From an uncultured Bacilli bacterium (GTDB lineage Bacteria; Bacillota_I; Bacilli_A; RF39; UBA660), in contig CAKPNA010000003.1 in the NCBI GenBank assembly GCA_934168275.1, positions 47,732 to 111,731 of the forward strand: a stretch of DNA of 64,000 bases, given 5' to 3'. The position numbers were made by a program, and so were the translations under genes. Positions 1 to 64,000 of the stretch are shown here, piece after piece (the stretch's first letter is position 1; each line of letters begins with the position of its first letter). The notes below the pieces were generated by a model. The model saw only the letters and a list, made by a program, of their open reading frames with translations. It was not told the DNA's origin and made no database searches.

Positions 1-135
1 AATGAAGGAAAAGAAGATTCATATCGTAAAGTTCTTAAAGCTAATGGATTTGTAACAAGAGATTCAAGAGCAAAAGAAAGAAAGAAATATGGATTAAAAG
101 CTGCTAGAAGAGCACCACAATTCTCAAAGAGATAA
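1..135 (+). CDS. rpsI: 30S ribosomal protein S9, 3' end (partial; start is upstream of the window)
   Basis: Frame 1 reads ...[29 protein letters not shown]. The RRAPQFSKR tail is the conserved S9 C-terminus. TAA at 133-135. Confidence 0.85.
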
Positions 136-143
136 TATTTATA

Positions 144-177
144 TTCCAAGAACTTACAAAGTTTTTGGAATTTTTTT
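144..177 (+). terminator. Rho-independent terminator after rpsI
   Basis: Imperfect hairpin ttccaagaac...gtttttggaa followed by T7. Confidence 0.6.
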
Positions 178-192
178 AATGCCTAACTATTA

Positions 193-222
193 TTGACTTA
201 CCATATTTATTCATAGTATAAT
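193..222 (+). promoter_or_regulatory. Sigma-A-type promoter for phosphoketolase
   Basis: TTGACT (193-198), 18-nt spacer, TATAAT (217-222). AAAGGAG RBS lies before the ATG at 248. Confidence 0.55.
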
Positions 223-247
223 TAATACATAATAAAGGAGAATAAAA

Positions 248-2590
248 ATGTATAAGAAACTAACGAATAAAGAAGTTGAAAAAATAGATAAATACTTTCG
301 AGTATCTAATTATTTAGCAGCTTGTCAATTATATTTATTAGATAACCCCCTACTAAAAAGAGAACTAAGAATAGAAGACGTAAAGAACAAAATAGTTGGT
401 CATTGGGGAACAGTACCCGGCCAAAATTTTATATATACTCACTTAAATAGAATAATTAACAAATACGATTTAAATATGATATATATATCCGGACCTGGAC
501 ACGGTGGTAATGCCATGGTTGCCCAAACATATATTGAAGGAACATATAGTGAAGTATATCCTAACATAACTGAAGATGAAGCCGGCTTAAAGAAGTTATT
601 TAAACAATTTTCTTTTCCTGGTGGCATATCATCTCATGTTGCCCCTGAAACACCAGGATCAATTAACGAAGGAGGAGAACTAGGCTATAGTCTTGCCCAC
701 GCTTATGGCGCAGTATTAGATAATCCTGACTTAATTGCCGCTTGTGTTGTTGGCGACGGTGAAGCTGAAACCGGCCCTCTTGCTACATCATGGCACTCTA
801 ACAAATTCTTAAACCCCAAAACAGATGGCGTTGTCTTACCAATCCTTCATCTAAATGGTTATAAAATAGCTAATCCAACAATATTCTCTAGAATGAGTTT
901 AACAGAATTAGGATCATTTTTTATTGGCTGTGGTTATCACCCATATTATGTTGAAGTAAAAGATGAAAAACAAGGCCATATCGACATGGCACTAACTCTA
1001 GATAAAGTAATAAATGAAATAAAAAAAATAAAATCATCCAAAGATAATAAAAGACCAATTTGGCCAATGATAATATTAAAAACTCCAAAAGGTTGGACTG
1101 GACCAAAAGTAGTTGACGGAAAGCAAGTAGAAGGTACATTTCGTGCTCACCAAGTTCCGGTATCTATCGATAAAAATAATCCTACTAACCTAAAATTATT
1201 AGAAAATTGGTTAAGAAGTTATCACCCTGAAGAGTTATTTGATGAAAATGGCACGATAATTAAAGAAATAAAAGAATTAGCTCCTAAAGGTAATAGAAGA
1301 ATGGGTGCTAATCCAGTTGCTAATGGTGGCTTATTATTAAAAGAATTAAAGACCCCTAATTTTCAAGATTACGCTGTTGAAGTACCATATCCCGGAGAAG
1401 TAATGGCTCAAGATATGATGGAACTAGGCAAATATGTAAGAGATGTTATAAAACTAAATGAAGAAGAACATAACTTCCGTGTATTTGGCCCTGATGAAAC
1501 AATGTCTAATCGACTAAACCACGTATTTGAAGCTACTAATCGTACTTGGGTTGATAAAAAATATGCCACTGACGAGTATCTAGCTAGTGATGGTAGAGTT
1601 ATGGATTCTATGTTATCCGAACATCTATGTGAAGGTTGGTTAGAAGGCTACTTATTAACAGGAAGACATGGATTTTTCAATAGTTATGAAGCATTTATTA
1701 GAATAGTTGATTCTATGGCTAGTCAACACGCTAAATGGTTAAAAGTAAGTAAAGAATTACCATGGCGAAGACCAATAGCCTCTCTAAACTATGTTTTATC
1801 ATCACATGTATGGCAACAAGACCATAATGGATATACACACCAAGATCCCGGATTCTTAAACCATTTGGTAACTAAAAAAGCTGACACTGTAAGAATATAC
1901 TTGCCACCAGATGCTAACTGTTTGTTATCATGCTTTGATCACTGTATTAAAAGTAAAAACTATATTAATGTTATCGTTGCTTCCAAACATCCACGTCCGC
2001 AATGGTTAACTATGGAAGAGGCTGTTATCCATTGCACTAAAGGCCTAGGAATATGGAAATTTGCTAGTAATGATGAAGGCTGTGAACCCGATATTGTCAT
2101 GGCTTGTTGCGGTGAAGGACCAACCCTAGAAACTTTAGCAGCCATTAAAATATTAAGAGAAAACTTTAAAGACCTAAAAATACGTATGGTTAATGTTGTT
2201 GACCTAATGAAACTACAATCTCACGATAAACACCCTCATGGCTTAACTGACGAAGACTACGATGCTATATTTACTAAAGATAAACCAATTATCTTTAACT
2301 TCCATGGTTATCCAAACCTAATTCATGAATTAACTTATAAAAGAACTAATAAAGATATTCACGTTCATGGCTATATGGAAGAAGGCACAATAACTACCCC
2401 ATTTGACATGCGTGTCCAAAACAGTATTGATAGATTTAGCCTAGTAGAAGCCGCTATTAAATGTTTACCACAATTAGGTAATAAAGGTTCATCACTTATT
2501 CAGTACTGTCAAGATAAAAAAGTAGAACATAAAGAATATATCAAAGAATACGGAATTGATATGGATGAAATAATAAATTGGAAATGGTAA
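248..2590 (+). CDS. xfp: Xylulose-5-phosphate/fructose-6-phosphate phosphoketolase
   Basis: 780 aa, family-typical length. N-terminal YLLDNPLL...[11 protein letters not shown] and GPGHGG, and [16 protein letters not shown], are typical of the TPP-dependent phosphoketolase family. Confidence 0.93.
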
Positions 2591-2596
2591 AATGTA

Positions 2597-2642
2597 AATA
2601 GATGTAAAAAGAAGTAAAAAAACTTGCTACATCTATTTTTTC
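2597..2642 (+). terminator. Rho-independent terminator after xfp
   Basis: atagatgta...tacatctat stem followed by a T-run. Confidence 0.6.
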
Positions 2643-2676
2643 TTTATATAATTAAAATAGATAGAGGAGGAAGAAA

Positions 2677-3729
2677 ATGAACGGAATAAGAGTAGTTCAA
2701 TATGGATGTGGAAAAATGTCTGCATACACTATGAGATATGTAATTGAATCAGGTGCCCAAATAGTTGGAGCTATTGATATTAATCCTGACTTAATTGGTC
2801 AAGATATTAGTACTGTAATAGGAGGTAGTGAAACAGGAATCAAAATTACTGCCCTAGGTAATGCTGAAAGTCTATTATTAGAACTAAAACCTGATATTTG
2901 TATCATTACCACTATGAGTTTATTAAACGATTGTAAAGATGCCTTAATGTTATGTGCTAGTCTAGGAATAAATGCTATAACAACATGTGAAGAAGCATTC
3001 TATCCAATGAATTCAAATCCTAAATTAACTAAAGAATTAGATGAAATGGCTAGAAGACATAACTGTACAATAACAGGAAGTGGTTACCAAGATGCCTTTT
3101 GGGGAAATCTTATAACTACCCTAGCCGGAGCCACTCATAAAATAACTAAAATTAAAGGAAGCTCATCATATAATGTTGAAGATTATGGAATAGCCTTAGC
3201 CAAAGCTCATGGTGCGGGTTTAACATTAGAGCAATTTGCTACTGATGTTGCAGCTTCTGATGATATAACAGAAGAAGAACGTCGAATGTTAATTGATAAT
3301 GGTGAGTTCTTACCAAGTTATATGTGGAATGTTAATGGTTGGTTATGTGATAAACTAGGACTAACTGTATTAAGTCAAAGCCAGAAATGTGTCCCACAAA
3401 CTCATAATGAAGATATTGATTCACAAACATTAAAAATGACGGTTAAAAAAGGAGACGCTACCGGTATGAGTGCCGTAGTTACAACAACTACTAAAGAAGG
3501 TATAACTTTAGAAACAGAATGTATTGGTAAAGTATATTCTAAAGATGATTATGACGTCAATGCTTGGGAAGTAATAGGAGAACCTAATACTAAACTAGTT
3601 ATTGAAAGACCGGCTACTGTTGAATTAACATGTGCCACAATCGTTAATAGAATACCTGATGTTATCAAAGCTAAACCAGGCTATGTTCCAACATCTCGTA
3701 TGGGTGAATTAAAATATATCGTTAAATAA
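2677..3729 (+). CDS. NAD(P)-dependent oxidoreductase of the DapB-like / amine dehydrogenase (2,4-diaminopentanoate dehydrogenase-like) type
   Basis: 350 aa. N-terminal Rossmann-like VVQYGCGKMSAYTMRYV...GAQIVGAID. GGAGG RBS. The family assignment is from recollection of similar proteins, not a search. Confidence 0.6.
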   Translation: MNGIRVVQYGCGKMSAYTMRYVIESGAQIVGAIDINPDLIGQDISTVIGGSETGIKITALGNAESLLLELKPDICIITTMSLLNDCKDALMLCASLGINAITTCEEAFYPMNSNPKLTKELDEMARRHNCTITGSGYQDAFWGNLITTLAGATHKITKIKGSSSYNVEDYGIALAKAHGAGLTLEQFATDVAASDDITEEERRMLIDNGEFLPSYMWNVNGWLCDKLGLTVLSQSQKCVPQTHNEDIDSQTLKMTVKKGDATGMSAVVTTTTKEGITLETECIGKVYSKDDYDVNAWEVIGEPNTKLVIERPATVELTCATIVNRIPDVIKAKPGYVPTSRMGELKYIVK

Positions 3730-3798
3730 ATAATATAAGGATTTAAGATAACTTCTTAAGTCTTTTTTTATAAAACAATTATTTTAGCGAAAAAATGT

Positions 3799-3827
3799 TT
3801 GACAAAATGACCGAGTTGTGCTAAAAT
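3799..3827 (+). promoter_or_regulatory. Near-consensus extended -10 sigma-A promoter
   Basis: TTGACA (3799-3804), 17-nt spacer, TGcTAAAAT (-10 at 3822-3827), upstream of the GGGAGG RBS and ATG 3853. Confidence 0.7.
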
Positions 3828-3852
3828 AAGCCTCACTAAGGGAGGTTTTAGT

Positions 3853-5082
3853 ATGTATAATTACAATTCAATCGAAGATGAAGAAGAAAAAAAGATTAAT
3901 TGGATAAGTTTATTTGTAAAAGTTGCAGTTGTCGTTGTATTAATTATTATATTCGTATGGTTAATATCACTAATGGCAAGAAAAAACAATAACAATACTA
4001 GCAAAAATATAAATTTAATGAAAGAGGCCGGTGAAAAATATTTCACTGAAGAAAGATTACCGGAAGTAAATAGCTCAAGTGTAAAGGTTTCACTAAATGA
4101 ATTATATAGTGAAAAATTACTTGATACTATTACAGATAAAAACGGTAAAGCATGTGATAGCAATAAATCTTATATCTTACTAACTAAGTATAATGATGGC
4201 TATAACATGAAAATATACTTAAAGTGTTCTAAAACAGAAGAAAAAGCCACTATTGTAATGAAACAATATAGTTATTGTAAATATACAATATGTGAAAAAG
4301 ATAATAATAAGAAAGACGAAGTAATTATTTCTAAACCAAATAATTATAAATATGTTAAACCAGGTTATTTCACAGAGTGGGGTAATTTTACAGCATGGAC
4401 AACAGATAAAGTAGAATCAAGTGATACCGTAAAAGTAGAAACAAAGGTTCAAACAACTACTAAAGAAATACCGGGTACTGTTAAAGAAATGGAAAAAACT
4501 AATACAATATGTCCACAAGGTTATAGTATGGGCAATGGCACATGTGTAAAATCAAATACCTCATATGCTAATCCGGTATGTGGATCAGGATATATTAGTA
4601 GAAATGGCTTTACATGTACTTATAAAGGACAAGATGAGAAAAAAGAAACATATCAAGGTACAGGAGTAAGCGATAAAATGCCAAGTAATACAAGCAATTA
4701 TCGTTATGAATATGTATCATCAAAATTTGTAAGTTCTAAAGGAAAGTTCCAATATACATATAAAATATATAAAATAACATATACTCAAACAACATATACA
4801 GGAAGTGCTTCATGTCCATCAGGTTATAGCAGATCAGGAAGTAGTTGTATAAGCTCAACAACAAGTAATGTAGATATAACATGTCCTGAAAATTATAGTA
4901 TTAGTGATGATAAGACATATTGTTATAGATATGTTGATAAACAAACAACTAATATTCAAAAAATAAATACAACATATTATCGCTATGCTACTAGACAATA
5001 TATCAAAGAAGATATTAAATATAGCAAATCAAGTAATGACCAAGAATTAATAAACAAAGGTTATAAATTATATGAGGAGTGA
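3853..5082 (+). CDS. Membrane-anchored Cys-repeat protein, function unknown
   Basis: 409 aa. N-terminal hydrophobic anchor VKVAVVVVLIIIFVWLISLM. Four C-x-x-G/N-Y-S...C repeats (CPQGYSMGNGTC, CGSGYISRNGFTC, CPSGYSRSGSSC, CPENYSISDDKTYC). Confidence 0.7.
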   Translation: MYNYNSIEDEEEKKINWISLFVKVAVVVVLIIIFVWLISLMARKNNNNTSKNINLMKEAGEKYFTEERLPEVNSSSVKVSLNELYSEKLLDTITDKNGKACDSNKSYILLTKYNDGYNMKIYLKCSKTEEKATIVMKQYSYCKYTICEKDNNKKDEVIISKPNNYKYVKPGYFTEWGNFTAWTTDKVESSDTVKVETKVQTTTKEIPGTVKEMEKTNTICPQGYSMGNGTCVKSNTSYANPVCGSGYISRNGFTCTYKGQDEKKETYQGTGVSDKMPSNTSNYRYEYVSSKFVSSKGKFQYTYKIYKITYTQTTYTGSASCPSGYSRSGSSCISSTTSNVDITCPENYSISDDKTYCYRYVDKQTTNIQKINTTYYRYATRQYIKEDIKYSKSSNDQELINKGYKLYEE

Positions 5083-5088
5083 TAAAAA

Positions 5089-6237
5089 ATGGAATGTAGA
5101 AAAATATTTGTAAGAAAAAATAAAGATAATAAATATGGATTCTATTATTGTAAAGTAGATAAATTTATCGAAGGTTATAGTTATGATACAGTAAAAGAAG
5201 CTAATGATGCTCTACATAATTTACCCGAAGAAGAATTAATCTCACTAATAGATGAAACAAGAAAAAATAATGAACCAGTTGATTGTGATGAAAGAATAAC
5301 ATTCAAACCATATAAAATTGAAGATAATAAATATGGTATAAGAAGTTGTGATAACGTAGTAATTCCTTATATTAAATCATCTAAAGAAGAAATAAAGGCT
5401 ATGCTAAATGATGATGAAACACTAGAAAAAATTGATGAAGAATATCAAAAAATAGTAATAAAAACAGAAACTGCTAGTGGAAACCTAAAGAAAAATGTTG
5501 GTAAAAGAATAATTGCTCTTGCCTTAACTGTTGCTTTTGGTTCAGGAATTGTTGCCTTATTAGCTAACATGAATAAAAAAGCCACTAATATTCGCCCAAC
5601 AAATCCTACAACTTCGACAACAGCACCAACAACAAGACCAACAACTGCTCCAACAGATCCTGCTCAAACAATCGCAGCAAATCATAAAAAATTAGCTCAA
5701 AATTTAGTTGGACCTAACTTAAGCAAAGATAAATTAGAAAAATTAGTTATGTATATGAACTTAAGTGATTATGCTAATGTTAATATAAATATTTCTGTAG
5801 AAAGTCTTTATACTAATTATACTGACTGTATTGATGAAATATTAAATTATGATTTACAAAATAGTACTAAACTAAGATTAAGTTCAGCTATTAACAATAC
5901 TACTCAAAAGAATTGTTTAAAAGTTATTGAAGATTATCGTGATAATATATATAGTACTACTGATGAAAGTACACTTATTAGTTATTATAATGGATTAGTT
6001 AACTATCTAAAAAGTAATAACATGAACGAAATAACATCATCAGTATCCATTATTGCTCTTAATGAAATATATATATACGCTAATAACTTCTTTAACGATG
6101 AAATATTTACTTTAAGAGATGAGTTAATAGAATACATTAGTGTTAATAAACGAGACGTAATTAATGATGGATATGATATATTAAATAACAAAAAATTATC
6201 TGAAGTAAGTTATACTAAAGTATTAACAAGAGCTTAA
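5089..6237 (+). CDS. Hypothetical single-pass membrane protein with Pro/Thr-rich linker
   Basis: 382 aa. TM segment IIALALTVAFGSGIVALLA followed by PTNPTTSTTAPTTRPTTAPTDP. Starts 7 nt after the previous stop. Confidence 0.65.
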   Translation: MECRKIFVRKNKDNKYGFYYCKVDKFIEGYSYDTVKEANDALHNLPEEELISLIDETRKNNEPVDCDERITFKPYKIEDNKYGIRSCDNVVIPYIKSSKEEIKAMLNDDETLEKIDEEYQKIVIKTETASGNLKKNVGKRIIALALTVAFGSGIVALLANMNKKATNIRPTNPTTSTTAPTTRPTTAPTDPAQTIAANHKKLAQNLVGPNLSKDKLEKLVMYMNLSDYANVNINISVESLYTNYTDCIDEILNYDLQNSTKLRLSSAINNTTQKNCLKVIEDYRDNIYSTTDESTLISYYNGLVNYLKSNNMNEITSSVSIIALNEIYIYANNFFNDEIFTLRDELIEYISVNKRDVINDGYDILNNKKLSEVSYTKVLTRA

Positions 6238-6247
6238 TATAAGTATA

Positions 6248-6288
6248 GAAAGAATAGTTTAAAATTAATAATAAAACTATTCTTTTTC
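6248..6288 (+). terminator. Rho-independent terminator
   Basis: gaaagaatagttt...aaactattcttt stem followed by Ts. Confidence 0.6.
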
Positions 6289-6324
6289 TATGTGAATTAT
6301 AGTATAATAATTACTGTGATGTAA

Positions 6325-6723
6325 ATGAAAAAGTTTGTAATAATAGTAGTATCTATCTTAATAATTATCTTACTTAGTATTGTATATCTAGGTAGTAATG
6401 TTAGTAAATATAATTCTAATTTAAATAAGCTGATTAAAGATAATTATCACGTAGATAATAAGTTAATTAGTGTAAATAAATATGATAATTATTATATTCT
6501 AACAACTAGTGCTAATATAATCGTTCTAAATAGTAAATATCAAGAAATACTTAAAGAAGATATATCTAAAATAAAAGAATCCAATAATATGAGTATAATA
6601 TATAAAAATAATAGTCTAATGTATTTAGAAAAAGAAATAAGTAAAGATAAAGTTATCTATAAATACTATAATCCAAGTAATTTAGAACTAATAAAAGAAA
6701 TAACTTTCAGGAGGCAATTATGA
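6325..6723 (+). CDS. Small membrane-anchored hypothetical protein
   Basis: 132 aa with an N-terminal TM segment. Its stop overlaps the dnaD start (ATGA at 6720-6723). Confidence 0.6.
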   Translation: MKKFVIIVVSILIIILLSIVYLGSNVSKYNSNLNKLIKDNYHVDNKLISVNKYDNYYILTTSANIIVLNSKYQEILKEDISKIKESNNMSIIYKNNSLMYLEKEISKDKVIYKYYNPSNLELIKEITFRRQL

Positions 6724-7370
6724 GTGAAAAATTAATAAATTATTTAAAAGAAAAACCAATAATTATCCCAAGAGTATTACTAACTAATTACTCGAAATTA
6801 AATATAACTGCTGAAGAACTAATTATTCTAATTTATCTAATGGATAAAGGTAATAATATAATTTATGATATTAACTTATTTGTTAAAGAATTAAGTTTTA
6901 CTAAAAGAAAAGTAATTGAGCTTATCAACAATTTAGTAGAAAAGAATATCCTAAATATTACAATTAATAAAAATAATGATAATGTTAGTGAAGAATATTT
7001 AAATTTAGATATGTTATATCGTAAGATTACTAATATTATATTAGATAAAGAATTACCTAGTAGTACCAATAATGAAGATCTATTTACTATCTTTGAAAAA
7101 GAATTTGGTCGAACAATATCTCCTACTGAATATGAAAAAATTAATAGTTGGTTAAACGAAGATATTGATAAGACTCTAATTGTTGAAGCCCTAAAAGAAG
7201 CTGTTTATAATAGTACTACTAGTCTAAGATATATCGAAACCATTCTTTATAGTTGGAAAAAGAAAGGTATAAAAACCAAAGAAGACGTTAATAAAGAACG
7301 TATTAGATATAAGAAAAGTAAAAACGAAGTAATTGAAGTTCCTGATTTTGATTGGGTGAATAATGAATAA
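6720..7370 (+). CDS. dnaD: DnaD-domain replication initiation / membrane attachment protein
   Basis: 216 aa. C-terminal FEKEFGRTISPTEYEKINSWL...LIVEALKEAV...LRYIETILYSWKKKGIKT is the DnaD/DnaB_2 signature. The dnaD-nth order matches Bacillus. Confidence 0.8.
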   Translation: MSEKLINYLKEKPIIIPRVLLTNYSKLNITAEELIILIYLMDKGNNIIYDINLFVKELSFTKRKVIELINNLVEKNILNITINKNNDNVSEEYLNLDMLYRKITNIILDKELPSSTNNEDLFTIFEKEFGRTISPTEYEKINSWLNEDIDKTLIVEALKEAVYNSTTSLRYIETILYSWKKKGIKTKEDVNKERIRYKKSKNEVIEVPDFDWVNNE

Positions 7371-7983
7371 TATCTTAACTTATTTAGATGAATTATATCC
7401 TAACCCTAAATGCGAATTAGAATATACCAAAGACTATGAACTATTAATTGCTATTGTTTTAAGTGCTCAAACAACTGATAAAAGAGTAAATATTGTCAAT
7501 AAAACTTTATTTGCTAAATATGATACTCTAGATAAACTAGCTAATGCTGATCCTAAAGATATTGCCAAAATAATAAAAAGTATTGGTACATACACTAAAA
7601 AAAGTGAATATGTTGTTGGCATTGCTAAAACTCTTGTTCAAGATGGCTATTATACGGTTCCTAACAATCGCCAATATCTTGAAAAATTACCCGGAGTAGG
7701 TCGCAAAACTATTAATGTATTTCTATCTGTAATTTATAATGAACCATGTATCGCCGTAGATACCCATGTCAATAGAGTAAGTAAAAGACTGGGTCTAGCC
7801 AAAGAAAAAGATGATGTTCTAACAGTTGAACATAAACTAATGAAAAAAATACCAAAAGATAAATGGAATAAAGCCCACCATCAATTAGTATTTTTCGGCC
7901 GTTATCAATGCAAAGCGCTTAAACCAAACTGTGAAAATTGTAAATTAAAAGAGCAATGTAAATACTACTACGAAAATAAGTGA
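7363..7983 (+). CDS. nth: Endonuclease III (DNA-(apurinic/apyrimidinic site) lyase)
   Basis: 206 aa. HhH-GPD motif LPGVGRKTINV, catalytic ...VDTHV..., C-terminal Fe-S cluster loop CKALKPNCENCKLKEQC. Confidence 0.92.
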   Translation: MNNILTYLDELYPNPKCELEYTKDYELLIAIVLSAQTTDKRVNIVNKTLFAKYDTLDKLANADPKDIAKIIKSIGTYTKKSEYVVGIAKTLVQDGYYTVPNNRQYLEKLPGVGRKTINVFLSVIYNEPCIAVDTHVNRVSKRLGLAKEKDDVLTVEHKLMKKIPKDKWNKAHHQLVFFGRYQCKALKPNCENCKLKEQCKYYYENK

Positions 7984-8180
7984 TTTACTCCATTATTTAC
8001 AGTGGTGGGCTTCTTTCTGCTCCTTAGAAATACATAATTACGTACTTCATCCACAGACATAAATTCCGATAGGTGCTACCGTACTATAGTTTAATTATAA
8101 TAAAATTTACATTAATATATTTTATATACGGCTATATATAGATATATCATAATAAATACAAAAAATCTATAAAATTAACT

Positions 8181-8209
8181 AAAAAAACCACTTTTTTTAT
8201 AAGTGGCTT
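8181..8209 (-). terminator. Rho-independent terminator after the ferredoxin gene
   Basis: On the minus strand: ccactt-ataaaaa-aagtgg followed by T7. Confidence 0.65.
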
Positions 8210-8416
8210 TTATTCTCTACTATTAATTACTTCACTAATAGCATCAGTAGGACAATATTTAATAGCATCTTTTACCTTGCTAACCATATCTTCCTTAATA
8301 TCATCACATATTACTTGAGCTTGACCATCATCATCAAAATCAAAAACTTGGCCATCAGTTAAAGCAACACAACTTCCACAGCCAATACATTTATCTTTCT
8401 TAACTATTACATCCAT
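8210..8416 (-). CDS. Small 4Fe-4S ferredoxin
   Basis: CIGCGSCV...YCP cluster motifs. I place the start at ATG 8416 (MDVIVKK...) because a GGAGG (8425-8429) sits 8 nt upstream. The ORF track extends to 8431. Confidence 0.85.
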   Translation of the reverse strand: MDVIVKKDKCIGCGSCVALTDGQVFDFDDDGQAQVICDDIKEDMVSKVKDAIKYCPTDAISEVINSRE

Positions 8417-8527
8417 TATTGTAACCTCCATAAAAATTATATATATAAATTAACAAAAAATCAATTAAATTATTTAAAATAATTAAAAATTATGGTATTA
8501 TATACTTATAGTAGGAAGGTGCTTTAT

Positions 8528-9277
8528 ATGGAAAGTAGAGAAGAAAGATACAGTAATAACTTATCTAGACAATCTAAAAATAAAGATTTATATAATCAAG
8601 TATATGGCTTAGAAGATAATTTAGATAATTTACCACTATCTAAAAATGAAATATATATAACTGAAATGCAAACAGAAATAAATACCCGTGATGAGTATCG
8701 TAAATCACGAGGTGATAAAACATTATCTGAAACTACGCCACAAGTGAAAGAAGAAAGTATCCCTATCCAAGAAGTAGAAAAAAATGTCTATGATATTAAT
8801 AAAGTATTAGATAAAGTAAAAGCTGATAACGAAAAGAAAAATCAACCAGAACAACCAGCTCCTAAAGAAGATTATTTAAAGAAACTAAATATTGATAATA
8901 TTGATGAAGTAAAAGAAATGTATGACGATATTATCTCATCAGTAGATGAAGAAACTGAAAACAAATTACAAAAGACTGCTAATTTATCACTAGAGATTTT
9001 ATCTGACCTAAAAGGTGATAACGAAGAAACGATGATTACTGCTCCAATTATTGAAGATGAATTACCTGAAATAGAAAAAACTAAAAAAATGAATTTCTAT
9101 ACCGGTAATTGTAAATTTAATAAGAGTGATTTTGAATCAAATGATGAAGAAGAAGATGAAGACTTTGTAGATACTTCTAGTAAAGGCACAACTTGGAAAT
9201 TAATCTTATTATTTATATTTGTAATATTAGCCACTGTTGGAGTATTATATTTTTTAAATAAAACAGGAAAAATTTAA
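8528..9277 (+). CDS. Acidic hypothetical protein with C-terminal TM anchor
   Basis: ORF 8492-9277. The ATG at 8528 is preceded by AGGAAGG. Glu/Asp-rich, with a C-terminal WKLILLFIFVILATVGVLYF segment. Confidence 0.6.
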   Translation: MESREERYSNNLSRQSKNKDLYNQVYGLEDNLDNLPLSKNEIYITEMQTEINTRDEYRKSRGDKTLSETTPQVKEESIPIQEVEKNVYDINKVLDKVKADNEKKNQPEQPAPKEDYLKKLNIDNIDEVKEMYDDIISSVDEETENKLQKTANLSLEILSDLKGDNEETMITAPIIEDELPEIEKTKKMNFYTGNCKFNKSDFESNDEEEDEDFVDTSSKGTTWKLILLFIFVILATVGVLYFLNKTGKI

Positions 9278-9316
9278 GAAGAATTCATACTTCTTTTTTA
9301 ATAATATATCGAAAGG

Positions 9317-9787
9317 ATGATATTAATGAACAATAAAGGATTTACTTTAGTAGAACTATTAGCCACAATTATTATATTAGGTTTAGTAACCGGTATAAGT
9401 ATAATGTCCTATACTAGTTATTTAAATAATGCTAAGTCTAAAACTGAAGAAGTATTTAAGAATAATGTTTCTGATTATATTGACGCTTTTATATCCGCTA
9501 ATACTAGTAAATTAACTGATGATACTTTAGCCGGTAATAATGTATATACCCAAAAATATGATGATCATTCAATAACATTTCAAGACATTATAAATGATAA
9601 TATAATTATTCCTAGTAATTTAAAGAATAGTGCTAATAAAAAGACATGCTCTACAAATACTAATATAACAGTATATCGTGATAACCACTATGTATATTGC
9701 TATATAGTAGAACTAGATTGCCTAGATAGTAGTGATAATAGATTAACTAATTGTTCAAGCTATATAATGGATAGAATAGGAGGATAA
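9317..9787 (+). CDS. Prepilin-type N-terminal cleavage/methylation domain protein (ComGC/pseudopilin-like)
   Basis: N-terminus M(ILM)NNKGFTLVELLATIIILGLV is the class III signal G/FTLxE motif. The start could be ATG 9326. Confidence 0.8.
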   Translation: MILMNNKGFTLVELLATIIILGLVTGISIMSYTSYLNNAKSKTEEVFKNNVSDYIDAFISANTSKLTDDTLAGNNVYTQKYDDHSITFQDIINDNIIIPSNLKNSANKKTCSTNTNITVYRDNHYVYCYIVELDCLDSSDNRLTNCSSYIMDRIGG

Positions 9788-9791
9788 TATA

Positions 9792-10280
9792 TTGAAAAAA
9801 GGGAAAAGTATTATCTTAATATTAAGTCTATTAATAATAGATATTTTAAGTAAAGAAATAATTAGTGCTCTAGTACCATTAAATCATAGTATTAAAATAA
9901 TACCTAGTTTTTTCTCTATAACTAATGTTCATAATTATGGAATAGCATGGAGTATGTTAAATGGGCATAGATATCTAATTATTTGTATTACCACTATTAT
10001 TATTGTAATCCTAGCAAACTATTTACATAAAAATAATAATATGTTAAAATATGAAACTATATCTTATTTAATGATTATTGCCGGTTCATTAGGTAACCTA
10101 TATGATAGAATTATTTATGGATATGTAATTGACTTTTTAGACTTTAACATATTTGGATATAATTATCCAATATTTAATATTGCCGATAGTTATATAGTTA
10201 TAGGAATAATAATACTAATAATTGGTATATGGAGGGATAACAATGACAGAAATAAAAGTAGAGGAAGAAGAACTAACTAG
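9792..10280 (+). CDS. lspA: Lipoprotein signal peptidase II
   Basis: 162 aa, TTG start. NYGIAWSM and FNIADS conserved boxes. The lspA-rluD gene order is typical of Firmicutes. Confidence 0.9.
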   Translation: MKKGKSIILILSLLIIDILSKEIISALVPLNHSIKIIPSFFSITNVHNYGIAWSMLNGHRYLIICITTIIIVILANYLHKNNNMLKYETISYLMIIAGSLGNLYDRIIYGYVIDFLDFNIFGYNYPIFNIADSYIVIGIIILIIGIWRDNNDRNKSRGRRTN

Positions 10281-11145
10281 AATAGATAAATATTTACAAG
10301 ATAAAACAGACTATACTAGAAGTAAAATTCAAAAATTAATTGATAATAATAATATCTTAGTTAATAATAAAGAAGTAAAAGCTAGTTATAAAGTTAATCA
10401 AGGAGATATCATAACAATTGATGATAATTATCAAGAAGATACTGATATTAAACCACAAGACTTAAATCTAGATATCTACTATGAAGATGATGATTTATTA
10501 GTAGTTAATAAACCAAGTGGTATGGTTGTTCACCCCGCTATTGGTAATTATTCTAATACACTTGTTAATGGATTAATGTATCATTGTAATAAATTAAGTA
10601 CTATAAATGGTGAGGTTAGACCAGGAATTGTTCATCGAATAGATGCTGATACATCAGGCTTACTACTAGTTGCTAAAAACGATAAAGCTCACTTATCACT
10701 AGCAGAGCAAATAAGTAAAAAAACCGTTGTTAGAAAATATATTGCCCTAGTATATGGTGTCATAAAAGAAGATAGTGCTACTATTGATGCTCCAATAGGA
10801 CGAGATAAAAATAATCGTAAGAAAATGTGCGTTACTGCTGAAAACTCTAAACCAGCGGTTACTCATATTAAAGTATTAGAAAGATATAAAAATGCTACAT
10901 TAATTGAATGTATCCTTGAAACAGGAAGAACACATCAAATAAGAGTTCACATGCAATATATTAATCATCCTATTGTTAATGATCCCGTATATGGACATCA
11001 TAAACTAATAGATCCAGACTTTGGACAAATGCTTCATGCTAAAACAATAGGCTTTATCCATCCAACAACTAATCAATACATGGAGTTTACATCTCCTGTA
11101 CCGGAAAAATTTACAGAGATATTAAAAATATTTCAAGAACAATAA
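10243..11145 (+). CDS. rluD: RluA/RluD-family 23S rRNA pseudouridine synthase
   Basis: S4-like N-terminus plus HRIDADTSGLLLVAK catalytic motif and GRTHQIRVH. ATG 10243 is preceded by GGAGGG. The ORF track starts at 10222. Confidence 0.9.
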   Translation: MTEIKVEEEELTRIDKYLQDKTDYTRSKIQKLIDNNNILVNNKEVKASYKVNQGDIITIDDNYQEDTDIKPQDLNLDIYYEDDDLLVVNKPSGMVVHPAIGNYSNTLVNGLMYHCNKLSTINGEVRPGIVHRIDADTSGLLLVAKNDKAHLSLAEQISKKTVVRKYIALVYGVIKEDSATIDAPIGRDKNNRKKMCVTAENSKPAVTHIKVLERYKNATLIECILETGRTHQIRVHMQYINHPIVNDPVYGHHKLIDPDFGQMLHAKTIGFIHPTTNQYMEFTSPVPEKFTEILKIFQEQ

Positions 11146-11207
11146 AAGAACTTTATTTATTTAATATTTAATAGTATAATATAGTGTGTCGTCAGATGAG
11201 GTGAAAT

Positions 11208-12344
11208 ATGGTTCAAGAATTAAAAATAAACAATCGTGATTTACTTGTTATGAATTTAGTTCACTATTTTATGATTGAAAAAAATTATAGCCCCGTCGTA
11301 GTTCATGGGGTTAATGATGAAATATGGTTAGAAAACATGGAAGAAGATTACAAAATAGTTAGAATTGTTTCTAAATATATTCATAACAAAGAACAATTAG
11401 GATTTGATAAATTTAGATCTAAAAGAATAACAAAAGAGTTAAAAAAGAAAACATTAACGTTAAAAATGCCCGTACTAAGTATATATACTGATGTCGGTGA
11501 TACCGTTGAATTATGCAATGATGAATCATCAGATAGAGTCTTAGTAGAAAAAGAAAAAGATATTAAAAATCCAACATTAGTGGAAGTATTCCCTGATATT
11601 GTTGAAAAAACTAAACACGAAGAAAAAGGAATAGAATTATTTTTAAAATTTACTAATGATATAAATAACAATAATACTGTAAAAGCAAGTAAACTAGATA
11701 AAATATTCTCCATAAAGAAGCCTATTATTACTTATGCTATAATAACTATCTGTGTAATAGTATTTATTCTTATGGGAGGTGCTACAGATGGTAAAACATT
11801 ATTAGCATTTGGTGCTAACCTAGGCCTACTAGTTAAACAAGGAGAAATATATCGTTTACTTACTTGTGCCTTTGTTCATATAGGAATTATTCACCTAGTA
11901 GTTAATATGTATTCTCTATATGTTATCGGTTCACAAGTAGAAAACTTTTATGGAAAAATAAAATATCTATTAATATATTTAATAAGTGCTATATGTGGAA
12001 GTATCTTATCCATAGGATTTACAGATAATGTAATATCTGCCGGTGCTAGTGGAGCAATATTTGGTTTACTTGGAGCAATTCTATACTTTGGAGTTAAGTA
12101 TCGTACATACTTAGGTCAAACTATTAAAAGTCAAGTTATTCCAATAATATTAATTAACCTAGCAATTGGTTTTACAACTCCGGGAATCGATAATGCCGCT
12201 CATATTGGTGGTTTACTTGGTGGAGTATTATCTGCTATGGCCCTAGGCATAAATGAACAACAAGACAAATCATCTAAATTAAATGGTATAATTTTACTAG
12301 TAATATATATTGCATTTATTGTATATTTTGCATTCTTTAGATAG
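11208..12344 (+). CDS. Rhomboid-family intramembrane serine protease with N-terminal soluble domain
   Basis: 378 aa. GASGAIFGLLG (catalytic Ser) and AHIGGLLGG (catalytic His) within a multi-TM C-terminal half. Confidence 0.88.
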   Translation: MVQELKINNRDLLVMNLVHYFMIEKNYSPVVVHGVNDEIWLENMEEDYKIVRIVSKYIHNKEQLGFDKFRSKRITKELKKKTLTLKMPVLSIYTDVGDTVELCNDESSDRVLVEKEKDIKNPTLVEVFPDIVEKTKHEEKGIELFLKFTNDINNNNTVKASKLDKIFSIKKPIITYAIITICVIVFILMGGATDGKTLLAFGANLGLLVKQGEIYRLLTCAFVHIGIIHLVVNMYSLYVIGSQVENFYGKIKYLLIYLISAICGSILSIGFTDNVISAGASGAIFGLLGAILYFGVKYRTYLGQTIKSQVIPIILINLAIGFTTPGIDNAAHIGGLLGGVLSAMALGINEQQDKSSKLNGIILLVIYIAFIVYFAFFR

Positions 12345-12357
12345 TATTGATGCAGCC

Positions 12358-12386
12358 TGAAAGCCCCATAATATAAGGGCTTTTTT
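12358..12386 (+). terminator. Rho-independent terminator after the rhomboid gene
   Basis: aagccc-cataatataa-gggctt followed by T6. Confidence 0.7.
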
Positions 12387-12398
12387 AATTAAAAGCCC

Positions 12399-12427
12399 TT
12401 GACATTAAAGTATATATATGATATTAT
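12399..12427 (+). promoter_or_regulatory. Sigma-A promoter for tRNA-His
   Basis: TTGACA (12399-12404), 17-nt spacer, TATTAT (12422-12427). The tRNA starts 12 nt downstream. Confidence 0.7.
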
Positions 12428-12438
12428 TAAATTGTTCT

Positions 12439-12515
12439 GGCGGATGTGGTGAAGTGGTTAACACGGTGGATTGTGGTTCCATTATTCGTGGGTTCGATTC
12501 CCACCATCCGTCCCA
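12439..12515 (+). tRNA. tRNA-His (anticodon GTG)
   Basis: Hand-folded cloverleaf. An extra 5' G(-1) pairs with discriminator C. Acceptor GCGGATG/CATCCGT, anticodon loop TTGTGGT, T-arm GTGGG-TTCGATT-CCCAC, encoded CCA. Confidence 0.9.
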
Positions 12516-12600
12516 TTAAATTGATCTTGACCGCAATCTTTATAATTAACCTTATATTGATTGCGTTTTTTACATATTAAAATAGTAAGAGGTGTTCGTA

Positions 12601-13320
12601 ATGACAGAATATTCATTTGGTAAAACATTGGCAAAGTTAAGAAAAGAAAGAAAACTTACTCAACAAGAATTAGCAGATTTATTAAATGTTACAAATAAAA
12701 CAATATCAAAATGGGAAACTAACACAACTGCACCGGACATTGATACATTAAAAAGAATATCGCAAGTACTAAATGTTCCAGTAGATGTCTTACTAGGCAA
12801 TAGCAAATTAACTATAACAGATAAAAGTAGCAAATATAAGCTAACCAAAAAGAAGTTAATACTATTACTAGCATTATTATTTGCCTCTATATTCTTTATC
12901 TACTATCTTATAGCTAACTTTATATTAAATACTAAATCTTATTCACTAATAAGTGGTGATGATAGATTTACAATAGAAGGTAATATTACTGTAGATAACA
13001 AACAATATTATCTATCTCTAGAAGTAAAAGGATTAAATGATGAACAACTAGGAGATATTATTATTAATAATGTTCAATATTCAATCATTATTGATGACAA
13101 AATTATTTATAATAATGGTGATATTCCGCTAATTATGACGCTAACAGAAAAAACAAGTTTAAGCAAATATATATCAAAAATTTCTATAAACCACAATGAT
13201 AGAAAAAATGAAAATTTAAAAAGTGTTTTAGATAATGGCTTAATTTTACAAATTAAATATGTTGATGAATACAACAAAACTAATGTGATAAATATCCCTG
13301 TATTAGTTAAAAATAATTAA
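12601..13320 (+). CDS. XRE-family HTH transcriptional regulator with TM segment and extracytoplasmic C-terminal domain
   Basis: N-terminal LRKERKLTQQELADLLNVTNKTISKWET HTH_3 motif, then TM LILLLALLFASIFFIYYLIANFIL. ATG 12601 follows AAGAGG. The ORF track starts at GTG 12592. Confidence 0.8.
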   Translation: MTEYSFGKTLAKLRKERKLTQQELADLLNVTNKTISKWETNTTAPDIDTLKRISQVLNVPVDVLLGNSKLTITDKSSKYKLTKKKLILLLALLFASIFFIYYLIANFILNTKSYSLISGDDRFTIEGNITVDNKQYYLSLEVKGLNDEQLGDIIINNVQYSIIIDDKIIYNNGDIPLIMTLTEKTSLSKYISKISINHNDRKNENLKSVLDNGLILQIKYVDEYNKTNVINIPVLVKNN

Positions 13321-13322
13321 TT

Positions 13323-13369
13323 CCCCTGAAAAAGCGACAAGATTCGCCAACTCAGGGGTTTATTTTTTT
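13323..13369 (+). terminator. Rho-independent terminator
   Basis: cccctga...tcagggg stem (with an inner gcga/tcgc stem) followed by a T-rich run. Confidence 0.65.
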
Positions 13370-13409
13370 ACCTCCAAATGCTAGAATTTTTAGTGAAAGG
13401 AGGCAAGAG

Positions 13410-14237
13410 ATGAGTAAATTAAAAAACTACTTGTTAGCAGTTTTGACAATGAGTTTATTATTTACTACTTCAATTAAAGCAGAGGAAAATATAATAGAAA
13501 ATTACTTTGGTATTAAAATGACAACAACTGAATATAATAATCTTCTAAATTTAGGATTTTCTGAAGAAGATATCTATCTAATGGATGAAGATACTTATAT
13601 TAATAATAAAGATTTAATTGGACATGTAGTATCAACTAATGTAACGCGTTATAAAACTGTAAGAAGAGGTTTAGAAACAGTAACTTATGTTGCTACTGAA
13701 GAGGAATTCCAAAGTAGAAACGAGGTTATGCCACTAGGTCTTGTTGAAAACTATTGGCGTAGTGTTGTTACTAGAATAACACAAATTGATTCAAATTATC
13801 GTTATATTGTATCAACAATTTGGAATACTATGCCAACAGAAAGAAATTATGATGTTATTGCTATTGGAATTACAAGTGATGTAATACGTTCAACTTATCC
13901 TACGTTTACCCGTCATTATTGTGATTACGACGATTGCTATAATTCTAGTATTGCAGCAGTAAAAACAGCTCGATACGGGGCCGGAGCATCATTCAAGATA
14001 CCAAGTGGTACATTAACAGGTATGGCTGCATCGCTATATTTTGATGTCACGAAAAATGTATCATGGACATTAACAAGTCAAGAATTTTGTGGAGAATATG
14101 CTCATGGCGATGGTACATCATTAACTGAATCAAAAGATTATACAATTGCAACAGGCGGAATAGGATTTGGTGCATCTGCTGTTGACAAATATGTTATAAT
14201 GGGCTGTTCATATGGCACATGGACAGGTACATGGTAA
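13410..14237 (+). CDS. Secreted hypothetical protein
   Basis: 275 aa. Signal-peptide-like N-terminus LLAVLTMSLLFTTSIKA/EEN. AAAGGAGG RBS. No recognisable catalytic motif. Confidence 0.65.
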   Translation: MSKLKNYLLAVLTMSLLFTTSIKAEENIIENYFGIKMTTTEYNNLLNLGFSEEDIYLMDEDTYINNKDLIGHVVSTNVTRYKTVRRGLETVTYVATEEEFQSRNEVMPLGLVENYWRSVVTRITQIDSNYRYIVSTIWNTMPTERNYDVIAIGITSDVIRSTYPTFTRHYCDYDDCYNSSIAAVKTARYGAGASFKIPSGTLTGMAASLYFDVTKNVSWTLTSQEFCGEYAHGDGTSLTESKDYTIATGGIGFGASAVDKYVIMGCSYGTWTGTW

Positions 14238-14384
14238 AATTTAAAATTAGAAATTAAATTAAAATTTTGTGCCAAAAAAATAAATTAAAAAAAATAAATT
14301 AAATATCTAAGAAAGTAAACGTACAATTTTGGAGGGTACTGTTATGTCAGTACCTTCCATATAATTAAAAAGGAGTTAAATAAA

Positions 14385-14954
14385 ATGTTTGGATTAGACA
14401 AAGAAACACTGTCAATAATTTTAGTAGTAGTAATAGCAGTAGTAACAACAATTATCGTAGTATGTACACTTCATCATCTTATGACAAAACCATATGTAGA
14501 TAAGATGATACTTAGTAAAAGTGATAGACTAGATAGATTTAGATTCGAAAATAATGGATTTGTATATAAAAATATGGTAGGAGATAAAAAATATGTAGAT
14601 ATTCCCGTAGTACCATATGATTTTAAAAAGAAACCAAAAAATAAAGTAGGATGTGCTATCTCTAATGCAATATTATTTTCTGATCATTATATAACAGGAG
14701 TAGCCGGTCTAAAAATATTTGCTGATGTTTCATACTATAGTGATGTATATATGTATATTAACGAAATAAGTGATAAAAAATATGATAAGACATCAATACA
14801 ACTTAAATTACCATCAGGATTAAATATTCAAGTTTACATAACAAGATTAGACCCACATAAAAAATATTATATTAAAGTAGAAGGCCCTGCATTCTTTTTA
14901 GGATTAATCGAACCATTTGGCAATTTCTTATCCTTAGATGACCTAGATAATTAG
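14385..14954 (+). CDS. Hypothetical membrane-anchored protein
   Basis: 189 aa. N-terminal TM LSIILVVVIAVVTTIIVVCTL. AAAGGAG RBS. Confidence 0.6.
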   Translation: MFGLDKETLSIILVVVIAVVTTIIVVCTLHHLMTKPYVDKMILSKSDRLDRFRFENNGFVYKNMVGDKKYVDIPVVPYDFKKKPKNKVGCAISNAILFSDHYITGVAGLKIFADVSYYSDVYMYINEISDKKYDKTSIQLKLPSGLNIQVYITRLDPHKKYYIKVEGPAFFLGLIEPFGNFLSLDDLDN

Positions 14955-15079
14955 GCAATAATTTTTTTCAATGTATTGTTAGTAGTATTAGAAATGCTAA
15001 ATATCAATATTTATTATTTCTGATACTATTAATAGTATTTTATTTATTAATGCATAATACCTTATAATAGGGAGGTATT

Positions 15080-15490
15080 ATGTTTTCTTTAATTAAATTA
15101 TCTTCTTATAAAAACTCATATAAATATTTAAATAAACTATCTGAATACTTATATTCGAGTATAATTTTATCGATAGATAATGTAAATATAGCAGAGTATA
15201 TTAGTAATAGTGATACTATAGTTGTAAATGTAAACTTAGATAATATAAACTATAATCTTAATAAAATAAAAGAAATAGTACCAAAAGATAAAACATTATA
15301 TATTATCTTAGAGTATAATGACTTAAATGATGCTAAAGAGTTTATTAATAGTATAAAAGAAGAATATAGTAATTACCATGGCGCATTAATATTAAAAAAT
15401 ACTATCTTTAATCATAAGAAAAACGAGAAAAAATATAATTTATTCAGATATAAAGTAAAATATAATGTTGTAATTTTTGATAATCAATAA
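15080..15490 (+). CDS. Hypothetical protein
   Basis: 136 aa ORF with a GGGAGG RBS. No motif recognised. Confidence 0.5.
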   Translation: MFSLIKLSSYKNSYKYLNKLSEYLYSSIILSIDNVNIAEYISNSDTIVVNVNLDNINYNLNKIKEIVPKDKTLYIILEYNDLNDAKEFINSIKEEYSNYHGALILKNTIFNHKKNEKKYNLFRYKVKYNVVIFDNQ

Positions 15491-15547
15491 AAATTATAGA
15501 CTAATATTTAAGTATTTGATAAAATATTTATAGGAAGTAGGGATAGT

Positions 15548-16408
15548 ATGGTAAGTAGTAAAGATAAAACAATAGTAGCGCTTATTTATGATTTTGATAA
15601 AACTTTATGCGATAAAGATATGCAAGAATATTCTTTTATACCAAGTTTAGGATTATCATCAGAGGAATTTTGGGAAGAAACTGATAAAGTAACAGAAAAA
15701 AATCATATGGATAAAGTGCTATCATACATGTATATGATGATTCATATGTCTAATAAAAAAGAAAAGTCAATAAAAAGAGAGGATTTTGTTAAATTAGGTA
15801 AAGATATAAACTTATATCCAGGTGTTAAAGATTGGTTTACAAGAATTAACGAATATGGTGAATCTATTGGTATTACTGTAGAACACTATATAATATCATC
15901 AGGACTAAAAGAAATAATTGAAGGAACAGAAATAGCTAAATACTTTAAAGAAATATATGCTTGTGAATTTTTATATGATCATAATGGTATAGCTGTATGG
16001 CCCGCTATGAGTGTTAACTATACTGCTAAAACTCAGTTCCTATCACGTATTAATAAAGGTGTACTAGATATTTCTGATGATACAACATTAAATAGAATGA
16101 TGTTAGAAGATGACCGTCGAATATCTACTAAAAACATGCTCTATGTTGGTGACGGAATAACTGATATTCCATCAATGCGTATGGTTAGAGGTAATGGTGG
16201 TTATACAATAGCCGTATACCAACAAAACAAAGAAGAAATAGCCAAAAGCCTTCTGGCAGAGGACCGTGCTAGTTATGCTGCCTTAGCTGATTATACAGAA
16301 AATAGTACAATGGATGAACTAATAAAAACAATATTATTAGAAATGAAAATAAATACTGAACTAAGAAATATTCATAAAGAACAATTAAAAATATTTACTA
16401 ATAAATAA
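15548..16408 (+). CDS. HAD-superfamily hydrolase
   Basis: 286 aa. Motif I IYDFDKTL (DxD/DxT type) and motif IV VGDGITDIP. Confidence 0.8.
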   Translation: MVSSKDKTIVALIYDFDKTLCDKDMQEYSFIPSLGLSSEEFWEETDKVTEKNHMDKVLSYMYMMIHMSNKKEKSIKREDFVKLGKDINLYPGVKDWFTRINEYGESIGITVEHYIISSGLKEIIEGTEIAKYFKEIYACEFLYDHNGIAVWPAMSVNYTAKTQFLSRINKGVLDISDDTTLNRMMLEDDRRISTKNMLYVGDGITDIPSMRMVRGNGGYTIAVYQQNKEEIAKSLLAEDRASYAALADYTENSTMDELIKTILLEMKINTELRNIHKEQLKIFTNK

Positions 16409-16492
16409 AATAAAAAAACTTTTGTTAACACAGCTGATTTATGTATTGACATATTGTTTTTTTTTTGCCAAAATTAAGTTGAGGTAGATATT

Positions 16493-18883
16493 ATGAATTT
16501 CATAAAAGAATTAAAAAATAATAGTTTATTAATATGTCCTAATGATATAAAGAGAATTATATTACAAGAGTTAAATAAGTTAAATAAACTAATAAATATT
16601 AAATTTATGACTATAGAAGAATTAGTTAAAAAGTATTATTTTGATTATGATAATAAAACTATTCTATATCTTATAAATAATTATCACATTAATTATGATA
16701 TAGCTATAATTTATCTAAGAAATATATACTATATAAATGATTATAATTATACTGATTCTAAATTAAATAAGTTAAAAAATATTAAAAAAGATTTACAAGA
16801 CCATAACTTATTAATTAAAGATAAACTATTTAAAGACTTTTTAAAGAATAAAGAAATAATAGTTTATGGTTATGATTATTTAGTAGATATTAATAATAAA
16901 GTAATTAAAGATATATCAAAAGACTATCCTGTAAGAATAATCGATAAAGAGTATCAAGAATATCCACATGTTATATATGAAGCTAGTACTATGGAAGAAG
17001 AAATAGAATTTGTATGTAAACAAATATGTGAACTTATCAACAAAGGTGTGGATATAAATAAAATAAAATTAAGTAATATAAGTAGTGAATATAACATTCC
17101 TCTTAAAAGAATTTTCTCTATGTATAATATTCCACTATATTTAAATGATGAACCATCTATCTATTCAACTAAAGTAGTAAGCGATTTCTTAGAACTCTAC
17201 AATAGCGATATAACTATAACTATAGATAAATTAAAAGAATTATATCCTAACTCTGATATAGTTAATAAAATAATTGACATTGTAAATGAATATTATTTTG
17301 TTGATGATTATGAAGAAGTAAAAGTTCTTATAATTCACGACTTACAAAGAACAAAAATAGTTAATAAAGCTTACACTAACTGTGTAAAAGTAATTGATTA
17401 TAATACTTATATAGCAGATGATGAATATATATTCTTAATGAATTTTAACCAAAATAGTATTCCAATTATTAAAAAAGATGAAGACTACCTATCAAATGAT
17501 ATAAAAACATCTCTATCTCTAGAAGATACTTATACTGTTAATAGATTAGAAAAAGAATCTAATATTAGAAATATTAAAAATATTAAAAATTTAACTATAA
17601 CATATAAACTAAAAAGTCAAACAACTAGTTATTATCCATCAAACTTAGTTGAAGATCTTAACTATCAAGTAATTAAAATTGAAAATGATATCTTGACTAG
17701 TTATTCTACTTTATATAATAAAATAAAACTAACTAAAAGTTTAGATAATTTAATAAAATATGGCATCGCTACTAAAGAATTATCAATATTAAACAATAAC
17801 TATCAAATAGATTATTTAAAATATAACCATAAATATAGCAAAATAGATAAATCTGATTATTATAATTATATAAATAATAATTTGGTTATGTCTTATTCTA
17901 CTATGGATAATTATAATAAATGTGCTTTTAGATATTACTTAGCTAATGTATTAAAGATAGATATCTATGATGATACTTTTATTGCCTTTATTGGTAGTTT
18001 ATTTCACCATATCTTAGAGATAGGTTTATTAAATGATATTGATGTAAATATAGAAATAGATAATTATATAAAAGATAGTAATAGAGAACTATCTAATAAA
18101 GAAAAATTCTTTGTTAATAAAATAAGTAAAGATATTGAATTTGTCCTAAAAACAATTCGTAAACAACTAAGTTATAGTAATCTAGATAAAATATTATTTG
18201 AAGAAGAAATAAAAGTAGTAAAACAAGAAGATATAACTATCACATTTAAAGGCTTTATTGATAAAATAATGTATCAAGAAAGGCCAAATGAAGTAATAGT
18301 AGCCCTTATAGATTATAAAACGGGCTCAGCAGACATTAAATTAGAAAACACTATTTATGGATTAAGTTTACAATTACCGGTATATTTATATTTAGCTAAT
18401 CATAAGTTTAAAAATGTCAAATTTGCCGGTTTCTATCTCCAACATATTCTACAAAATGAAATATCTATCGATAAAAGTAAAACATATAATCAGAAGAAAG
18501 AAGATAATCTTAAACTAGAAGGGTACTCCAATAGTGATGTCAATATTTTAAGAGAATTTGACAGCAATTATGAAAGTAGTAATATGATAAAAGGTATGAG
18601 ATGTAAAAAAGATGGTAGTTTTTATAGTAATACTAAAGTACTAAATGATGACCAAATAAATAAATTAATAGATATCGTTGAAGATAACATAAAAAGTAAT
18701 GCTACTAAAATTAGTAATGTGGAATTTGACATCAACCCTAAACAAGTAGGTTATGCCCCTGATAGTTTAGTTGGATGCAAATTCTGTAAGTTTAAAGATA
18801 TCTGTTTTATGGATAATAAAGATATTGTAATTTTAAAAGAAGAAAAAGATTTATCATTCCTAGGAGGTGAAGAAGATGCCTAG
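16493..18883 (+). CDS. addB: ATP-dependent helicase/nuclease AddAB, subunit B (short RexB-like form)
   Basis: 796 aa, immediately upstream of and overlapping addA. C-terminal PD-(D/E)xK module (LIDYKTG) flanked by Fe-S cysteines (NKCAFRYY ... GCKFCKFKDIC, i.e. CxxCx5C). Confidence 0.82.
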   Translation: MNFIKELKNNSLLICPNDIKRIILQELNKLNKLINIKFMTIEELVKKYYFDYDNKTILYLINNYHINYDIAIIYLRNIYYINDYNYTDSKLNKLKNIKKDLQDHNLLIKDKLFKDFLKNKEIIVYGYDYLVDINNKVIKDISKDYPVRIIDKEYQEYPHVIYEASTMEEEIEFVCKQICELINKGVDINKIKLSNISSEYNIPLKRIFSMYNIPLYLNDEPSIYSTKVVSDFLELYNSDITITIDKLKELYPNSDIVNKIIDIVNEYYFVDDYEEVKVLIIHDLQRTKIVNKAYTNCVKVIDYNTYIADDEYIFLMNFNQNSIPIIKKDEDYLSNDIKTSLSLEDTYTVNRLEKESNIRNIKNIKNLTITYKLKSQTTSYYPSNLVEDLNYQVIKIENDILTSYSTLYNKIKLTKSLDNLIKYGIATKELSILNNNYQIDYLKYNHKYSKIDKSDYYNYINNNLVMSYSTMDNYNKCAFRYYLANVLKIDIYDDTFIAFIGSLFHHILEIGLLNDIDVNIEIDNYIKDSNRELSNKEKFFVNKISKDIEFVLKTIRKQLSYSNLDKILFEEEIKVVKQEDITITFKGFIDKIMYQERPNEVIVALIDYKTGSADIKLENTIYGLSLQLPVYLYLANHKFKNVKFAGFYLQHILQNEISIDKSKTYNQKKEDNLKLEGYSNSDVNILREFDSNYESSNMIKGMRCKKDGSFYSNTKVLNDDQINKLIDIVEDNIKSNATKISNVEFDINPKQVGYAPDSLVGCKFCKFKDICFMDNKDIVILKEEKDLSFLGGEEDA

Positions 18884-21800
18884 TTGGACTAAAGAACAAT
18901 TACAAGCTATAAACGAAGAAGGACAAAATATTATTGTATCAGCCGGAGCTGGTTCAGGTAAGACAGCCGTTCTATCTGAAAGGGTATTAAGAAAATTAAA
19001 ACAAGGAATTGATATTAACAGACTATTAGTACTAACATTTACTAATGAAGCCGCTGGTGAAATGAAAAATAGAATTAGAAAAAAAATTAAACAAGAACCA
19101 TCTCTAAAAAAACAACTAGATTATCTTGATGCTTCATATATTACAACATTTGATAGTTATGCTGGCTCTATTGTAAAAAAATATCATTATCTCTTAAATA
19201 TTCCTAAAAATATTACTATTATTGATAATGGTTTATTAGAACTTCAAAAAGACACCCTACTAGATAGTATTTTTGAATCTCTATATCAAAAACAAGATAA
19301 TGATTTCACAAATCTAATTAATAATTTTTGCACTAAAGATGATAAAGAAATTAAAAATGCAATAAAGAAAATTAACAATTCTCTAAATTTACGTCTAGAT
19401 AAAGATGAATATCTTGATAATTATAAATTAGATATTCCTAAGTATCTAAAACAATATAATGAACTACTACAGCATAAATTACTTGAACTAGAAAATGTTC
19501 TATATCGTTTAAGTTATTCATCCGATAGTACCTTCTATGAAAATATGTCTATCGCTTTAGAACCTCTACTAAAAAGTAGCAGTTATGATGAAATAGCCAA
19601 TAATTTTGCTTTAGTAAGTTTACCAAGAATACCTAAAGATAGTGAAGATGATATTAAGAAATTAAAAGATGAAATATCAAAAATACTAAAAGAATTTGAA
19701 ACTTTATGCCGATTCTCTAATGAAAAAGAAATTGAAGAATCTGTAAAGCAGACAGAAAACTATATAAGAATTATTATTAAAATTATTAAAGAATATGATA
19801 GTCAAATAATGGAATTTAAAAGAAATAATAATGCTTACGAATTTACTGATATTGCTTTATTTGCCATTAAAATAGTTAAAGATAATGAAGAAATAAGAAA
19901 AGAATTACAAAACTATTATAATGAAATATTAGTTGATGAATATCAAGATACTAGTGATTTGCAAGAGGCCTTTATTAACTTAATAGAAAACAACAATGTC
20001 TACATGGTTGGAGATATCAAACAATCTATCTATCGCTTTAGAAATGCTAACCCAACAATATTTAAAAATAAATATGATAAATATGCAAACGCTGATGGCG
20101 GATTAAAAATAGACTTACTTAAAAACTTTCGTTCAAGAAGCGAAGTTTTAAATAATATTAATGAAATATTTAATTTAATAATGGATAATACTCTAGGAGG
20201 AGCACAATATAGTGAATCTCATCAAATGGTATTTGGTAATACTACATATAATGAACAAGGACTAACTAATCAAAATAATAATCTAGAAATATATAACTAT
20301 CACTTAGAAGATAAAACATATTCTAAAGAAGAAGTTGAAGCATTTATTATTGCTAATGATATAAAAAATAAAATAGATAACCACTACCAAATATTTGATA
20401 AAGACACCTTAGAAGTAAAAGATATTACTTATTCTGATATCTGTATTATCATGGATAGAGGATCATCATTCCCATTATATAAAAAGATATTTGAATACCT
20501 ACATATTCCACTATCTATATATCAAGATGAAAAACTAACCACTGAAACAGATATTATATTAATAAAAAATATTATAAACTTTATCTTAAAAATAAAAGAA
20601 AAGAAATATGATACAGAATTTAAATATTATTACACATCAATCGCTAGAAGTTATCTTTTTGGTTGTTCAGATAGCGAAATATTTAAAACATTTACTAACA
20701 AAGACTTCTACCATACAGAAATCTTTAAATTAAGTAAAGAAATAGCTGATAATTTAGAAGAATTAACTAATATAGAACTACTAAATAACATAATTAACAA
20801 GTTTAATATCTACGAAAAAACAATTTTAGTAGGAGATATTGAAAGAAGTATGTATCGTATTCAAAACTTACAAAATATTGCCATGAACTTAGATAACTTA
20901 GGCTATAACCCATATCTATTCGGTGAATATCTAAAAGAAATGACTAATGGTAATAATGAAATAAGATATTCTTTAAATACTAAGAGTGGTAATAACGTAA
21001 AGATAATGAATATTCATAAATCTAAAGGCTTAGAATTTAATATTTGCTATTTCAGTGGTTTTCACAAAGAGTTTAATAAAGAAGATACTAAAGATAGATT
21101 TATATATGATAGTTCATTAGAAATTATTACCCCATATTATAACGAAGGAATAGGTAGCACTATTCTAAAAGATTTATTTAAAGATAAATATAAACAAGAA
21201 GATATATCTGAACGTATTAGACTATTTTATGTTGCCTTGACAAGATGTAAAGAAAAAATGATTATGGTATGTTCTCTTGATGAAGAAAAGAATATTGTTG
21301 AAGACATTGTAGACACCTCTATTAGAAGTAAATACAAATCTTTCTTAGATATTATTAATTCAATAAAAACAAAAATACCAAATTATATAAAATCTATTAA
21401 CTTAGATGATATAAATCTATCTAAAGACTATAACATTGTTCTAAGTAATAATTATCAAGATAAAATAGAACAAGATAATACTATTATTAATACTAAAGAA
21501 ATATCTATTGACCAAGTTGAAGAACAAAAACAAAGAGCTTCTAAAATAAGTAATAAACTAATAAGTAAAGAAGAAGCTAAAAACATGGAATATGGTACTT
21601 ATATGCACTATATATTTGAAACTGTCGACTTTAATAACCCAATATTAGATATTGAACCATTCTACCTAGATAAAATAAATAAATTTATCTCAGCAGTTGG
21701 TGATATAAAAGAAGCCCAAGTGTATAAAGAATACGAATTTATATATACTAAAGATAATAAAGAATATCATGGTATTATCGACTTATTACTAGAGTATGAT

Positions 21801-21965
21801 GATAAAATAAAAATAATAGATTATAAACTAAAAAATACTACTGATAAAGCTTATTTAGAACAATTAAAAGTATATAAAGAATATATAAGTAGTAAACTAA
21901 ATAAACCAGTAAGTACTTATCTATATTCAATTATTGATGAAAAATTAGTACCTATTGCAGTATAA
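18876..21965 (+). CDS. addA: ATP-dependent helicase/nuclease AddAB, subunit A (UvrD/PcrA-like helicase plus C-terminal nuclease)
   Basis: Walker A AGAGSGKT, VDEYQDT motif II, C-terminal GIIDLLLEY...IIDYK nuclease motif. ATG 18876 follows GGAGG. The ORF track starts at GTG 18867. Confidence 0.9.
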   Translation: MPSWTKEQLQAINEEGQNIIVSAGAGSGKTAVLSERVLRKLKQGIDINRLLVLTFTNEAAGEMKNRIRKKIKQEPSLKKQLDYLDASYITTFDSYAGSIVKKYHYLLNIPKNITIIDNGLLELQKDTLLDSIFESLYQKQDNDFTNLINNFCTKDDKEIKNAIKKINNSLNLRLDKDEYLDNYKLDIPKYLKQYNELLQHKLLELENVLYRLSYSSDSTFYENMSIALEPLLKSSSYDEIANNFALVSLPRIPKDSEDDIKKLKDEISKILKEFETLCRFSNEKEIEESVKQTENYIRIIIKIIKEYDSQIMEFKRNNNAYEFTDIALFAIKIVKDNEEIRKELQNYYNEILVDEYQDTSDLQEAFINLIENNNVYMVGDIKQSIYRFRNANPTIFKNKYDKYANADGGLKIDLLKNFRSRSEVLNNINEIFNLIMDNTLGGAQYSESHQMVFGNTTYNEQGLTNQNNNLEIYNYHLEDKTYSKEEVEAFIIANDIKNKIDNHYQIFDKDTLEVKDITYSDICIIMDRGSSFPLYKKIFEYLHIPLSIYQDEKLTTETDIILIKNIINFILKIKEKKYDTEFKYYYTSIARSYLFGCSDSEIFKTFTNKDFYHTEIFKLSKEIADNLEELTNIELLNNIINKFNIYEKTILVGDIERSMYRIQNLQNIAMNLDNLGYNPYLFGEYLKEMTNGNNEIRYSLNTKSGNNVKIMNIHKSKGLEFNICYFSGFHKEFNKEDTKDRFIYDSSLEIITPYYNEGIGSTILKDLFKDKYKQEDISERIRLFYVALTRCKEKMIMVCSLDEEKNIVEDIVDTSIRSKYKSFLDIINSIKTKIPNYIKSINLDDINLSKDYNIVLSNNYQDKIEQDNTIINTKEISIDQVEEQKQRASKISNKLISKEEAKNMEYGTYMHYIFETVDFNNPILDIEPFYLDKINKFISAVGDIKEAQVYKEYEFIYTKDNKEYHGIIDLLLEYDDKIKIIDYKLKNTTDKAYLEQLKVYKEYISSKLNKPVSTYLYSIIDEKLVPIAV

Positions 21966-21982
21966 ATATAAATATTATATAA

Positions 21983-23995
<2,013 letters not shown>

Positions 23996-24003
23996 GTGAA
24001 ACA

Positions 24004-24288
24004 GTGAATAGTATTGAAATAAATATAACTAATCTAAATAGTGAACAAAATATCAATATTGATATTACAAAAATGCAAATAAATATTAATGGTAAAGTTA
24101 AAACAATAACAGAAGAACAAATAAATAGTTTACTAAGAATAATAAGAACTTGGTCAAATAATAATAGTACTAAAATATTAGATGACCAAAAGTTTAATAT
24201 AATAATTGATAACAAAGAAGTAATTACCGGCAGTACTATGCTTCAAGATAATTACATTGAATTAGAAAGTTGGATTAATGAATTATGA
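24004..24288 (+). CDS. Small hypothetical protein
   Basis: 94 aa, GTG start after AGGTGA. Its stop overlaps the next start (ATGA). No motif recognised. Confidence 0.5.
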   Translation: MNSIEINITNLNSEQNINIDITKMQININGKVKTITEEQINSLLRIIRTWSNNNSTKILDDQKFNIIIDNKEVITGSTMLQDNYIELESWINEL

Positions 24289-24896
24289 TTACCGAAACTA
24301 TATCTCAAAGATTTAATGCCTCTATAATAATAAGAGAAAAGCTTCCCCAAATAATTGAAGCATTTGTTAGCTTCTATGGTGAAGAAGAACGAGACTATAT
24401 TGAAGACAAGTTTAAAAAAGTGTTTATAGTAAGCTATGGCAGTCCTAAAAGTTATGAAAGAATAATTGAGAAAAATGACAAAAAAGTAAAAGACTATTTA
24501 GAAGAAAAGTTATTAGCAGATTTAAAAATTCCGAGAAACTTAAAGCATAGATTTTTAGAATCTTTATTTGGAGAGCATGAAATATTTGATAATGAAGCCC
24601 CAATTGAAGAATATATTAAATATTTAAATAATGATATTAGTGAGATATCATATCCTAAAATAAAAAATTTATTAAATTACTTTGGGAAAAATACTAATGC
24701 TGATGTTTTAATTAAACATATAAAAAAAGGTGGATATGAAGAATTAAATAAAGTCATTGAGGTATATAAAAAAATAAAAGAAGAATATCATAAATACCTT
24801 GAATCAACAAAAGTATATCGTGATTATATTGTAAGATGCCAAGATTTATATAGTAAATTAGAAACCAAATATCTAAAAAATACATTGACGAAATAA
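24285..24896 (+). CDS. Hypothetical protein, N-terminal part of a frameshift-split ORF
   Basis: 203 aa ORF. The reading frame of the next ORF is already open from 24857, and one extra A in the A6 run at 24875-24880 fuses the two (see findings). Confidence 0.6.
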   Translation: MITETISQRFNASIIIREKLPQIIEAFVSFYGEEERDYIEDKFKKVFIVSYGSPKSYERIIEKNDKKVKDYLEEKLLADLKIPRNLKHRFLESLFGEHEIFDNEAPIEEYIKYLNNDISEISYPKIKNLLNYFGKNTNADVLIKHIKKGGYEELNKVIEVYKKIKEEYHKYLESTKVYRDYIVRCQDLYSKLETKYLKNTLTK

Positions 24897-24952
24897 AAGA
24901 TGTTTTTACTAAAGAAGAATTTCAAGAACTAGAAAATTTTCTAAATAAAAAA

Positions 24953-26053
24953 ATGTTATACGATGATTTAACTCCAAGAATTAAAAACTTTATCGGAACT
25001 AATCCATTAAATTCTCCACCATTAGTTGAATCATTTAGCGGTGAAAATGAAATTATAATTCAGAAAGATGACTCATGGCAAAAACGAAGTATTATCCAAG
25101 ATAGAATTACATATTTTAAAAATTTAGGTATAAATCTTGGTGAAAATTACCAAAGATACCAAATGAATAAAGAAGCCAAATCTGCTATTCCAACCGAAGA
25201 AATTGTAAACCATTTAAAGACTAGTCGTGAAAGTATAAGAAACGATTTAATGACTGAGTACTACGAAAGTTTACCTGAATATGCCAAATATCGTCAAGAA
25301 ATAACTAATCTAAACCTACTAGATAGAGAAGATAATTTCAATGCCCGATCATATCATCAAAATTCAACATTCACTTGTCCTAATTTAACACATGATGGCA
25401 CTAACTATCACTTAAAACAATTATTATTTATATCAATGGGAAGCCGTGAAGAGTATTTAGATAATAGTCTAATTCATGAATTTAATCATCTTTATGAAAC
25501 TGTTCTTAAAGAAGTTACCTCAAGTAATTACTCATGTATCAGTGGATGGGATGTTTTAGAAGGGAAAATAAACCAAAGCAGTGATTCATCTAAACCTATT
25601 GACCATAAAAGAGGCTTTCGTTCTTATGAATTATTTAATGAAATAATCAACGAATTACTATCTCAAGAAATATGTACAGGTATGCATCAAAATTCAGCTT
25701 ATATATTAAATAATCCTAAAGAAGCCAAAGTTGCAGGTGGTACTACCTACGAACTAGCATTATTCTTAGTAAATGATTTTTATCAAAAGTATAAAAAAGC
25801 AATAATAGCTAGTCGTAAAAATGGTAATATTAATATTATATATAATGAAGTAGGAAGAGAAAATTTTGAAGCCTTAAATTCCCTAATTGTAAAATTTAAA
25901 AGTAAATTTAATCGCACAAAATATGAATATACCAAAACATATATGGAAATGGGATGGGAAACAGAAGACACTAAAGAACTAAAAAGAATAATCGAAATTC
26001 GAGATAATATTTTAGAAAATATGAAAAAATATCAAGCAAGAATGACAAAATAA
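24953..26053 (+). CDS. Hypothetical protein with an HExxH (putative zinc-metallopeptidase) motif, C-terminal part of a frameshift-split ORF
   Basis: 366 aa from the first ATG. Contains SLIHEFNHLYE (H-E-x-x-H). The frame is open upstream to 24857. Confidence 0.6.
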   Translation: MLYDDLTPRIKNFIGTNPLNSPPLVESFSGENEIIIQKDDSWQKRSIIQDRITYFKNLGINLGENYQRYQMNKEAKSAIPTEEIVNHLKTSRESIRNDLMTEYYESLPEYAKYRQEITNLNLLDREDNFNARSYHQNSTFTCPNLTHDGTNYHLKQLLFISMGSREEYLDNSLIHEFNHLYETVLKEVTSSNYSCISGWDVLEGKINQSSDSSKPIDHKRGFRSYELFNEIINELLSQEICTGMHQNSAYILNNPKEAKVAGGTTYELALFLVNDFYQKYKKAIIASRKNGNINIIYNEVGRENFEALNSLIVKFKSKFNRTKYEYTKTYMEMGWETEDTKELKRIIEIRDNILENMKKYQARMTK

Positions 26054-26063
26054 CAAAAAACTA

Positions 26064-26092
26064 TTGTCAAACTAGAAAAAGTATGCTACAAT
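26064..26092 (+). promoter_or_regulatory. Extended -10 sigma-A promoter for tRNA-Met
   Basis: TTGTCA (26064-26069), 17-nt spacer, TGcTACAAT (-10 at 26087-26092). Confidence 0.65.
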
Positions 26093-26111
26093 TATATTGC
26101 TTACTTTTCAT

Positions 26112-26188
26112 GGCGATGTAGCTCAGTTGGCTAGAGCGATCGGTTCATACCCGATAGGTCGTGGGTTCGACCCCCTCCGTCGCTACCA
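26112..26188 (+). tRNA. tRNA with CAT anticodon, elongator tRNA-Met-like
   Basis: Hand-folded. Acceptor GGCGATG/CGTCGCT (two G-U pairs), D-arm GCTC-AGTTGGCTA-GAGC, anticodon arm ATCGG-TTCATAC-CCGAT, T-arm GTGGG-TTCGACC-CCCTC (one U-U mismatch), A-CCA encoded. Resembles the Bacillus elongator tRNA-Met as I recall it. A lysidine tRNA-Ile2 cannot be excluded by eye. Confidence 0.85.
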
Positions 26189-26200
26189 AGAGGAATTCTG

Positions 26201-26261
26201 CTCGAACTTTTATAGTTTCGAGTTTGATAAATAACTAATTCAGAAATGGATTAGTTTTTTT
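26201..26261 (+). terminator. Two tandem hairpin terminators after tRNA-Met
   Basis: ctcgaa...ttcgag+TTT (26201-26225) and aactaat...attagtt+T7 (26233-26261). Confidence 0.6.
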
Positions 26262-26480
26262 GTTATTAAAAACTATCCTAAAAGAAAGGATGGTATTATG
26301 GTAAATATTATTAAAGAAGAATTGCCTATTGAAGAATCATTAAGAAAGAAATTAGAACTGATATGTGAGTTTGCAAAAATAAAATAAAATTATATAATAA
26401 TGAATTAATGATGAGTCAGTAGTATTTAGACTTTACTAGATACTATTGTCTCTTCTTTTTTAGTAAAAGGAGTTGAAGTA

Positions 26481-26845
26481 ATGATAAGATATAAACTTTA
26501 ACTAATACATTAGTTAATGCAAACGAACAACTAAAAGATAAGAATAATAAGATTAAAACTCTTACTGAAAATAATGAAGCACTTGATTTAAGAGTTAAGA
26601 CTTTGAATGATACAATTAAAGAGAAAGACAATGAAATATCATTTTTAAAATCAAAAGTTCACGATTTGAAAAACACTCTTGAGTATTGGAAAAATAAGTT
26701 TGAAAAACTAATATCATTCTTACATGTTAAACTTCACAGTTGGTATGATAAAGATGATAAATATATTGATGTTGATAATGTTCTAGATGATGAAGACATC
26801 AAAGAATTGGATTTAAGCAAGGAAAAAGATGATTTTGAGAGATAA
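26481..26845 (+). pseudogene. Coiled-coil protein gene, frameshifted or truncated (relic of a mobile element?)
   Basis: A strong AAAGGAG RBS plus ATG 26481 gives only 6 codons before a stop. The frame containing ORF 26603-26845 is open from 26495 and reads LTNTLVNANEQLKDKNNKIKTLTENNEALDLRVKTLNDTIKEKDNEISFLKSKVHDLK... One extra base near the AAA at 26493-26495 joins them. Confidence 0.5.
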
Positions 26846-26857
26846 ATAAGATTAGTA

Positions 26858-26878
26858 TTTCTACAAAATGTAGAGAAA
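26858..26878 (+). promoter_or_regulatory. Inverted repeat (candidate operator) upstream of the HTH-CYTH operon
   Basis: tTTCTACAaaaTGTAGAgAa palindrome, about 20 nt upstream of an extended -10 (TGtTATAAT, 26895-26903). RBS AGGGAGG, ATG 26927. Confidence 0.4.
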
Positions 26879-26926
26879 AAAAGCATGGTAATTATGTTAT
26901 AATTTAATCGAGGGAGGAATTAAGGC

Positions 26927-27670
26927 ATGAATTATGGTGAAAGAATTAGTAAACTCCGACAAAGTAAAAACATTACTCAAAAAGAATTAGCTTCAAAACT
27001 ATATGTAACAGACAAAACTATTTCGAGCTGGGAATCAAATAGAACTGAACCTAGTTTAGAAATGATTATTAAGTTATCTGAAGTATTAGAATGTAGTGCT
27101 AGTTATTTATTATATGGCGATAATTTCAAAGACAACATTGAAATGGAAATTAAAATTAAATTAACCAAAGAAGAATATGAAAACTTGAACAAAATGATGA
27201 AATCAATAGGCAAATTTTTATTACAAAGTAATCAACAAGATATATATTATCAATCAGATTATTTAGGTGATGAGATTAATAAGTTACTAAGAATTAGATT
27301 GAGTGGTAATAAAAAAATATTAACTTACAAAACTTATAATAACAATATGTACTATGAAGAATATGAAGTTGAAATTGATAATAGTAATAATATGATGAAA
27401 ATATTTGATTTTATTGGTTTAAAGAAAATCACTGAGGTAAAAAAAGAAAGAATGATTTATTCTTATCAAGATAAATATGAAGTTTCTTTAGATAAAGTCG
27501 ATAATTTAGGATATTTTATTGAAATTGAAGTAAAGGGAACTATAAATGATTACTTTGAAGAATATGATAATCTGTTAAAGAACAGTAGAAATTTAGGGTT
27601 AAATCTAAATAATATAGAACAAAAAAGATATCCACAACTTATGATAAGCAAACAATTAATAGGAGGTTAA
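26927..27670 (+). CDS. XRE-family HTH domain fused to a CYTH (CyaB / triphosphate-tunnel metalloenzyme) domain
   Basis: 247 aa. N-terminal LRQSKNITQKELASKLYVTDKTISSWES (HTH_3). C-terminal EMEIKIKL (ExExK), LRIRLSG, YEVEID, KKERMIY, VSLDKVDNLGYFIEIEV are CYTH beta-barrel signatures. Confidence 0.8.
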   Translation: MNYGERISKLRQSKNITQKELASKLYVTDKTISSWESNRTEPSLEMIIKLSEVLECSASYLLYGDNFKDNIEMEIKIKLTKEEYENLNKMMKSIGKFLLQSNQQDIYYQSDYLGDEINKLLRIRLSGNKKILTYKTYNNNMYYEEYEVEIDNSNNMMKIFDFIGLKKITEVKKERMIYSYQDKYEVSLDKVDNLGYFIEIEVKGTINDYFEEYDNLLKNSRNLGLNLNNIEQKRYPQLMISKQLIGG

Positions 27671-27672
27671 AA

Positions 27673-29796
27673 ATGGCATTTATATATAGTAAAGATAAAA
27701 ATGATTCATTAGTAGTAGAGGACCCAATTTATGGGAAAATAGTTGTACCTTATCCTTTTTCTGATATAGTTTTAACAAAAGAAATGCAAAGACTATCAGG
27801 AATTTCTCAAAATGGCTTTTCACAATTAGAATTTAAAGAACTTGAGAATAACGATAGATTAAGTCATAGTGTTGGAGCTTTTTATGTAATGTCTTTATTT
27901 TTAAAAAGATTGGAAGAAATTTTGAAAAATTTTAATATAAAACTTAGTGAAGATGATAAAGATATTGCACTATGTTCTATGCTTTTACACGATATAGGAC
28001 ATGGCCCATTTTCTCATTCATTGGAACTAGTAACTAATTACTCACATGAGAAACGAACTACAGATATTTTACTTGGCGATACAGAAGTAAACAAAGTAAT
28101 AACAAATTTCTTTGGAAAGAAAAAAGTTAAAAAAATTGCTAGTTTTATAGCAGAAATTAATGATAGTCAAGAATTAGGAAAAGATAGTTTTACAAAATTA
28201 CTTAATAATTTAGTTTCCTATCAATTAGATGCAGATAGAATTGATTATTTGATTCGTGATGCACATTATGTTGGAATATCTTCTGCAATAGATTTAAAAA
28301 GAATTATTTCGAGTGTGAATGTAGTCGTAAATAACAATCAAGAATATGAATTACTAATTGATAGAAAAGGACTTGCAAGCATAGAAAATGTATTGTTACA
28401 AAGATATCAAATGTACAGAGATGTATATTTAAGTCCAGTTTCTGTTTTAGGTGATTATATCTATGAAAAAATAATTGAACGATATAGAAATACTATGAAA
28501 TTACACACTATGCCTGTTTCATCAAGTTTTAAAATATTGGCTACTGATTCAAGAGTAAATAATTTGAATGATTTTTTGAAAATGAAAGATGAAGATTTTA
28601 AGGTTTCTTTTAAATTATTATCTGATTCAAATTTAGATTCTATTATGGCTTACTTATGTAATTTTGATAATATAAAAGATTATATTTTAATAAAAAATGA
28701 TATTTCAATAAACAAAATTAAAACAAAATTAAGAGAGATATTTGGTGAAATTGATTTAGATAATACACTATCGATAATTAGTATTGGAACCAAAACAAAA
28801 CTATATAAAAAAGAACAAAAATTAAATATTCAAAATGGAAACAGAATTATGGATTTAACAGAATGTACTAATTTAATAAGACCACAAGAAATATTAGAAG
28901 ATACATATGTTTTCTTTAATCCTCAATTGTTGAGGTTGGAGCTTGGTTTAAGTGATATAGAATTTAGAAAATATGAAAGTGAGGTAAGAAAAATGATTGA
29001 GGAATTAAATAAAAAACCTGAAGAATTTGAACTAAAATATATTATTAACAAAAATCCTAATGAAGAAAAATCATTAGATCAAGAAACTTTGCTAAATCGA
29101 ATAATTTCAATATTTACATCTAATGGATTTAGAGTTGTTTCAGTAACAGAAAAAGAAAATAATGATGAATACTATGATACAAGAAATTTAGATTTATATA
29201 AAAATGGTGGTTCATTACGAATAAGAAAGATTGAACAAAAAGGTAAAGAAAAGATAAAAGCAACTTGCAAAATGCCACTAAAAAAAGGTGAAGTTTATTC
29301 ATCAAGAAGTGAAATTGAAGAAACTTTATCAGATGATAGTATTGAAACATTTATGCAAAAGATGGTTGATTCAGGGGTAACGGTTAATTTTGATGACATA
29401 TTAAAATTTCCTATTTTAAATTCTCGTACAAAAAGAAAAGATATTGTATTAGATAAAAATGGAGTTCAAGTATGTTTATCATTTGATAATAGTATATACA
29501 CTAATCATACATTAAATGAAATTTCTGCAACTGACAGGATGATTGAAATTGAAGCTATTGGAGAACTTAACAATAGAATTATACTTAATGAAATACATGA
29601 TTTTATAACATCTGCTTTTAGTAATTTAGAAGTTAATAAACAAAGCAAATATGAAAGAGGCATAAATCGTACATTACAATTACACAATTATTTAGAACAA
29701 CAACAATTTGCAGAGGAACAATCATCTTCACTTAATAATGGTTCAATTTCTGGTGCTGAAATCTTAATTAAAAGATTACAAAAACCTCAAAAATAA
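27673..29796 (+). CDS. SAMHD1/EF1143-like HD-domain (d)NTP triphosphohydrolase-family protein fused to a C-terminal CYTH domain
   Basis: 707 aa. HSVGAFYVM...LLHDIGHGPFSH...DADRIDYLIRDAHYVG (HD dNTPase-like core). From about aa 450: EFELKYII (ExExK), LRIRKIE, ATCKMP, RSEIEE, RMIEIEAIGE (CYTH). The start is 3 nt after the upstream stop, with a GGAGG inside the upstream gene's end. Confidence 0.8.
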   Translation: MAFIYSKDKNDSLVVEDPIYGKIVVPYPFSDIVLTKEMQRLSGISQNGFSQLEFKELENNDRLSHSVGAFYVMSLFLKRLEEILKNFNIKLSEDDKDIALCSMLLHDIGHGPFSHSLELVTNYSHEKRTTDILLGDTEVNKVITNFFGKKKVKKIASFIAEINDSQELGKDSFTKLLNNLVSYQLDADRIDYLIRDAHYVGISSAIDLKRIISSVNVVVNNNQEYELLIDRKGLASIENVLLQRYQMYRDVYLSPVSVLGDYIYEKIIERYRNTMKLHTMPVSSSFKILATDSRVNNLNDFLKMKDEDFKVSFKLLSDSNLDSIMAYLCNFDNIKDYILIKNDISINKIKTKLREIFGEIDLDNTLSIISIGTKTKLYKKEQKLNIQNGNRIMDLTECTNLIRPQEILEDTYVFFNPQLLRLELGLSDIEFRKYESEVRKMIEELNKKPEEFELKYIINKNPNEEKSLDQETLLNRIISIFTSNGFRVVSVTEKENNDEYYDTRNLDLYKNGGSLRIRKIEQKGKEKIKATCKMPLKKGEVYSSRSEIEETLSDDSIETFMQKMVDSGVTVNFDDILKFPILNSRTKRKDIVLDKNGVQVCLSFDNSIYTNHTLNEISATDRMIEIEAIGELNNRIILNEIHDFITSAFSNLEVNKQSKYERGINRTLQLHNYLEQQQFAEEQSSSLNNGSISGAEILIKRLQKPQK

Positions 29797-29806
29797 ATTA
29801 AAACTA

Positions 29807-29935
29807 TTGAAATAAATTATATATATGGTAAAATGTATTTAGTGATTAGTTGTTTATCAACTATTCCTAAAGTTTCGGATATACTATTTGTCCGTACCAT
29901 AATAAATATTAATAGATAGAAATATCTATTTTTTT
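29807..29935 (+). ncRNA. Candidate about 95-nt small RNA or leader with its own promoter and terminator
   Basis: TTGAAA (29807-12), 16-nt spacer, TGgTAAAAT (-10 at 29829-34). Internal stems (tagttg/caacta, cgga/tccg). Terminator atagata-GAAA-tatctat plus T-run (29912-29935). No ORF. The next gene has its own TGtTATAAT. Confidence 0.35.
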
Positions 29936-29975
29936 AATATTTATGTTATAATCATATAAAAAGAAGGCGATTAAC

Positions 29976-30473
29976 ATGGGCGGACTTAGTGTCATATTCT
30001 TAATGAGCATACTATCATTTATATTTCTTATCTATATATCTTTACTAGTAATAACAGTAATATATGCAATAATAAGTTATATATTTGAAAGTATGACTAT
30101 TACAACTATAAATAAAAATTTAAACCATAAGCACCCGTATACTGCATGGATACCATTCTATAACAAATACTTACTAGGCACTATTGCTGGGAACAAAGTG
30201 CTAGGTCACCTAACAGCCATCTTAAACTTTATTAACATGTCACTAACAGCATACTTCTACATCTACCAAAAACTAACTCTTATTCCATTTTGTATACTTC
30301 TAGTAAGTCTAATATTATCATTTATATTTAACACAATAATCTCTTACAAAATATATAAAAGTACCACAAATAAATATGGAGATATCTTAACCGTACTAAC
30401 TGTTCTATCACTAGGTTTCTTAAGACCTATAATACTATTTCTAATTAAAGATAAAATAACTATAAAAGAGTAA
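29976..30473 (+). CDS. Hypothetical polytopic membrane protein
   Basis: 165 aa with about 4 hydrophobic segments. AAGAAGG RBS. Confidence 0.6.
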   Translation: MGGLSVIFLMSILSFIFLIYISLLVITVIYAIISYIFESMTITTINKNLNHKHPYTAWIPFYNKYLLGTIAGNKVLGHLTAILNFINMSLTAYFYIYQKLTLIPFCILLVSLILSFIFNTIISYKIYKSTTNKYGDILTVLTVLSLGFLRPIILFLIKDKITIKE

Positions 30474-30475
30474 AA

Positions 30476-31021
30476 ATGAAATATATTGTATTACTAAGAG
30501 GAGTAAATATAAGTGGCAAAAATAAAGTGTCTATGCCTAAACTAAAACAATTACTAGAAGAAAATAGTTATCAAAACGTATCCACTTATCTTAATAGTGG
30601 TAATATTATTATTGAATCTAACATAAATAATAAAGAATTAATAATAGAAAACATATCTAAAATTATTGAATTTAACTTTAATATAAAAATACCAATCTAT
30701 ATCATGACAGTACCTGAACTAGAAGATATATTAAATAATAGTCCATCATGGTGGGGTACTACTAATAAAGAAATATATGATAACTTAATCTTTATAATAC
30801 CACCAACTACTTACGAAGAAGTCTATAATACAATAGGTAGCCCTAAAGAAAATGTTGATCAAATAGAAGAATATCATAACACTATATTTTGGTCATTTGT
30901 TCTAAAAGATTACCGTAAATCAACATGGTGGATTAAAACTGCCAGCACTAGTATAACTAACAAAATAACTATAAGAACCGCCAACACTATGAAAAAACTA
31001 TTACAATTATCCCAAAAGTAA
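30476..31021 (+). CDS. DUF1697-family protein
   Basis: 181 aa. The N-terminus MKYIVLLRGVNISGKNKVSMPKLKQLLEE matches the LLRGINVGGxxKxxM pattern I associate with DUF1697. Confidence 0.7.
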   Translation: MKYIVLLRGVNISGKNKVSMPKLKQLLEENSYQNVSTYLNSGNIIIESNINNKELIIENISKIIEFNFNIKIPIYIMTVPELEDILNNSPSWWGTTNKEIYDNLIFIIPPTTYEEVYNTIGSPKENVDQIEEYHNTIFWSFVLKDYRKSTWWIKTASTSITNKITIRTANTMKKLLQLSQK

Positions 31022-31098
31022 TAAATACACTACCATTTAATAAAAATATTTGCTATAATTAACTCAAGTAGTATAACTACCAAGAAAGGATGAAAATA

Positions 31099-31563
31099 AT
31101 GAAAAAGGTATTACCTAAACTTTTAGTACTAACTATTATTTTACTAACAATTACTGCTTGTGGAACTAAAGAACAAAAACAAACATATACTCTAAAAGAA
31201 ATCTTATCTAAAGTATATGCCCCAGTCGGAGAAGATTGCCCAAAAATGACTCAAACAAAATTAACAAAAGAAAACTTATCATATTATTTAGGACTAGATT
31301 CTCTTGATTTTGAAGAAGGAATAGCCTCTGAACCTGAAATGAGTTCTATAGCACACTCTGTAGTAGTAGTAAGAGTAAAAGATGGTGTTGATATTGAAAA
31401 GACTAAACAAGAAATTAAAGAAAAAGTAGATCCTGCTAAATGGATATGTGTACAAGCAAGCAGTGTCATTGTTGAAAGTAAAGACAATGTTATCATCTTA
31501 ATAATGTTAGACAATAACGACATAGCAACTAAAATGCAAGAAACTTTCAAGAATCTTGATTAA
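31099..31563 (+). CDS. Lipoprotein (DUF4358-like)
   Basis: Lipobox LLTITAC|G after a hydrophobic signal. ATG 31099 is 8 nt after AAAGGA. The ORF track starts at 31090. Confidence 0.7.
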   Translation: MKKVLPKLLVLTIILLTITACGTKEQKQTYTLKEILSKVYAPVGEDCPKMTQTKLTKENLSYYLGLDSLDFEEGIASEPEMSSIAHSVVVVRVKDGVDIEKTKQEIKEKVDPAKWICVQASSVIVESKDNVIILIMLDNNDIATKMQETFKNLD

Positions 31564-31670
31564 GACTAAAAGAAATTTTATATTTCTTTTTTTTCATGCC
31601 TTTATAATAAAAAGTTTACATTTAAAATAAATATTGTTATAATTGATATAGAGTAAAGAGGAGTGATAAC

Positions 31671-33326
31671 ATGGAAACCATAATAGTAACATTACAAAAT
31701 GGTAAAAAATTAGAATATAAAAAAGGTATTAAACTATATGAAGTACTAGAAAACTTAAAGAATGACCTACCATTTGATATCTTAATAGCGAAGTATCGCA
31801 ACGAATTTATTAATTATAACGATTCTCTAACTAAAAATGGTACTTTAGAATTATTTGATATAAATACTTCCCTAGGTAATAGAACATATGAAAGAGCCTT
31901 AACAATAGTCTTTAAAACGGCTGTATATGAAGTCTTAGGACCAGACACTAAAGTAATAGTAAGGCATTCATTAGATAAAGGCATATATATTGATATTGAT
32001 AAAAAAATAACTAAAGATAAATTAGAATTAATTAAAGTAGTTATGAAAGATAAAATAGCAAAACAAATTCCATTTACTAAGATTGAAACGACAATTCAAG
32101 AAGCTACTGAATACTTTAAAAATATTAAAAGAAAAGATTTAGTTAAAACCCTATTTTATAACAAATCTAACTATATAACTCTATATAAATTTGAAAATAC
32201 ATATCACTATGTTCTAGGACTATTACCAAATGATTCAGGAGTCTTAAAATACTTTGACTTAACATTACTAGAAGGTAAAGGTGTAGTTTTAAGATATCCA
32301 TCTATATATAATAATGGTAAAATAGTTAAATATACTCATCATGATAATTTATTTAACTCTCTAGAAGAATATGCTGAATGGGGAAGAATATTAAATATTA
32401 ATAACTTAGGTGATTTAAATGATTCAATAGTTAACACCAAACCAGGAGAACTAATTAACTTATCAGAATCTATTCAAGACTATAAATTATTAAAAATAGC
32501 AGAAACCATCAAGCAAAAAAGTAAAGATATCAAAATAATACTTATGTCTGGCCCATCTTCATCAGGAAAAACTACAACTGCAAGAAAACTATCTCTATAT
32601 CTAAAAACCCTAGGTTTAAACCCAATAGCCTTATCATTAGATGATTATTTCTTAGATAGAGAGGATACACCATTAGATGAAAATGGTAACTACGACTTTG
32701 AAAGTTTAAGAGCCATCGATACAAAATTATTTAATAACCAAATATCTAAAATGTTAAAAGGTAGTAAAGTAATAACACCAACATTTGACTTTGTAAAAGG
32801 TAAGAAGACATTTAAGAATGCTATTAAATTAGAAGAAAAAGATATCTTGATAATTGAAGGATTGCACTGCTTAAATGATGCTTTATTAGAAAGTATCCCA
32901 CGAAAAAATAAATATAAGATATATATTAGCCCATTACCATTCTTAAATATCGATAACGATAATAGAATTAGTATGACTGACTTAAGATTATTAAGAAGAA
33001 TGGTTAGAGATAATCGTGTTAGAGGATATTCCCCTAGTCAAACTCTAAAATCATGGGCCGACGTTAGAAAAGGTGAAGAAAAGTATATCTTCCCATTCCA
33101 AGATGAAGCTGATACTATCTTTAATTCAACATTAGCCTACGAATTAGCGGTCTTAAAAACTTATGCTGAACCATTACTATTCACAGTCCAAGAAGATGAC
33201 CCCGAATATGACACCGCCCTAAGACTATTACAACTATTAAAGTTTGTCTTACCAATGCCAAGCCAAGACGTCCCAAGCGTATCTATCTTAAGAGAATTTA
33301 TTGGTGGCAGTTATTTTGAAAGATAA
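31671..33326 (+). CDS. Long uridine kinase / phosphoribulokinase-family P-loop nucleoside kinase
   Basis: 551 aa. Walker A MSGPSSSGKTTTARKL in the C-terminal half, with DDYF and IIEG motifs of the Udk/PRK family, plus an extra N-terminal domain. Confidence 0.75.
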   Translation: METIIVTLQNGKKLEYKKGIKLYEVLENLKNDLPFDILIAKYRNEFINYNDSLTKNGTLELFDINTSLGNRTYERALTIVFKTAVYEVLGPDTKVIVRHSLDKGIYIDIDKKITKDKLELIKVVMKDKIAKQIPFTKIETTIQEATEYFKNIKRKDLVKTLFYNKSNYITLYKFENTYHYVLGLLPNDSGVLKYFDLTLLEGKGVVLRYPSIYNNGKIVKYTHHDNLFNSLEEYAEWGRILNINNLGDLNDSIVNTKPGELINLSESIQDYKLLKIAETIKQKSKDIKIILMSGPSSSGKTTTARKLSLYLKTLGLNPIALSLDDYFLDREDTPLDENGNYDFESLRAIDTKLFNNQISKMLKGSKVITPTFDFVKGKKTFKNAIKLEEKDILIIEGLHCLNDALLESIPRKNKYKIYISPLPFLNIDNDNRISMTDLRLLRRMVRDNRVRGYSPSQTLKSWADVRKGEEKYIFPFQDEADTIFNSTLAYELAVLKTYAEPLLFTVQEDDPEYDTALRLLQLLKFVLPMPSQDVPSVSILREFIGGSYFER

Positions 33327-33335
33327 AGGAGAAAT

Positions 33336-34943
33336 ATGAAAAATAATAAAATTTTATTAATAAGAATAATATTAACTTTAGTATTTGCTATGATAACATA
33401 CTATCTATTTTTACCTCCAATAAATATTCATAGTTTTGGCTTCTGGGCCTATATAATTGCACTAATTATTGTCTACAACATAACTAGCGTATTTAAATTA
33501 TTAAACTTTAAATATAGTAATATAACTAATATTTTTCATAAAAGAAATATTGAATTTCCAAAAAGTATAATTGCTATATTTATAATAATTGGTGGTACTA
33601 TCATTGCTAATTTTATAGCATCTCCATTATTTAACTCTAAAAGTTATGCTAATAGAATAACAATTAATGATAGTATTGAATTTACCGAAGGCATCAAAGA
33701 AGTAGATTTTAATACTCTACCATTACTTGATAAAACTTCTAGCCAAAAACTAGGTGATCGTGTAATGGGCCAAATGTCTGACTGGGTAAGTCAATTCTAT
33801 GTCAGTGATTTATATACTCAAATAAATTATAACAACGAAATAATTCGTGTCACACCATTAGAATATGCCTCAATAATAAAATACTTCTCTAATAGAAAAG
33901 AAGGAATAAAAGGCTATATAACAGTTAACTCTGTCAATGGTGAAGCTAAATTAATAAGACTCAATAAAGGTATGAAATATATGCCAAGTGCCTTATTTAA
34001 TGAAAACTTATATCGTAAACTAAGATTTAATCACCCAACAGAAATATTTGACACAGCCTCATTTGAAATAGATAACGAAGGTAATCCATATTGGATAGTA
34101 CCAACCGTATCCTATAAAGCAGTCGGTGTCAAAAAAGAAATAAATGGTGCTATTATACTAGACCCAATAACGGGTAAAAGTAAAAAATATATATTAGAAG
34201 AAATCCCAACATGGGTTGATCATATCTACTCAGCAAGTTTAATTATTGAACAAGTCGATGATTGGGGTCAATATCAAAATGGCTTCTTCAATACCTTATT
34301 TTCTCAAAAAGGGGTTATTATGACAACCGATGGTTATAATTATATAAGTCTAAATGATGATATATATCTATATACCGGAATAACATCAGTATCATCAGAT
34401 GAATCTAATCTAGGATTTATTCTATGTAATATGCGTACTAAAGAAACAAACTATTACAAAGTACCGGGTGCTGAAGAATATTCTGCTATGGCCTCTGCTG
34501 AAGGGCAAGTTCAACAAATGAAATATACATCAACCTTCCCATTACTAATTAACTTAAACGGTAAACCAACATATTTAGTAAGTTTAAAAGATAATGCCGG
34601 CTTAGTTAAAATGTATGCCTTTATCGATGTAACAGACTACCAAAAAGTAGTAGTATCTGATGCTTCACTAGGCATAAATAAAGCCGCAGCCAACTATCTA
34701 GCAAGTTATTCAACTAACTATAACGAAGAATTATTACAAACTAAAGAAATTACTATAAAGAATATTAGTATGGGTATAGTCGAAGGCAATAGTTATTATT
34801 ACATTATGGATACTAACAATCAAAAATATAAAGTATCATTAACAACTAGTGATTTATTACCATTCTTAATAAATGGTGATACTATTAAAGTATCTTATCT
34901 CGAAGAAGAAGAAATAATTAATATCGTTAACATTGAAAAGTAG
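33336..34943 (+). CDS. Hypothetical membrane protein with large extracytoplasmic domain
   Basis: 535 aa. Three N-terminal TM segments. Starts 10 nt after the kinase stop (AAGGAG RBS). Confidence 0.65.
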   Translation: MKNNKILLIRIILTLVFAMITYYLFLPPINIHSFGFWAYIIALIIVYNITSVFKLLNFKYSNITNIFHKRNIEFPKSIIAIFIIIGGTIIANFIASPLFNSKSYANRITINDSIEFTEGIKEVDFNTLPLLDKTSSQKLGDRVMGQMSDWVSQFYVSDLYTQINYNNEIIRVTPLEYASIIKYFSNRKEGIKGYITVNSVNGEAKLIRLNKGMKYMPSALFNENLYRKLRFNHPTEIFDTASFEIDNEGNPYWIVPTVSYKAVGVKKEINGAIILDPITGKSKKYILEEIPTWVDHIYSASLIIEQVDDWGQYQNGFFNTLFSQKGVIMTTDGYNYISLNDDIYLYTGITSVSSDESNLGFILCNMRTKETNYYKVPGAEEYSAMASAEGQVQQMKYTSTFPLLINLNGKPTYLVSLKDNAGLVKMYAFIDVTDYQKVVVSDASLGINKAAANYLASYSTNYNEELLQTKEITIKNISMGIVEGNSYYYIMDTNNQKYKVSLTTSDLLPFLINGDTIKVSYLEEEEIINIVNIEK

Positions 34944-34957
34944 CAATACTTTTCTTT

Positions 34958-35305
34958 TTATATATCAATATTACTATCTACATTAGCATTTATTGCCACA
35001 TAAAGAAAGGTAAAACCCCCAATAACATTAAAAATATTAGCCATTAAATTAGTATAATTTATATCACTAGGATTATTTCTATATTGATTATAACTATTAT
35101 TTAAAAAATAAAGATATATAATTACTAGTACTATAAAAATAAATATATTTATATTCTTACTATCTATTCCATCTTGATAATTATTATTAACAATACTATT
35201 CTTCTCATAATAATTAGATAAAAGTGCTAATAAAATAATAATTATATATATTACCCAAATAATATTCTCAATATCAATATTTTTAATTTGTATACTCTTA
35301 TTCAT
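34958..35305 (-). CDS. Hypothetical small membrane protein
   Basis: 115 aa, three hydrophobic segments, convergent with the upstream operon. Confidence 0.5.
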   Translation of the reverse strand: MNKSIQIKNIDIENIIWVIYIIIILLALLSNYYEKNSIVNNNYQDGIDSKNINIFIFIVLVIIYLYFLNNSYNQYRNNPSDINYTNLMANIFNVIGGFTFLYVAINANVDSNIDI

Positions 35306-35419
35306 ACTAAAATATATTATCGATAAATAAATATATAATAAAAATAGTAGATATCTTAAAATACTAATATTGAATATCTACCTAATTTATAGTATAATCT
35401 TAACTAAGTGAGGTGTATT

Positions 35420-36718
35420 ATGAAAATAAATACTCAAAATTTAAAAGGTACTACTGATTATTATGGTAAAGACCAATTAATAAGAAATAAAATAACAGAT
35501 ACCTTAAAAGAAACATTTATAAAATATAATTATCAACCACTAGATTCAACAGTATTATATAACTATGATATTCTAGCATATAAGTATAAAGATGGTGCTG
35601 AAATATTAAATGAAATGTATACTCTAACAGACCAAGGCAATAGACAACTAGGATTAAGATATGATTTAACAATACCATTCTGCAAATTTATTGCTAACCA
35701 AAAAGATTTAAGATTACCATTAAAAAGATATGAAATAGGTAAAGTATTTAGAAATGGCCCAGTTAAAACTGGAAGATGTCGTGAGTTCTATCAATGCGAT
35801 GTCGATGTCGTTGGCATAAGTGGTCAAGTAATTGAAGCCGAACAAATGCAAATGGTTGTTGATATATTTACTAAATTAGGAATAGATATAAATATTAAAT
35901 GGAATAATAGAAAATTAATGAGTGTGATAATTGAAGACTCTAATATTTCTAAGGATAAAGTAGAAGAAGTAATTGGTATTATTGATAAGATAGAAAAGAT
36001 TAGTAGACAAGAATTTATTAAAGAACTATCTAAAATAGAAATAGATGAAGAAACAGCTAATAAATTATTAGATAACTTTAATAAATCACTAACTGATTAT
36101 ATTGAAACATATGAAAATGATGAAAGAGTAGTAGCTTGTGAAGCCATTCAAGAAATAAAAAAATTATCTTCATATATTGAGAAATTAAACTTATCAGATA
36201 ATACTACATTTACTCCAACATTAGCTCGTGGATTAAGTATCTATACATCAACAGTATTTGAATTCTTTGATAAAAAAGAAAGATTAACTTGTTCTCTAGG
36301 TGGTGGTGGTCGATACGATAAAATAATTACCGACTTTATTGATGATGGTAATATTTATCCTGCTGTAGGACTATCATTTGGTCTAGAACCTATATATACG
36401 ATTATAAAAGATGAAATGTCTTCTGATAACTTAATAGATGTCTATATTATTCCCATGGGTACTGAAGTTGAATCATTAATGTTAGCTAGAAACCTTCGTC
36501 AAAACAATATTAATGTTATTGTTGAAATGAATAATCGTAAATTAAAAAAATGCTTTGAATATGCAAACAAAGAAAATATTAAATATGTCATAGTAGTAGG
36601 TAGTGATGAAATTCAAGAAAATATGTATACTATCAAAGATATGACTACATCAGAACAATTAAAACTACCATATAACGAACTAAAAGACTATATATTAACA
36701 AACAAAAACCAAGGATAA
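35420..36718 (+). CDS. hisS: Histidine--tRNA ligase
   Basis: Class II motifs. LKGTTDYYG, RYDLTIPF, KRYEIGKVFRNGPVKTGRCREFYQCDVD (motif 2), GGGGRYD (motif 3 region). ATG 35420 follows GTGAGG. Confidence 0.9.
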   Translation: MKINTQNLKGTTDYYGKDQLIRNKITDTLKETFIKYNYQPLDSTVLYNYDILAYKYKDGAEILNEMYTLTDQGNRQLGLRYDLTIPFCKFIANQKDLRLPLKRYEIGKVFRNGPVKTGRCREFYQCDVDVVGISGQVIEAEQMQMVVDIFTKLGIDINIKWNNRKLMSVIIEDSNISKDKVEEVIGIIDKIEKISRQEFIKELSKIEIDEETANKLLDNFNKSLTDYIETYENDERVVACEAIQEIKKLSSYIEKLNLSDNTTFTPTLARGLSIYTSTVFEFFDKKERLTCSLGGGGRYDKIITDFIDDGNIYPAVGLSFGLEPIYTIIKDEMSSDNLIDVYIIPMGTEVESLMLARNLRQNNINVIVEMNNRKLKKCFEYANKENIKYVIVVGSDEIQENMYTIKDMTTSEQLKLPYNELKDYILTNKNQG

Positions 36719-36752
36719 TTTATAAACCCTTGGTTTTTAATATAAAGTTTTT

Positions 36753-37220
36753 TTATTTATCTTCTTTCTTTTCTTCTTTTTTCTCTTCTTTTTTAGTTTC
36801 TTTCTTTTCTTCCTTCTTAGGAACTATATTTTGTTTTAACTTATCATTAATTTCCGTAGTATTCTTACATATAGTTATCATTAATAAAGAAAATTCAAAA
36901 CCAATTCTAGCAATAATATTACCAAATACTAATTGTACTAAAAATAGAACAAAACTTGTAGATATTAATCCTAATGAAGATAAAGTAATATAAATAGCAA
37001 CAATTATATATAAAATCTTTAATATATCTTCTAAAATTAATTTCTTAAAAGTAACAAAATCAAACAATTTCTTTGTATAACCTGTACACTTTTCATAATT
37101 CTCCTTAGTAAGTAAAACATAGTATACACAAATACCACCAATAATAGCAATTACCATAGAGATGATAAACCAAATACCAGCTTGTGCAACATTATTAAAA
37201 GAACTATCAATATTAAACAT
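36753..37220 (-). CDS. Hypothetical membrane protein with C-terminal Lys/Glu repeat tail
   Basis: 155 aa. Hydrophobic segments plus tail KKEEKKETKKEEKKEEKKEDK. GGAGGAG RBS on the minus strand at 37227-37233. Confidence 0.6.
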   Translation of the reverse strand: MFNIDSSFNNVAQAGIWFIISMVIAIIGGICVYYVLLTKENYEKCTGYTKKLFDFVTFKKLILEDILKILYIIVAIYITLSSLGLISTSFVLFLVQLVFGNIIARIGFEFSLLMITICKNTTEINDKLKQNIVPKKEEKKETKKEEKKEEKKEDK

Positions 37221-37384
37221 AAATAAATCACTCCTCCTACCATAAGTATAACATCTATCAACTAATATGTAAATTAAAAATGTAAAATATTTTACTTAAA
37301 TTTATTGTAAATAAATGTCTACCTAATATAGTAAAGTTTATGCTATAATAAAATAAAAAATTATTAGTAAAGGAGAAATGTATT

Positions 37385-38296
37385 ATGGATTTAAACTATT
37401 ACTTATATTTACTTGGTTATGCTAATACGCCTGATTTTCTTATTAAATATTTAGATACGCCAAGTTTGATTAGACTTAAGAAGATAGGATACTTTTGTGG
37501 AATGGACTATGCTTCTAAAGATATATATAATTTCAGTACTTATATAAGCCGATATACGCATTCTCTAACAACAGCTTTGTTGACATATAAGATATCATCT
37601 GATAGAAAAGCCACTCTTGCTGGACTATTTCATGATGTAGGAACACCATGTTTTTCTCATGTTATTGATTATATGAATAAAGATTATGCTAACCAAGAAA
37701 GTACTGAAGAATATACTGAAAGAATTATTCTATCTGATAGTTATCTTAAACAGTGCTTGTTTAAAGACAGTGTTAATGTCAATGAAATAATTGATTTTAA
37801 GAAATATAGTCTAGTAGATAGTGATAGGCCAAAACTATGTGCAGACAGATTGGATGGTATAATACTAAATTCTCTAGGATGGACTAAGACTATTAGTAAA
37901 CAAGATATAAAAGATATATTAAATAGCATAGCAATATATATAAATGAAGAAGGCAAGCAAGAGATAGGATTTACTGATTATGAAGTAGCTAGTAGAGTAG
38001 TAGAGTTAAGTGATATTATTGATAGATATTGTCATTCTAACGAAGATAATTATATGATGGAACTACTTGCTAGAATAACTAAATATTCTCTAGATAATGG
38101 ATATATGACTTACGATGACTTGTATCATTATACTGAAGAATACTTATTTGGATTACTATATAGTATAAAGGATAGAGTGCTAGAAGAATATTTATTAGAA
38201 TTTACTACCAAGAAAAAAGAAGATATCCCAATAACTAAATTACCTAATTTAAAAGCAAGAGTATTAAAGCCACTAGTTAATTCTAAGAGAATGTAA
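37385..38296 (+). CDS. HD-superfamily metal-dependent phosphohydrolase
   Basis: 303 aa. YTHSLTTALL ... GLFHDVGTPCFSH ... CADRLDG (H...HD...D pattern). Confidence 0.75.
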   Translation: MDLNYYLYLLGYANTPDFLIKYLDTPSLIRLKKIGYFCGMDYASKDIYNFSTYISRYTHSLTTALLTYKISSDRKATLAGLFHDVGTPCFSHVIDYMNKDYANQESTEEYTERIILSDSYLKQCLFKDSVNVNEIIDFKKYSLVDSDRPKLCADRLDGIILNSLGWTKTISKQDIKDILNSIAIYINEEGKQEIGFTDYEVASRVVELSDIIDRYCHSNEDNYMMELLARITKYSLDNGYMTYDDLYHYTEEYLFGLLYSIKDRVLEEYLLEFTTKKKEDIPITKLPNLKARVLKPLVNSKRM

Positions 38297-38399
38297 AAAG
38301 TAATAAAAGGAGAAATAAATATTGTTAATAAACTAATAACCATGATATAATAATACCATATATATGATTTAACATCTGTATTTAAAGGGAGGATTAACT

Positions 38400-38621
38400 A
38401 TGGCAAATGTTACAGTAGAAATCGATACACTAAAAAATGGGGGCAAGTATGTTCAAACTGTTTATAATAATATTGAACAAAGTCACGCTAGTATAAAGAG
38501 TTTAAGTATTAATGTGACATCATTCAAATCATTTAAAATCACTCTAGCAAATAAAATGACACAATTTAAAAATCATTCAAATATATTTGCTAAAAAATTA
38601 CAGAATGTGCCAATGAATTAG
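38400..38621 (+). CDS. Helical N-terminal fragment of a frameshift-split secreted hydrolase/toxin-like gene
   Basis: 73 aa, GGGAGG RBS. The frame of the next ORF is open from 38594, and an extra A in the A6 run (38592-38597) would fuse them. Confidence 0.5.
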   Translation: MANVTVEIDTLKNGGKYVQTVYNNIEQSHASIKSLSINVTSFKSFKITLANKMTQFKNHSNIFAKKLQNVPMN

Positions 38622-39307
38622 TGAATAAAGATAATTCAATCGGAAGTACATTAGCTTCACAATTAGAGTCAAAATCTTCAACAGATGGTGAAGGCGTAGT
38701 ATTAACATCTAATTATTCATTATCAGGTAATCTTGATTACACATATGACTCAAGTAATACAGGTATTAGTGTTGAAGAACTATATGCTAAAGCTGCAATA
38801 ATAAAAAATTCTAATTTACCAATAAATATAAAAGTAGTAAAAGCGGCAAAATTGCTTCATGAATATACACTCGGTTGGACATGGAATCGCGATAATCTAT
38901 CTTATTCAAATTTTAGGTCAACGTTAGAAATACCAACTAAGACAATAGTGTGTGCAACAGGTGTTTCTGATGCTTTATATCTTGCTGGAGCTGTTGGTTC
39001 AGTTGGCAACCAAGTAGGAACTTTTAATCCAAATTATCAAACAAACATTTTAATTACTGCTCAACAAAAAGGATGGCAGAGAATAGACTCTTCTAATTTT
39101 GATCAGCTTCAACTAGGTGATATTATTTTCACAGGATACAATGGATCAGAGTATGGCCATGTTGAATTATATGCTGGAAATGGCTATGCCTATTCATGGG
39201 GTAGTACTAACGATATGGCTAATAAAGGTCCTAAGTCAGTATCTGTTGCCGGATATCAAAGTGCAGGTTCTTGTGCTTATAGGATTACGACATCACAAAA
39301 AGTTTAG
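38621..39307 (+). CDS. NlpC/P60- or CHAP-like cysteine peptidase domain protein (C-terminal part of the split ORF)
   Basis: 228 aa from a GTG. Candidate Cys TIVCATGVSDALY and His GDIIFTGYNGSEYGHVELYAGNGYAYSWGS resemble the papain-like cell-wall hydrolase fold. Confidence 0.6.
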   Translation: MNKDNSIGSTLASQLESKSSTDGEGVVLTSNYSLSGNLDYTYDSSNTGISVEELYAKAAIIKNSNLPINIKVVKAAKLLHEYTLGWTWNRDNLSYSNFRSTLEIPTKTIVCATGVSDALYLAGAVGSVGNQVGTFNPNYQTNILITAQQKGWQRIDSSNFDQLQLGDIIFTGYNGSEYGHVELYAGNGYAYSWGSTNDMANKGPKSVSVAGYQSAGSCAYRITTSQKV

Positions 39308-39330
39308 AATTTAGTTTCTAAACTTTTTTT
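39301..39330 (+). terminator. Rho-independent terminator
   Basis: agtttagaa...ttctaaact followed by T7. Confidence 0.6.
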
Positions 39331-39418
39331 ATTAAACAAGAAAGCAATATAAAATAATATAATAGTTGATATAACCAAATTTATCACTTTTTCATAAATT
39401 ATTATGAGGAGTGATAAA

Positions 39419-39733
39419 ATGAATAATACTAATAAACTAACTGGCGTGGTCATTGATGCTGGGCATGGAGGTTCGGATAGCGGAGCTATTGGGGAAAATG
39501 CATATGAAAAAGATTATAATTTACTAATATCACAGTATATGTATAATAGACTTAAAGAATTAGGCGTTCCTGTTTACATTACTAGAGATGGGGATGAAAC
39601 CATAACGCCTGCTAATAGAACTAAGGAGATACTAGAGGCATTTGGTAATGATCCTAATGTGGTGGTTATATCTAATCACTTAAATGCCGGAGGAGGCAAT
39701 AATCATTGTGTAACAAATATGTATAACGATTAA
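39419..39733 (+). pseudogene. N-acetylmuramoyl-L-alanine amidase (Amidase_3), 5' fragment interrupted by the mobile element
   Basis: VVIDAGHGGSDSGAIG...YITRDGD...VVISNHLNAGG is the first half of an Amidase_3 domain. After about 39690 the ORF reads element-derived codons (NNHCVTNMYND*). ATG 39419 follows GAGGAG. Confidence 0.85.
39694..39714. repeat. Left terminal inverted repeat (P' arm of the presumed attP)
   Basis: AGGCAATAATCATTGTGTAAC. Its reverse complement matches 54526-54546 at 19 of 21 positions. Confidence 0.8.
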
Positions 39734-39753
39734 AGCCAAAAATATAGTAAGAA

Positions 39754-40104
39754 ATGGAGATTAGTTATAATATGAGTTACACAAAAGAAAAAGAATTAAT
39801 GGATGAAGAAAATATATCTGATAAAGAATTTCAAGAAAAGTATTTACCTTTCTATGATAATTTTGAAGAGTATATGATTAGATATGTGATACCAGATGCA
39901 GTGGCCTTTTATATAGCAAATAGTTATTCAAGAGGGTGTTTAGATGATAGTAAATTATATAATCATATCAATTCTGCAGTAGATATTTTTAACTGTAGAT
40001 GTAATATTGATGTAATACTTCCATCTATAGAAAAGATATTAAACATAAAATATAATCTAAAAATTACTGATAGAAATTCATTAAAGCTAGAAAAAAATTA
40101 TTAA
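39754..40104 (+). CDS. Hypothetical protein (first gene inside the element)
   Basis: 116 aa ORF followed by a strong terminator. No motif recognised. Confidence 0.5.
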   Translation: MEISYNMSYTKEKELMDEENISDKEFQEKYLPFYDNFEEYMIRYVIPDAVAFYIANSYSRGCLDDSKLYNHINSAVDIFNCRCNIDVILPSIEKILNIKYNLKITDRNSLKLEKNY

Positions 40105-40108
40105 ATTG

Positions 40109-40134
40109 AGCACTATCATGGTGATAGTGCTTTT
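40109..40134 (+). terminator. Rho-independent terminator
   Basis: agcactatca-tgg-tgatagtgct followed by TTT. Confidence 0.65.
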
Positions 40135-40182
40135 GTATGGTATAATAATTATATATTTATTTAGTTTAAAAGATTAGTTGAG

Positions 40183-43100
40183 GTGAGATGGGTGGATTAT
40201 ATTGAACAAGGAATTGATGTACTATTTGAAAATAAAATAAACTATCAAAAACTTGATAAAATGAGTGATGAAATTAAGAATAGCAAAATTAATAATATAG
40301 AAGAATTTTTTGAAAGAATAAAGAGTATAGATGGTATATCATTAGTAATTGGTAGTAATGGTATAGGAAAAACATATTTATTAGAAGAATTAAAAAAATA
40401 TTTTGAGTTGGATAAAATAGATGTTAATCTAATTAGATTTAGAGACTATGACAATTTAGATTCTATAAAAGGAGCAATTACCTCTACTTCAAAATATATT
40501 ATATTTGATGGCTTAGATGAGATAAATTCAAATGTTCAAAATAATGTTTTAGAATATGTATTATCTATAAAAAATAAAAATGTAATTGTTTCTAGTCGTA
40601 GAGATTTTGTACAAAAAAGAAATTTATTTGATGCAAAATATAATATTTATGAAATAAGACAATTGGAAGAGTATAGAATTGACAATATTTTAAAATCAAA
40701 TGGGTTGAATAAAGAAAATTACAAGAATATATATAATTTATTAAAAATACCAAGATTTTTAATCCATTTATTAAATGTTAAAGATATTGTAGAAGAAAAA
40801 AGTAATATTAATAAATTTGATTTGTTAGAAATGATTGTAAATAGACATTTTGATGTAGTAAATGAGAGAGCTGCGATAAAAATAGAAACCAATATTCATA
40901 AACAAATCTTACAATCATTAGCATTAGTTATGATGATGACTGGTAAGAGTAATTTAACAATGGAGGAATTTACAATTTTTCTCAGTAACATAAATCATCT
41001 CGATATTAAATCTTATATTTTAAATAAAGATATTATTGAAAGTTTTTTGAATAATCAAATTTTACTTAATTATGGTAATTTGATTGGATTTGAAAACAAA
41101 GAAATAATGGAGTTCTTGGCAGCTAAAGAGATATTTGAAAATGAGTTTTCTAATAAAAATTTATTCGACATAGTAACAATCAAAGATACTAATGAAATAA
41201 ATACTTTATGGTTTAATACAATATCATATTTAATATCTAAGTCCAAAATATATTATGATTTAGTTTTAAATTATGTATTTAGTAATTTGCATCTTCAAGA
41301 TAATTTGTTAGACTTATTATTAAGTATAGATTACAATTTTGATGCTAAGGATATTATCACTGAAAATATTGAAAAATTTATTTTTCAATACACAAAACTT
41401 TATCAATATATGCCTTTCTATGATAATACAGACAGTATTTCCAAAATATTAAATGTTGATAGAAAATTATGTTTTAAGAATTTAATAGAAATTTTAGTTA
41501 AACAAAAAATAGAAAAGGATTTAACAGATTTTGATATTGTTTTTATTAATAATACTTTATCTTGTATTAACCATTTATTAGAAAAATATTCATTTGGCAA
41601 AAAAGAAACGACAAAGTTAAAGAATTATTTGCTAAAGAATGAAAAATATTATATCCAAAGCAACAATTTTAAAGTTAGATATTTATATGTATGTTTAAAG
41701 ATTTTTGAAACAGCTGAAATTGATGATTTACTTGAACGTAACGATATTGGTAAAAGATTGTTATCTATATTTTTATATGATAATGTTCATTTGAATAATT
41801 TAACTAAAATTGATGAGCACTTAAATCATTATATATTAAATTGTAGGAATAAGTTCGATGATCACTTTATAATTAACGAAGATTTGATAGCTGAATTTAT
41901 TAATACTAATTATGATTTAAGCAGATTAAAAAATCTTATTAATAATATAAAAGATGATAATAATATTGCAAGTTTTATACATTTTTTAAATTCTAATAAT
42001 TCAAAAAAAATATGGAATAAGTTATCAAAAAAGAGCATTGTAGGTCTTCTATACAATAAAATAATAAAAAAATTAAGTGATGAAAATACAAAAAGTAATC
42101 AAGAGATAAGGGAAGAAATAATGTTTGATCGCCGAAAAGGCGATGCTTTAGGAAAAATAATAGCATTGTGTATGAAATATGATTATATAACTATTGATAG
42201 TTTAAATAATCAAAATTACACTTCTAATTATATTACACAATATATGAGAGAATTGATTATTAAGATGTTCATAATAAATACAAAAAGTATAAATAATTTA
42301 TATGATAAATTGGTTGATAAAAAATCTATATTTAATGTTTGGAGACTTGACTTAGATAATGAAATTAGAATAAAACATGAATCTCAAATTAAAAATCTTT
42401 TCCCATCAGAATTTTTAGAATATAAAAAAGTATTAGAAAAATACCAAGATAAAGAATATGTAAGAGTTGAAGAAGTTTTAAATAAAGTTAGTTCTGCTAA
42501 TAATATATATTATAAAATTGATCGAGTATATGATTTGATTAAGAATGATAGCCAATTTGGTATAGTTAATTCAAATACTATATTTAAGAATACTTTGAAA
42601 TCAATTTCAAAAGAAATTGAAAATCATATTTCAAAGATAGATATTAATAGGTTAATTATTAAAGCTACAAGTAATAAAACTTATACAATAAGCTATGACA
42701 TACAATTATATCCAAAAGCAATATTTGTATTATTAAAAATGGGCTGGGATATAAATAAATATAATGATGTTAATGTTATACTTTTAAATAACAATATAGA
42801 TAAAATTGAACCATCATATAATGATAATAATTATAAAAAGTTATTGAATTATGTTAGTGCAAAAGTATCAAAAGATTATGTTAAACTATACATGTATGAC
42901 ATAATGGAAAAGCTAAAAAAATACAATTCAAATGTTTTGTTTCAAACAATATTTAAATGGTTAGACTATATAAACTTTGATGAGTATCAGATAAATAGTA
43001 TTTTATCTTTTATACTTGATAATATTAATTTGTTGAATGAAAATGAAATAAAAAAACTGAAGAAGTTTAGAAAATACAAAATTTGTCAGGATATATTAAT

Positions 43101-44070
43101 TGAATTAGGATTTGAAAATGAGATAAAAGATAGAATTGATTATATCAAAAAAAATCTTGTTTTTGAAGGAGATTTAATGACTATAGAAGAGAATGGAAAC
43201 TTTGAATATTCTTCTGGAACATATATTAATTCTTTAGCAAAAATTGGTTATAAAAACAAAAAATATATTTTTGATTTATTAGAATATATGTTTAAAAAAT
43301 ATAATGAAGGTGACTATTATCATTTTTCTAAATATATTTTAAATATGGTAACAAAATATATTAATAATATTGATCAATCTAATATTAATGACATAATTGA
43401 TTATATTGTATTGAATGAAAAAAATAATAATAATAGATATTTATATGAAATTTGTAGTAATATTTCTTCACTAAAAAATGTTCAAAATAGAAATATAATC
43501 CAAATAATAAATCAATATAATTCTATTATAACTGATCAACATGTTAAGGTATATTCATATAATGATTTATTTAATATAGTAAAAGAAATATTACAAACTA
43601 ATATATTTGATGATATAATAAGAATCCAATTTTTTGAAATATTTAAGGATAAAAATACCAAAAAAATTAGACCATTGAGGGAAGAAATTTATCAATTCTT
43701 AATTGGTTATGAGTTAAGCAGAATTTTAAATATTAGAGGATTTTCTACTAAAGTAATATATGAATCTACAGCTCCTGATAAAAAAAGAAATGATATTCAA
43801 TTGGTGACAGAAGGATTTATTCAAGACATAGTTATCGAAACAAAACTTTCTAATAATAATGATATATTAAATGAAAAAAATATTAAAGCATATATAAAAA
43901 ATACTTTAGAAAAATACAAAGAAAGGTTTAATTCTCCAAGAATATTATTTGTAATAATTAATCAAAAATTAACAATTAAAACTTGTCAGCAAAAGATTGA
44001 TTGGATTAATAAAAATGGTATTCAGTTCATAGATACAGTACCAATATATTTAGAAAAATATTTTAAATAA
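40183..44070 (+). CDS. NACHT-like STAND P-loop NTPase with long helical region and C-terminal PD-(D/E)xK-like nuclease motif
   Basis: 1295 aa. Walker A VIGSNGIGKTYLL, Walker B YIIFDGLDEI, then VIVSSRR (NACHT-style sensor). C-terminus RNDIQLVTEGFIQDIVIETKL (D...ExK). The start is uncertain (GTG 40183 or 40192). Confidence 0.7.
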   Translation: MRWVDYIEQGIDVLFENKINYQKLDKMSDEIKNSKINNIEEFFERIKSIDGISLVIGSNGIGKTYLLEELKKYFELDKIDVNLIRFRDYDNLDSIKGAITSTSKYIIFDGLDEINSNVQNNVLEYVLSIKNKNVIVSSRRDFVQKRNLFDAKYNIYEIRQLEEYRIDNILKSNGLNKENYKNIYNLLKIPRFLIHLLNVKDIVEEKSNINKFDLLEMIVNRHFDVVNERAAIKIETNIHKQILQSLALVMMMTGKSNLTMEEFTIFLSNINHLDIKSYILNKDIIESFLNNQILLNYGNLIGFENKEIMEFLAAKEIFENEFSNKNLFDIVTIKDTNEINTLWFNTISYLISKSKIYYDLVLNYVFSNLHLQDNLLDLLLSIDYNFDAKDIITENIEKFIFQYTKLYQYMPFYDNTDSISKILNVDRKLCFKNLIEILVKQKIEKDLTDFDIVFINNTLSCINHLLEKYSFGKKETTKLKNYLLKNEKYYIQSNNFKVRYLYVCLKIFETAEIDDLLERNDIGKRLLSIFLYDNVHLNNLTKIDEHLNHYILNCRNKFDDHFIINEDLIAEFINTNYDLSRLKNLINNIKDDNNIASFIHFLNSNNSKKIWNKLSKKSIVGLLYNKIIKKLSDENTKSNQEIREEIMFDRRKGDALGKIIALCMKYDYITIDSLNNQNYTSNYITQYMRELIIKMFIINTKSINNLYDKLVDKKSIFNVWRLDLDNEIRIKHESQIKNLFPSEFLEYKKVLEKYQDKEYVRVEEVLNKVSSANNIYYKIDRVYDLIKNDSQFGIVNSNTIFKNTLKSISKEIENHISKIDINRLIIKATSNKTYTISYDIQLYPKAIFVLLKMGWDINKYNDVNVILLNNNIDKIEPSYNDNNYKKLLNYVSAKVSKDYVKLYMYDIMEKLKKYNSNVLFQTIFKWLDYINFDEYQINSILSFILDNINLLNENEIKKLKKFRKYKICQDILIELGFENEIKDRIDYIKKNLVFEGDLMTIEENGNFEYSSGTYINSLAKIGYKNKKYIFDLLEYMFKKYNEGDYYHFSKYILNMVTKYINNIDQSNINDIIDYIVLNEKNNNNRYLYEICSNISSLKNVQNRNIIQIINQYNSIITDQHVKVYSYNDLFNIVKEILQTNIFDDIIRIQFFEIFKDKNTKKIRPLREEIYQFLIGYELSRILNIRGFSTKVIYESTAPDKKRNDIQLVTEGFIQDIVIETKLSNNNDILNEKNIKAYIKNTLEKYKERFNSPRILFVIINQKLTIKTCQQKIDWINKNGIQFIDTVPIYLEKYFK

Positions 44071-44082
44071 AGATTTATTAAT

Positions 44083-44116
44083 GCACTAATTTTTTAAAAA
44101 ATTAGTGCTATTTTTT
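44083..44116 (+). terminator. Rho-independent terminator after the NACHT-like gene
   Basis: gcactaatttttt/aaaaaattagtgc perfect hairpin followed by T6. Confidence 0.75.
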
Positions 44117-44150
44117 GCTAAAAAACAGTAAAAAAATTATTAAAAAATTT

Positions 44151-44273
44151 ACCATCTTACCAGAGATAACTTACTAGTCTTGTACAATAAATCAAGCATG
44201 GTGTTGACACACCCGTTAATGCTTGTTAGGGAGCATCCCTAAAACCTATAAAAATAGTCTCTGACAGTTACTA
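44151..44273 (+). other. GC-rich structured non-coding patch (candidate ncRNA or cis element)
   Basis: No ORF of 60 aa or more on either strand in 44071-44339. Local stems aagcat(ggtg-ttgaca-cacc)...atgctt, taggga-gca-tcccta and cagaga...tctctg. Clearly more G+C than the surrounding DNA. Confidence 0.35.
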
Positions 44274-44339
44274 AAATTTTATTATTTTTATTGTGTAAAA
44301 TTGATTTACTCAAATATAATAAAATGATATAATATTGTT

Positions 44340-44942
44340 ATGAAAGTAAATGGTGATTCTATGACTAATGAAGATAAAATTAAACATTTTTTAGATACTA
44401 ATCATGGATACATATCTACATCAGATTTTTTAAAACTAAATATTAGTAAACCATTGATAAAAAAATATGTTGATAATGGTTTAATAAAAAAAGTTTCTCA
44501 TGGATTCTACATAAATAGTAACTTGTTAGTAGATGATGAATATGTTTTTCAAAAAAGATATCCTGATGCTATCTATTCATATAAGACAGCATTAAGTATG
44601 TTAGGTTTAATTAAAGAATTACCAAAAGAAATCGAAATAACGGTTAATAGTAAAAAAAGAGTTTTAAGTAATTATAAAGTACATTATGTAGCAGATAAAT
44701 ATTATGATATAGGAATTATTGAAATTAATAGTATGTTTAATAATCCAATTAAAACCTATAATGCTGAAAGATGCATTTGTGATATGTTAAAAAGTGATGA
44801 CTTTGATTTAGAATTGCAAAATAATATATTACATGATTATTTTAATAATAGTGATAAAGATATAGATAAGTTATTAGAGTATTCTAAAGTATTTAATATA
44901 TATGAAAAAGTTAGAACTTTAGTAGATTATGCAGTGAGATAG
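44340..44942 (+). CDS. AbiEi-like (type IV TA antitoxin family) wHTH domain protein
   Basis: 200 aa. N-terminal GYISTSDFLKLNISKPLIKKYVDNGLIKKVSHGFY resembles the AbiEi_4 N-terminal domain. The start may be ATG 44361. Confidence 0.65.
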   Translation: MKVNGDSMTNEDKIKHFLDTNHGYISTSDFLKLNISKPLIKKYVDNGLIKKVSHGFYINSNLLVDDEYVFQKRYPDAIYSYKTALSMLGLIKELPKEIEITVNSKKRVLSNYKVHYVADKYYDIGIIEINSMFNNPIKTYNAERCICDMLKSDDFDLELQNNILHDYFNNSDKDIDKLLEYSKVFNIYEKVRTLVDYAVR

Positions 44943-44954
44943 GAGGTTAATTAA

Positions 44955-45791
44955 ATGAGTGAAAAAGAATTGGATTCAAGTAACATTGAATATACAGAAG
45001 AAACTAAACCAGAAGGATATGTAAAACAACTAGAGTGGGATATGGCTATAGGTCTTCAAGAAGTAGATAATTTAAAGCCTTCTAAATATTTAGAAAAATT
45101 GTTAGAAGAAAATGTTAGTGGTAATTTAACTATTAAACAAGTAGAAGAAGAACTAAGAGAATATTACATTGAAAAAGATAAAAAACAAGAATTAAATCAT
45201 AATGAATTAGAATGTGATTTTGTATCAACAAGAATTGTTGAATTATTACAAATTGATAATTTTGAATTGTCTGTAGATTATTTAAAATACATTCATAAAT
45301 ATTTATTTCAAGATGTTTATGAATTTGCGGGTGAATTTAGAAATATAGATTTTTCTAAACATGAGAAAATACTTAATAATGATTCAGTTGCTTATGGTGA
45401 TTGTAAAACATTAAAAGAATCATTAGAATATGATATTTCTTTAGAAAAAGAAAAGAATTATATAGATATGAGTGTTGTAGAAGTAATAAATAATATTACC
45501 AAATTTTCATCTAGTATATGGCAAGTACATCCATTTAGAGAAGGTAATACAAGAACAACAGCATTATTTATAGAAAAATATCTAATTAGTTTAGGTTATG
45601 AAGTAGATAATACTTTATTTAAAGATAAGTCTGTTTATTTTAGAAATGCATTAGTAAGGAGTAATTATTTTAATAATTATTTAAATATTAAAGAAGATAG
45701 TAGTTATTTAGTTAAATTTTATGAAAATTTGTTGTTAGGTAAAAACAATAATTTACATTCACAGGATTTAATTGTTAAAGAATTGTTTTAA
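44955..45791 (+). CDS. Fic/DOC-family protein (putative AMPylase or related)
   Basis: 278 aa. Fic core [14 protein letters not shown] (HxFx[D/E]GNxRxxR-like). GGAGG RBS 13 nt after the upstream stop. Confidence 0.8.
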
Positions 45792-45808
45792 GAAATGAGG
45801 TAATAATT

Positions 45809-47683
45809 ATGGATTTTGATCAAATGAGTAAAGATGACTTGATTAATTATATAAAATCATTAAATGAAGAAAAATCAGGCAAGTTGGGACTAATATGGGA
45901 TAGAGAAAAAGTGCCAGAAGATATTGTTTTGGAATGCAACAAGAAAATTCCTGTATTAAAAAATATATCTGAAAAGAATATTATAACGTCTAACAATAAA
46001 TGTAATAATAATAACTTATTGATTGAAGGCGATAATTTTCATAGTTTAAGCGTTCTATCATATACACATAATGAAAGCATTGATGTTATATATATTGATC
46101 CTCCATATAATACAGGGAGTGAAGATTTTGTATATAATGATAAATATGTTAATTCAGAAGATGGATATAGACATAGTAAATGGTTGAATTTTATGGATAA
46201 AAGGCTTAAAATAGCAAGAAGACTATTAAAACAAGATGGTGTTATTTTTATATCTATTGATGATAATGAATATGCACAATTAAAATTATTATGTGATGAA
46301 ATTTTTGGCGAAAATAATTTGCTTTCTATACACCATATGCAAGTTAGGTATGATAATAAAAGTTTGAATGAAGATAATGATTGGCAACCAGTAATGGAAT
46401 ATGTTCTAATATATGCAAAAAGGAAAAATTTATTCAAAGCAAATAAGCACTGCGAAGAATATGATCTTTCAAAATTTCAATATAAGATTACTGAACTAAC
46501 TAAAGGTACAACTTTAAAAATAGGTAATAAAACAGTTACTATCTTTAAAGATGGTGAATGGAAGATAGAAAAAGGTAAAGGGAAAATCGGATTGTTAAAA
46601 GAAACTTGGGCATCAGGGAGCATAGTTAGACAAAGCGGCACTGCTGCAGAATTTTTGTCAAAATATTTGATTAAAAGAAAAGATCAAGATGGTTTAAATG
46701 TTTTATATAAAATTCATAATATGGGAGAAGATGGATTAGGATATAGATATGTAACTGGTCCAAAGAGACATGATGCCATTCGTGGAAAGTTTTATTCTGG
46801 TGTTCCTTTAGAACGAATAAAGGAAATTGAAAATAATGGTTTCTCAAAAAAAACAAGGCCTATTTCAAATTACTATGATTTTAGTGCTGATTTTGGAAAT
46901 ATACGAAATGAAGGTGGAATACCATTTAATAATGGCAAAAAACCAATTAAGATGTTAAAAGAGTTAATTAATTATCATCCAAATAAAAATGCATTAGTAT
47001 TGGACTTTTTTGCTGGATCAGGAAGTACTGGACATGCCGTATTAGAATTAAATAAAGAAGATGGTGGAGAAAGAAGGTTTATATTATGTACTAATAACGA
47101 AATTAGCTTAAAGGACGAAAAAGAATTTAAGAAAAAAAATAATATAAATGATGAAACTCTGATTGAATATAAGAAAAAAAATAATAAAAAATGGTTGAAA
47201 TTTATTGAAGAAAAGGGAATTTGTAATTCTATAACATATCCTAGAATTAATAATGTGATTAATGGATATAAGAACAAAAAAGGATTAGTTGGGAATTTAC
47301 TATATTTTAAAACAGAATTCGTTGAAGTTAACGGTTCAAAAGACCAATTATATTATGATTTAACTGAAAAATGCATTCCAATGTTGTGTATAAAAGAAAA
47401 TACTCATGTTTTAGTTAGAAAAGATAACGAATATTGTATATATTCTAATGAAGAAAAGACAAAATATACTTGTGTCTATTTTGATGCTTTTGGAAATAAT
47501 TATAATAAATTTATAAATGATATTGAAAATATTTATGAATTTAAGGCATTATATATATTTACTTTAGGAAATGAAATAAATCAGAATGAACTAGTCGATG
47601 TACACAATTATGAAGTGGAACCAATTCCATATAAAATTTTAGAGTTATATAATAAAATAATTGATTTAAGTAGGGAGATATAA
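45809..47683 (+). CDS. mod: Type III restriction-modification DNA methyltransferase (beta-class N6-adenine/N4-cytosine)
   Basis: 624 aa. Motif [12 protein letters not shown] precedes motif [14 protein letters not shown], with a variable region between them. Followed directly by the res helicase. Confidence 0.85.
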
Positions 47684-47685
47684 TT

Positions 47686-49986
47686 ATGAAAGAATTAAAA
47701 AGATATCAGGAGCAAGCAATAAAGCAGTTGATAACAGCCTCTAAAATGTTTTTTGAAACAGATAACAATGAAACTATTGTATTTCAATCACCAACGGGCA
47801 GTGGAAAAACATTTATGATGACTAATTATATTTCTGAAATTATTAGAGATACGCAGTTGAATTTATGCTTTTTATGGGTATCAATTGGAAACGGAAATTT
47901 ACATGTTCAAAGTTACAATAGTGTTAAGAAAAATATATCATCACTTGTTGATTGTAGTTTGTTAGAAGAAGACTTTTTTGGGAAAAGAAAAAAAATTAAC
48001 AAAAATGAAATAGTGTTTTTAAATTGGGAAAAGATAAGGCAAAAGGATGGTATAACAGGACAATATACAAATAATGTTATGAAGGATAAGGATGATATAA
48101 ATTTTATAGAAGTTCTTGAAAATACACGAAACAATGATACAAAAATAATATTAATTATAGATGAAAGTCACAAATCATCTAATACTATAAGAGCAAGAGA
48201 ACTTAGAGATGAGATAATAAAACCTTTCCTAACAATAGAGATGAGTGCTACTCCAGTACTTACTTCAGATATGCAAATGAAAGTTACAGTAGACCCAAAC
48301 AAAGTAATAGAAGAAGGAATGATAAAGAAAGAAATTATCATTAATAAAGATATATCATCAATATCTAATAATGATATATTCTCACAGAATTTAATTTTAG
48401 AAAGTGCATATCAAAAACGTTTATATTTGAAAAAAATGTATGAAAAACAAAAAGCTAATATAAATCCATTAGTATTAATACAATTACCAAATTCAGATGC
48501 TGGTGAAATTAAGAAAAAAGCAGTTTTAGATTTTTTGGAAAGCAAAAATATAAATATTGATAGTGGAAAAATCGGTATATGGTTGACAGAAGATAAGATG
48601 AATATTGAAAGTGAAGAATTAACTAAAAATGACAGTAAAGTAGAATTTTTATTATTTAAGCAAGCTGTTGATACTGGATGGGATTGTCCTAGAGCACAGA
48701 TACTTGTAAAATTTAGAGAGTCAAATAGCATTATATTTGAAATTCAAACGGTAGGAAGAATATTAAGAATGCCTGAGGCAAAGCATTACGATTGTGACGA
48801 TTTAAATATTGCATATGTTTATACAAATATTAAATCCATTGAGATAAAAAAAGAAGTTTATAATCCTAATATTATAAAATCAATTTGTTCTAAAAGAACT
48901 GAGAATTATGGCAATATTAAATTGAGGTCATATTATAAAAATAGAATTGATTTTGGTGATATAACTAGTGAATATACAATGTTTTTTGAGCGTGCTTTTT
49001 GTAGATTTTTCAAAATAGACTATAAGGATAATGAAATTCCAAATTACAAGGAATCATTAAAAAAACTAATACAAAATGGAATTAAAACAAATTATGATGA
49101 AATGGATACTATCTTAAATAGTATAGAACTGGAAACAAATAATATAGATTCTGGAATGGTAGTAAGGGAAGATAGCGTAGTATATATGAAATTATCACCA
49201 GATGATTTAGATATTAGATATAATAAAATTCTATTAAAGAATATAGGAAATTTTTCTCCTAGTAGATCTATCTCTAAATTAAAAACAGCTATATTATATG
49301 TATTTAGAAAATATTTAAATATGAAACCTTCAGATGGCGGAATAACTATTATTCAAAATTTTATTGTTAGAAATGAAGAAATATTTGAAAAGGTTTTGTC
49401 GTTGGCTTTGGATGAATATAAAAGTTTTCATGAAAAAGATATTGAATTAAAAAATCCCGGCAGATATAATGATGATTGGGAAATTTTAACTAGCAAAAAT
49501 TATAATCCTGAAACTAATGTTGAGGTAAAATCTAAATTATCAATTTATCAACCACTGTACTTGCCTTGTGATAATAATGGGAAGGTTGATGAACTAGAAC
49601 TAAAATTCATAGAATATTTAGAAGAAAATAATGAATTTATTAAATGGTTTTGGAAGAATGGTGACGAACATATGGAATCAAATTTTGGAATTAGGAAAGA
49701 AAATGGTTCTACTTTTCAACCAGATTTTATTATTTCATTTGTTGATGGAAGTATAGGAATATTTGATACAAAAGCAATTGGATTTAATGAAAATGATAAT
49801 ATAAGTAAATCTAATGCATTATATAAATATGTATCTGATGAAAGATTTAAAGGAAAGAACATAGTTGGAGGTTTAGTTGTGTATACATCACAAGGTTTTA
49901 GATATTTCAGTGAATCACAATACAAGAGTTATAATGAATCTCCAGAAAGTTGGATGGATTTTGATGACTTTTTTAAAAAAATCTGA
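47686..49986 (+). CDS. res: Type III restriction enzyme Res subunit (SF2 helicase plus C-terminal PD-DxK nuclease)
   Basis: 766 aa. Motif I FQSPTGSGKTFMM, motif II LIIDESHK, motif VI QTVGRILRM, C-terminal QPDFIISF...GIFDTKA. Starts 3 nt after the mod stop. Confidence 0.85.
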   Translation: MKELKRYQEQAIKQLITASKMFFETDNNETIVFQSPTGSGKTFMMTNYISEIIRDTQLNLCFLWVSIGNGNLHVQSYNSVKKNISSLVDCSLLEEDFFGKRKKINKNEIVFLNWEKIRQKDGITGQYTNNVMKDKDDINFIEVLENTRNNDTKIILIIDESHKSSNTIRARELRDEIIKPFLTIEMSATPVLTSDMQMKVTVDPNKVIEEGMIKKEIIINKDISSISNNDIFSQNLILESAYQKRLYLKKMYEKQKANINPLVLIQLPNSDAGEIKKKAVLDFLESKNINIDSGKIGIWLTEDKMNIESEELTKNDSKVEFLLFKQAVDTGWDCPRAQILVKFRESNSIIFEIQTVGRILRMPEAKHYDCDDLNIAYVYTNIKSIEIKKEVYNPNIIKSICSKRTENYGNIKLRSYYKNRIDFGDITSEYTMFFERAFCRFFKIDYKDNEIPNYKESLKKLIQNGIKTNYDEMDTILNSIELETNNIDSGMVVREDSVVYMKLSPDDLDIRYNKILLKNIGNFSPSRSISKLKTAILYVFRKYLNMKPSDGGITIIQNFIVRNEEIFEKVLSLALDEYKSFHEKDIELKNPGRYNDDWEILTSKNYNPETNVEVKSKLSIYQPLYLPCDNNGKVDELELKFIEYLEENNEFIKWFWKNGDEHMESNFGIRKENGSTFQPDFIISFVDGSIGIFDTKAIGFNENDNISKSNALYKYVSDERFKGKNIVGGLVVYTSQGFRYFSESQYKSYNESPESWMDFDDFFKKI

Positions 49987-50205
49987 TATAATTAAATTAG
50001 GGTACGAGGAGTGTGCTCAAAAAAGTCGACTTTATTAAAGGAAGTTTATGTAATGTTCTCAATAGAACTTAACAAGAATGAAGTGCCAAAATTAAAGGGA
50101 AGTACTAGTGTATTTCTAGAATTGCTGTACTATTCTTTGTTCAGTTCTTTTTCTTATGCTCTAAAAGACTGATAAATAATAGACTATTAAGGTAATCTTA
50201 TATCA

Positions 50206-50736
50206 ATGAATATGGAAAGAGATATTGAACCTTTTATTAAATTAGTTTTTCCAACAAGTTTATTGGGAGATAAGAATTTAACACCACTTGAAAGATTACT
50301 ATTAATTTACATTTTGTCACTTTGTAAGAAGTATGGATATTGCTGGGCTACTAATGAATTTTTTAGTAATAGTTTTAATGTTAGTAGGCAAACAATATCA
50401 AAGAGTATAAGTAGTTTATCTAATTATGGTTATATTGTTTTGATGTATGATAAGAAAGAGCAGAATAATTCTAAAAGAAAAATTATGATATCAGAGGTAT
50501 TCAAAAAAAGAATATCAGATATACAAGAAAATCTTAATACTAGTAATCAAGAAAACTTTAAACAATATAATAAAAATAATAGTATAAGTAAAAATATAGG
50601 TCCTGTTATAGAATATGATGATAAAGGTAATATCATATCTTGGAATGGTAAACCTACAACATCAGAACCTATGAGTGAAGAAGAAATTAAAGAATTAGAA
50701 ATGTTAATAAATGAAATAACAAAAGGAGATGAATAA
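50206..50736 (+). CDS. Winged-helix / HTH domain protein (replication-organiser or regulator-like)
   Basis: 176 aa. LTPLERLLLIYILSLCKKYGYCWATNEFFSNSFNVSRQTISKSISSLSNYGYIVL is an HTH pattern common in mobile-element regulators or Rep-organisers. Confidence 0.6.
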   Translation: MNMERDIEPFIKLVFPTSLLGDKNLTPLERLLLIYILSLCKKYGYCWATNEFFSNSFNVSRQTISKSISSLSNYGYIVLMYDKKEQNNSKRKIMISEVFKKRISDIQENLNTSNQENFKQYNKNNSISKNIGPVIEYDDKGNIISWNGKPTTSEPMSEEEIKELEMLINEITKGDE

Positions 50737-50777
50737 TTTATTGTTTAACAAAGTCATACACTATAAAGAGGTGACTT

Positions 50778-50870
50778 ATGTTTAATATAATAGAAACATT
50801 TAAAAAAGATTCTCCTGATTTAACCTTGTTGATAACTAATTATATAAAAAGAGTAATGGATAATGAGTAG
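50778..50870 (+). CDS. 30-codon micro-ORF with a strong RBS, upstream of the recombinase
   Basis: AAAGAGGTGA, 4-nt spacer, ATG 50778. MFNIIETFKKDSPDLTLLITNYIKRVMDNE*. Below the ORF-track cutoff. Confidence 0.3.
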   Translation: MFNIIETFKKDSPDLTLLITNYIKRVMDNE

Positions 50871-50946
50871 AACAATGGTGTTATATTGTTCTTTATGGTA
50901 CAATATAATTGGCTTTAATTTGTTATACAAGAAGAAAGGAGTATAA

Positions 50947-52536
50947 ATGTATAACATTAAGGTAAGAGAACCAGAGTTTTACAAAGCAGGAATATATATA
51001 AGATTATCTGAAGCTGATCAAGGGAAATCTTACGAATCCGAAAGTGAGAGTGTCCTTAATCAAAGAAATATACTAATGAAATTTGTTAAAGACAATGGGT
51101 TTATCTTTGTTGGAGAATATGTTGATGATGGATATTCTGGTACTGATTTTGATAGACCAGGATTTAATCTAATGATGGAAGATTTGAAAAAAGGACTCAT
51201 AAATCTTGTAATAGTTAAAGATTTATCAAGATTAGGAAGGGATCATATATTAACAGGTTATTATGTTGAAAGATATTTTCCTGAAAATAATATAAGATTT
51301 ATATCAATACAAGAAAGCTATGATAATTTTAAATTAAAATCAAGCAATGACTCCGTAATGTTTATATTTGCATGTAATGATTTTTATAGTAAACAAAATT
51401 CAGTTAAAATTAGAAATGTATTGGAATATAAAAAAAGAAAAGGGAAGTTTATTGGCAGTGCTCCAAGTTATGGATACATGAGAGATCCTAATGATAAAGG
51501 ACATTTAATACCACATCCTGAATATGCACCTGTGGTTAAAAAAATATTTGAAATGGCAAATAATGGTGTTGGTTTATCAGAAATAACCACTTATTTAAAT
51601 GATAATATGATTAAAACACCAAGTAGTCTAAAAAGGAAAAATCCTCGTGCAAGAAGTAAATACAATTCTATCTGGACAATATCTTCTGTTAAAAAAATTC
51701 TAAAAAATCAAATGTATGTTGGTGATATGGTTCAAAGCATTCAATGTAAACCTGATTACAAAACTAAGAAAAAATTTGCGGTTCCTAAAGAAAATTGGAT
51801 TGTTATTAAAGATACTCATGAACCTCTTGTTGATAGAATGGTTTTTGAAAAAATACAAGATAATGTTAAAAGAACCAATATTACTAATATTACTAAAAGA
51901 GAAAAAAGACTGTTTGAAAATTTGTTATATTGTAAAGAATGTGGTAATACATTAACTATTACTTATAGGAAGAATCATAATTATTGGACAATTAATTGTA
52001 ATAAATATTCAAGAGATCCTAAAAGACATTTATGCTATCCACATTTTATGCCTTATGATAAATTGGAAGAAGCGTTATTAAAAGTTATTAGGAAAACTTG
52101 TAAAAAATATTTGGCTGCAATTAATGTACCTGAGCTTGCAAATGAACTAAAAAATAAAAAGAAAAATACTCTTAAAGTAGAAGTAAGAATATTTGATTTG
52201 GAAAGAAAAGAAAAAGATCTTCTTGAAAAATTAGATATGTTATATGAAGATAAGTTTAGAGGATTAGTATCAGATGAGATGTATAAAAGAATTGCTAATG
52301 AGACTGAAAAAATGTTAACTAAATCAAGACTTGAAATCAAAAAATTAAAAGTTGATGAAGAAGAAATGCAAAATAAATCGGATGATATAAAACAGTATGA
52401 AGATAAAATAAGAACATTAATAGATTTAAAAAATCCGACTAGAGAGCTAATGAAGGCTATCATTGATAAAATAGTAATAGACAAAGATAAAAATATAGAA
52501 ATTATTTACAAATTTAGTATACTAAATAATATTTAA
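50947..52536 (+). CDS. Large serine recombinase (resolvase/invertase catalytic domain + recombinase domain + zinc ribbon + coiled coil)
   Basis: 529 aa. AGIYIRLSEADQ (nucleophile Ser), YVDDGYSGTDFDRPGF, VIVKDLSRLGRD. Zn ribbon CKECGN...NC. C-terminal coiled coil. AAAGGAG RBS. Confidence 0.92.
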   Translation: MYNIKVREPEFYKAGIYIRLSEADQGKSYESESESVLNQRNILMKFVKDNGFIFVGEYVDDGYSGTDFDRPGFNLMMEDLKKGLINLVIVKDLSRLGRDHILTGYYVERYFPENNIRFISIQESYDNFKLKSSNDSVMFIFACNDFYSKQNSVKIRNVLEYKKRKGKFIGSAPSYGYMRDPNDKGHLIPHPEYAPVVKKIFEMANNGVGLSEITTYLNDNMIKTPSSLKRKNPRARSKYNSIWTISSVKKILKNQMYVGDMVQSIQCKPDYKTKKKFAVPKENWIVIKDTHEPLVDRMVFEKIQDNVKRTNITNITKREKRLFENLLYCKECGNTLTITYRKNHNYWTINCNKYSRDPKRHLCYPHFMPYDKLEEALLKVIRKTCKKYLAAINVPELANELKNKKKNTLKVEVRIFDLERKEKDLLEKLDMLYEDKFRGLVSDEMYKRIANETEKMLTKSRLEIKKLKVDEEEMQNKSDDIKQYEDKIRTLIDLKNPTRELMKAIIDKIVIDKDKNIEIIYKFSILNNI

Positions 52537-52609
52537 AGACTTTGTTCCAAAAGGAACAAAGTAAACATAGAAATAGATAAACTACTTATAGGAATAATAG
52601 AGGTATATA

Positions 52610-53230
52610 ATGAGAGCAGAAACACGATTAATAATTAATAATTATTATGATGAAGATGATAAGAAATTATTTTGTAAGTTTGCTAAAATAATAAAAAATG
52701 ATTATAAAATAAAAGATACACATAGACAAATATGGGAATATGATCAATCACTAGGAGGATTTGGAGGATATGCTGCTCCACTAAATCCAACTCTTAATCC
52801 ATTTAATTCTTTAGGGGATTTTAGAAATGTTTTTAGGAGTCTTCAATATGCTAGAAGTGATATGTTTTATTGTACAAGACCTAGACATATTATCATTGAT
52901 ACAGCACTTCATGTTGAAACGTTGGTTAAACTAGTTTTGTCAAAAAATAAATTACTTAAGTTTATTTATAATAGAAGAGAATTTGGAAAAAATATAGAGC
53001 AATTGTATAAAGAAAATATTATTAATAATGATTTATATGAAAGACTTAACAATTTAAGAAAAATTCTGAATTATGCAAAACATGATACTGATCCAGATAG
53101 GGATAATACATTTGATTATGAGGATGCAATAGTTTTTTATTTTGAAACAAGAAAAGTAGGTAATAAACTTCTTAAAAGTTTAAACTATCCAACTTATGAT
53201 AAAACTTTTGAAATAAATGAAGATATTTAG
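52610..53230 (+). CDS. Hypothetical protein with a DUF4145/HEPN-like R-x3-N-x3-H motif
   Basis: 206 aa. NLRKILNYAKHD aligns with the (I/L)RxxGNxxxH pattern I recall for DUF4145-type domains. AGAGG RBS. Confidence 0.45.
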   Translation: MRAETRLIINNYYDEDDKKLFCKFAKIIKNDYKIKDTHRQIWEYDQSLGGFGGYAAPLNPTLNPFNSLGDFRNVFRSLQYARSDMFYCTRPRHIIIDTALHVETLVKLVLSKNKLLKFIYNRREFGKNIEQLYKENIINNDLYERLNNLRKILNYAKHDTDPDRDNTFDYEDAIVFYFETRKVGNKLLKSLNYPTYDKTFEINEDI

Positions 53231-53248
53231 ATAATTGGAGGAAGAATT

Positions 53249-54523
53249 ATGGCAGTATGCTTTTTTGATGATAATTATGATGAATCATACGAATGTGACT
53301 ATACAGTTAAGAAATATAATATTGAAGTAATTGTAAATTATGAAATTGATAAGGAAATTGAACCAGATAATAATGGTGTAAAAAGTTTTGGCTTAAATAC
53401 AAAATTTAAAGATAGAGATATTTTAATAATTGATTATAAAAATAAGAAAAACGTTTTATTAAAAGACGCTTATTATTGTGGTCATACCAATGTGTGGGGA
53501 ACCCCAGATGGCGGTTCAAAAGCAAAATTTAGTTCTAGATATTATTTTTGTGATAAAAATTATGATAAATTGTGCAACTTAAAGAAGACCCCTAAAGTAA
53601 GTAAAATAAGAATGTATAGTGGTTTAATTAATGAACTTATAGGACATCCAAGCTTATTTGAAGAAGATGTTGGTGATGAGTTTGTTATTAAGCTTAAAAG
53701 GAATACTATTAGAAAAAATATTATTTTAGGCATAAATAATATAAAAGAAATAATCTTATCTGATGATTGGAGTCATATACATAGTTATAAAAATAATGAT
53801 ATTTCGATTAAATTAACTGGTTATTTAGAAATAGTTTTAAATAAGAGAATTAATTACTATGATATATATGATTATATAAAAGAAACTATGGTATATCTAC
53901 AATTAATAAGACCTAATAAATTAAAAATAGATAAAATTACAGTTTTTATTGATGATGCATATTATGAACTTAGTATTCCAATTAATGAATTAGAATATAG
54001 CGATAAATATATTTCCAATAGTGTATCTACTGACTTTATAGAGTTTTTAACTAAGTGTTATAATTTAATACCATATAGAAAGTCTAAAAGTGAGATAAGA
54101 AATATACCATATATTATTTTTGAAACATCAAGAAATTTGGAAGATAATTTTTTAATGTTTTATAAATTTATAGAATGTTATTATAAAAAGCAAAATATAA
54201 CTACCAATTTTATTTCTTATAGTATCATTAATAATTATAAAAAAAGTTCTACTATGAGGAACGAAGAAATAGAAAATTTATCACAAGAAATAATATGTTT
54301 AAGAAATCATTATGTGCATTCCGGTTATTTTTTAAAAAATGACTCTTTAAAAATTAATTTTAAAAAAGTTGGAAGAAAATCCAATCCAAAAAATTATACA
54401 GTTAACAAAATTGATGTAGACTGGATTTATGAAAAAACGAAAATATTATATGAGATAGTTATCGATATTATTTTTAAAAATATGTTAAATTTTGAACAAT
54501 ATAAATTTGAAAAAAAATTTTAA
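53249..54523 (+). CDS. ApeA/Abi-like HEPN-domain protein (candidate RNase effector)
   Basis: 424 aa. C-terminal region ICLRNHYVHSGYF carries the R-N-x3-H (Rx4-6H) HEPN signature. GGAGG RBS. The stop is 3 nt before the right inverted repeat. Confidence 0.55.
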   Translation: MAVCFFDDNYDESYECDYTVKKYNIEVIVNYEIDKEIEPDNNGVKSFGLNTKFKDRDILIIDYKNKKNVLLKDAYYCGHTNVWGTPDGGSKAKFSSRYYFCDKNYDKLCNLKKTPKVSKIRMYSGLINELIGHPSLFEEDVGDEFVIKLKRNTIRKNIILGINNIKEIILSDDWSHIHSYKNNDISIKLTGYLEIVLNKRINYYDIYDYIKETMVYLQLIRPNKLKIDKITVFIDDAYYELSIPINELEYSDKYISNSVSTDFIEFLTKCYNLIPYRKSKSEIRNIPYIIFETSRNLEDNFLMFYKFIECYYKKQNITTNFISYSIINNYKKSSTMRNEEIENLSQEIICLRNHYVHSGYFLKNDSLKINFKKVGRKSNPKNYTVNKIDVDWIYEKTKILYEIVIDIIFKNMLNFEQYKFEKKF

Positions 54524-54525
54524 GC

Positions 54526-54546
54526 GTTACACTTTGATTATTGCCT
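54526..54546. repeat. Right terminal inverted repeat (P arm of the presumed attP)
   Basis: GTTACACTTTGATTATTGCCT, complementary to 39694-39714 at 19 of 21 positions. Confidence 0.8.
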
Positions 54547-55623
54547 GGTGGTACCGGTGCCGAAGTAATCTACGCCCTAAGAAACAACTCCACATTAGCC
54601 AACAAAATCCTAAACAACATCGGCGACCTAGGCCAAACCAAACGAAAAGTTTACCAACGCCGCCTACCGTCAGATAACAGCAAAGACTACTATTTCATTC
54701 ACCGCAACACCGGAAATACCGAACCATTAATTGTTGAATACGGCTTCATAGATAATCCCAATGACCTACAATTCCTAAAAAATAACTATCAACAACTAGC
54801 CGAAGCAACCATCAAAGCCATCCTAGACTACAAAGGTATTCCATACACTGCACCAAACGAAGTAGCCACAAACACTTACAAAGTATCCAAAGGTGATACC
54901 CTATACTCGATAGCCCAAAAATTCAACACAACTGTTGATACATTAAAAAGACTCAACAACCTAACAAACAACACATTAACCATCGGCCAAGTATTACAAG
55001 TACCAACATCAATAAGTATGGAAGAAGGTACTCAACTATACACCGTTAAACGAGGCGACACCTTATACACAATAGCCAATAATTTCAATACCACAGTAGA
55101 CAACATAAAATCTCTAAATGATCTTACAAGTAATACTCTAAGCATCGGCCAAATCTTAATAGTGCCAACCGGAACAACTACTTCTAATACCTATCGAGTA
55201 AGGCCAGGAGATAGCCTCTACAGTATTGCCAAACAATTTAACACCACCGTTGATGAACTAAAACGAGCTAACAACTTAACCAACAATTTTATAGCAGTCA
55301 ATCAAGAATTAAAAATACCATCTAAAATAGAAGAAGAAACAAAACTATATACTGTAAAATCAGGCGACACCCTATATTCCATAGCTAAAGAAAACAATAC
55401 CACTGTTCAAGATATAAAAAATGCTAACAACTTAACATCAGACATATTAACAATTGGTACAAAATTAATAATACCAACTCCAGAAACCACTTATGTTGTA
55501 AAACCCGGTGATAACTTATATCAAATAGCAAGAAGATATGGCACTACAGTAGATAATATTAAAGCCTTAAATAATCTAACAACTAATAACCTAAGTGTTG
55601 GCCAAATACTAGTTCTAAGATAA
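54541..55623 (+). pseudogene. N-acetylmuramoyl-L-alanine amidase, 3' fragment: second half of Amidase_3 plus five LysM repeats
   Basis: Begins (L)PGGTGAEVIYALRNN...IVEYGFIDNPND (Amidase_3 C-terminal half). Then 5 LysM units (Y.V..GD.LY.IA..FNTTV..L...NNL). No credible native start. Markedly higher GC than the adjacent element. Confidence 0.85.
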
Positions 55624-55858
55624 AAATATATAATAATTTAGGTATAATACAATACTTAAATTTTTTTCTTTATCCACATCCATAAATAGTTATAAATAAA
55701 AATATAAAATAAACAAACCATTCTATAATTAGATACAGCCATAAATATTTACATGAATTGATATATATAAACAAATATTAAATACCATTAATCACCATTC
55801 TATTTTAAATAAATTCAATATTTGATATAATGATGCCACAAGGAGGTAGCATTTAAGA

Positions 55859-56905
55859 ATGAAGCAGTGGCTTAAAGGCATACTAATTTTTATAACTTAC
55901 TATATAATTTACATATTTTTAATTGAAAAAATAGGTTCAAGTACATTAACTCAAGAAAAAATAACAGAGTTAAGCATTAGCTTTAGTATATTTTCATTAA
56001 TAATTCACATTGTTACAGCACGTTTAATAATTCAAAAAGAAAATAAAGAAATTATTAGACTAAGTACAAAAGTAAAAAAATTAATCGATTTAAATAGCAC
56101 ATATAATTTTAAAAAGTTATTAAAAAGAGAACGTACTATTATTGAAAGGGAATATTCTAGAAAAAGTTTAGAAAGAGTTAACCCTAATAGTATTATTAAA
56201 TATCGTATTGAAAACAATGTAGACTTACTCAGAACAGACGTAGAAAATGCTTTATATAATCTTAGCATACTAAATAAATACAATGATGATATTGATAAAT
56301 TATTCAATTATGAATCTACTAATGAAAGCAAATATTCTGACAAAAAATATAAAAAGATAGAAACACGAGTATTCAATAACTTAACTCACAAAGAAAATGA
56401 ATTTTTAATTAATATAAAATTGGAAGTGTATTATCGAAGCCCAAAGGGCAAAGTATATGAACGTAAATTCTATAAAATTTATTTTGATGCAATTGCTAAT
56501 ATATATAAGGCATGGTTAAACGGAAATAAGTATGAGGAAACAATGAAGCAAGAAAGAAAAATAATGAATGATGAAATTAGATATAACGTTTTAAAAAGAG
56601 ATAATTACACTTGTCAAATATGTGGGGCTACGGCAAGCGATGGAGCTAAATTACATATTGATCATATTATACCAATATCAAAAGGTGGCAAGACAGTAAT
56701 GAGTAATCTCCAAACATTATGTGAAAGGTGCAATATTGGAAAAAGTAATAAAACAGAAGAAGACTTCAAAAATGACATGATTTGTCCAATATGTGGATCA
56801 AAATTAGTTGAAAGAAAAGGTCAATATGGAAAATTTATTGGCTGTAGTAGTTATCCAAAATGCTATTACAAAAGAGAAATGAAACAAATAGTTGATGAAA
56901 AATAA
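55859..56905 (+). CDS. Membrane-anchored HNH endonuclease with C-terminal topoisomerase-type C4 zinc finger
   Basis: 348 aa. Two N-terminal TM segments. HNH CQICGA...HIDHIIPISKGG...NLQTLCERCNIGKSN. Zn finger CPICGSKL...GCSSYPKC. Confidence 0.75.
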   Translation: MKQWLKGILIFITYYIIYIFLIEKIGSSTLTQEKITELSISFSIFSLIIHIVTARLIIQKENKEIIRLSTKVKKLIDLNSTYNFKKLLKRERTIIEREYSRKSLERVNPNSIIKYRIENNVDLLRTDVENALYNLSILNKYNDDIDKLFNYESTNESKYSDKKYKKIETRVFNNLTHKENEFLINIKLEVYYRSPKGKVYERKFYKIYFDAIANIYKAWLNGNKYEETMKQERKIMNDEIRYNVLKRDNYTCQICGATASDGAKLHIDHIIPISKGGKTVMSNLQTLCERCNIGKSNKTEEDFKNDMICPICGSKLVERKGQYGKFIGCSSYPKCYYKREMKQIVDEK

Positions 56906-57010
56906 AGAAAATGTGTCATTTATACAATAATTAATGCTTCTAAATCAATTGCCAACTCAAAAATAATATGTTAAGATATAATTAACTAATTAGTCTAAAG
57001 GAGGAATTAT

Positions 57011-57904
57011 ATGACATTAGTAATAATGGCCGCCGGAATGGGTAGTAGATTTGGAGGCTTAAAACAAATTGAGCCAATAGATAATAACGGGAATTTTATT
57101 ATCGATTATTCCATTTACGATGCCATAAAATGCGGATTTGATAAAGTAGTATTTATCATAAAGAAAGAAAACTATGACATTTTTAGAGAAACAGTAGGTA
57201 GTAGAATAGAAAGCAAAGTTAAAGTAGAGTATGTTTTTCAAGAACTAGATAACTTGCCAAACGGCTACCAAGTACCAGAAACTAGAGTAAAACCATGGGG
57301 TACAGCTCATGCTATACTATGTTGCAAAGACGTTGTTAAAGAAAACTTTGTAATAATAAATTCAGATGATTTCTATGGATATGACGCTTATAAAACAATA
57401 AGTACATACCTAAAAAACAAAACTAATGATAATTATGCCATGGTCGGATATATTGCTAGCAATACCCTTACCGAAAATGGCTCAGTAAAAAGAGGCATAT
57501 GTCAAATAAAAGATAACTACTTAGAAAAAATTACTGAAAGTTTAGTAGAAAGAAAAGGAAATCAAATTATTGCATCACCACTAGATGGTGAAGAACCATT
57601 TATAATTGAAGATAACACACCAGTATCAATGAATATGTTCGCTTTTACCCCAAAAATATTTACTTATATAGAAGAACATTTTGCTGAATTTTTAGAAAAA
57701 AATAAAGATAATATCGATAAATGTGAATACTTAATTCCTGATGTTGTTTTTGAACAAATTAAAAACGGTATGGTAAAAGTTGATGCTTTAAAAACTACTG
57801 CCAGATGGTATGGAATAACATACAAAGAAGATAAAGAACAATTAGTAAAATCAATTAATGATTTAGTACAAGATGGTATGTATCCAACCAATCTTTGGAA
57901 TTAA
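57011..57904 (+). CDS. Sugar-phosphate nucleotidyltransferase family protein
   Basis: 297 aa. N-terminal IMAAGMGSRFGGLKQ (GxGxRxnK NTP-transferase signature). AAAGGAGG RBS. Confidence 0.75.
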   Translation: MTLVIMAAGMGSRFGGLKQIEPIDNNGNFIIDYSIYDAIKCGFDKVVFIIKKENYDIFRETVGSRIESKVKVEYVFQELDNLPNGYQVPETRVKPWGTAHAILCCKDVVKENFVIINSDDFYGYDAYKTISTYLKNKTNDNYAMVGYIASNTLTENGSVKRGICQIKDNYLEKITESLVERKGNQIIASPLDGEEPFIIEDNTPVSMNMFAFTPKIFTYIEEHFAEFLEKNKDNIDKCEYLIPDVVFEQIKNGMVKVDALKTTARWYGITYKEDKEQLVKSINDLVQDGMYPTNLWN

Positions 57905-58118
57905 TAGAAAATTATAAGAACTTAGTTATTAATGTTTACCATTTAGGGTTCACGTTATATCACGAAGTTCTTTTTTATTAAACAAAACTAAAAGTACAGT
58001 AATTGTGTACTTTCAAATTTAATCTACATTTACTAATTTTTTTGCTTAAAATACTTTTAAACTATTTACTATTCATAATTTTATTGTTATAATTGATATG
58101 AAAATAGGCGGCGATATT

Positions 58119-59294
58119 ATGAAGAAAGTATTAATATTAATAATTATGCTAATGTCATTTACTAGTACTGTCAGAGCGGATGGCGACTTATCATTTGCTA
58201 TTTCAGCACCTAGTGAAATAAATATAAACGACAAAGCAACTATCGTTATATCTATTAGTAGTTTTAATAATACTAAGGGAAATATAAATACATGTAGTTT
58301 TAAAATAACTGCTACTAATGAACTCTCAAACCAAGAAAGAGTAAGTGTTTTAGAAAATTGGGCTATTACCTCATCAGATACTGAGAATATGACAATTTCT
58401 ACATCAAGTAGTCCGATTAGTTCATTAACTGAAGTCACTAAATTACTTAATATTAATGCCAATATCAGCGATGCAACTCAAATTACTATATCAAATATAA
58501 CATGTTATGGAGATAGCAATAAGGATAATCCATATACAGCAAATGACGTATCAGCAACTATTTCTAAAAAGCAATATAGCGCTAATTTAAAAGAACTATC
58601 AACTAGTCCAGTAAATATTTCACCGGCATTTACTAGTGATAATCTGAGATATAATGTTGAATTAGCAAGTAATCAAAACAGTTTAACAATAACTGCTGTT
58701 ACAGAAGATAGTAATGCTACAGTAAAAATAATGGTAAATGGAGAAGAAAAAGACACAACTTTAGCCATAACTGATAAAGAAACAATTATTTCTATTATTG
58801 TTAGTAATAATGGGGAAACTAAAACATACACCCTAAATGTTGTTAAAGATGATAGCACTGATGAACCAATTACCACTATAAGTACAGAATTATCCAAATT
58901 AGAAATAAATGGTACAAATATTGAACTAAAAACTAATGTTAGAGAATATAGTATTACAGTCGGCAACGATGTTTCTAGTACAAGAATAATTGCTCAACTA
59001 AAAGATAGTAATGCTAAATTTAAAGATAATTATGGCCCAAGAGATGTTCAACTAAACGTTGGAACTAATACATTTGAAATAGTAATTATAGGTGATGAAA
59101 ATACAGAAACAACATACAAAATTACAATTAATCGAAGTGCACCGGCAAGTTCTTCAATACCATCAAGTAGCACCCCATCATCTAATCAAAATCCTAACAC
59201 AGCCGGACCACTATCAATAACATTTATTGTTCTATTTATGGTAGCATCTTTATATGCAAGCATTATCTATTATAAAAAATATAATAATATTTAA
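58119..59294 (+). CDS. Cell-surface protein with two cadherin-like beta-sandwich repeats and a C-terminal anchor
   Basis: Signal peptide MKKVLILIIMLMSFTSTVRA. Repeats L.EL....V.ISPAF......Y.V / ...YTLNV. Ser/Pro linker, NPNTAG, hydrophobic stretch, KKYNNI tail. The ORF track starts at 58098. Confidence 0.7.
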   Translation: MKKVLILIIMLMSFTSTVRADGDLSFAISAPSEININDKATIVISISSFNNTKGNINTCSFKITATNELSNQERVSVLENWAITSSDTENMTISTSSSPISSLTEVTKLLNINANISDATQITISNITCYGDSNKDNPYTANDVSATISKKQYSANLKELSTSPVNISPAFTSDNLRYNVELASNQNSLTITAVTEDSNATVKIMVNGEEKDTTLAITDKETIISIIVSNNGETKTYTLNVVKDDSTDEPITTISTELSKLEINGTNIELKTNVREYSITVGNDVSSTRIIAQLKDSNAKFKDNYGPRDVQLNVGTNTFEIVIIGDENTETTYKITINRSAPASSSIPSSSTPSSNQNPNTAGPLSITFIVLFMVASLYASIIYYKKYNNI

Positions 59295-59299
59295 ATATA

Positions 59300-59335
59300 A
59301 ACTGGTTATTAGGACACCCTATAATCAGTTTTTTT
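59300..59335 (+). terminator. Rho-independent terminator
   Basis: aactggttat...ataatcagtt followed by T7. Confidence 0.6.
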
Positions 59336-59393
59336 ATTGTCAACATATCTTCTTTTTTTTATTTATCTGAATATTATTTAATAGGTGAAAAAT

Positions 59394-61301
59394 ATGTTTA
59401 CAAAAAATATTCATAAACGTATAAGAATAATATTAATAGTAATAATCTTGTGCTTTGTTCTAATAATAGGGAAAGTTTTTTATATTCAAGTAATAAGTTA
59501 TGATAAATTAAATAGTCTTGCAACCTCACTATGGAGTAGAAACTTGGAAATAGGAGCTGAAAGAGGAAAAATAATAACCTCCGATAACATTACTGTTGCG
59601 GATAATTTAACCACCGTATCATTAGTTTTTGTACCTAATCAAATAAAAAATAAAGAAGAAGTATCAATTAATATCTCTAAAATCCTGGGGGTAGATCGAA
59701 AAGTAATTGATGAACACCTATACAAAAAATCATCAATAGAAAGAGTTCATCCTGAAGGAAGACAACTATCCTATGAAGTAGCGGATGCCATTGCTAAGCT
59801 TAATTACGAAGGAGTCTATCTTTTAAAAGAAGCTAAAAGATATTATCCATATGATAGTCTATTAGCACACTCAATTGGTTATGTTGGTATTGATAATCAA
59901 GGATTAAGTGGCCTTGAACTAGAATATGATAAATATTTAACCGGTGAGTCAGGAGCTATAAAGTACTATTCAGATGCTAAAGGACAAAAATTAAATATAT
60001 CTAGTGTTTATGAACAACCGGCTAATGGTATGAATCTATACCTAACTGTTAATTTTGATATTCAAGAATCAATTGAAAGAGAATTAGATAACGCTATGAC
60101 TAAGTATAACGCTGATGGAAGTTGGGCTATTGCCATGAACCCTAATACCGGAGAAATACTTGGTATTGCCTCAAAACCATCATTCTCACCATCCAATTAT
60201 CAAGATTATAGCATTGAAGAAATAAATAGAAATCTAGCTATATGGGCCAGTTATGAACCGGGATCAACTTTCAAAATAATAACTGTCGCATCATCACTCG
60301 AGGAACACACCGTTGATTTATTAAACGATACCTTCTACGATAGCGGTAGTGTCAATGTCGACGGGGCTAGAATTAAATGCTGGAAACATGGTGGACACGG
60401 AGCGCAAACCTTCCTACAAGTAATTCAGAACAGTTGCAACACCGGATTTGTTGAACTAGGCAACCGCTTAGGTAAAGAAAAATTATTCTCATATATTAAC
60501 AAATTTGGCTTTGGTAAAAAAACCGGTATTGACTTAAATGGTGAAGCCACTGGAATCTTATTCCCTCTAAGTAAAGTAGGACCAGTTGAATTAGCAACTA
60601 CTGCCTTTGGGCAAGGAGTAAGTGTCACTGCTATCCAACAAATCACTGCCGTATCCGCAGCCATTAATGGTGGAACATTATACAAGCCATACATAGTAAA
60701 AAGCATTGTCGAACCAAACACTAACGAAATAATTAAAGAAAACCATCCACAAAAAGTTCGCCAAGTAATTAGTGCTGACTCAAGTGCCCAAGTTAGAAAT
60801 GCTCTAGAAACCGTTGTTGCCTATGGAACAGGAAGAAATGCCTATATTGACGGCTATCGTGTTGGAGGAAAAACCGGTACTGCCCAAAAAGTAAAAAATG
60901 GCGTATACATGTCAGGCAATTATATCGTTTCATTTATTGGCTTTCTACCAGCAGATAACCCCCAAGTAGTCGTTTATGTCGCTATTGATAATCCTAAAGG
61001 TGTTACTCAATATGGAGGCACTGTTGCTGCACCCATTGCTAAAAACATTTTAACCGATGCAATCTCTGCCTTAAATATTGAAAAAAGCAAGGAAGGATTA
61101 GACAAAATATATCAATGGTATGATGTAAAATATTATAAAGTAGAAAATGTTGAAGGATTAACTGTCAAAGAAGCCACAAAATTACTAAAAAACTTCCAAG
61201 TAGAATATACTGGTATTGGAGATAAAGTACTTGCTCAATCACCAGCAGCCGGCACATCTTTACCGCAAAATTCAACTATTAGACTACTTCTAGGTAATTA
61301 A
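59394..61301 (+). CDS. Class B penicillin-binding protein (FtsI/PBP2B/SpoVD-type transpeptidase) with C-terminal PASTA domain
   Basis: N-terminal TM. SxxK = GSTFKII, SxN = NSCNTG, KTG = GKTGTAQ. PASTA-like tail (VENVEGLTVKEATKLL...). ATG 59394 follows AGGTGA. Confidence 0.9.
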   Translation: MFTKNIHKRIRIILIVIILCFVLIIGKVFYIQVISYDKLNSLATSLWSRNLEIGAERGKIITSDNITVADNLTTVSLVFVPNQIKNKEEVSINISKILGVDRKVIDEHLYKKSSIERVHPEGRQLSYEVADAIAKLNYEGVYLLKEAKRYYPYDSLLAHSIGYVGIDNQGLSGLELEYDKYLTGESGAIKYYSDAKGQKLNISSVYEQPANGMNLYLTVNFDIQESIERELDNAMTKYNADGSWAIAMNPNTGEILGIASKPSFSPSNYQDYSIEEINRNLAIWASYEPGSTFKIITVASSLEEHTVDLLNDTFYDSGSVNVDGARIKCWKHGGHGAQTFLQVIQNSCNTGFVELGNRLGKEKLFSYINKFGFGKKTGIDLNGEATGILFPLSKVGPVELATTAFGQGVSVTAIQQITAVSAAINGGTLYKPYIVKSIVEPNTNEIIKENHPQKVRQVISADSSAQVRNALETVVAYGTGRNAYIDGYRVGGKTGTAQKVKNGVYMSGNYIVSFIGFLPADNPQVVVYVAIDNPKGVTQYGGTVAAPIAKNILTDAISALNIEKSKEGLDKIYQWYDVKYYKVENVEGLTVKEATKLLKNFQVEYTGIGDKVLAQSPAAGTSLPQNSTIRLLLGN

Positions 61302-61401
61302 TAAGTAATTTATTCATTTGACAAAAATAATGTAAAGTATATAAATACATTAATAATTTATAGTAAAGTATGCTATAATTATATTAAGAAACGGATGTGG
61401 G

Positions 61402-62397
61402 ATGATGTTAGTATTAACAAAATCTTTATTTGCATTAATGATAGGCTTTCTATTAGCCGCTGCCATGGGTCTAATATTTATTCCCATACTAAAAAAAATA
61501 AAGATAAGACAAAGAATTAACATATATGTTGAAGCCCATAAAAATAAAGCGGGCACTCCTACTATGGGAGGATTAATATTTATAATTCCAACGATTATTA
61601 CGGTGGTAATACTATTACTTACAGATAAAATGCAATTTTCAATGAACTTATTTATTGTCTTATTTGTCTTTTTATCGTATGGCGCTATTGGATTTCTTGA
61701 TGACTATATTAGTATAAAAAATAATACCAACAAAGGATTAACCCAATTTCAAAAGTTATTCTTACAATTTGTTGTAGCCCTAATATTCTATATATTATTT
61801 AGACAATATACTAATAATGATTCAATCTTAGAAATATCACTATTACATATTAAATGGAAATTAGATTGGTTCTATGGCATATTTATTCTATTCTTGTTAG
61901 TTGGCTCATCAAATGCAGTTAACTTAACAGATGGGCTCGATGGATTAGCCGCTGGAACATCAGTAATTGCCTTTCTTGCCATTGGTTTAATTGCTTGGGG
62001 AAGTAAATGGATAGATGGCTACCAAGAAATGGGAATATTTTGTTTCATCTTAGTAGGAGCTTTAATTGGTTTCTTACTATATAATACAAACCCTGCTAAA
62101 GTATTTATGGGTGATACCGGAAGTTTAACTTTAGGAGCAACCCTAGCAACCATCGCTATATTAACATCACATGAACTATCTTTAGCGGTTATTGGCGGAG
62201 TATTTGTTATTGAAACTCTAACAGTTATAATTCAAATATTCTCTGTAGTAGTATTCAAAAAGAAAGTATTTATTATGACCCCAATCCATCACCATTTTGA
62301 AAGATTAGGCTGGAGTGAATGGGATATTGTTAAACTATTTTGGGTAGTAGAATTAATATTATGCTTATTAGCACTTATCTATGGAGTATGGATATAG
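61402..62397 (+). CDS. mraY: Phospho-N-acetylmuramoyl-pentapeptide transferase
   Basis: 331 aa polytopic protein. GTPTMGG, GFLDDY, NAVNLTDGLDGLA, MGDTGSL, PIHHHFE motifs. Confidence 0.95.
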   Translation: MMLVLTKSLFALMIGFLLAAAMGLIFIPILKKIKIRQRINIYVEAHKNKAGTPTMGGLIFIIPTIITVVILLLTDKMQFSMNLFIVLFVFLSYGAIGFLDDYISIKNNTNKGLTQFQKLFLQFVVALIFYILFRQYTNNDSILEISLLHIKWKLDWFYGIFILFLLVGSSNAVNLTDGLDGLAAGTSVIAFLAIGLIAWGSKWIDGYQEMGIFCFILVGALIGFLLYNTNPAKVFMGDTGSLTLGATLATIAILTSHELSLAVIGGVFVIETLTVIIQIFSVVVFKKKVFIMTPIHHHFERLGWSEWDIVKLFWVVELILCLLALIYGVWI

Positions 62398-62406
62398 AGG
62401 GGGAAT

Positions 62407-63495
62407 ATGAAAAAAATTAATTATACATTATTAATAGCTATCATTATAATTACCTTACTAGGATTACTAATGATATATTCATCATCATATGTTTGGGCTG
62501 AATATAAGTTTAATGATCCATACAAGTTTTTAAAAACTCAAGGATTCTTTCTCATAATTGGATATATAATAATGTCTATAATAATTAAAATACCATATAC
62601 ACAGTACAAAAACAAAGCAAACATTATTTTTAGTGTTTGCTTTTTATTATTAATATTAGTCTTAATACCCGGTATTGGTACCGTTAGAAATGGTAGTAGA
62701 AGTTGGTTTGGTATCGGCGGTTTAGGTATTCAACCAAGTGAATTTATGAAATTAAGTCTAATAATTTTTACATCTAAATATTTAGCCAAGAATGATAAAG
62801 ATATTAAAGATATAAAAAAGGGTATTCTACCAATTTTAGGTATATTAATGCTTGTTTTTGGATTAATTATGTTAGAACCTGACTTTGGTACAGGAGTAGT
62901 TATTGTTATGACTATTGTAGCTTTATTATTTGTAAGTGGTGTTAAACTATCATTCTTTGTTAAAATAGGCTTAGTAGGTTTAGTAGGAGTAGTTGTGTTA
63001 ATAATAATTGCTCCGTATCGTTTACTAAGAATATTATCATTCTTAAACCCATGGACTGATCCTTTAGGCAGCGGCTTTCAAATCATTCAATCACTATATG
63101 CTATAGGACCAGGAGGTTTATTAGGTTTAGGACTAGGTAATTCCATCCAAAAACATTTTTATCTACCAGAACCCCAAACTGACTTTATTTTTGCTATTAT
63201 AAGTGAAGAACTAGGCTTTCTGGGCGTTATAATAGTTGCAAGTTTATTTACTATTATTATTTATCAAGGCTTTAAAATAGCTATTAATTGTGAAGATAAA
63301 TTTGGTAAATATTTAGCCTTTGGTATAACTTTCGGTCTGTCTTTTCAAGCAATATTAAATCTTATGGTTGTTGTAGGTTTGATTCCTGTTACCGGGGTTA
63401 CCTTGCCATTCTTGTCTTATGGAGGCTCTAGTTTATTAAGCAGCTTACTTGGAATGAGTATTTTATTAAATATAAGTAAGTATAATTATAAATAA
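62407..63495 (+). CDS. ftsW: SEDS-family peptidoglycan glycosyltransferase (FtsW/SpoVE/RodA)
   Basis: 362 aa, 10-TM type. QPSEFMK, PDFGT, LPEPQTDFIFA, LPFLSYGGSS signatures. Position after mraY in the dcw cluster. Confidence 0.9.
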   Translation: MKKINYTLLIAIIIITLLGLLMIYSSSYVWAEYKFNDPYKFLKTQGFFLIIGYIIMSIIIKIPYTQYKNKANIIFSVCFLLLILVLIPGIGTVRNGSRSWFGIGGLGIQPSEFMKLSLIIFTSKYLAKNDKDIKDIKKGILPILGILMLVFGLIMLEPDFGTGVVIVMTIVALLFVSGVKLSFFVKIGLVGLVGVVVLIIIAPYRLLRILSFLNPWTDPLGSGFQIIQSLYAIGPGGLLGLGLGNSIQKHFYLPEPQTDFIFAIISEELGFLGVIIVASLFTIIIYQGFKIAINCEDKFGKYLAFGITFGLSFQAILNLMVVVGLIPVTGVTLPFLSYGGSSLLSSLLGMSILLNISKYNYK

Positions 63496-63553
63496 CAATT
63501 GTTTACAATATGTTAAAATTAGTATATAATTAGTTAAACAAGGAGTGAGAAGT

Positions 63554-63592
63554 ATGATAAAATTAGTAAAACGATGGTGCTTATTATTTTAA
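63554..63592 (+). promoter_or_regulatory. 12-codon upstream ORF containing a Trp codon, in the trpS leader
   Basis: AAGGAGTGA RBS, ATG 63554. MIKLVKRWCLLF*. It ends 40 nt before the trpS ATG. Any regulatory role is speculative. Confidence 0.25.
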
Positions 63593-63631
63593 TACTAATA
63601 TAAAATAAATAATAAGAAAGAAGGAAAATAA

Positions 63632-64000
63632 ATGAAAAAAATATTAACAGGACTAAAACCAACTGGTGAATTAACCCTAGGTAATTATCTAGGTGCTATA
63701 AAACAAATGGTTGAAATGCAAGATGACTATGAATCATACTTATTTGTTGCGGACTTACATGCTTTAACAATACCTCAAGATCCAACTGAATTAAATAATA
63801 GAATTAGAAGATTTATCGCTATGTATATAGCTTGTGGTGTAGATCCAAATAAAAATACTATTTATATCCAATCAGAAAATGAATATATCCCATGTATTTC
63901 ATGGTTATTAGAATGTACAACTTATCATGGCGAAGCCACTAGAATGATCCAATTCAAAGAAAAGAGTAAACAAAATAAAAACTTTACAATTGGGTTGATG
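63632..64000 (+). CDS. trpS: Tryptophan--tRNA ligase, 5' part (runs off the window)
   Basis: MKKILTGLKPTGELTLGNYLGAIKQM...FVADLHALT. Class I HIGH-region variant (TLGN) and layout typical of TrpRS. AAGGAA RBS. Confidence 0.88.
   Translation, partial: MKKILTGLKPTGELTLGNYLGAIKQMVEMQDDYESYLFVADLHALTIPQDPTELNNRIRRFIAMYIACGVDPNKNTIYIQSENEYIPCISWLLECTTYHGEATRMIQFKEKSKQNKNFTIGLM

Follow-up and report, generated by a model that had tools for sequence, protein, structure and literature searches.

A small accessory islet with two genes lies directly after a tRNA-Met gene in the window, the 64,000-nt stretch of DNA analysed here, whose host is an uncultured gut bacterium. Gene 1 fuses an XRE HTH to a CYTH domain of the triphosphate tunnel metalloenzyme (TTM) type, and gene 2 fuses an HD phosphohydrolase to a C-terminal CYTH domain (Table 1). 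The coordinates of both ORFs (from the ORF list) agree exactly with a preliminary description of this DNA, the motifs quoted there were all found in the two translations, and the tRNA that it placed upstream of the operon proved to be the tRNA-Met. The close coupling of the genes also stands: GGAGG is found within gene 1, whose TAA stop (27668-27670) is followed by the gene 2 ATG at 27673, and the spacing is equally tight at two other loci (L122 and L123). The low GC mentioned earlier for the locus is not distinctive, the islet having 24.4%, the 10-kb flanks 26.0% and the window 26.3%.

Table 1. Features of the islet and its insertion site (window positions; protein domains of gene 1 by residue)
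Feature	Position	Strand	Basis or remarks
tRNA-Met (CAT)	26112-26188	+	ARAGORN; Rfam tRNA, 63 bits; 3′ CCA is the islet insertion point
Accessory islet	26189-29899	+	3,711 bp; empty-site and second-site comparison
Left-end hairpin, CTCGAAC-N8-TTCGAG	26201-26222	+	12 nt inside islet; read from sequence
Decayed ORF remnants	26298-26845	+	29 aa (26298-26387) and 80 aa (26603-26845); comparison with L094
Predicted operator palindrome, TCTACA-AAA-TGTAGA	26860-26874	+	TCTACAAAATGTAGA; 15 bp; promoter alignment
Predicted extended -10 element, TGtTATAAT	26895-26903	+	conserved block TATGTTATAAT in promoter alignment
Gene 1	26927-27670	+	247 aa; XRE HTH fused to CYTH
Gene 1, XRE HTH	residues 4-63	+	Pfam, NCBIfam
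Gene 1, TTM-type CYTH domain	residues 70-240	+	Pfam, NCBIfam
GGAGG, predicted gene 2 ribosome-binding site	27662-27666	+	within gene 1; read from sequence
Gene 2	27673-29796	+	707 aa; HD phosphohydrolase with C-terminal CYTH
Gene 2, HD fold, EF1143/SAMHD1-type	27673-28992	+	N-terminal ~440 residues; phmmer, Foldseek, conserved residues
Gene 2, C-terminal CYTH/TTM domain	29005-29682	+	residues 445-670; distantly YjbK-like; Pfam CYTH 1.4e-8
Conserved structured 3′ region	29836-29899	+	fold z-score -5.7; ends in hairpin CGGATATACTATTTGTCCG + TACCA, the islet right end
Native tRNA-Met terminator hairpin	29912-29935	+	adjoins tRNA CCA in empty sites L214, L232

The islet is accessory DNA, and closely related genomes differ in whether they carry the insertion. 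Two near-identical genomes (L214 and L232) are colinear with the window over 19766-26196 and 29895-38031 at 95-97% nucleotide identity and lack the islet; the empty-site junction falls directly after the tRNA-Met end, ...CGCTACCA. A third genome (L094) shares only 26184-29900 with the window and differs in both flanks, placing the islet there at another site. Insertion has pushed the native terminator hairpin of the tRNA-Met 3.7 kb away from its gene. The hairpin at the left end is missing from the empty site, and hairpins like it are found after other tRNAs, upstream of homologues of gene 1, at five loci (L139, L144, L148, L166 and L212). At the right, the window, L094, L136 and L117 agree in the 3′ region as far as ...GTCCGTACCA, beyond which they diverge completely. 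These occupied and empty sites, with their junction at the tRNA 3′ end, bear out the mobile, tRNA-linked context proposed earlier.

Among the closest known counterparts are tRNA-targeted integrative islands: the islet is inserted exactly at the tRNA 3′ end, its right end repeats part of that end (TCCG..TACCA), and both the empty site and insertion at a second site are on record. It differs from such islands in its size of 3.7 kb, its very short direct repeat and its lack of an integrase; no recombinase or integrase was found among the islet ORFs by ORF list and Pfam, and in L094 a tyrosine integrase lies just beyond the islet copy. With hairpins beside both ends the islet has a formal, tentative resemblance to non-autonomous IS200/IS605-type elements. 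The decayed mobile-like ORFs of the preliminary description hold in part. One islet ORF is indeed decayed, being intact in L094 as a 180-aa coiled-coil protein to whose C-terminus the 80-aa remnant is 78% identical; this ORF matched no family in Pfam or PHROGs, and neither did the ORFs at 24004-26053, whose mobile-element nature is thus at most putative.

Pfam profiles support both domains assigned earlier to gene 1 (HTH_3 2.1e-16, CYTH 3.1e-19). The HTH_3 resembles phage C2/CI repressors. In the CYTH domain, ExExK (E72-x-E74-x-K76), R122, E145/E147/E149, K173/R175 and E199/E201 are invariant in 14 homologues; RxR is R122-I-R124, its second Arg being moved (RIGxR) in distant homologues, and the C-terminal ExE is E199-I-E201. 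The AF2 model (pLDDT 81) finds the archaeal triphosphatases PH1012 and SaTTM as top structural matches, with YpCyaB behind them, and the CYTH domain superposes most closely on SaTTM and the Pyrococcus TTMs. We found no published description of an XRE-CYTH regulator in the literature searched.

The palindrome reported upstream of gene 1 is real and conserved, and can be narrowed to the 15 bp of Table 1. It is invariant in all nine aligned promoters while the flanking sequence diverges, and 53 of the 78 gene 1 loci examined have it, at positions -60 to -72 relative to the start codon. One lineage (L099) has deleted gene 1, and there the palindrome still stands upstream of gene 2. We regard it as the conserved operator of the HTH::CYTH protein, with binding predicted from the sequence pattern. 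An N-terminal HTH_3 together with a conserved palindrome just upstream of its own promoter is what XRE-family autoregulators have, so that gene 1 can be placed among them as a predicted member; it differs from them in that its C-terminal domain is a TTM with intact catalytic motifs.

In gene 2, three Pfam matches exceed gathering scores: HD (1.2e-7), HD_assoc_2 (1.4e-5) and CYTH (1.4e-8). The nearest solved relative by phmmer against PDB is EF1143 of Enterococcus faecalis (2o6i, E 2e-29), followed by SAMHD1 (~1e-13). Across 44 sequences H65, H106-D107, H110, H115, H125-E126, D186, D188 and Y192 are invariant. The metal-binding H65, H106-D107 and D188 align with the EF1143 and SAMHD1 motifs, and H110, H115 and H125-E126 are the counterparts of SAMHD1 H210, H215 and H233-E234; the HE dyad is needed by this enzyme type (PMC12265719). 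The SAMHD1/EF1143-type HD core named in the preliminary description is thereby upheld. The AF2 model (pLDDT 86.8) matches full-length EF1143 in Foldseek with TM 0.75-0.77 over ~455 columns, at 23% identity in the structural alignments; BT4208 and the SAMHD1 core are further matches. The stretch read earlier as a linker of ~250 aa is the helical lobe of this fold. The N-terminal part of gene 2, as judged from alignment and model, is a complete EF1143/SAMHD1-type fold with predicted dNTPase activity. Two things set gene 2 apart from the EF1143/SAMHD1 family of dNTP triphosphohydrolases, with which it shares the whole fold and the metal-binding and catalytic residues: all solved homologues lack its C-terminal CYTH/TTM domain, and gene 2 sits on a mobile islet.

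The second CYTH domain proposed for gene 2 is likewise present, with intact catalytic motifs: E451-x-E453-x-K455, R516-x-R518 (RxR, R516-I-R518), K529/K533, E547/E549, R588 and E625/E627 (ExE, E625-I-E627) are invariant in the 44-sequence family. Its best solved relative is the YjbK-like GBAA_1210 (3sy3, E 0.004), and any characterised TTM is only distant; the gene 1 CYTH is instead nearest to SaTTM and the Pyrococcus TTMs. ExExK on strand 1, RxR and the C-terminal ExE of metal 2, signatures of TTMs that hydrolyse PPPi or NTPs, are present in both CYTH domains and shared with the TTMs NeuTTM, CthTTM, SaTTM and E. coli YgiF and the Firmicutes YjbK type. Those known TTMs stand alone or are fused to CHAD, whereas the CYTH domains here are joined to an XRE HTH or a dNTPase. 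HD and CYTH have been fused repeatedly, in the orders HD-CYTH, HD-CYTH-CYTH and CYTH-HD. The subtype seen in gene 2 is very rare, with 114 cluster representatives in 1.84 billion. The preliminary description knew of no described system with the paired HD-CYTH and HTH-CYTH architecture; HD-CYTH fusions themselves had been noted by Iyer and Aravind (2002), as that work is cited in PMC8233210.

The predicted operator is conserved, and in alignments and models the three enzymatic domains are intact in both fold and catalytic residues. We favour, tentatively and with somewhat less than even confidence, the reading that the islet after the tRNA-Met CCA carries an autoregulated operon for a dNTP triphosphohydrolase with built-in disposal of inorganic triphosphate (PPPi). 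Its principal enzyme probably breaks down DNA precursors and also gets rid of the triphosphate released in the process. A gene 1 dimer would bind the palindrome through its XRE HTH and regulate the promoter of its own gene, with gene 2 brought under the same control by translational coupling; the gene 1 TTM domain may serve as a ligand-responsive module, opening or closing on a tri- or polyphosphate or an NTP-type ligand. The HD site of gene 2 would convert dNTP to deoxynucleoside and PPPi, which the C-terminal TTM would split to PPi and Pi. That step would clear a strongly chelating product and make dNTP destruction irreversible; PPPi chelates cations strongly, and a role in 'metabolite proofreading' has been suggested for PPPases (PMC3440374). 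The net effect would be a mobile accessory gene that lowers the dNTP pool in a controlled way, with restriction of invading replicons as the likeliest benefit.

A phage-defence role of the operon is plausible. We consider it rather unlikely that, along the lines of the preliminary description, the operon is a defence system dedicated to dNTP depletion against phages or plasmids, in which the HTH::CYTH protein represses the HD::CYTH effector until infection releases it. dNTPases are proven defence effectors, with Clover as a regulated example (PMC12265719), the islet, an accessory insertion, is mobile and present in some relatives but absent from others, and both genes occupy non-syntenic positions across relatives. 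A solo relative (L097/L130) sits on a mobile element between a complete Wadjet JetABCD with a Mob_Pre relaxase and a serine recombinase, and AbiEi/AbiEii lie ~8 kb from another relative (L081). Against this, most neighbours at other loci are housekeeping genes, no defence genes were found within 10 kb in the window, and most copies of the effector lack the repressor, these solo copies having ordinary, constitutive-looking promoters without the operator. Neither protein matches a whole PADLOC or NCBIfam defence model. The PADLOC dGTPase match (E 1e-5) covers residues 61-124 only, 64 residues around the HD motif, and bulk PADLOC matches include clear housekeeping false positives such as NifS as DndA; scores against NCBIfam NF041026 (antiphage dGTPase) and TIGR01353 were 18.5 bits (cutoff 400) and 22.5 bits (cutoff 152). 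Gene 2 as a known anti-phage dGTPase was rejected on these whole-protein models.

The likeness to the anti-phage dGTPases (Tal et al., 2022) and to Clover CloA/CloB lies in a predicted HD-type, dNTP-destroying enzyme, and the Dgt-type defence models fail to match gene 2 as a whole. In Clover the dNTPase is kept in check by another enzyme, one that works on a triphosphorylated nucleotide (PMC12265719), a conceptual parallel to gene 1; the partner there is a nucleotidyltransferase, whereas here it is an HTH-TTM protein. The domains given in a survey of dGTPase fusions from 2026 are TIR, NLR, CARD, SIR2 and SAM, CYTH not being among them.

The two genes might instead be functionally unrelated neighbours, gene 2 having landed downstream of an HTH::CYTH gene or the reverse, with the shared CYTH a coincidence. 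Relatives of gene 1 occur in at least 237 species-level genomes of uncultured gut Bacilli, with no conserved neighbour gene across loci, and gene 2 follows in only 4 of 66 assessable gene 1 loci; conversely, gene 1 lies upstream of gene 2 in 3 of 19 assessable genomes and gene 2 stands alone in the other 16. The two-gene cassette of the preliminary description is not a general system: the pair is restricted to one sublineage of gut Bacilli, and both gene 1-only and gene 2-only derivatives are present among close relatives. No relative was found in the phage, plasmid and viral collections searched. Since the genes are mostly unlinked, gene 1 is not a dedicated partner of gene 2, and gene 2, usually found alone, is a self-sufficient unit; the CYTH subfamilies also differ, archaeal-TTM-like in gene 1 and YjbK-like in gene 2. 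Set against a chance pairing is the spacing of 1-3 nt, kept in five flanking contexts that are unrelated to one another (those of the window, L094, L122, L123 and L125) while gene 2 identity among paired copies ranges from 60% to 100%, from which the pair appears to move as a unit. The operator retained before gene 2 after loss of gene 1 argues the same way, and intact triphosphate-handling domains in both proteins fit a shared metabolite. We think mere adjacency unlikely. Within the autoregulated-operon reading, gene 1 would be a stand-alone regulator-enzyme of wider distribution that one sublineage recruited to a place upstream of gene 2.

Still less probable, in our view, is that the HD domain acts on something other than dNTPs (NTPs, (p)ppGpp-like alarmones or an oligonucleotide signal), with the CYTH domain either binding nucleotides in a regulatory capacity or hydrolysing the same substrate as well. 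The HD superfamily is chemically diverse, and the low identity to EF1143 given above leaves room for this. In one HD-CYTH-CYTH protein (P0268) the first CYTH has lost its catalytic glutamates (ExQxK, ExQ), and hence a non-catalytic CYTH role exists within the family. What speaks for dNTPs is that the entire EF1143/SAMHD1 fold is matched, helical lobe included, and that the H..HD..H..H..HE..D..D.Y set typical of dNTP triphosphohydrolases is invariant; the invariant catalytic residues of the C-terminal CYTH speak against a regulatory role in gene 2.

By the sequence determinants of Vogt et al. (2021), under which class IV cyclases have HF four residues before ExExK, a small residue in place of the first Arg of RxR, and ExA for ExE, both CYTH domains are of the triphosphatase (TTM) type. 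The cyclase option of the preliminary description, in which one or both would make a cNMP signal, is very improbable and was rejected, all three determinants failing: HF is absent (gene 1 has NF, both positions varying in homologues, and gene 2 L-N), RxR keeps its first Arg and ExE is intact in both proteins, and archaeal triphosphatases outrank YpCyaB for gene 1, whose score of 87.9 bits against NCBIfam TIGR00318 'cyaB' (cutoff 57.95) is indecisive because that model also takes in archaeal TTMs, which are triphosphatases and not cyclases (PMC8233210).

The islet with its empty sites and the conservation of the palindrome are new here, the HD-CYTH kind of fusion being already known. A bolder extension, which we think improbable as a whole, would make the operon cargo of an unrecognised family of integrase-less islets that insert after tRNA or tmRNA CCA and have an XRE-TTM gene as their hallmark; the protein encoded by that gene would be a new one-component sensor of PPPi or a triphosphorylated nucleotide, HD::TTM a new anti-phage/anti-plasmid dNTP-depleting effector with PPPi disposal, and PPPi would feed back on expression.

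The XRE-TTM protein is an uncharacterised transcription factor-enzyme that is directly testable, with a defined 15-bp predicted operator. The occupied and empty sites after tRNA-Met offer a tractable, very small mobile islet in reduced-genome gut Bacilli that lack genetics. If the favoured reading is true, a natural fusion couples dNTP triphosphohydrolysis to the destruction of its unusual product, PPPi; for SAMHD1/EF1143-type chemistry generally, PPPi may then merit removal or sensing, and a physiological source of substrate would be found for bacterial TTM enzymes, of whose roles in vivo little is known. Should the islet prove to serve in defence, a regulated type of dNTPase would be gained from a section of the gut microbiome that has been little sampled.

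The chief new result is a small mobile islet inserted after tRNA-Met. Two genomes, MAG CAKOYD (contig 1, L214) and MAG UBA6414 (L232), are colinear with the window on both sides of this segment (19766-26196 and 29895-38031) at 95-97% nucleotide identity, and both lack the segment itself. In these empty sites a terminator, TAATGAATATTAATAGATAG..., stands immediately after the tRNA-Met CCA, whereas AGAGGAATTCTGCTCGAAC... comes after the CCA in the window, and the right end of the insertion, ...TTTGTCCGTACCA, runs into the same terminator. These junctions therefore delimit an islet of 3,711 bp, whose contents run from a decayed 180-aa ORF through gene 1 (an XRE HTH::CYTH protein) and gene 2 (an EF1143/SAMHD1-type HD::CYTH protein) to a conserved 3′ region. 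The empty tRNA-Met sites bear out the mobile, tRNA-linked context proposed in the preliminary description. Its reading as a low-GC island falls, since the GC content of the islet (24.4%) is that of its surroundings.

The same islet is present at a different site on contig 9 of MAG CAKOYD (L094, 95% identity), where a 3′ fragment of another tRNA (...GACTGGTACCA followed by AGAGG...) forms the left flank. Two more right-flank contexts, L117 and L136, both break at the same ...CCGTACCA. No recombinase was found among the islet ORFs; one acting in trans might come from the genes directly upstream of the L094 copy, which include a 402-aa tyrosine integrase. The islet 3′ region is conserved and strongly folding (z -5.7); it may represent a recombination site, a structured 3′ UTR or a small RNA. 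An Rfam search returned tRNA-Met only, with no family for this stretch, and on this basis the right end was taken to be neither a remnant of a tRNA nor a known RNA. The window belongs to an uncultured gut Bacilli bacterium, and Hadza gut metagenomes hold contigs identical to it (species-level MAG CAKOYD01). L090, from a strain sharing 99.8% identity with the window, has a replacement of the DNA upstream of tRNA-Met (upstream of window 26047); rearrangement thus affects the tRNA-Met region on either side, making it a hot spot.

Two other genes of the window were noted. Outside the islet, 1.9 kb downstream, lies the gene of a PRK/uridine-kinase-family protein; in the plant TTM1/2 proteins a PRK/uridine-kinase-type kinase is fused to a CYTH domain. 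Since the empty-site genomes retain the kinase gene, this proximity is probably a coincidence. A 1,295-aa ORF lies where the window is richest in AT (19-21% GC); no Pfam family was found for it, and PADLOC gave only a marginal match (mad8, E 2e-4).

We also examined the surroundings of gene 1 homologues in general (L135-L213). A same-strand tRNA or tmRNA lies within ~1.2 kb upstream in 13 of 60 loci, well above the tRNA-density expectation, and the tRNAs include Met, Leu, Gly, Thr, Lys, Arg and Glu. Tunnel-type CYTH domains being named TTM (triphosphate tunnel metalloenzyme), this suggests tRNA-adjacent insertion for the wider family, and a family of tRNA-3′-end-targeting islets marked by an XRE-TTM gene. 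A hairpin, (A)CTCGAAC-loop-TTCGAG, follows the CCA of several different tRNAs preceding gene 1 homologues, and is absent at the empty tRNA-Met site and in other inspected tRNA trailers; it may either mark the left end of an islet or form part of the tRNA trailer. Candidates for tRNA-3′-like right ends at other gene 1 islets were discarded, as they lay within coding sequence.

Features of the islet, its neighborhood and related loci (L numbers, homologous loci in other genomes or metagenomes)
Feature	Sequence	Positions	Remarks
tRNA-Met	window	26112-26188	
Islet	window	26189-29899	
Hairpin	window	26201-26222	
Palindrome TCTACA-AAA-TGTAGA	window	26860-26874	
Gene 1	window	26927-27670	247 aa; stop codon 27668-27670
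Gene 2 RBS, GGAGG	window	27662-27666	inside gene 1
Gene 2	window	27673-29796	707 aa
Islet 3′ region	window	29807-29899	promoter-like TTGAAA-16-TAAAAT preceded by TG, then conserved folding stretch of ~65 nt
Kinase-family gene	window	31671-33326	551 aa
1,295-aa ORF	window	40183-44070	
Replacement upstream of tRNA-Met	L090	1-2000	SmpB and 374-aa HTH_38 (IS30-like transposase) gene
Genes directly upstream of islet copy	L094	56-2925	DnaB-like helicase, excisionase-like HTH protein, 402-aa tyrosine integrase, tRNA-Leu
Solo gene 1 homologue	L119	8768-10415	then 136-aa protein without Pfam match, ThyX (another nucleotide-metabolism neighbor), peptide deformylase
Apparent integrative mobilisable element	L130	1-16363	solo HD-CYTH gene, complete Wadjet JetABCD, Mob_Pre relaxase, HTH_3 gene, large serine recombinase
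Gene 1-gene 2 pair, metagenome contig	L122		gene 2 60% identical to window
Gene 1-gene 2 pair, metagenome contig	L123		gene 2 79% identical to window
Gene 1-gene 2 pair, metagenome contig	L124		gene 2 78% identical to window
Gene 1-gene 2 pair, metagenome contig	L125		gene 2 81% identical to window
tRNA/tmRNA near gene 1 locus	L138	4803-4879	
tRNA/tmRNA near gene 1 locus	L140	4823-4897	
tRNA/tmRNA near gene 1 locus	L155	701-789	
tRNA/tmRNA near gene 1 locus	L157	4770-4854	
Left-end-type hairpin	L139	1952	
Left-end-type hairpin	L144	4808	
Left-end-type hairpin	L148	1957	
Left-end-type hairpin	L166	2254	
Left-end-type hairpin	L212	4485	

The two ORFs and the internal RBS are as first described, with the ATG of gene 2 two bases beyond the stop codon of gene 1. 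Database annotation calls the proteins only "HD domain-containing" or "CYTH domain-containing". The domains initially assigned by eye all score above the Pfam gathering thresholds, HTH_3 (2.1e-16) and CYTH (3.1e-19) in gene 1, and HD (1.2e-7), HD_assoc_2 (1.4e-5) and CYTH (1.4e-8) in gene 2. The best PDB sequence match of the N-terminal part of gene 2 is EF1143, the Enterococcus faecalis dNTP triphosphohydrolase (2e-29), followed by BT4208 and SAMHD1. The AlphaFold2 model of gene 2 (pLDDT 86.8) superposes on full-length EF1143 with TM 0.75-0.77 over ~455 columns; what had been taken for a 250-aa linker is therefore a helical lobe of the EF1143 fold.

Catalytic residues are intact throughout. 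Across 44 gene 2 homologues (48-90% identity) the HD residues H65, H106-D107, H110, H115, H125-E126, D186, D188, R189 and Y192 are invariant, which is the full SAMHD1/EF1143 catalytic set, as are the CYTH residues E451-x-E453-x-K455, R516-x-R518, K529/K533, E547/E549, R588 and E625-x-E627. The CYTH domain of gene 1 is likewise invariant at E72-x-E74-x-K76, R122, E145/E147/E149, K173/R175 and E199-x-E201 (14 homologues, 55-89% identity). Gene 1 scores above the cutoff of NCBIfam TIGR00318 ("cyaB"), which raised the possibility of a class IV cyclase. True class IV cyclases carry HF four residues ahead of ExExK, replace the first Arg of RxR by a small residue, and have ExA instead of ExE (Vogt et al., 2021, PMC8233210). 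Since neither CYTH domain has any of these three determinants, both are predicted to be triphosphate-tunnel hydrolases. The gene 1 model (pLDDT 81) is closer to the archaeal triphosphatases PH1012, Pfu-838710 and SaTTM than to the Yersinia cyclase; the CYTH profile of gene 2 is distant from solved structures, the nearest being YjbK-like GBAA_1210 (E 0.004).

The palindrome is invariant in nine aligned promoters, two of them from solo gene 1 loci, while its surroundings diverge; a TGnTATAAT element downstream of it is also conserved in this alignment. In 78 gene 1 loci, TCTAC-W5-GTAGA was found in 42 and CTAC-N5-GTAG in another 11, all 60-72 nt upstream of the start codon. This conservation is strong comparative evidence for the early guess that the palindrome is a gene 1 operator; as a putative operator it is compatible with either repression or activation.

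A scan with the full-length gene 2 alignment (pattern LHDIGHGP) was swamped by generic EF1143-like HD proteins, and gave one true HD-CYTH locus. Loci were then sought with a CYTH-only alignment (A2) in one genome per species, yielding 24, all from MAGs of uncultured gut Bacilli or Clostridia. The same domain gave only 6 loci in metagenome contigs, no match in viral contigs, INPHARED phages or PLSDB plasmids, and only 114 matching cluster representatives among 1.84 billion. Proteins with this CYTH type include HD-CYTH (~670-700 aa) and HD-CYTH-CYTH variants (P0268, P0280 and P0281; about 910-920 aa). In P0268 the first CYTH lacks the catalytic glutamates (EFQAK, EVQ) and the appended second retains ExExK, RxR and ExE, which from the residues looks like duplication with subfunctionalisation. 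Two CYTH-HD proteins, P0306 and P0330, have a different HD type that is not alignable to the EF1143-type profile, and a PDB sequence search found no relative for either; they speak for an HD/CYTH association that recurs, not for the enzyme of gene 2. HD-CYTH fusions are listed as early as Iyer and Aravind (2002), as cited in PMC8233210. The recurrence of HD/CYTH fusions points to a functional link between the domains.

Gene 1 relatives are encoded in 237 species-level genomes. For 66 of the best 80, 1.5 kb or more of sequence is available downstream, and gene 2 follows in only 4 of these; no conserved neighbor of gene 1 loci was found. Conversely, gene 1 is directly upstream in 3 of the 19 gene 2 loci with enough upstream sequence, and gene 2 is solo in the other 16. 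The tight spacing of the window recurs in L122 and L123, where 1-3 nt separate the two genes and the flanking genes are wholly different in each locus. In a rough NJ tree the pairs group in a single crown clade, except for L122, which branches deep. In L099, of the crown clade, gene 1 has been lost and the operator and a decayed promoter still directly precede gene 2; other solo gene 2 copies have ordinary promoters without the operator. Thus the proposed two-gene cassette holds as a stable combination, but one restricted to a lineage, each gene occurring mostly without the other: gene 2 is a self-sufficient unit, and gene 1 a far more widespread, stand-alone gene. A conserved syntenic housekeeping pair is rejected because the window shares no flanking gene with related loci beyond its own species.

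That the islet operon is a defence system is a possible reading, which we rate as less likely than not. The islet does behave as a mobile, polymorphic and non-syntenic unit, and dNTPases are proven defence effectors, the regulated Clover system among them. One solo relative lies between a complete Wadjet with Mob_Pre relaxase and a serine recombinase, AbiE is 8 kb from another relative, and a transposase remnant adjoins a further one. However, neither protein is matched as a whole by any defence model, the window has no defence match within 10 kb, the regulator is missing from most gene 2 copies, no relative was found in the phage, plasmid and viral collections, and most other neighbors are housekeeping genes (DnaE, SecA, UvrA, FtsZ, tRNA synthetases). 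PADLOC applied to 209 neighbor ORFs matched JetC/JetD, AbiD, mad, PDC and DndA/SspA models, several of them plainly look-alikes from housekeeping genes. Of these bulk matches, which are uncorrected for background, the Wadjet case alone was resolved.

The anatomy, the insertion polymorphism, the conservation of the operator and the intact catalytic residues and folds are directly supported. The combined model built on them is tentative, and we rate it plausible though somewhat short of probable. Gene 1 dimers would bind the palindrome and control the operon, responding to a ligand through the TTM domain; SaTTM switches between open and closed states, and PPi inhibits it (PMC8233210). Gene 2 would split dNTPs into nucleoside and PPPi, and its fused TTM would cleave the PPPi. 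Such a fusion makes chemical sense, because PPPi chelates divalent cations very strongly, and a role in metabolite proofreading has been proposed for dedicated PPPases (PMC3440374). A literature search found no description of an HD-CYTH dNTPase, an XRE-CYTH regulator or the gene 1-gene 2 operon, and a survey of dGTPase fusions from 2026 lists no CYTH partner. All parts are of known kinds; the novelty lies in the logic of the fusion, in the regulator and its operator, and in the small islet at the tRNA CCA.

Follow-up and report, generated by a model that had tools for sequence, protein, structure and literature searches.

Large serine recombinases (LSRs) drive several described elements that interrupt genes of the sporulating mother cell. 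[quoted passage not shown] The gin element of Bacillus cereus ATCC 10987 is a non-prophage element inside the coding region of the late mother-cell gene gerE, which encodes the LSR GirC together with GirX, a very small, motif-less product and likely accessory factor; gerE is rebuilt by precise excision (PMC5595907). SPbeta in spsM (SprA/SprB), a complete phage of 134 kb, is still actively mobile and at once serves as the intervening element of a late mother-cell gene, with a constitutively expressed LSR and directionality supplied on cue (PMC4191935, PMC5499854). Outside sporulation, the LSR cassettes of the SCC type in staphylococci have no transfer genes of their own, and they carry a replication-initiator-like gene and swappable defences at one conserved chromosomal site (PMC11470126).

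We analysed a 64-kb stretch of DNA from an uncultured Bacilli bacterium (the window), in which an Amidase_3-LysM gene is cut at 39691/54547 by an element encoding a 529-aa LSR. Like skin, gin and SPbeta, this would be an LSR-mediated element within a late mother-cell gene. With gin it shares its non-prophage nature, the pairing of an LSR with a very small, motif-less ORF (30 aa, here a candidate accessory factor) and the rebuilding of the gene by precise excision, here in silico; unlike gin, it interrupts an amidase rather than a transcription factor, carries defence cargo, and belongs to a family spread over at least 80 species of uncultured, reduced-genome gut Bacilli with clear horizontal transfer. 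With skin it shares a sigma-E-like promoter 5' of a small ORF and two proposed steps, early activation of the recombination module in the mother cell and later use of the rebuilt gene, whereas the window element is mobile, non-phage and placed in an effector enzyme. It resembles SPbeta in combining mobility with a probable intervening role and in possibly receiving its directionality on cue, and differs in having no virion genes. The SCC likeness extends to all of the traits listed above. Insertion of SCC at the 3' end of rlmH does not destroy that gene, whereas the window element divides its target within the catalytic domain.

The mobilisable transposons Tn4451/Tn4453 (TnpX-type LSR, TnpV, TnpY, TnpZ/Mob, oriT, low specificity) are likewise small, non-conjugative Firmicutes elements, and among solved structures the TnpX catalytic domain is nearest to that of the window LSR; TnpV is a core protein in 16 of 24 relatives. 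The window LSR is shorter, however (TnpX has 707 aa), no Mob/TnpZ or resistance gene was detected in the window element, tnpV has been lost, and the family has high target specificity with GG as crossover dinucleotide. Membership in this transposon class was rejected, as the resemblance is confined to the catalytic domain and about 90% of insertions lie at one codon.

The split amidase gene and its junctions

The amidase pieces and attachment sites are arranged as follows.

39419..39693, + strand: 5' part of the amidase gene, with codons 1-91 and the crossover GG (E 7.9e-18 for Amidase_3 profile positions 1-85)
39671..39714, + strand: attL, composed of host B arm, crossover GG 39692-93 and element P' arm 39694-39714 (AGGCAATAATCATTGTGTAAC)
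54526..54569, + strand: attR, composed of element P arm 54526-54546 (GTTACACTTTGATTATTGCCT), crossover GG 54547-48 and host B' arm
54547..55623, + strand: amidase 3' piece, second half of Amidase_3 and five LysM repeats (profile positions 85-173, E 5.5e-9; LysM E 7.6e-85)

The original prediction had placed the two amidase halves in ORFs 39404-39733 and 54541-55623, the latter with five LysM repeats, and the profile matches to Amidase_3 and LysM bear this out. The true start of the 5' ORF is ATG 39419, and in the integrated state its frame runs into the element to a stop at 39731-33. Both halves derive from one gene, as proposed, rather than from different paralogues, with identities of 75% (5' half) and 76% (3' half) to the same intact orthologue, P0001. 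The junction pentamers (GGAGG at 39689-93, GGTGG at 54547-51) and the 21-nt inverted repeats (39694-39714 and 54526-54546) also lie where they had been predicted; the repeats are complementary at 19 of 21 positions, for which we estimate a chance of ~1e-8 at fixed positions, given a per-base match probability of ~0.30. The element interval, described earlier as AT-richer, has 19-27% GC against 29-31% in the flanking 1-kb windows.

Because intact orthologues carry NHLNAGGG[T/D/E]GAE with three glycines (10/10 retrieved) and the junctions of ~60 other species place the central GG directly 3' of codon 91, the crossover dinucleotide is assigned to GG 39692-93 paired with GG 54547-48, a register that makes attP a perfect arm-GG-arm. 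Joining the sequence in silico at this GG deletes 39694-54548 and yields a protein with ...NAGGGTGAEV..., a motif common to intact orthologues. The prediction of a single in-frame amidase after precise excision stands, with its sizes revised from 14,858 to 14,855 bp and from about 448 to 449 aa. Uninterrupted orthologues, which it had suggested seeking, exist in the thousands in databases, but those retrieved read NAGGG(T/D/E)GAEV in place of the expected NAGGTGAEV.

The proposal that the repeats are attP arms is supported by their variation. The arms differ by clade in concert (AGGCAATAATCA..., TGGCGATAGTCA..., TGGTGATGGTCA...) and stay palindromic around the central GG, empty sites read B-GG-B', and in two other species empty and occupied alleles begin to diverge at this GG. 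This is the layout of an LSR element, with an attP of two imperfect inverted arms around a dinucleotide shared with attB. Taken together, the comparisons show insertion by attP x attB recombination with the central GG between codons 91 and 93 (NAG / GG), and reversal of that reaction would give the intact 449-aa ORF. The suggested search for the attP junction of an excised circle gave no match to the strict pattern in viral or metagenome contigs. Two P-GG-P' junctions retrieved with a looser pattern are chromosomal and adjoin a relic element end, so they represent no excised circle.

Could the two halves have come from different genomes, joined by the assembler via a shared element? Different species that occur together share an element backbone at 99% identity, and the codon usage of the two amidase halves is very different, as would be the case in such a chimera. 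Nevertheless, both halves are equally distant from one orthologue. For each exact split product (104 aa and 360 aa) there are at least 22 independent contigs, drawn from different samples and including long ones, and the flanking genes on them are the same. One contig of 119.5 kb bears both products at the spacing of the window. Because the exact products recur in this way and occur together on the long contig, the split arrangement is not an assembly artefact, and we consider a chimera next to impossible. The window's own species is represented by the split allele only (at least 22 contigs). As a separate observation, an unexplained C-rich codon gradient in the amidase 3' piece starts at the junction.

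The window amidase is conserved as a protein despite massive synonymous change, pN/pS is 0.10-0.12 in the two usable split-gene pairs, and junction-associated C-halves are full length in 58/64 cases. By these measures the split gene is still constrained. The remaining 6/64 C-halves are truncated, so the gene decays in some hosts.

Gene content of the element

Judged by its genes, 39694-54548 is a non-phage integrative element driven by an LSR.

39720..39737, + strand: A box TGTATAACGATTAAAGCC, a conserved left-end box shared by almost every family member
39772..40104, + strand: core gene c2, 110 aa, element-specific orphan (alternative ATG 39754)
40183..44070, + strand: cargo, 1295-aa P-loop / putative STAND-like ATPase (weak NACHT match, E 0.0027; mad8, E 1.9e-4)
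44340-44942, + strand: cargo, AbiEi-like gene (PADLOC AbiEi, E 9.7e-55)
44955-45791, + strand: cargo, Fic-domain gene (PDC-S72, E 5.2e-80; Pfam Fic, E 3.2e-12)
45809-47683, + strand: cargo, type III restriction-modification Mod (PADLOC MTase_III, E 2.2e-72; Pfam N6_N4_Mtase)
47686-49986, + strand: cargo, type III restriction-modification Res (PADLOC REase_III, E 7.4e-17; Pfam ResIII)
50206..50736, + strand: core gene c1, HTH_36 / DnaD_N-like, resembling a replication initiator (Pfam HTH_36, E 1.2e-10)
50755..50870, + strand: box CATACACTA (50755-63), ribosome-binding site and 30-aa ORF 50778-50870 (MFNIIETFKKDSPDLTLLITNYIKRVMDNE)
50896..50955, + strand: LSR leader, with extended -10-like TGgTACAAT (50896-50904), B box GGCTTTAATTTGTTATACAA (50911-50930) and ribosome-binding site
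50947..52536, + strand: LSR, 529 aa (Resolvase, Recombinase and Zn_ribbon_recom domains)
52610..54523, + strand: right-end cargo, 206-aa (weak DUF4145 match) and 424-aa proteins

The LSR anticipated in the interval is thus present; among solved structures it matches the TnpX catalytic domain best (2mhc, E 3e-24), and it has 5424 database relatives at E<=1e-30. The c1 protein matches PHROG replication-initiation families (E down to 2.8e-14) and is encoded in 20/24 complete elements. The c2 gene, found in 18/24, is represented by 67 database clusters, which are unnamed and lack a Pfam domain, and its structure model (pLDDT 81.7) returned only non-significant winged-helix-like matches; no terminator was found between the amidase promoter and c2. 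Both c2 and the 30-aa ORF are candidates, the former for an accessory or directionality factor and the latter for a small directionality factor, and neither they nor TnpV resemble known directionality factors.

The cargo consists mostly of recognised anti-phage systems and differs between related elements, as in mobile defence islands. The NACHT and mad8 matches of the 1295-aa protein are confined to its N-terminal P-loop, and its role may be STAND-like. Profile searches assigned the 206-aa and 424-aa proteins to no significant family, and the pair recurs in two relatives (L007 and L064). No Mob or relaxase domain was detected in any window ORF.

A defective prophage or phage satellite, as a classical skin-like remnant with excision induced by phage or the SOS response, would account for the Bro-N and Rep/DnaD-like proteins of family members and for the match of the LSR to a PHROG integrase family. 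We regard this origin as very improbable. Virion, packaging and lysis genes gave no PHROG or Pfam match in the window element, and capsid, tail, terminase, portal and lysis genes are likewise missing from the 24 complete relatives, the smallest of which spans 4.2 kb (L065). Phage records contain no LSR above 60% identity, and one viral contig only carries a relative, at 58%. The prophage and satellite class was rejected on the lack of virion matches and of a close LSR in phage records or viral contigs.

Target specificity and mobility of the family

Relatives of the LSR were located in 114 genome stretches, from which 80 species-level loci were kept (at least 80 species). Their junctions show that the element is one member of a large family that splits this gene at one shared site across many uncultured gut Bacilli species with small genomes; we found no description of this family in the searchable literature. 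About 90% of junctions fall at this exact codon, with the amidase holding 62/70 right and 109/118 left junctions. More specifically, the C-half starts at query residue 1 directly after the P arm in ~58 of the 80 loci, and the N-half ends at codon 91 in 28 loci. Secondary insertion sites also occur.

Comparison of the relatives shows a core of left-end box, TnpV and/or the c2 orphan, Rep-like HTH_36 protein, 30-aa ORF and LSR; TnpV (PF14198, E 1.7e-36) is absent from the window. Around this core the anti-phage cargo is interchangeable, and relatives with 90-99% identical LSRs carry an OLD-family ATPase-UvrD helicase pair (Gabija-like), methylases or Bro-N genes. LSR identity shows no correlation with host amidase identity (Spearman 0.05, 62 loci), and the element therefore moves between species. 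Indeed, LSR pairs at least 97% identical reside in host amidases only 45-67% identical (repeat contigs of a single element aside), and two species have both occupied and empty alleles with 97-99% identical flanks. Such mobility is unlike skin and speaks against pure domestication in the manner of skin; an ordinary mobile element with a conserved coding motif as its attB would be expected to show it just as well.

An account built on the latter would be plain insertional inactivation by a selfish element. The conserved NAGGG-coding stretch would serve as a reliable attB in many species, the amidase would be dispensable or backed up by paralogues, and excision would be sporadic, for transfer only and unlinked to development. 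Rampant horizontal transfer, occupied and empty alleles within one species, the use of secondary sites, paralogous amidases in some hosts (L067, L076), the six truncated C-halves and the lack of an excision product under the strict attP pattern all agree with this account. A second, different LSR family targets GHGG, another conserved motif of the same amidase gene, which fits conserved motifs as landing pads. However, the account leaves unexplained why two different LSR families have come to target a gene whose sigma-K-type promoter is near-universal, why most split halves are intact at a pN/pS of ~0.1, why the 3' half of the window species is conserved after heavy synonymous turnover, and why the LSR operon has a conserved CATA-type, mother-cell-like -10 box. 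We hold it to be possible, though rather unlikely.

Promoter motifs and a possible switch in the mother cell

The amidase gene is preceded by a promoter motif of the sigma-K type.

39374..39401, + strand: sigma-K-type amidase promoter, ACC 39374-76 and CATAAATTA 39393-39401, with a GGAG ribosome-binding site and then ATG 39419 on its 3' side

On its + strand, the window contains just two matches to the full AC-N16/17-CATAnnnTA pattern. Upstream of the amidase, CATAnnnT[AT] is present in 80/85 distinct regions, compared to 3.6% of 808 other ORF starts (binomial p ~1e-108), with C at -17 in 71/80 and A at -18 in 46/80. At the level of motifs this agrees with the consensus for sigma-K, which combines an AC -35 element with a -10 element shared with sigma-E (PMC3789822). 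Amidases dependent on sigma-K are the mother-cell lysins of B. subtilis and candidate lysins in C. difficile (PMC3789822). The target is thus probably a CwlC-type amidase that is made late in the mother cell under sigma-K. Window proteins score above the SpoVD and SpoVE model cut-offs, and the host orders are predicted to mix spore formers and non-spore formers (PMC10868615).

A CATA-type box and the 30-aa ORF just 5' of the LSR are conserved in 47 distinct sequences, among which the peptide varies conservatively. The box has A, T and A/T at -19 to -17 and appears sigma-E-like, although sigma-factor assignments here are motif matches and the -35 of this promoter is AT-rich sequence in an AT-rich genome. 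Known small directionality factors under sigma-E control are CD1234, with 72 aa (PMC5025042), and GirX, with 42 aa (PMC5595907).

The A box, which overlaps the stop codon of the interrupted amidase ORF, shows complementarity to the LSR leader; its best duplex partner on the + strand of the window is 50909-50932 (-20.1 kcal/mol, where the mean is -3.0 and the sd 1.8). The A:B duplex comprises 17-18 bp in 24 distinct family variants, with 96.8% of cells paired and no compensatory double changes among them. The LSR start ATGTATAAC (50947-55) pairs with the 3' end of the B box in a leader hairpin of -13.1 kcal/mol (z -2.6). In a further likeness to skin, the A-box core (TATAACAAT for most relatives, TATAACGAT for the window) agrees with KRTAACARK, the SpoIIID box of C. 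difficile.

The locus therefore combines an insertion in mid-domain of a gene with a sigma-K-type promoter, a serine recombinase of its own and an in silico excision that restores an orthologue-like ORF, as expected of intervening elements. Whether the element is a regulated switch or a simple insertion had been left undecided; because the amidase has a conserved sigma-K-type promoter and the LSR operon a sigma-E-like box, the evidence now leans toward a sporulation-linked switch. It also counts against a skin-like reading that no excision product occurs in the contigs searched and that no directionality factor was identified. TnpX-type recombinases both excise and insert without such a factor.

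On balance, the element is probably a skin- or gin-like intervening element that is still horizontally mobile, and its operation would resemble that of skin, SPbeta and gin, with excision timed to the mother cell. In the germ line the element would stay integrated. In the terminally differentiated mother cell, the sigma-E-like promoter 5' of the 30-aa ORF-LSR operon would switch on the recombination module, possibly with an extra contribution from read-through of the amidase promoter into the first element genes, and directionality would be supplied by the 30-aa peptide, c2 or, in relatives, TnpV. The element would then excise, and the amidase would be rebuilt in time for its expression by sigma-K. 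The same excision would also yield the circle that the element requires to move into new hosts.

Architecture of the split amidase gene

An element driven by a large serine recombinase (LSR) divides an amidase gene of the uncultured RF39 genome into two pieces. The principal features, in window positions on the forward strand, are the following.

39419-39691, 5' half of the amidase gene, first half of the Amidase_3 domain (profile positions 1-85)
39671-39714, attL
39694-54548, the element
39720-39737, A box at the left end of the element
39772-40104, orphan gene c2, a candidate accessory or directionality factor
50911-50930, B box in the recombinase leader
50947-52536, LSR of 529 aa
54526-54569, attR
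54547-55623, 3' half of the amidase gene, second half of the Amidase_3 domain (profile positions 85-173), then five LysM repeats
55859-56905, protein of 348 aa with an HNH endonuclease domain and a topoisomerase-type C4 zinc ribbon

This arrangement bears out the original prediction of a split amidase gene, with its junction pentamers and inverted repeats (19 of 21 positions) where they had been placed and the recombinase inside an interval of ten forward genes. The exact register, predicted to delete 14,858 bp, had to be replaced. Six GG by GG pairings exist at the junctions, every one of them in frame. All ten intact orthologues examined read NHLNAGGG(T/D/E)GAE, and in about 60 other species the host sequence stops after codon 91, followed by GG and then by the element arm. 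Based on this motif and on the codon-91 junctions, the crossover pairs the GG at 39692-39693 with the GG at 54547-54548, which makes the element 14,855 bp long. Joining the halves in silico yields a rebuilt protein of 449 aa with the sequence ...NAGGGTGAEV... At this pairing attP is GTTACACTTTGATTATTGCCT-GG-AGGCAATAATCATTGTGTAAC, with a 21-nt arm on either side of the dinucleotide. In the excised state, the predicted attB contains CACTTAAATGCCGGAGGTGGTACCGGTGCC and the predicted attP contains CTTTGATTATTGCCTGGAGGCAATAATCATTG. The LSR has integrated site-specifically at a defined GG, in a manner that is reversible in silico. The split leaves the N-terminal zinc-ligand region on one piece and the C-terminal part of the Amidase_3 domain on the other, and we infer that neither can be active.

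The 3' half differs from its surroundings in codon usage. Third codon positions there are C in 46% of cases, as measured over the first 100 codons, and G in 1%. Third-position C amounts to 9% in the 5' half, and the remaining genes of the window all fall between 5% and 17%. The excess has its onset precisely at the attR crossover and fades across some 1.1 kb, reaching background by the stop codon. Relative to orthologues the gradient is directional (T>C, G>A, A>C, G>C), and it is reproduced in independent assemblies on at least 22 contigs. Among 72 homologous C-halves the window copy is the most extreme, with a protein sequence that is conserved nonetheless.

The window, with a GC content of about 26% and almost all of its genes on the + strand, encodes phosphoketolase, an AddAB-like pair, LigA and HisS, and passes the model cut-offs for SpoVD, MraY and SpoVE; on the strength of these housekeeping genes it is therefore chromosome and not phage. 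When the flank was searched against phage records for distant DNA similarity, nothing matched, and PHROG scans of the flanking genes returned housekeeping genes, so that both a phage or prophage context and a phage endolysin reading of the chromosomal amidase were rejected. An Rfam scan detected nothing in the window beyond two tRNAs, which are isolated genes between protein-coding genes (His-GTG, 12440-12515; Met-CAT, 26112-26188). Near them lie two XRE-type HTH genes (12592-13320 and 26927-27670), the second of which is fused to a CyaB-like class IV adenylate cyclase domain. The HNH and zinc-ribbon protein immediately downstream of the amidase keeps its position on the other contigs of the species.

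Relatives, target site and cargo of the element

Relatives of the LSR number in the thousands in the database. A scan of one genome per GTDB species gave 114 stretches encoding such relatives, and 80 of these loci were kept. All 80 come from metagenome-assembled genomes of uncultured gut 'Bacilli / Mollicutes / Tenericutes / Erysipelotrichaceae', including CAG:582, CAG:762, CAG:433, CAG:710, 'Mycoplasma sp. CAG:472' and the closed 1.31-Mb chromosome OZ006981. For about 58 of the 80 loci, the first residue of the amidase 3' half directly follows the P arm (the element arm at this junction); in 28 the stretch also shows the 5' half, which stops at codon 91. Counted over all loci, the amidase contains 62 of 70 right and 109 of 118 left junctions, the remainder being secondary sites. 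The arm sequences vary by clade, and both arms always change together, far beyond chance and as predicted for a dimeric recombinase site.

The secondary right junctions are those of loci L023, L043, L045, L060, L066, L076 and L080, and the secondary left junctions those of L096, L128, L132, L145, L147, L186 and L201. Some of their host arms resemble the amidase B arm, or its reverse complement in L060 and L043, a likeness that hints at how the recombinase may read half-sites. Furthermore, a second, different LSR family was observed at L039:866-3300 and in L058, L070, L078, L089, L135 and L163; its recombinase has 541 aa and is accompanied by a separate HTH_36-like gene. This element ends some 35 nt upstream of the codons for GHGG, near codon 15 of the same amidase gene. 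With two independent elements interrupting it, the gene is in three pieces in these genomes.

Several comparisons demonstrate that the element is mobile between species and not a fossil. In two other species, occupied and empty alleles are both present; their flanks are 97-99% identical, and divergence begins at the GG. LSR identity does not correlate with host amidase identity (62 loci, Spearman 0.05), and LSRs that are 99% identical occur in hosts whose amidase halves are just 45-57% identical. Near-identical backbones, moreover, carry different cargo.

Core genes were judged from 24 complete elements, the smallest of which measures 4.2 kb (L065).

Core components of the element (occurrence among 24 complete elements where counted)
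Conserved left-end box
TnpV, 16/24, lost from the clade of the window
Orphan c2, 18/24
HTH_36 / DnaD_N-like, replication-initiator-like protein, 20/24
30-aa ORF
LSR, 24/24, closest solved structure the TnpX catalytic domain

Searches placed c2 in no family, gave it no name and turned up no structural neighbour at a significant level. The window copy begins with MSYTKEK, like the TnpV N-terminus MNISYTK... in relatives, and looks as if a deletion had fused tnpV and c2. The cargo of the window element consists of a STAND-like ATPase of 1295 aa, AbiEi and Fic (PDC-S72), a type III restriction-modification system and two genes of unknown function. Cargo found in relatives includes type I restriction-modification systems, a Gabija-like pair of OLD-family ATPase and UvrD helicase, methylases and Bro-N proteins.

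Domain and PHROG searches found no conjugation, relaxase or virion genes in the element, and no close relative was found in phage collections. A prophage identity was discarded on the missing virion genes and the missing close phage relatives. A Tn4451-type transposon was likewise rejected, since the element differs from this type in its lack of a Mob gene, its architecture and its high site specificity. With SCC-type cassettes the element shares defence cargo; in contrast to these, it splits its target (PMC11470126).

Amidase promoter and recombination module

The motif CATAnnnT[AT] stands 8-32 nt before the start codon in 80 of 85 distinct orthologous amidase regions, compared with 3.6% of 808 other ORF starts from the same DNA. 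With C at -17 in 71 of the 80 and A at -18 in 46, the promoter takes the form AC-N16-CATAnnnTA, in agreement with the sigma-K consensus (PMC3789822). The sigma-K-controlled amidases CwlC and CwlH lyse the mother cell of B. subtilis, and two C. difficile amidases are sigma-K dependent (PMC3789822). Taken together, the motif and these precedents suggest that the gene encodes a late mother-cell amidase. The host orders are predicted to hold spore formers and non-spore formers alike (PMC10868615).

The layout upstream of the LSR was derived from 47 distinct sequences.

Order of elements in the recombination module
First, CATA(A/C)A.T(T/A) box (-10-like) with A, T, A/T at -19 to -17, sigma-E-like
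Second, ribosome-binding site and conserved 30-aa ORF
Third, extended -10-like TGnTAnAAT
Fourth, B box of 19-20 nt
Last, LSR ribosome-binding site and start codon within (A/T)TGTATAAC

Through its 3' end, the B box can fold back on the LSR start region in a hairpin of -13.1 kcal/mol (z -2.6). The entire B box is also complementary to the A box of 18 nt, which comes after the P' arm at the left end. Duplex energies range from -17.6 to -24.3 kcal/mol in 25 variants, and in the window the two boxes (18-20 nt, mutually inverted) are the best + strand partners by about 9 sd. This complementarity is conserved and highly non-random. A formal count paired 96.8% of cells, with six positions varying by G.U wobble; it held no compensatory double changes, and shuffles did equally well. 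Because compensatory double changes are missing, RNA pairing between the boxes is advanced here purely as a hypothesis. Equally open is a reading of the boxes as SpoIIID-type DNA sites. The A-box core of most relatives, TATAACAAT, fits KRTAACARK, the C. difficile SpoIIID box (PMC5025042), and the window copy, TATAACGAT, departs from it at one position.

Possible excision and its timing

A strict attP pattern gave no matches in viral and metagenome contigs. A looser left-end pattern recovered 120 loci, two of which (L146 and L202) contain P-GG-P' junctions. Both were dismissed as circles, being chromosomal and arranged as in Clostridium sp. CAG:433 (L067) beside a relic right end. In these CAG:433-like genomes (L067:1817-1860 and 11509-11560; L146; L202), the element lies outside the amidase and adjoins a 45-nt relic right end, giving a right junction of P-GG-TATAGATG... 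and thus a chromosomal P-GG-P' junction with the look of an attP. Searches of assemblies found no excision junction.

The split gene appears to be still in use. Full-length C-halves make up 58 of 64, the other six being truncated, and the pN/pS of the split gene is 0.10-0.12, a weak support drawn from two usable pairs only. In the species of the window only the split allele was found, with a well-conserved protein. No uninterrupted allele of this species was found in a collection of 5.8 billion proteins, where the best intact relative is 75% identical. Since at least 22 contigs, obtained from different samples, encode the split products, the element appears to be fixed in this species.

By analogy with skin, SPbeta or gin, the element probably is retained in the germ line and cut out in the mother cell, where the amidase could then be expressed under sigma-K. 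Gin is likewise a non-phage element with an LSR, and has a directionality factor of 42 aa (PMC5595907); excision in C. difficile is confined to the mother cell by a factor of 72 aa that sigma-E and SpoIIID control (PMC5025042). Counted against such a model are the lack of an excision junction in assemblies, the six truncated C-halves and a directionality factor that is a candidate only. The first two of these fit a rather unlikely alternative, in which the conserved coding motif merely offers a convenient landing pad; the predominance of full-length C-halves, the low pN/pS and the conserved split-only allele speak for a gene in use.

Within skin-like excision, the interrupted gene might itself set the timing, a scheme to which we give little credence. 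A transcript from the sigma-K-type amidase promoter would run through the truncated 5' piece into the element. Scans around attL found no terminator between this promoter and the first element genes, and nothing above chance for sigma-70-type promoters. The read-through transcript would co-express the first element genes, TnpV/c2, as possible directionality factors, and would carry the A box, complementary to the recombinase mRNA leader. Pairing of A with B could free the recombinase start codon by opening the B-C hairpin in which it is buried, an anti-antisense activation like that of DsrA on rpoS. Recombinase and directionality factor would then be present only in those cells, and at those times, in which the host attempts expression of the broken gene. 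A second trace of such coupling may be the C-rich gradient, left either by selection favouring Rho-type silencing of the 3' fragment, which is not translated, or by damage through repeated cleavage.

Such elements are known in principle; the novelty here lies in the target gene, in the hosts, in the defence cargo and in a mobility between species that is still under way. A handful of cultured strains of Bacillus and Clostridium are known to carry intervening elements that are cut out of mother-cell genes. In the literature examined, their reported targets are sigK, spsM, spoVFB, spoVR, gerE and yabG, with no amidase among them. The element described here would add a new target class, a lytic enzyme of CwlC type, and would extend the host range to uncultured gut Bacilli with reduced genomes, whose sporulation capacity is itself debated. 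It would be an intervening element that is still moving between species and is also a vehicle for anti-phage defence genes. It provides a concrete, testable case of defence-island mobility in bacteria without conjugative elements. The family provides dozens of natural LSR/attP/attB variants with co-varying specificity, and the conserved sigma-K-type promoter offers a genomic marker by which the sporulation capacity of these lineages can be judged independently. If excision is limited to the mother cell, the germ line always retains the element and the host loses nothing, which would explain why two unrelated recombinase families converged on one gene.
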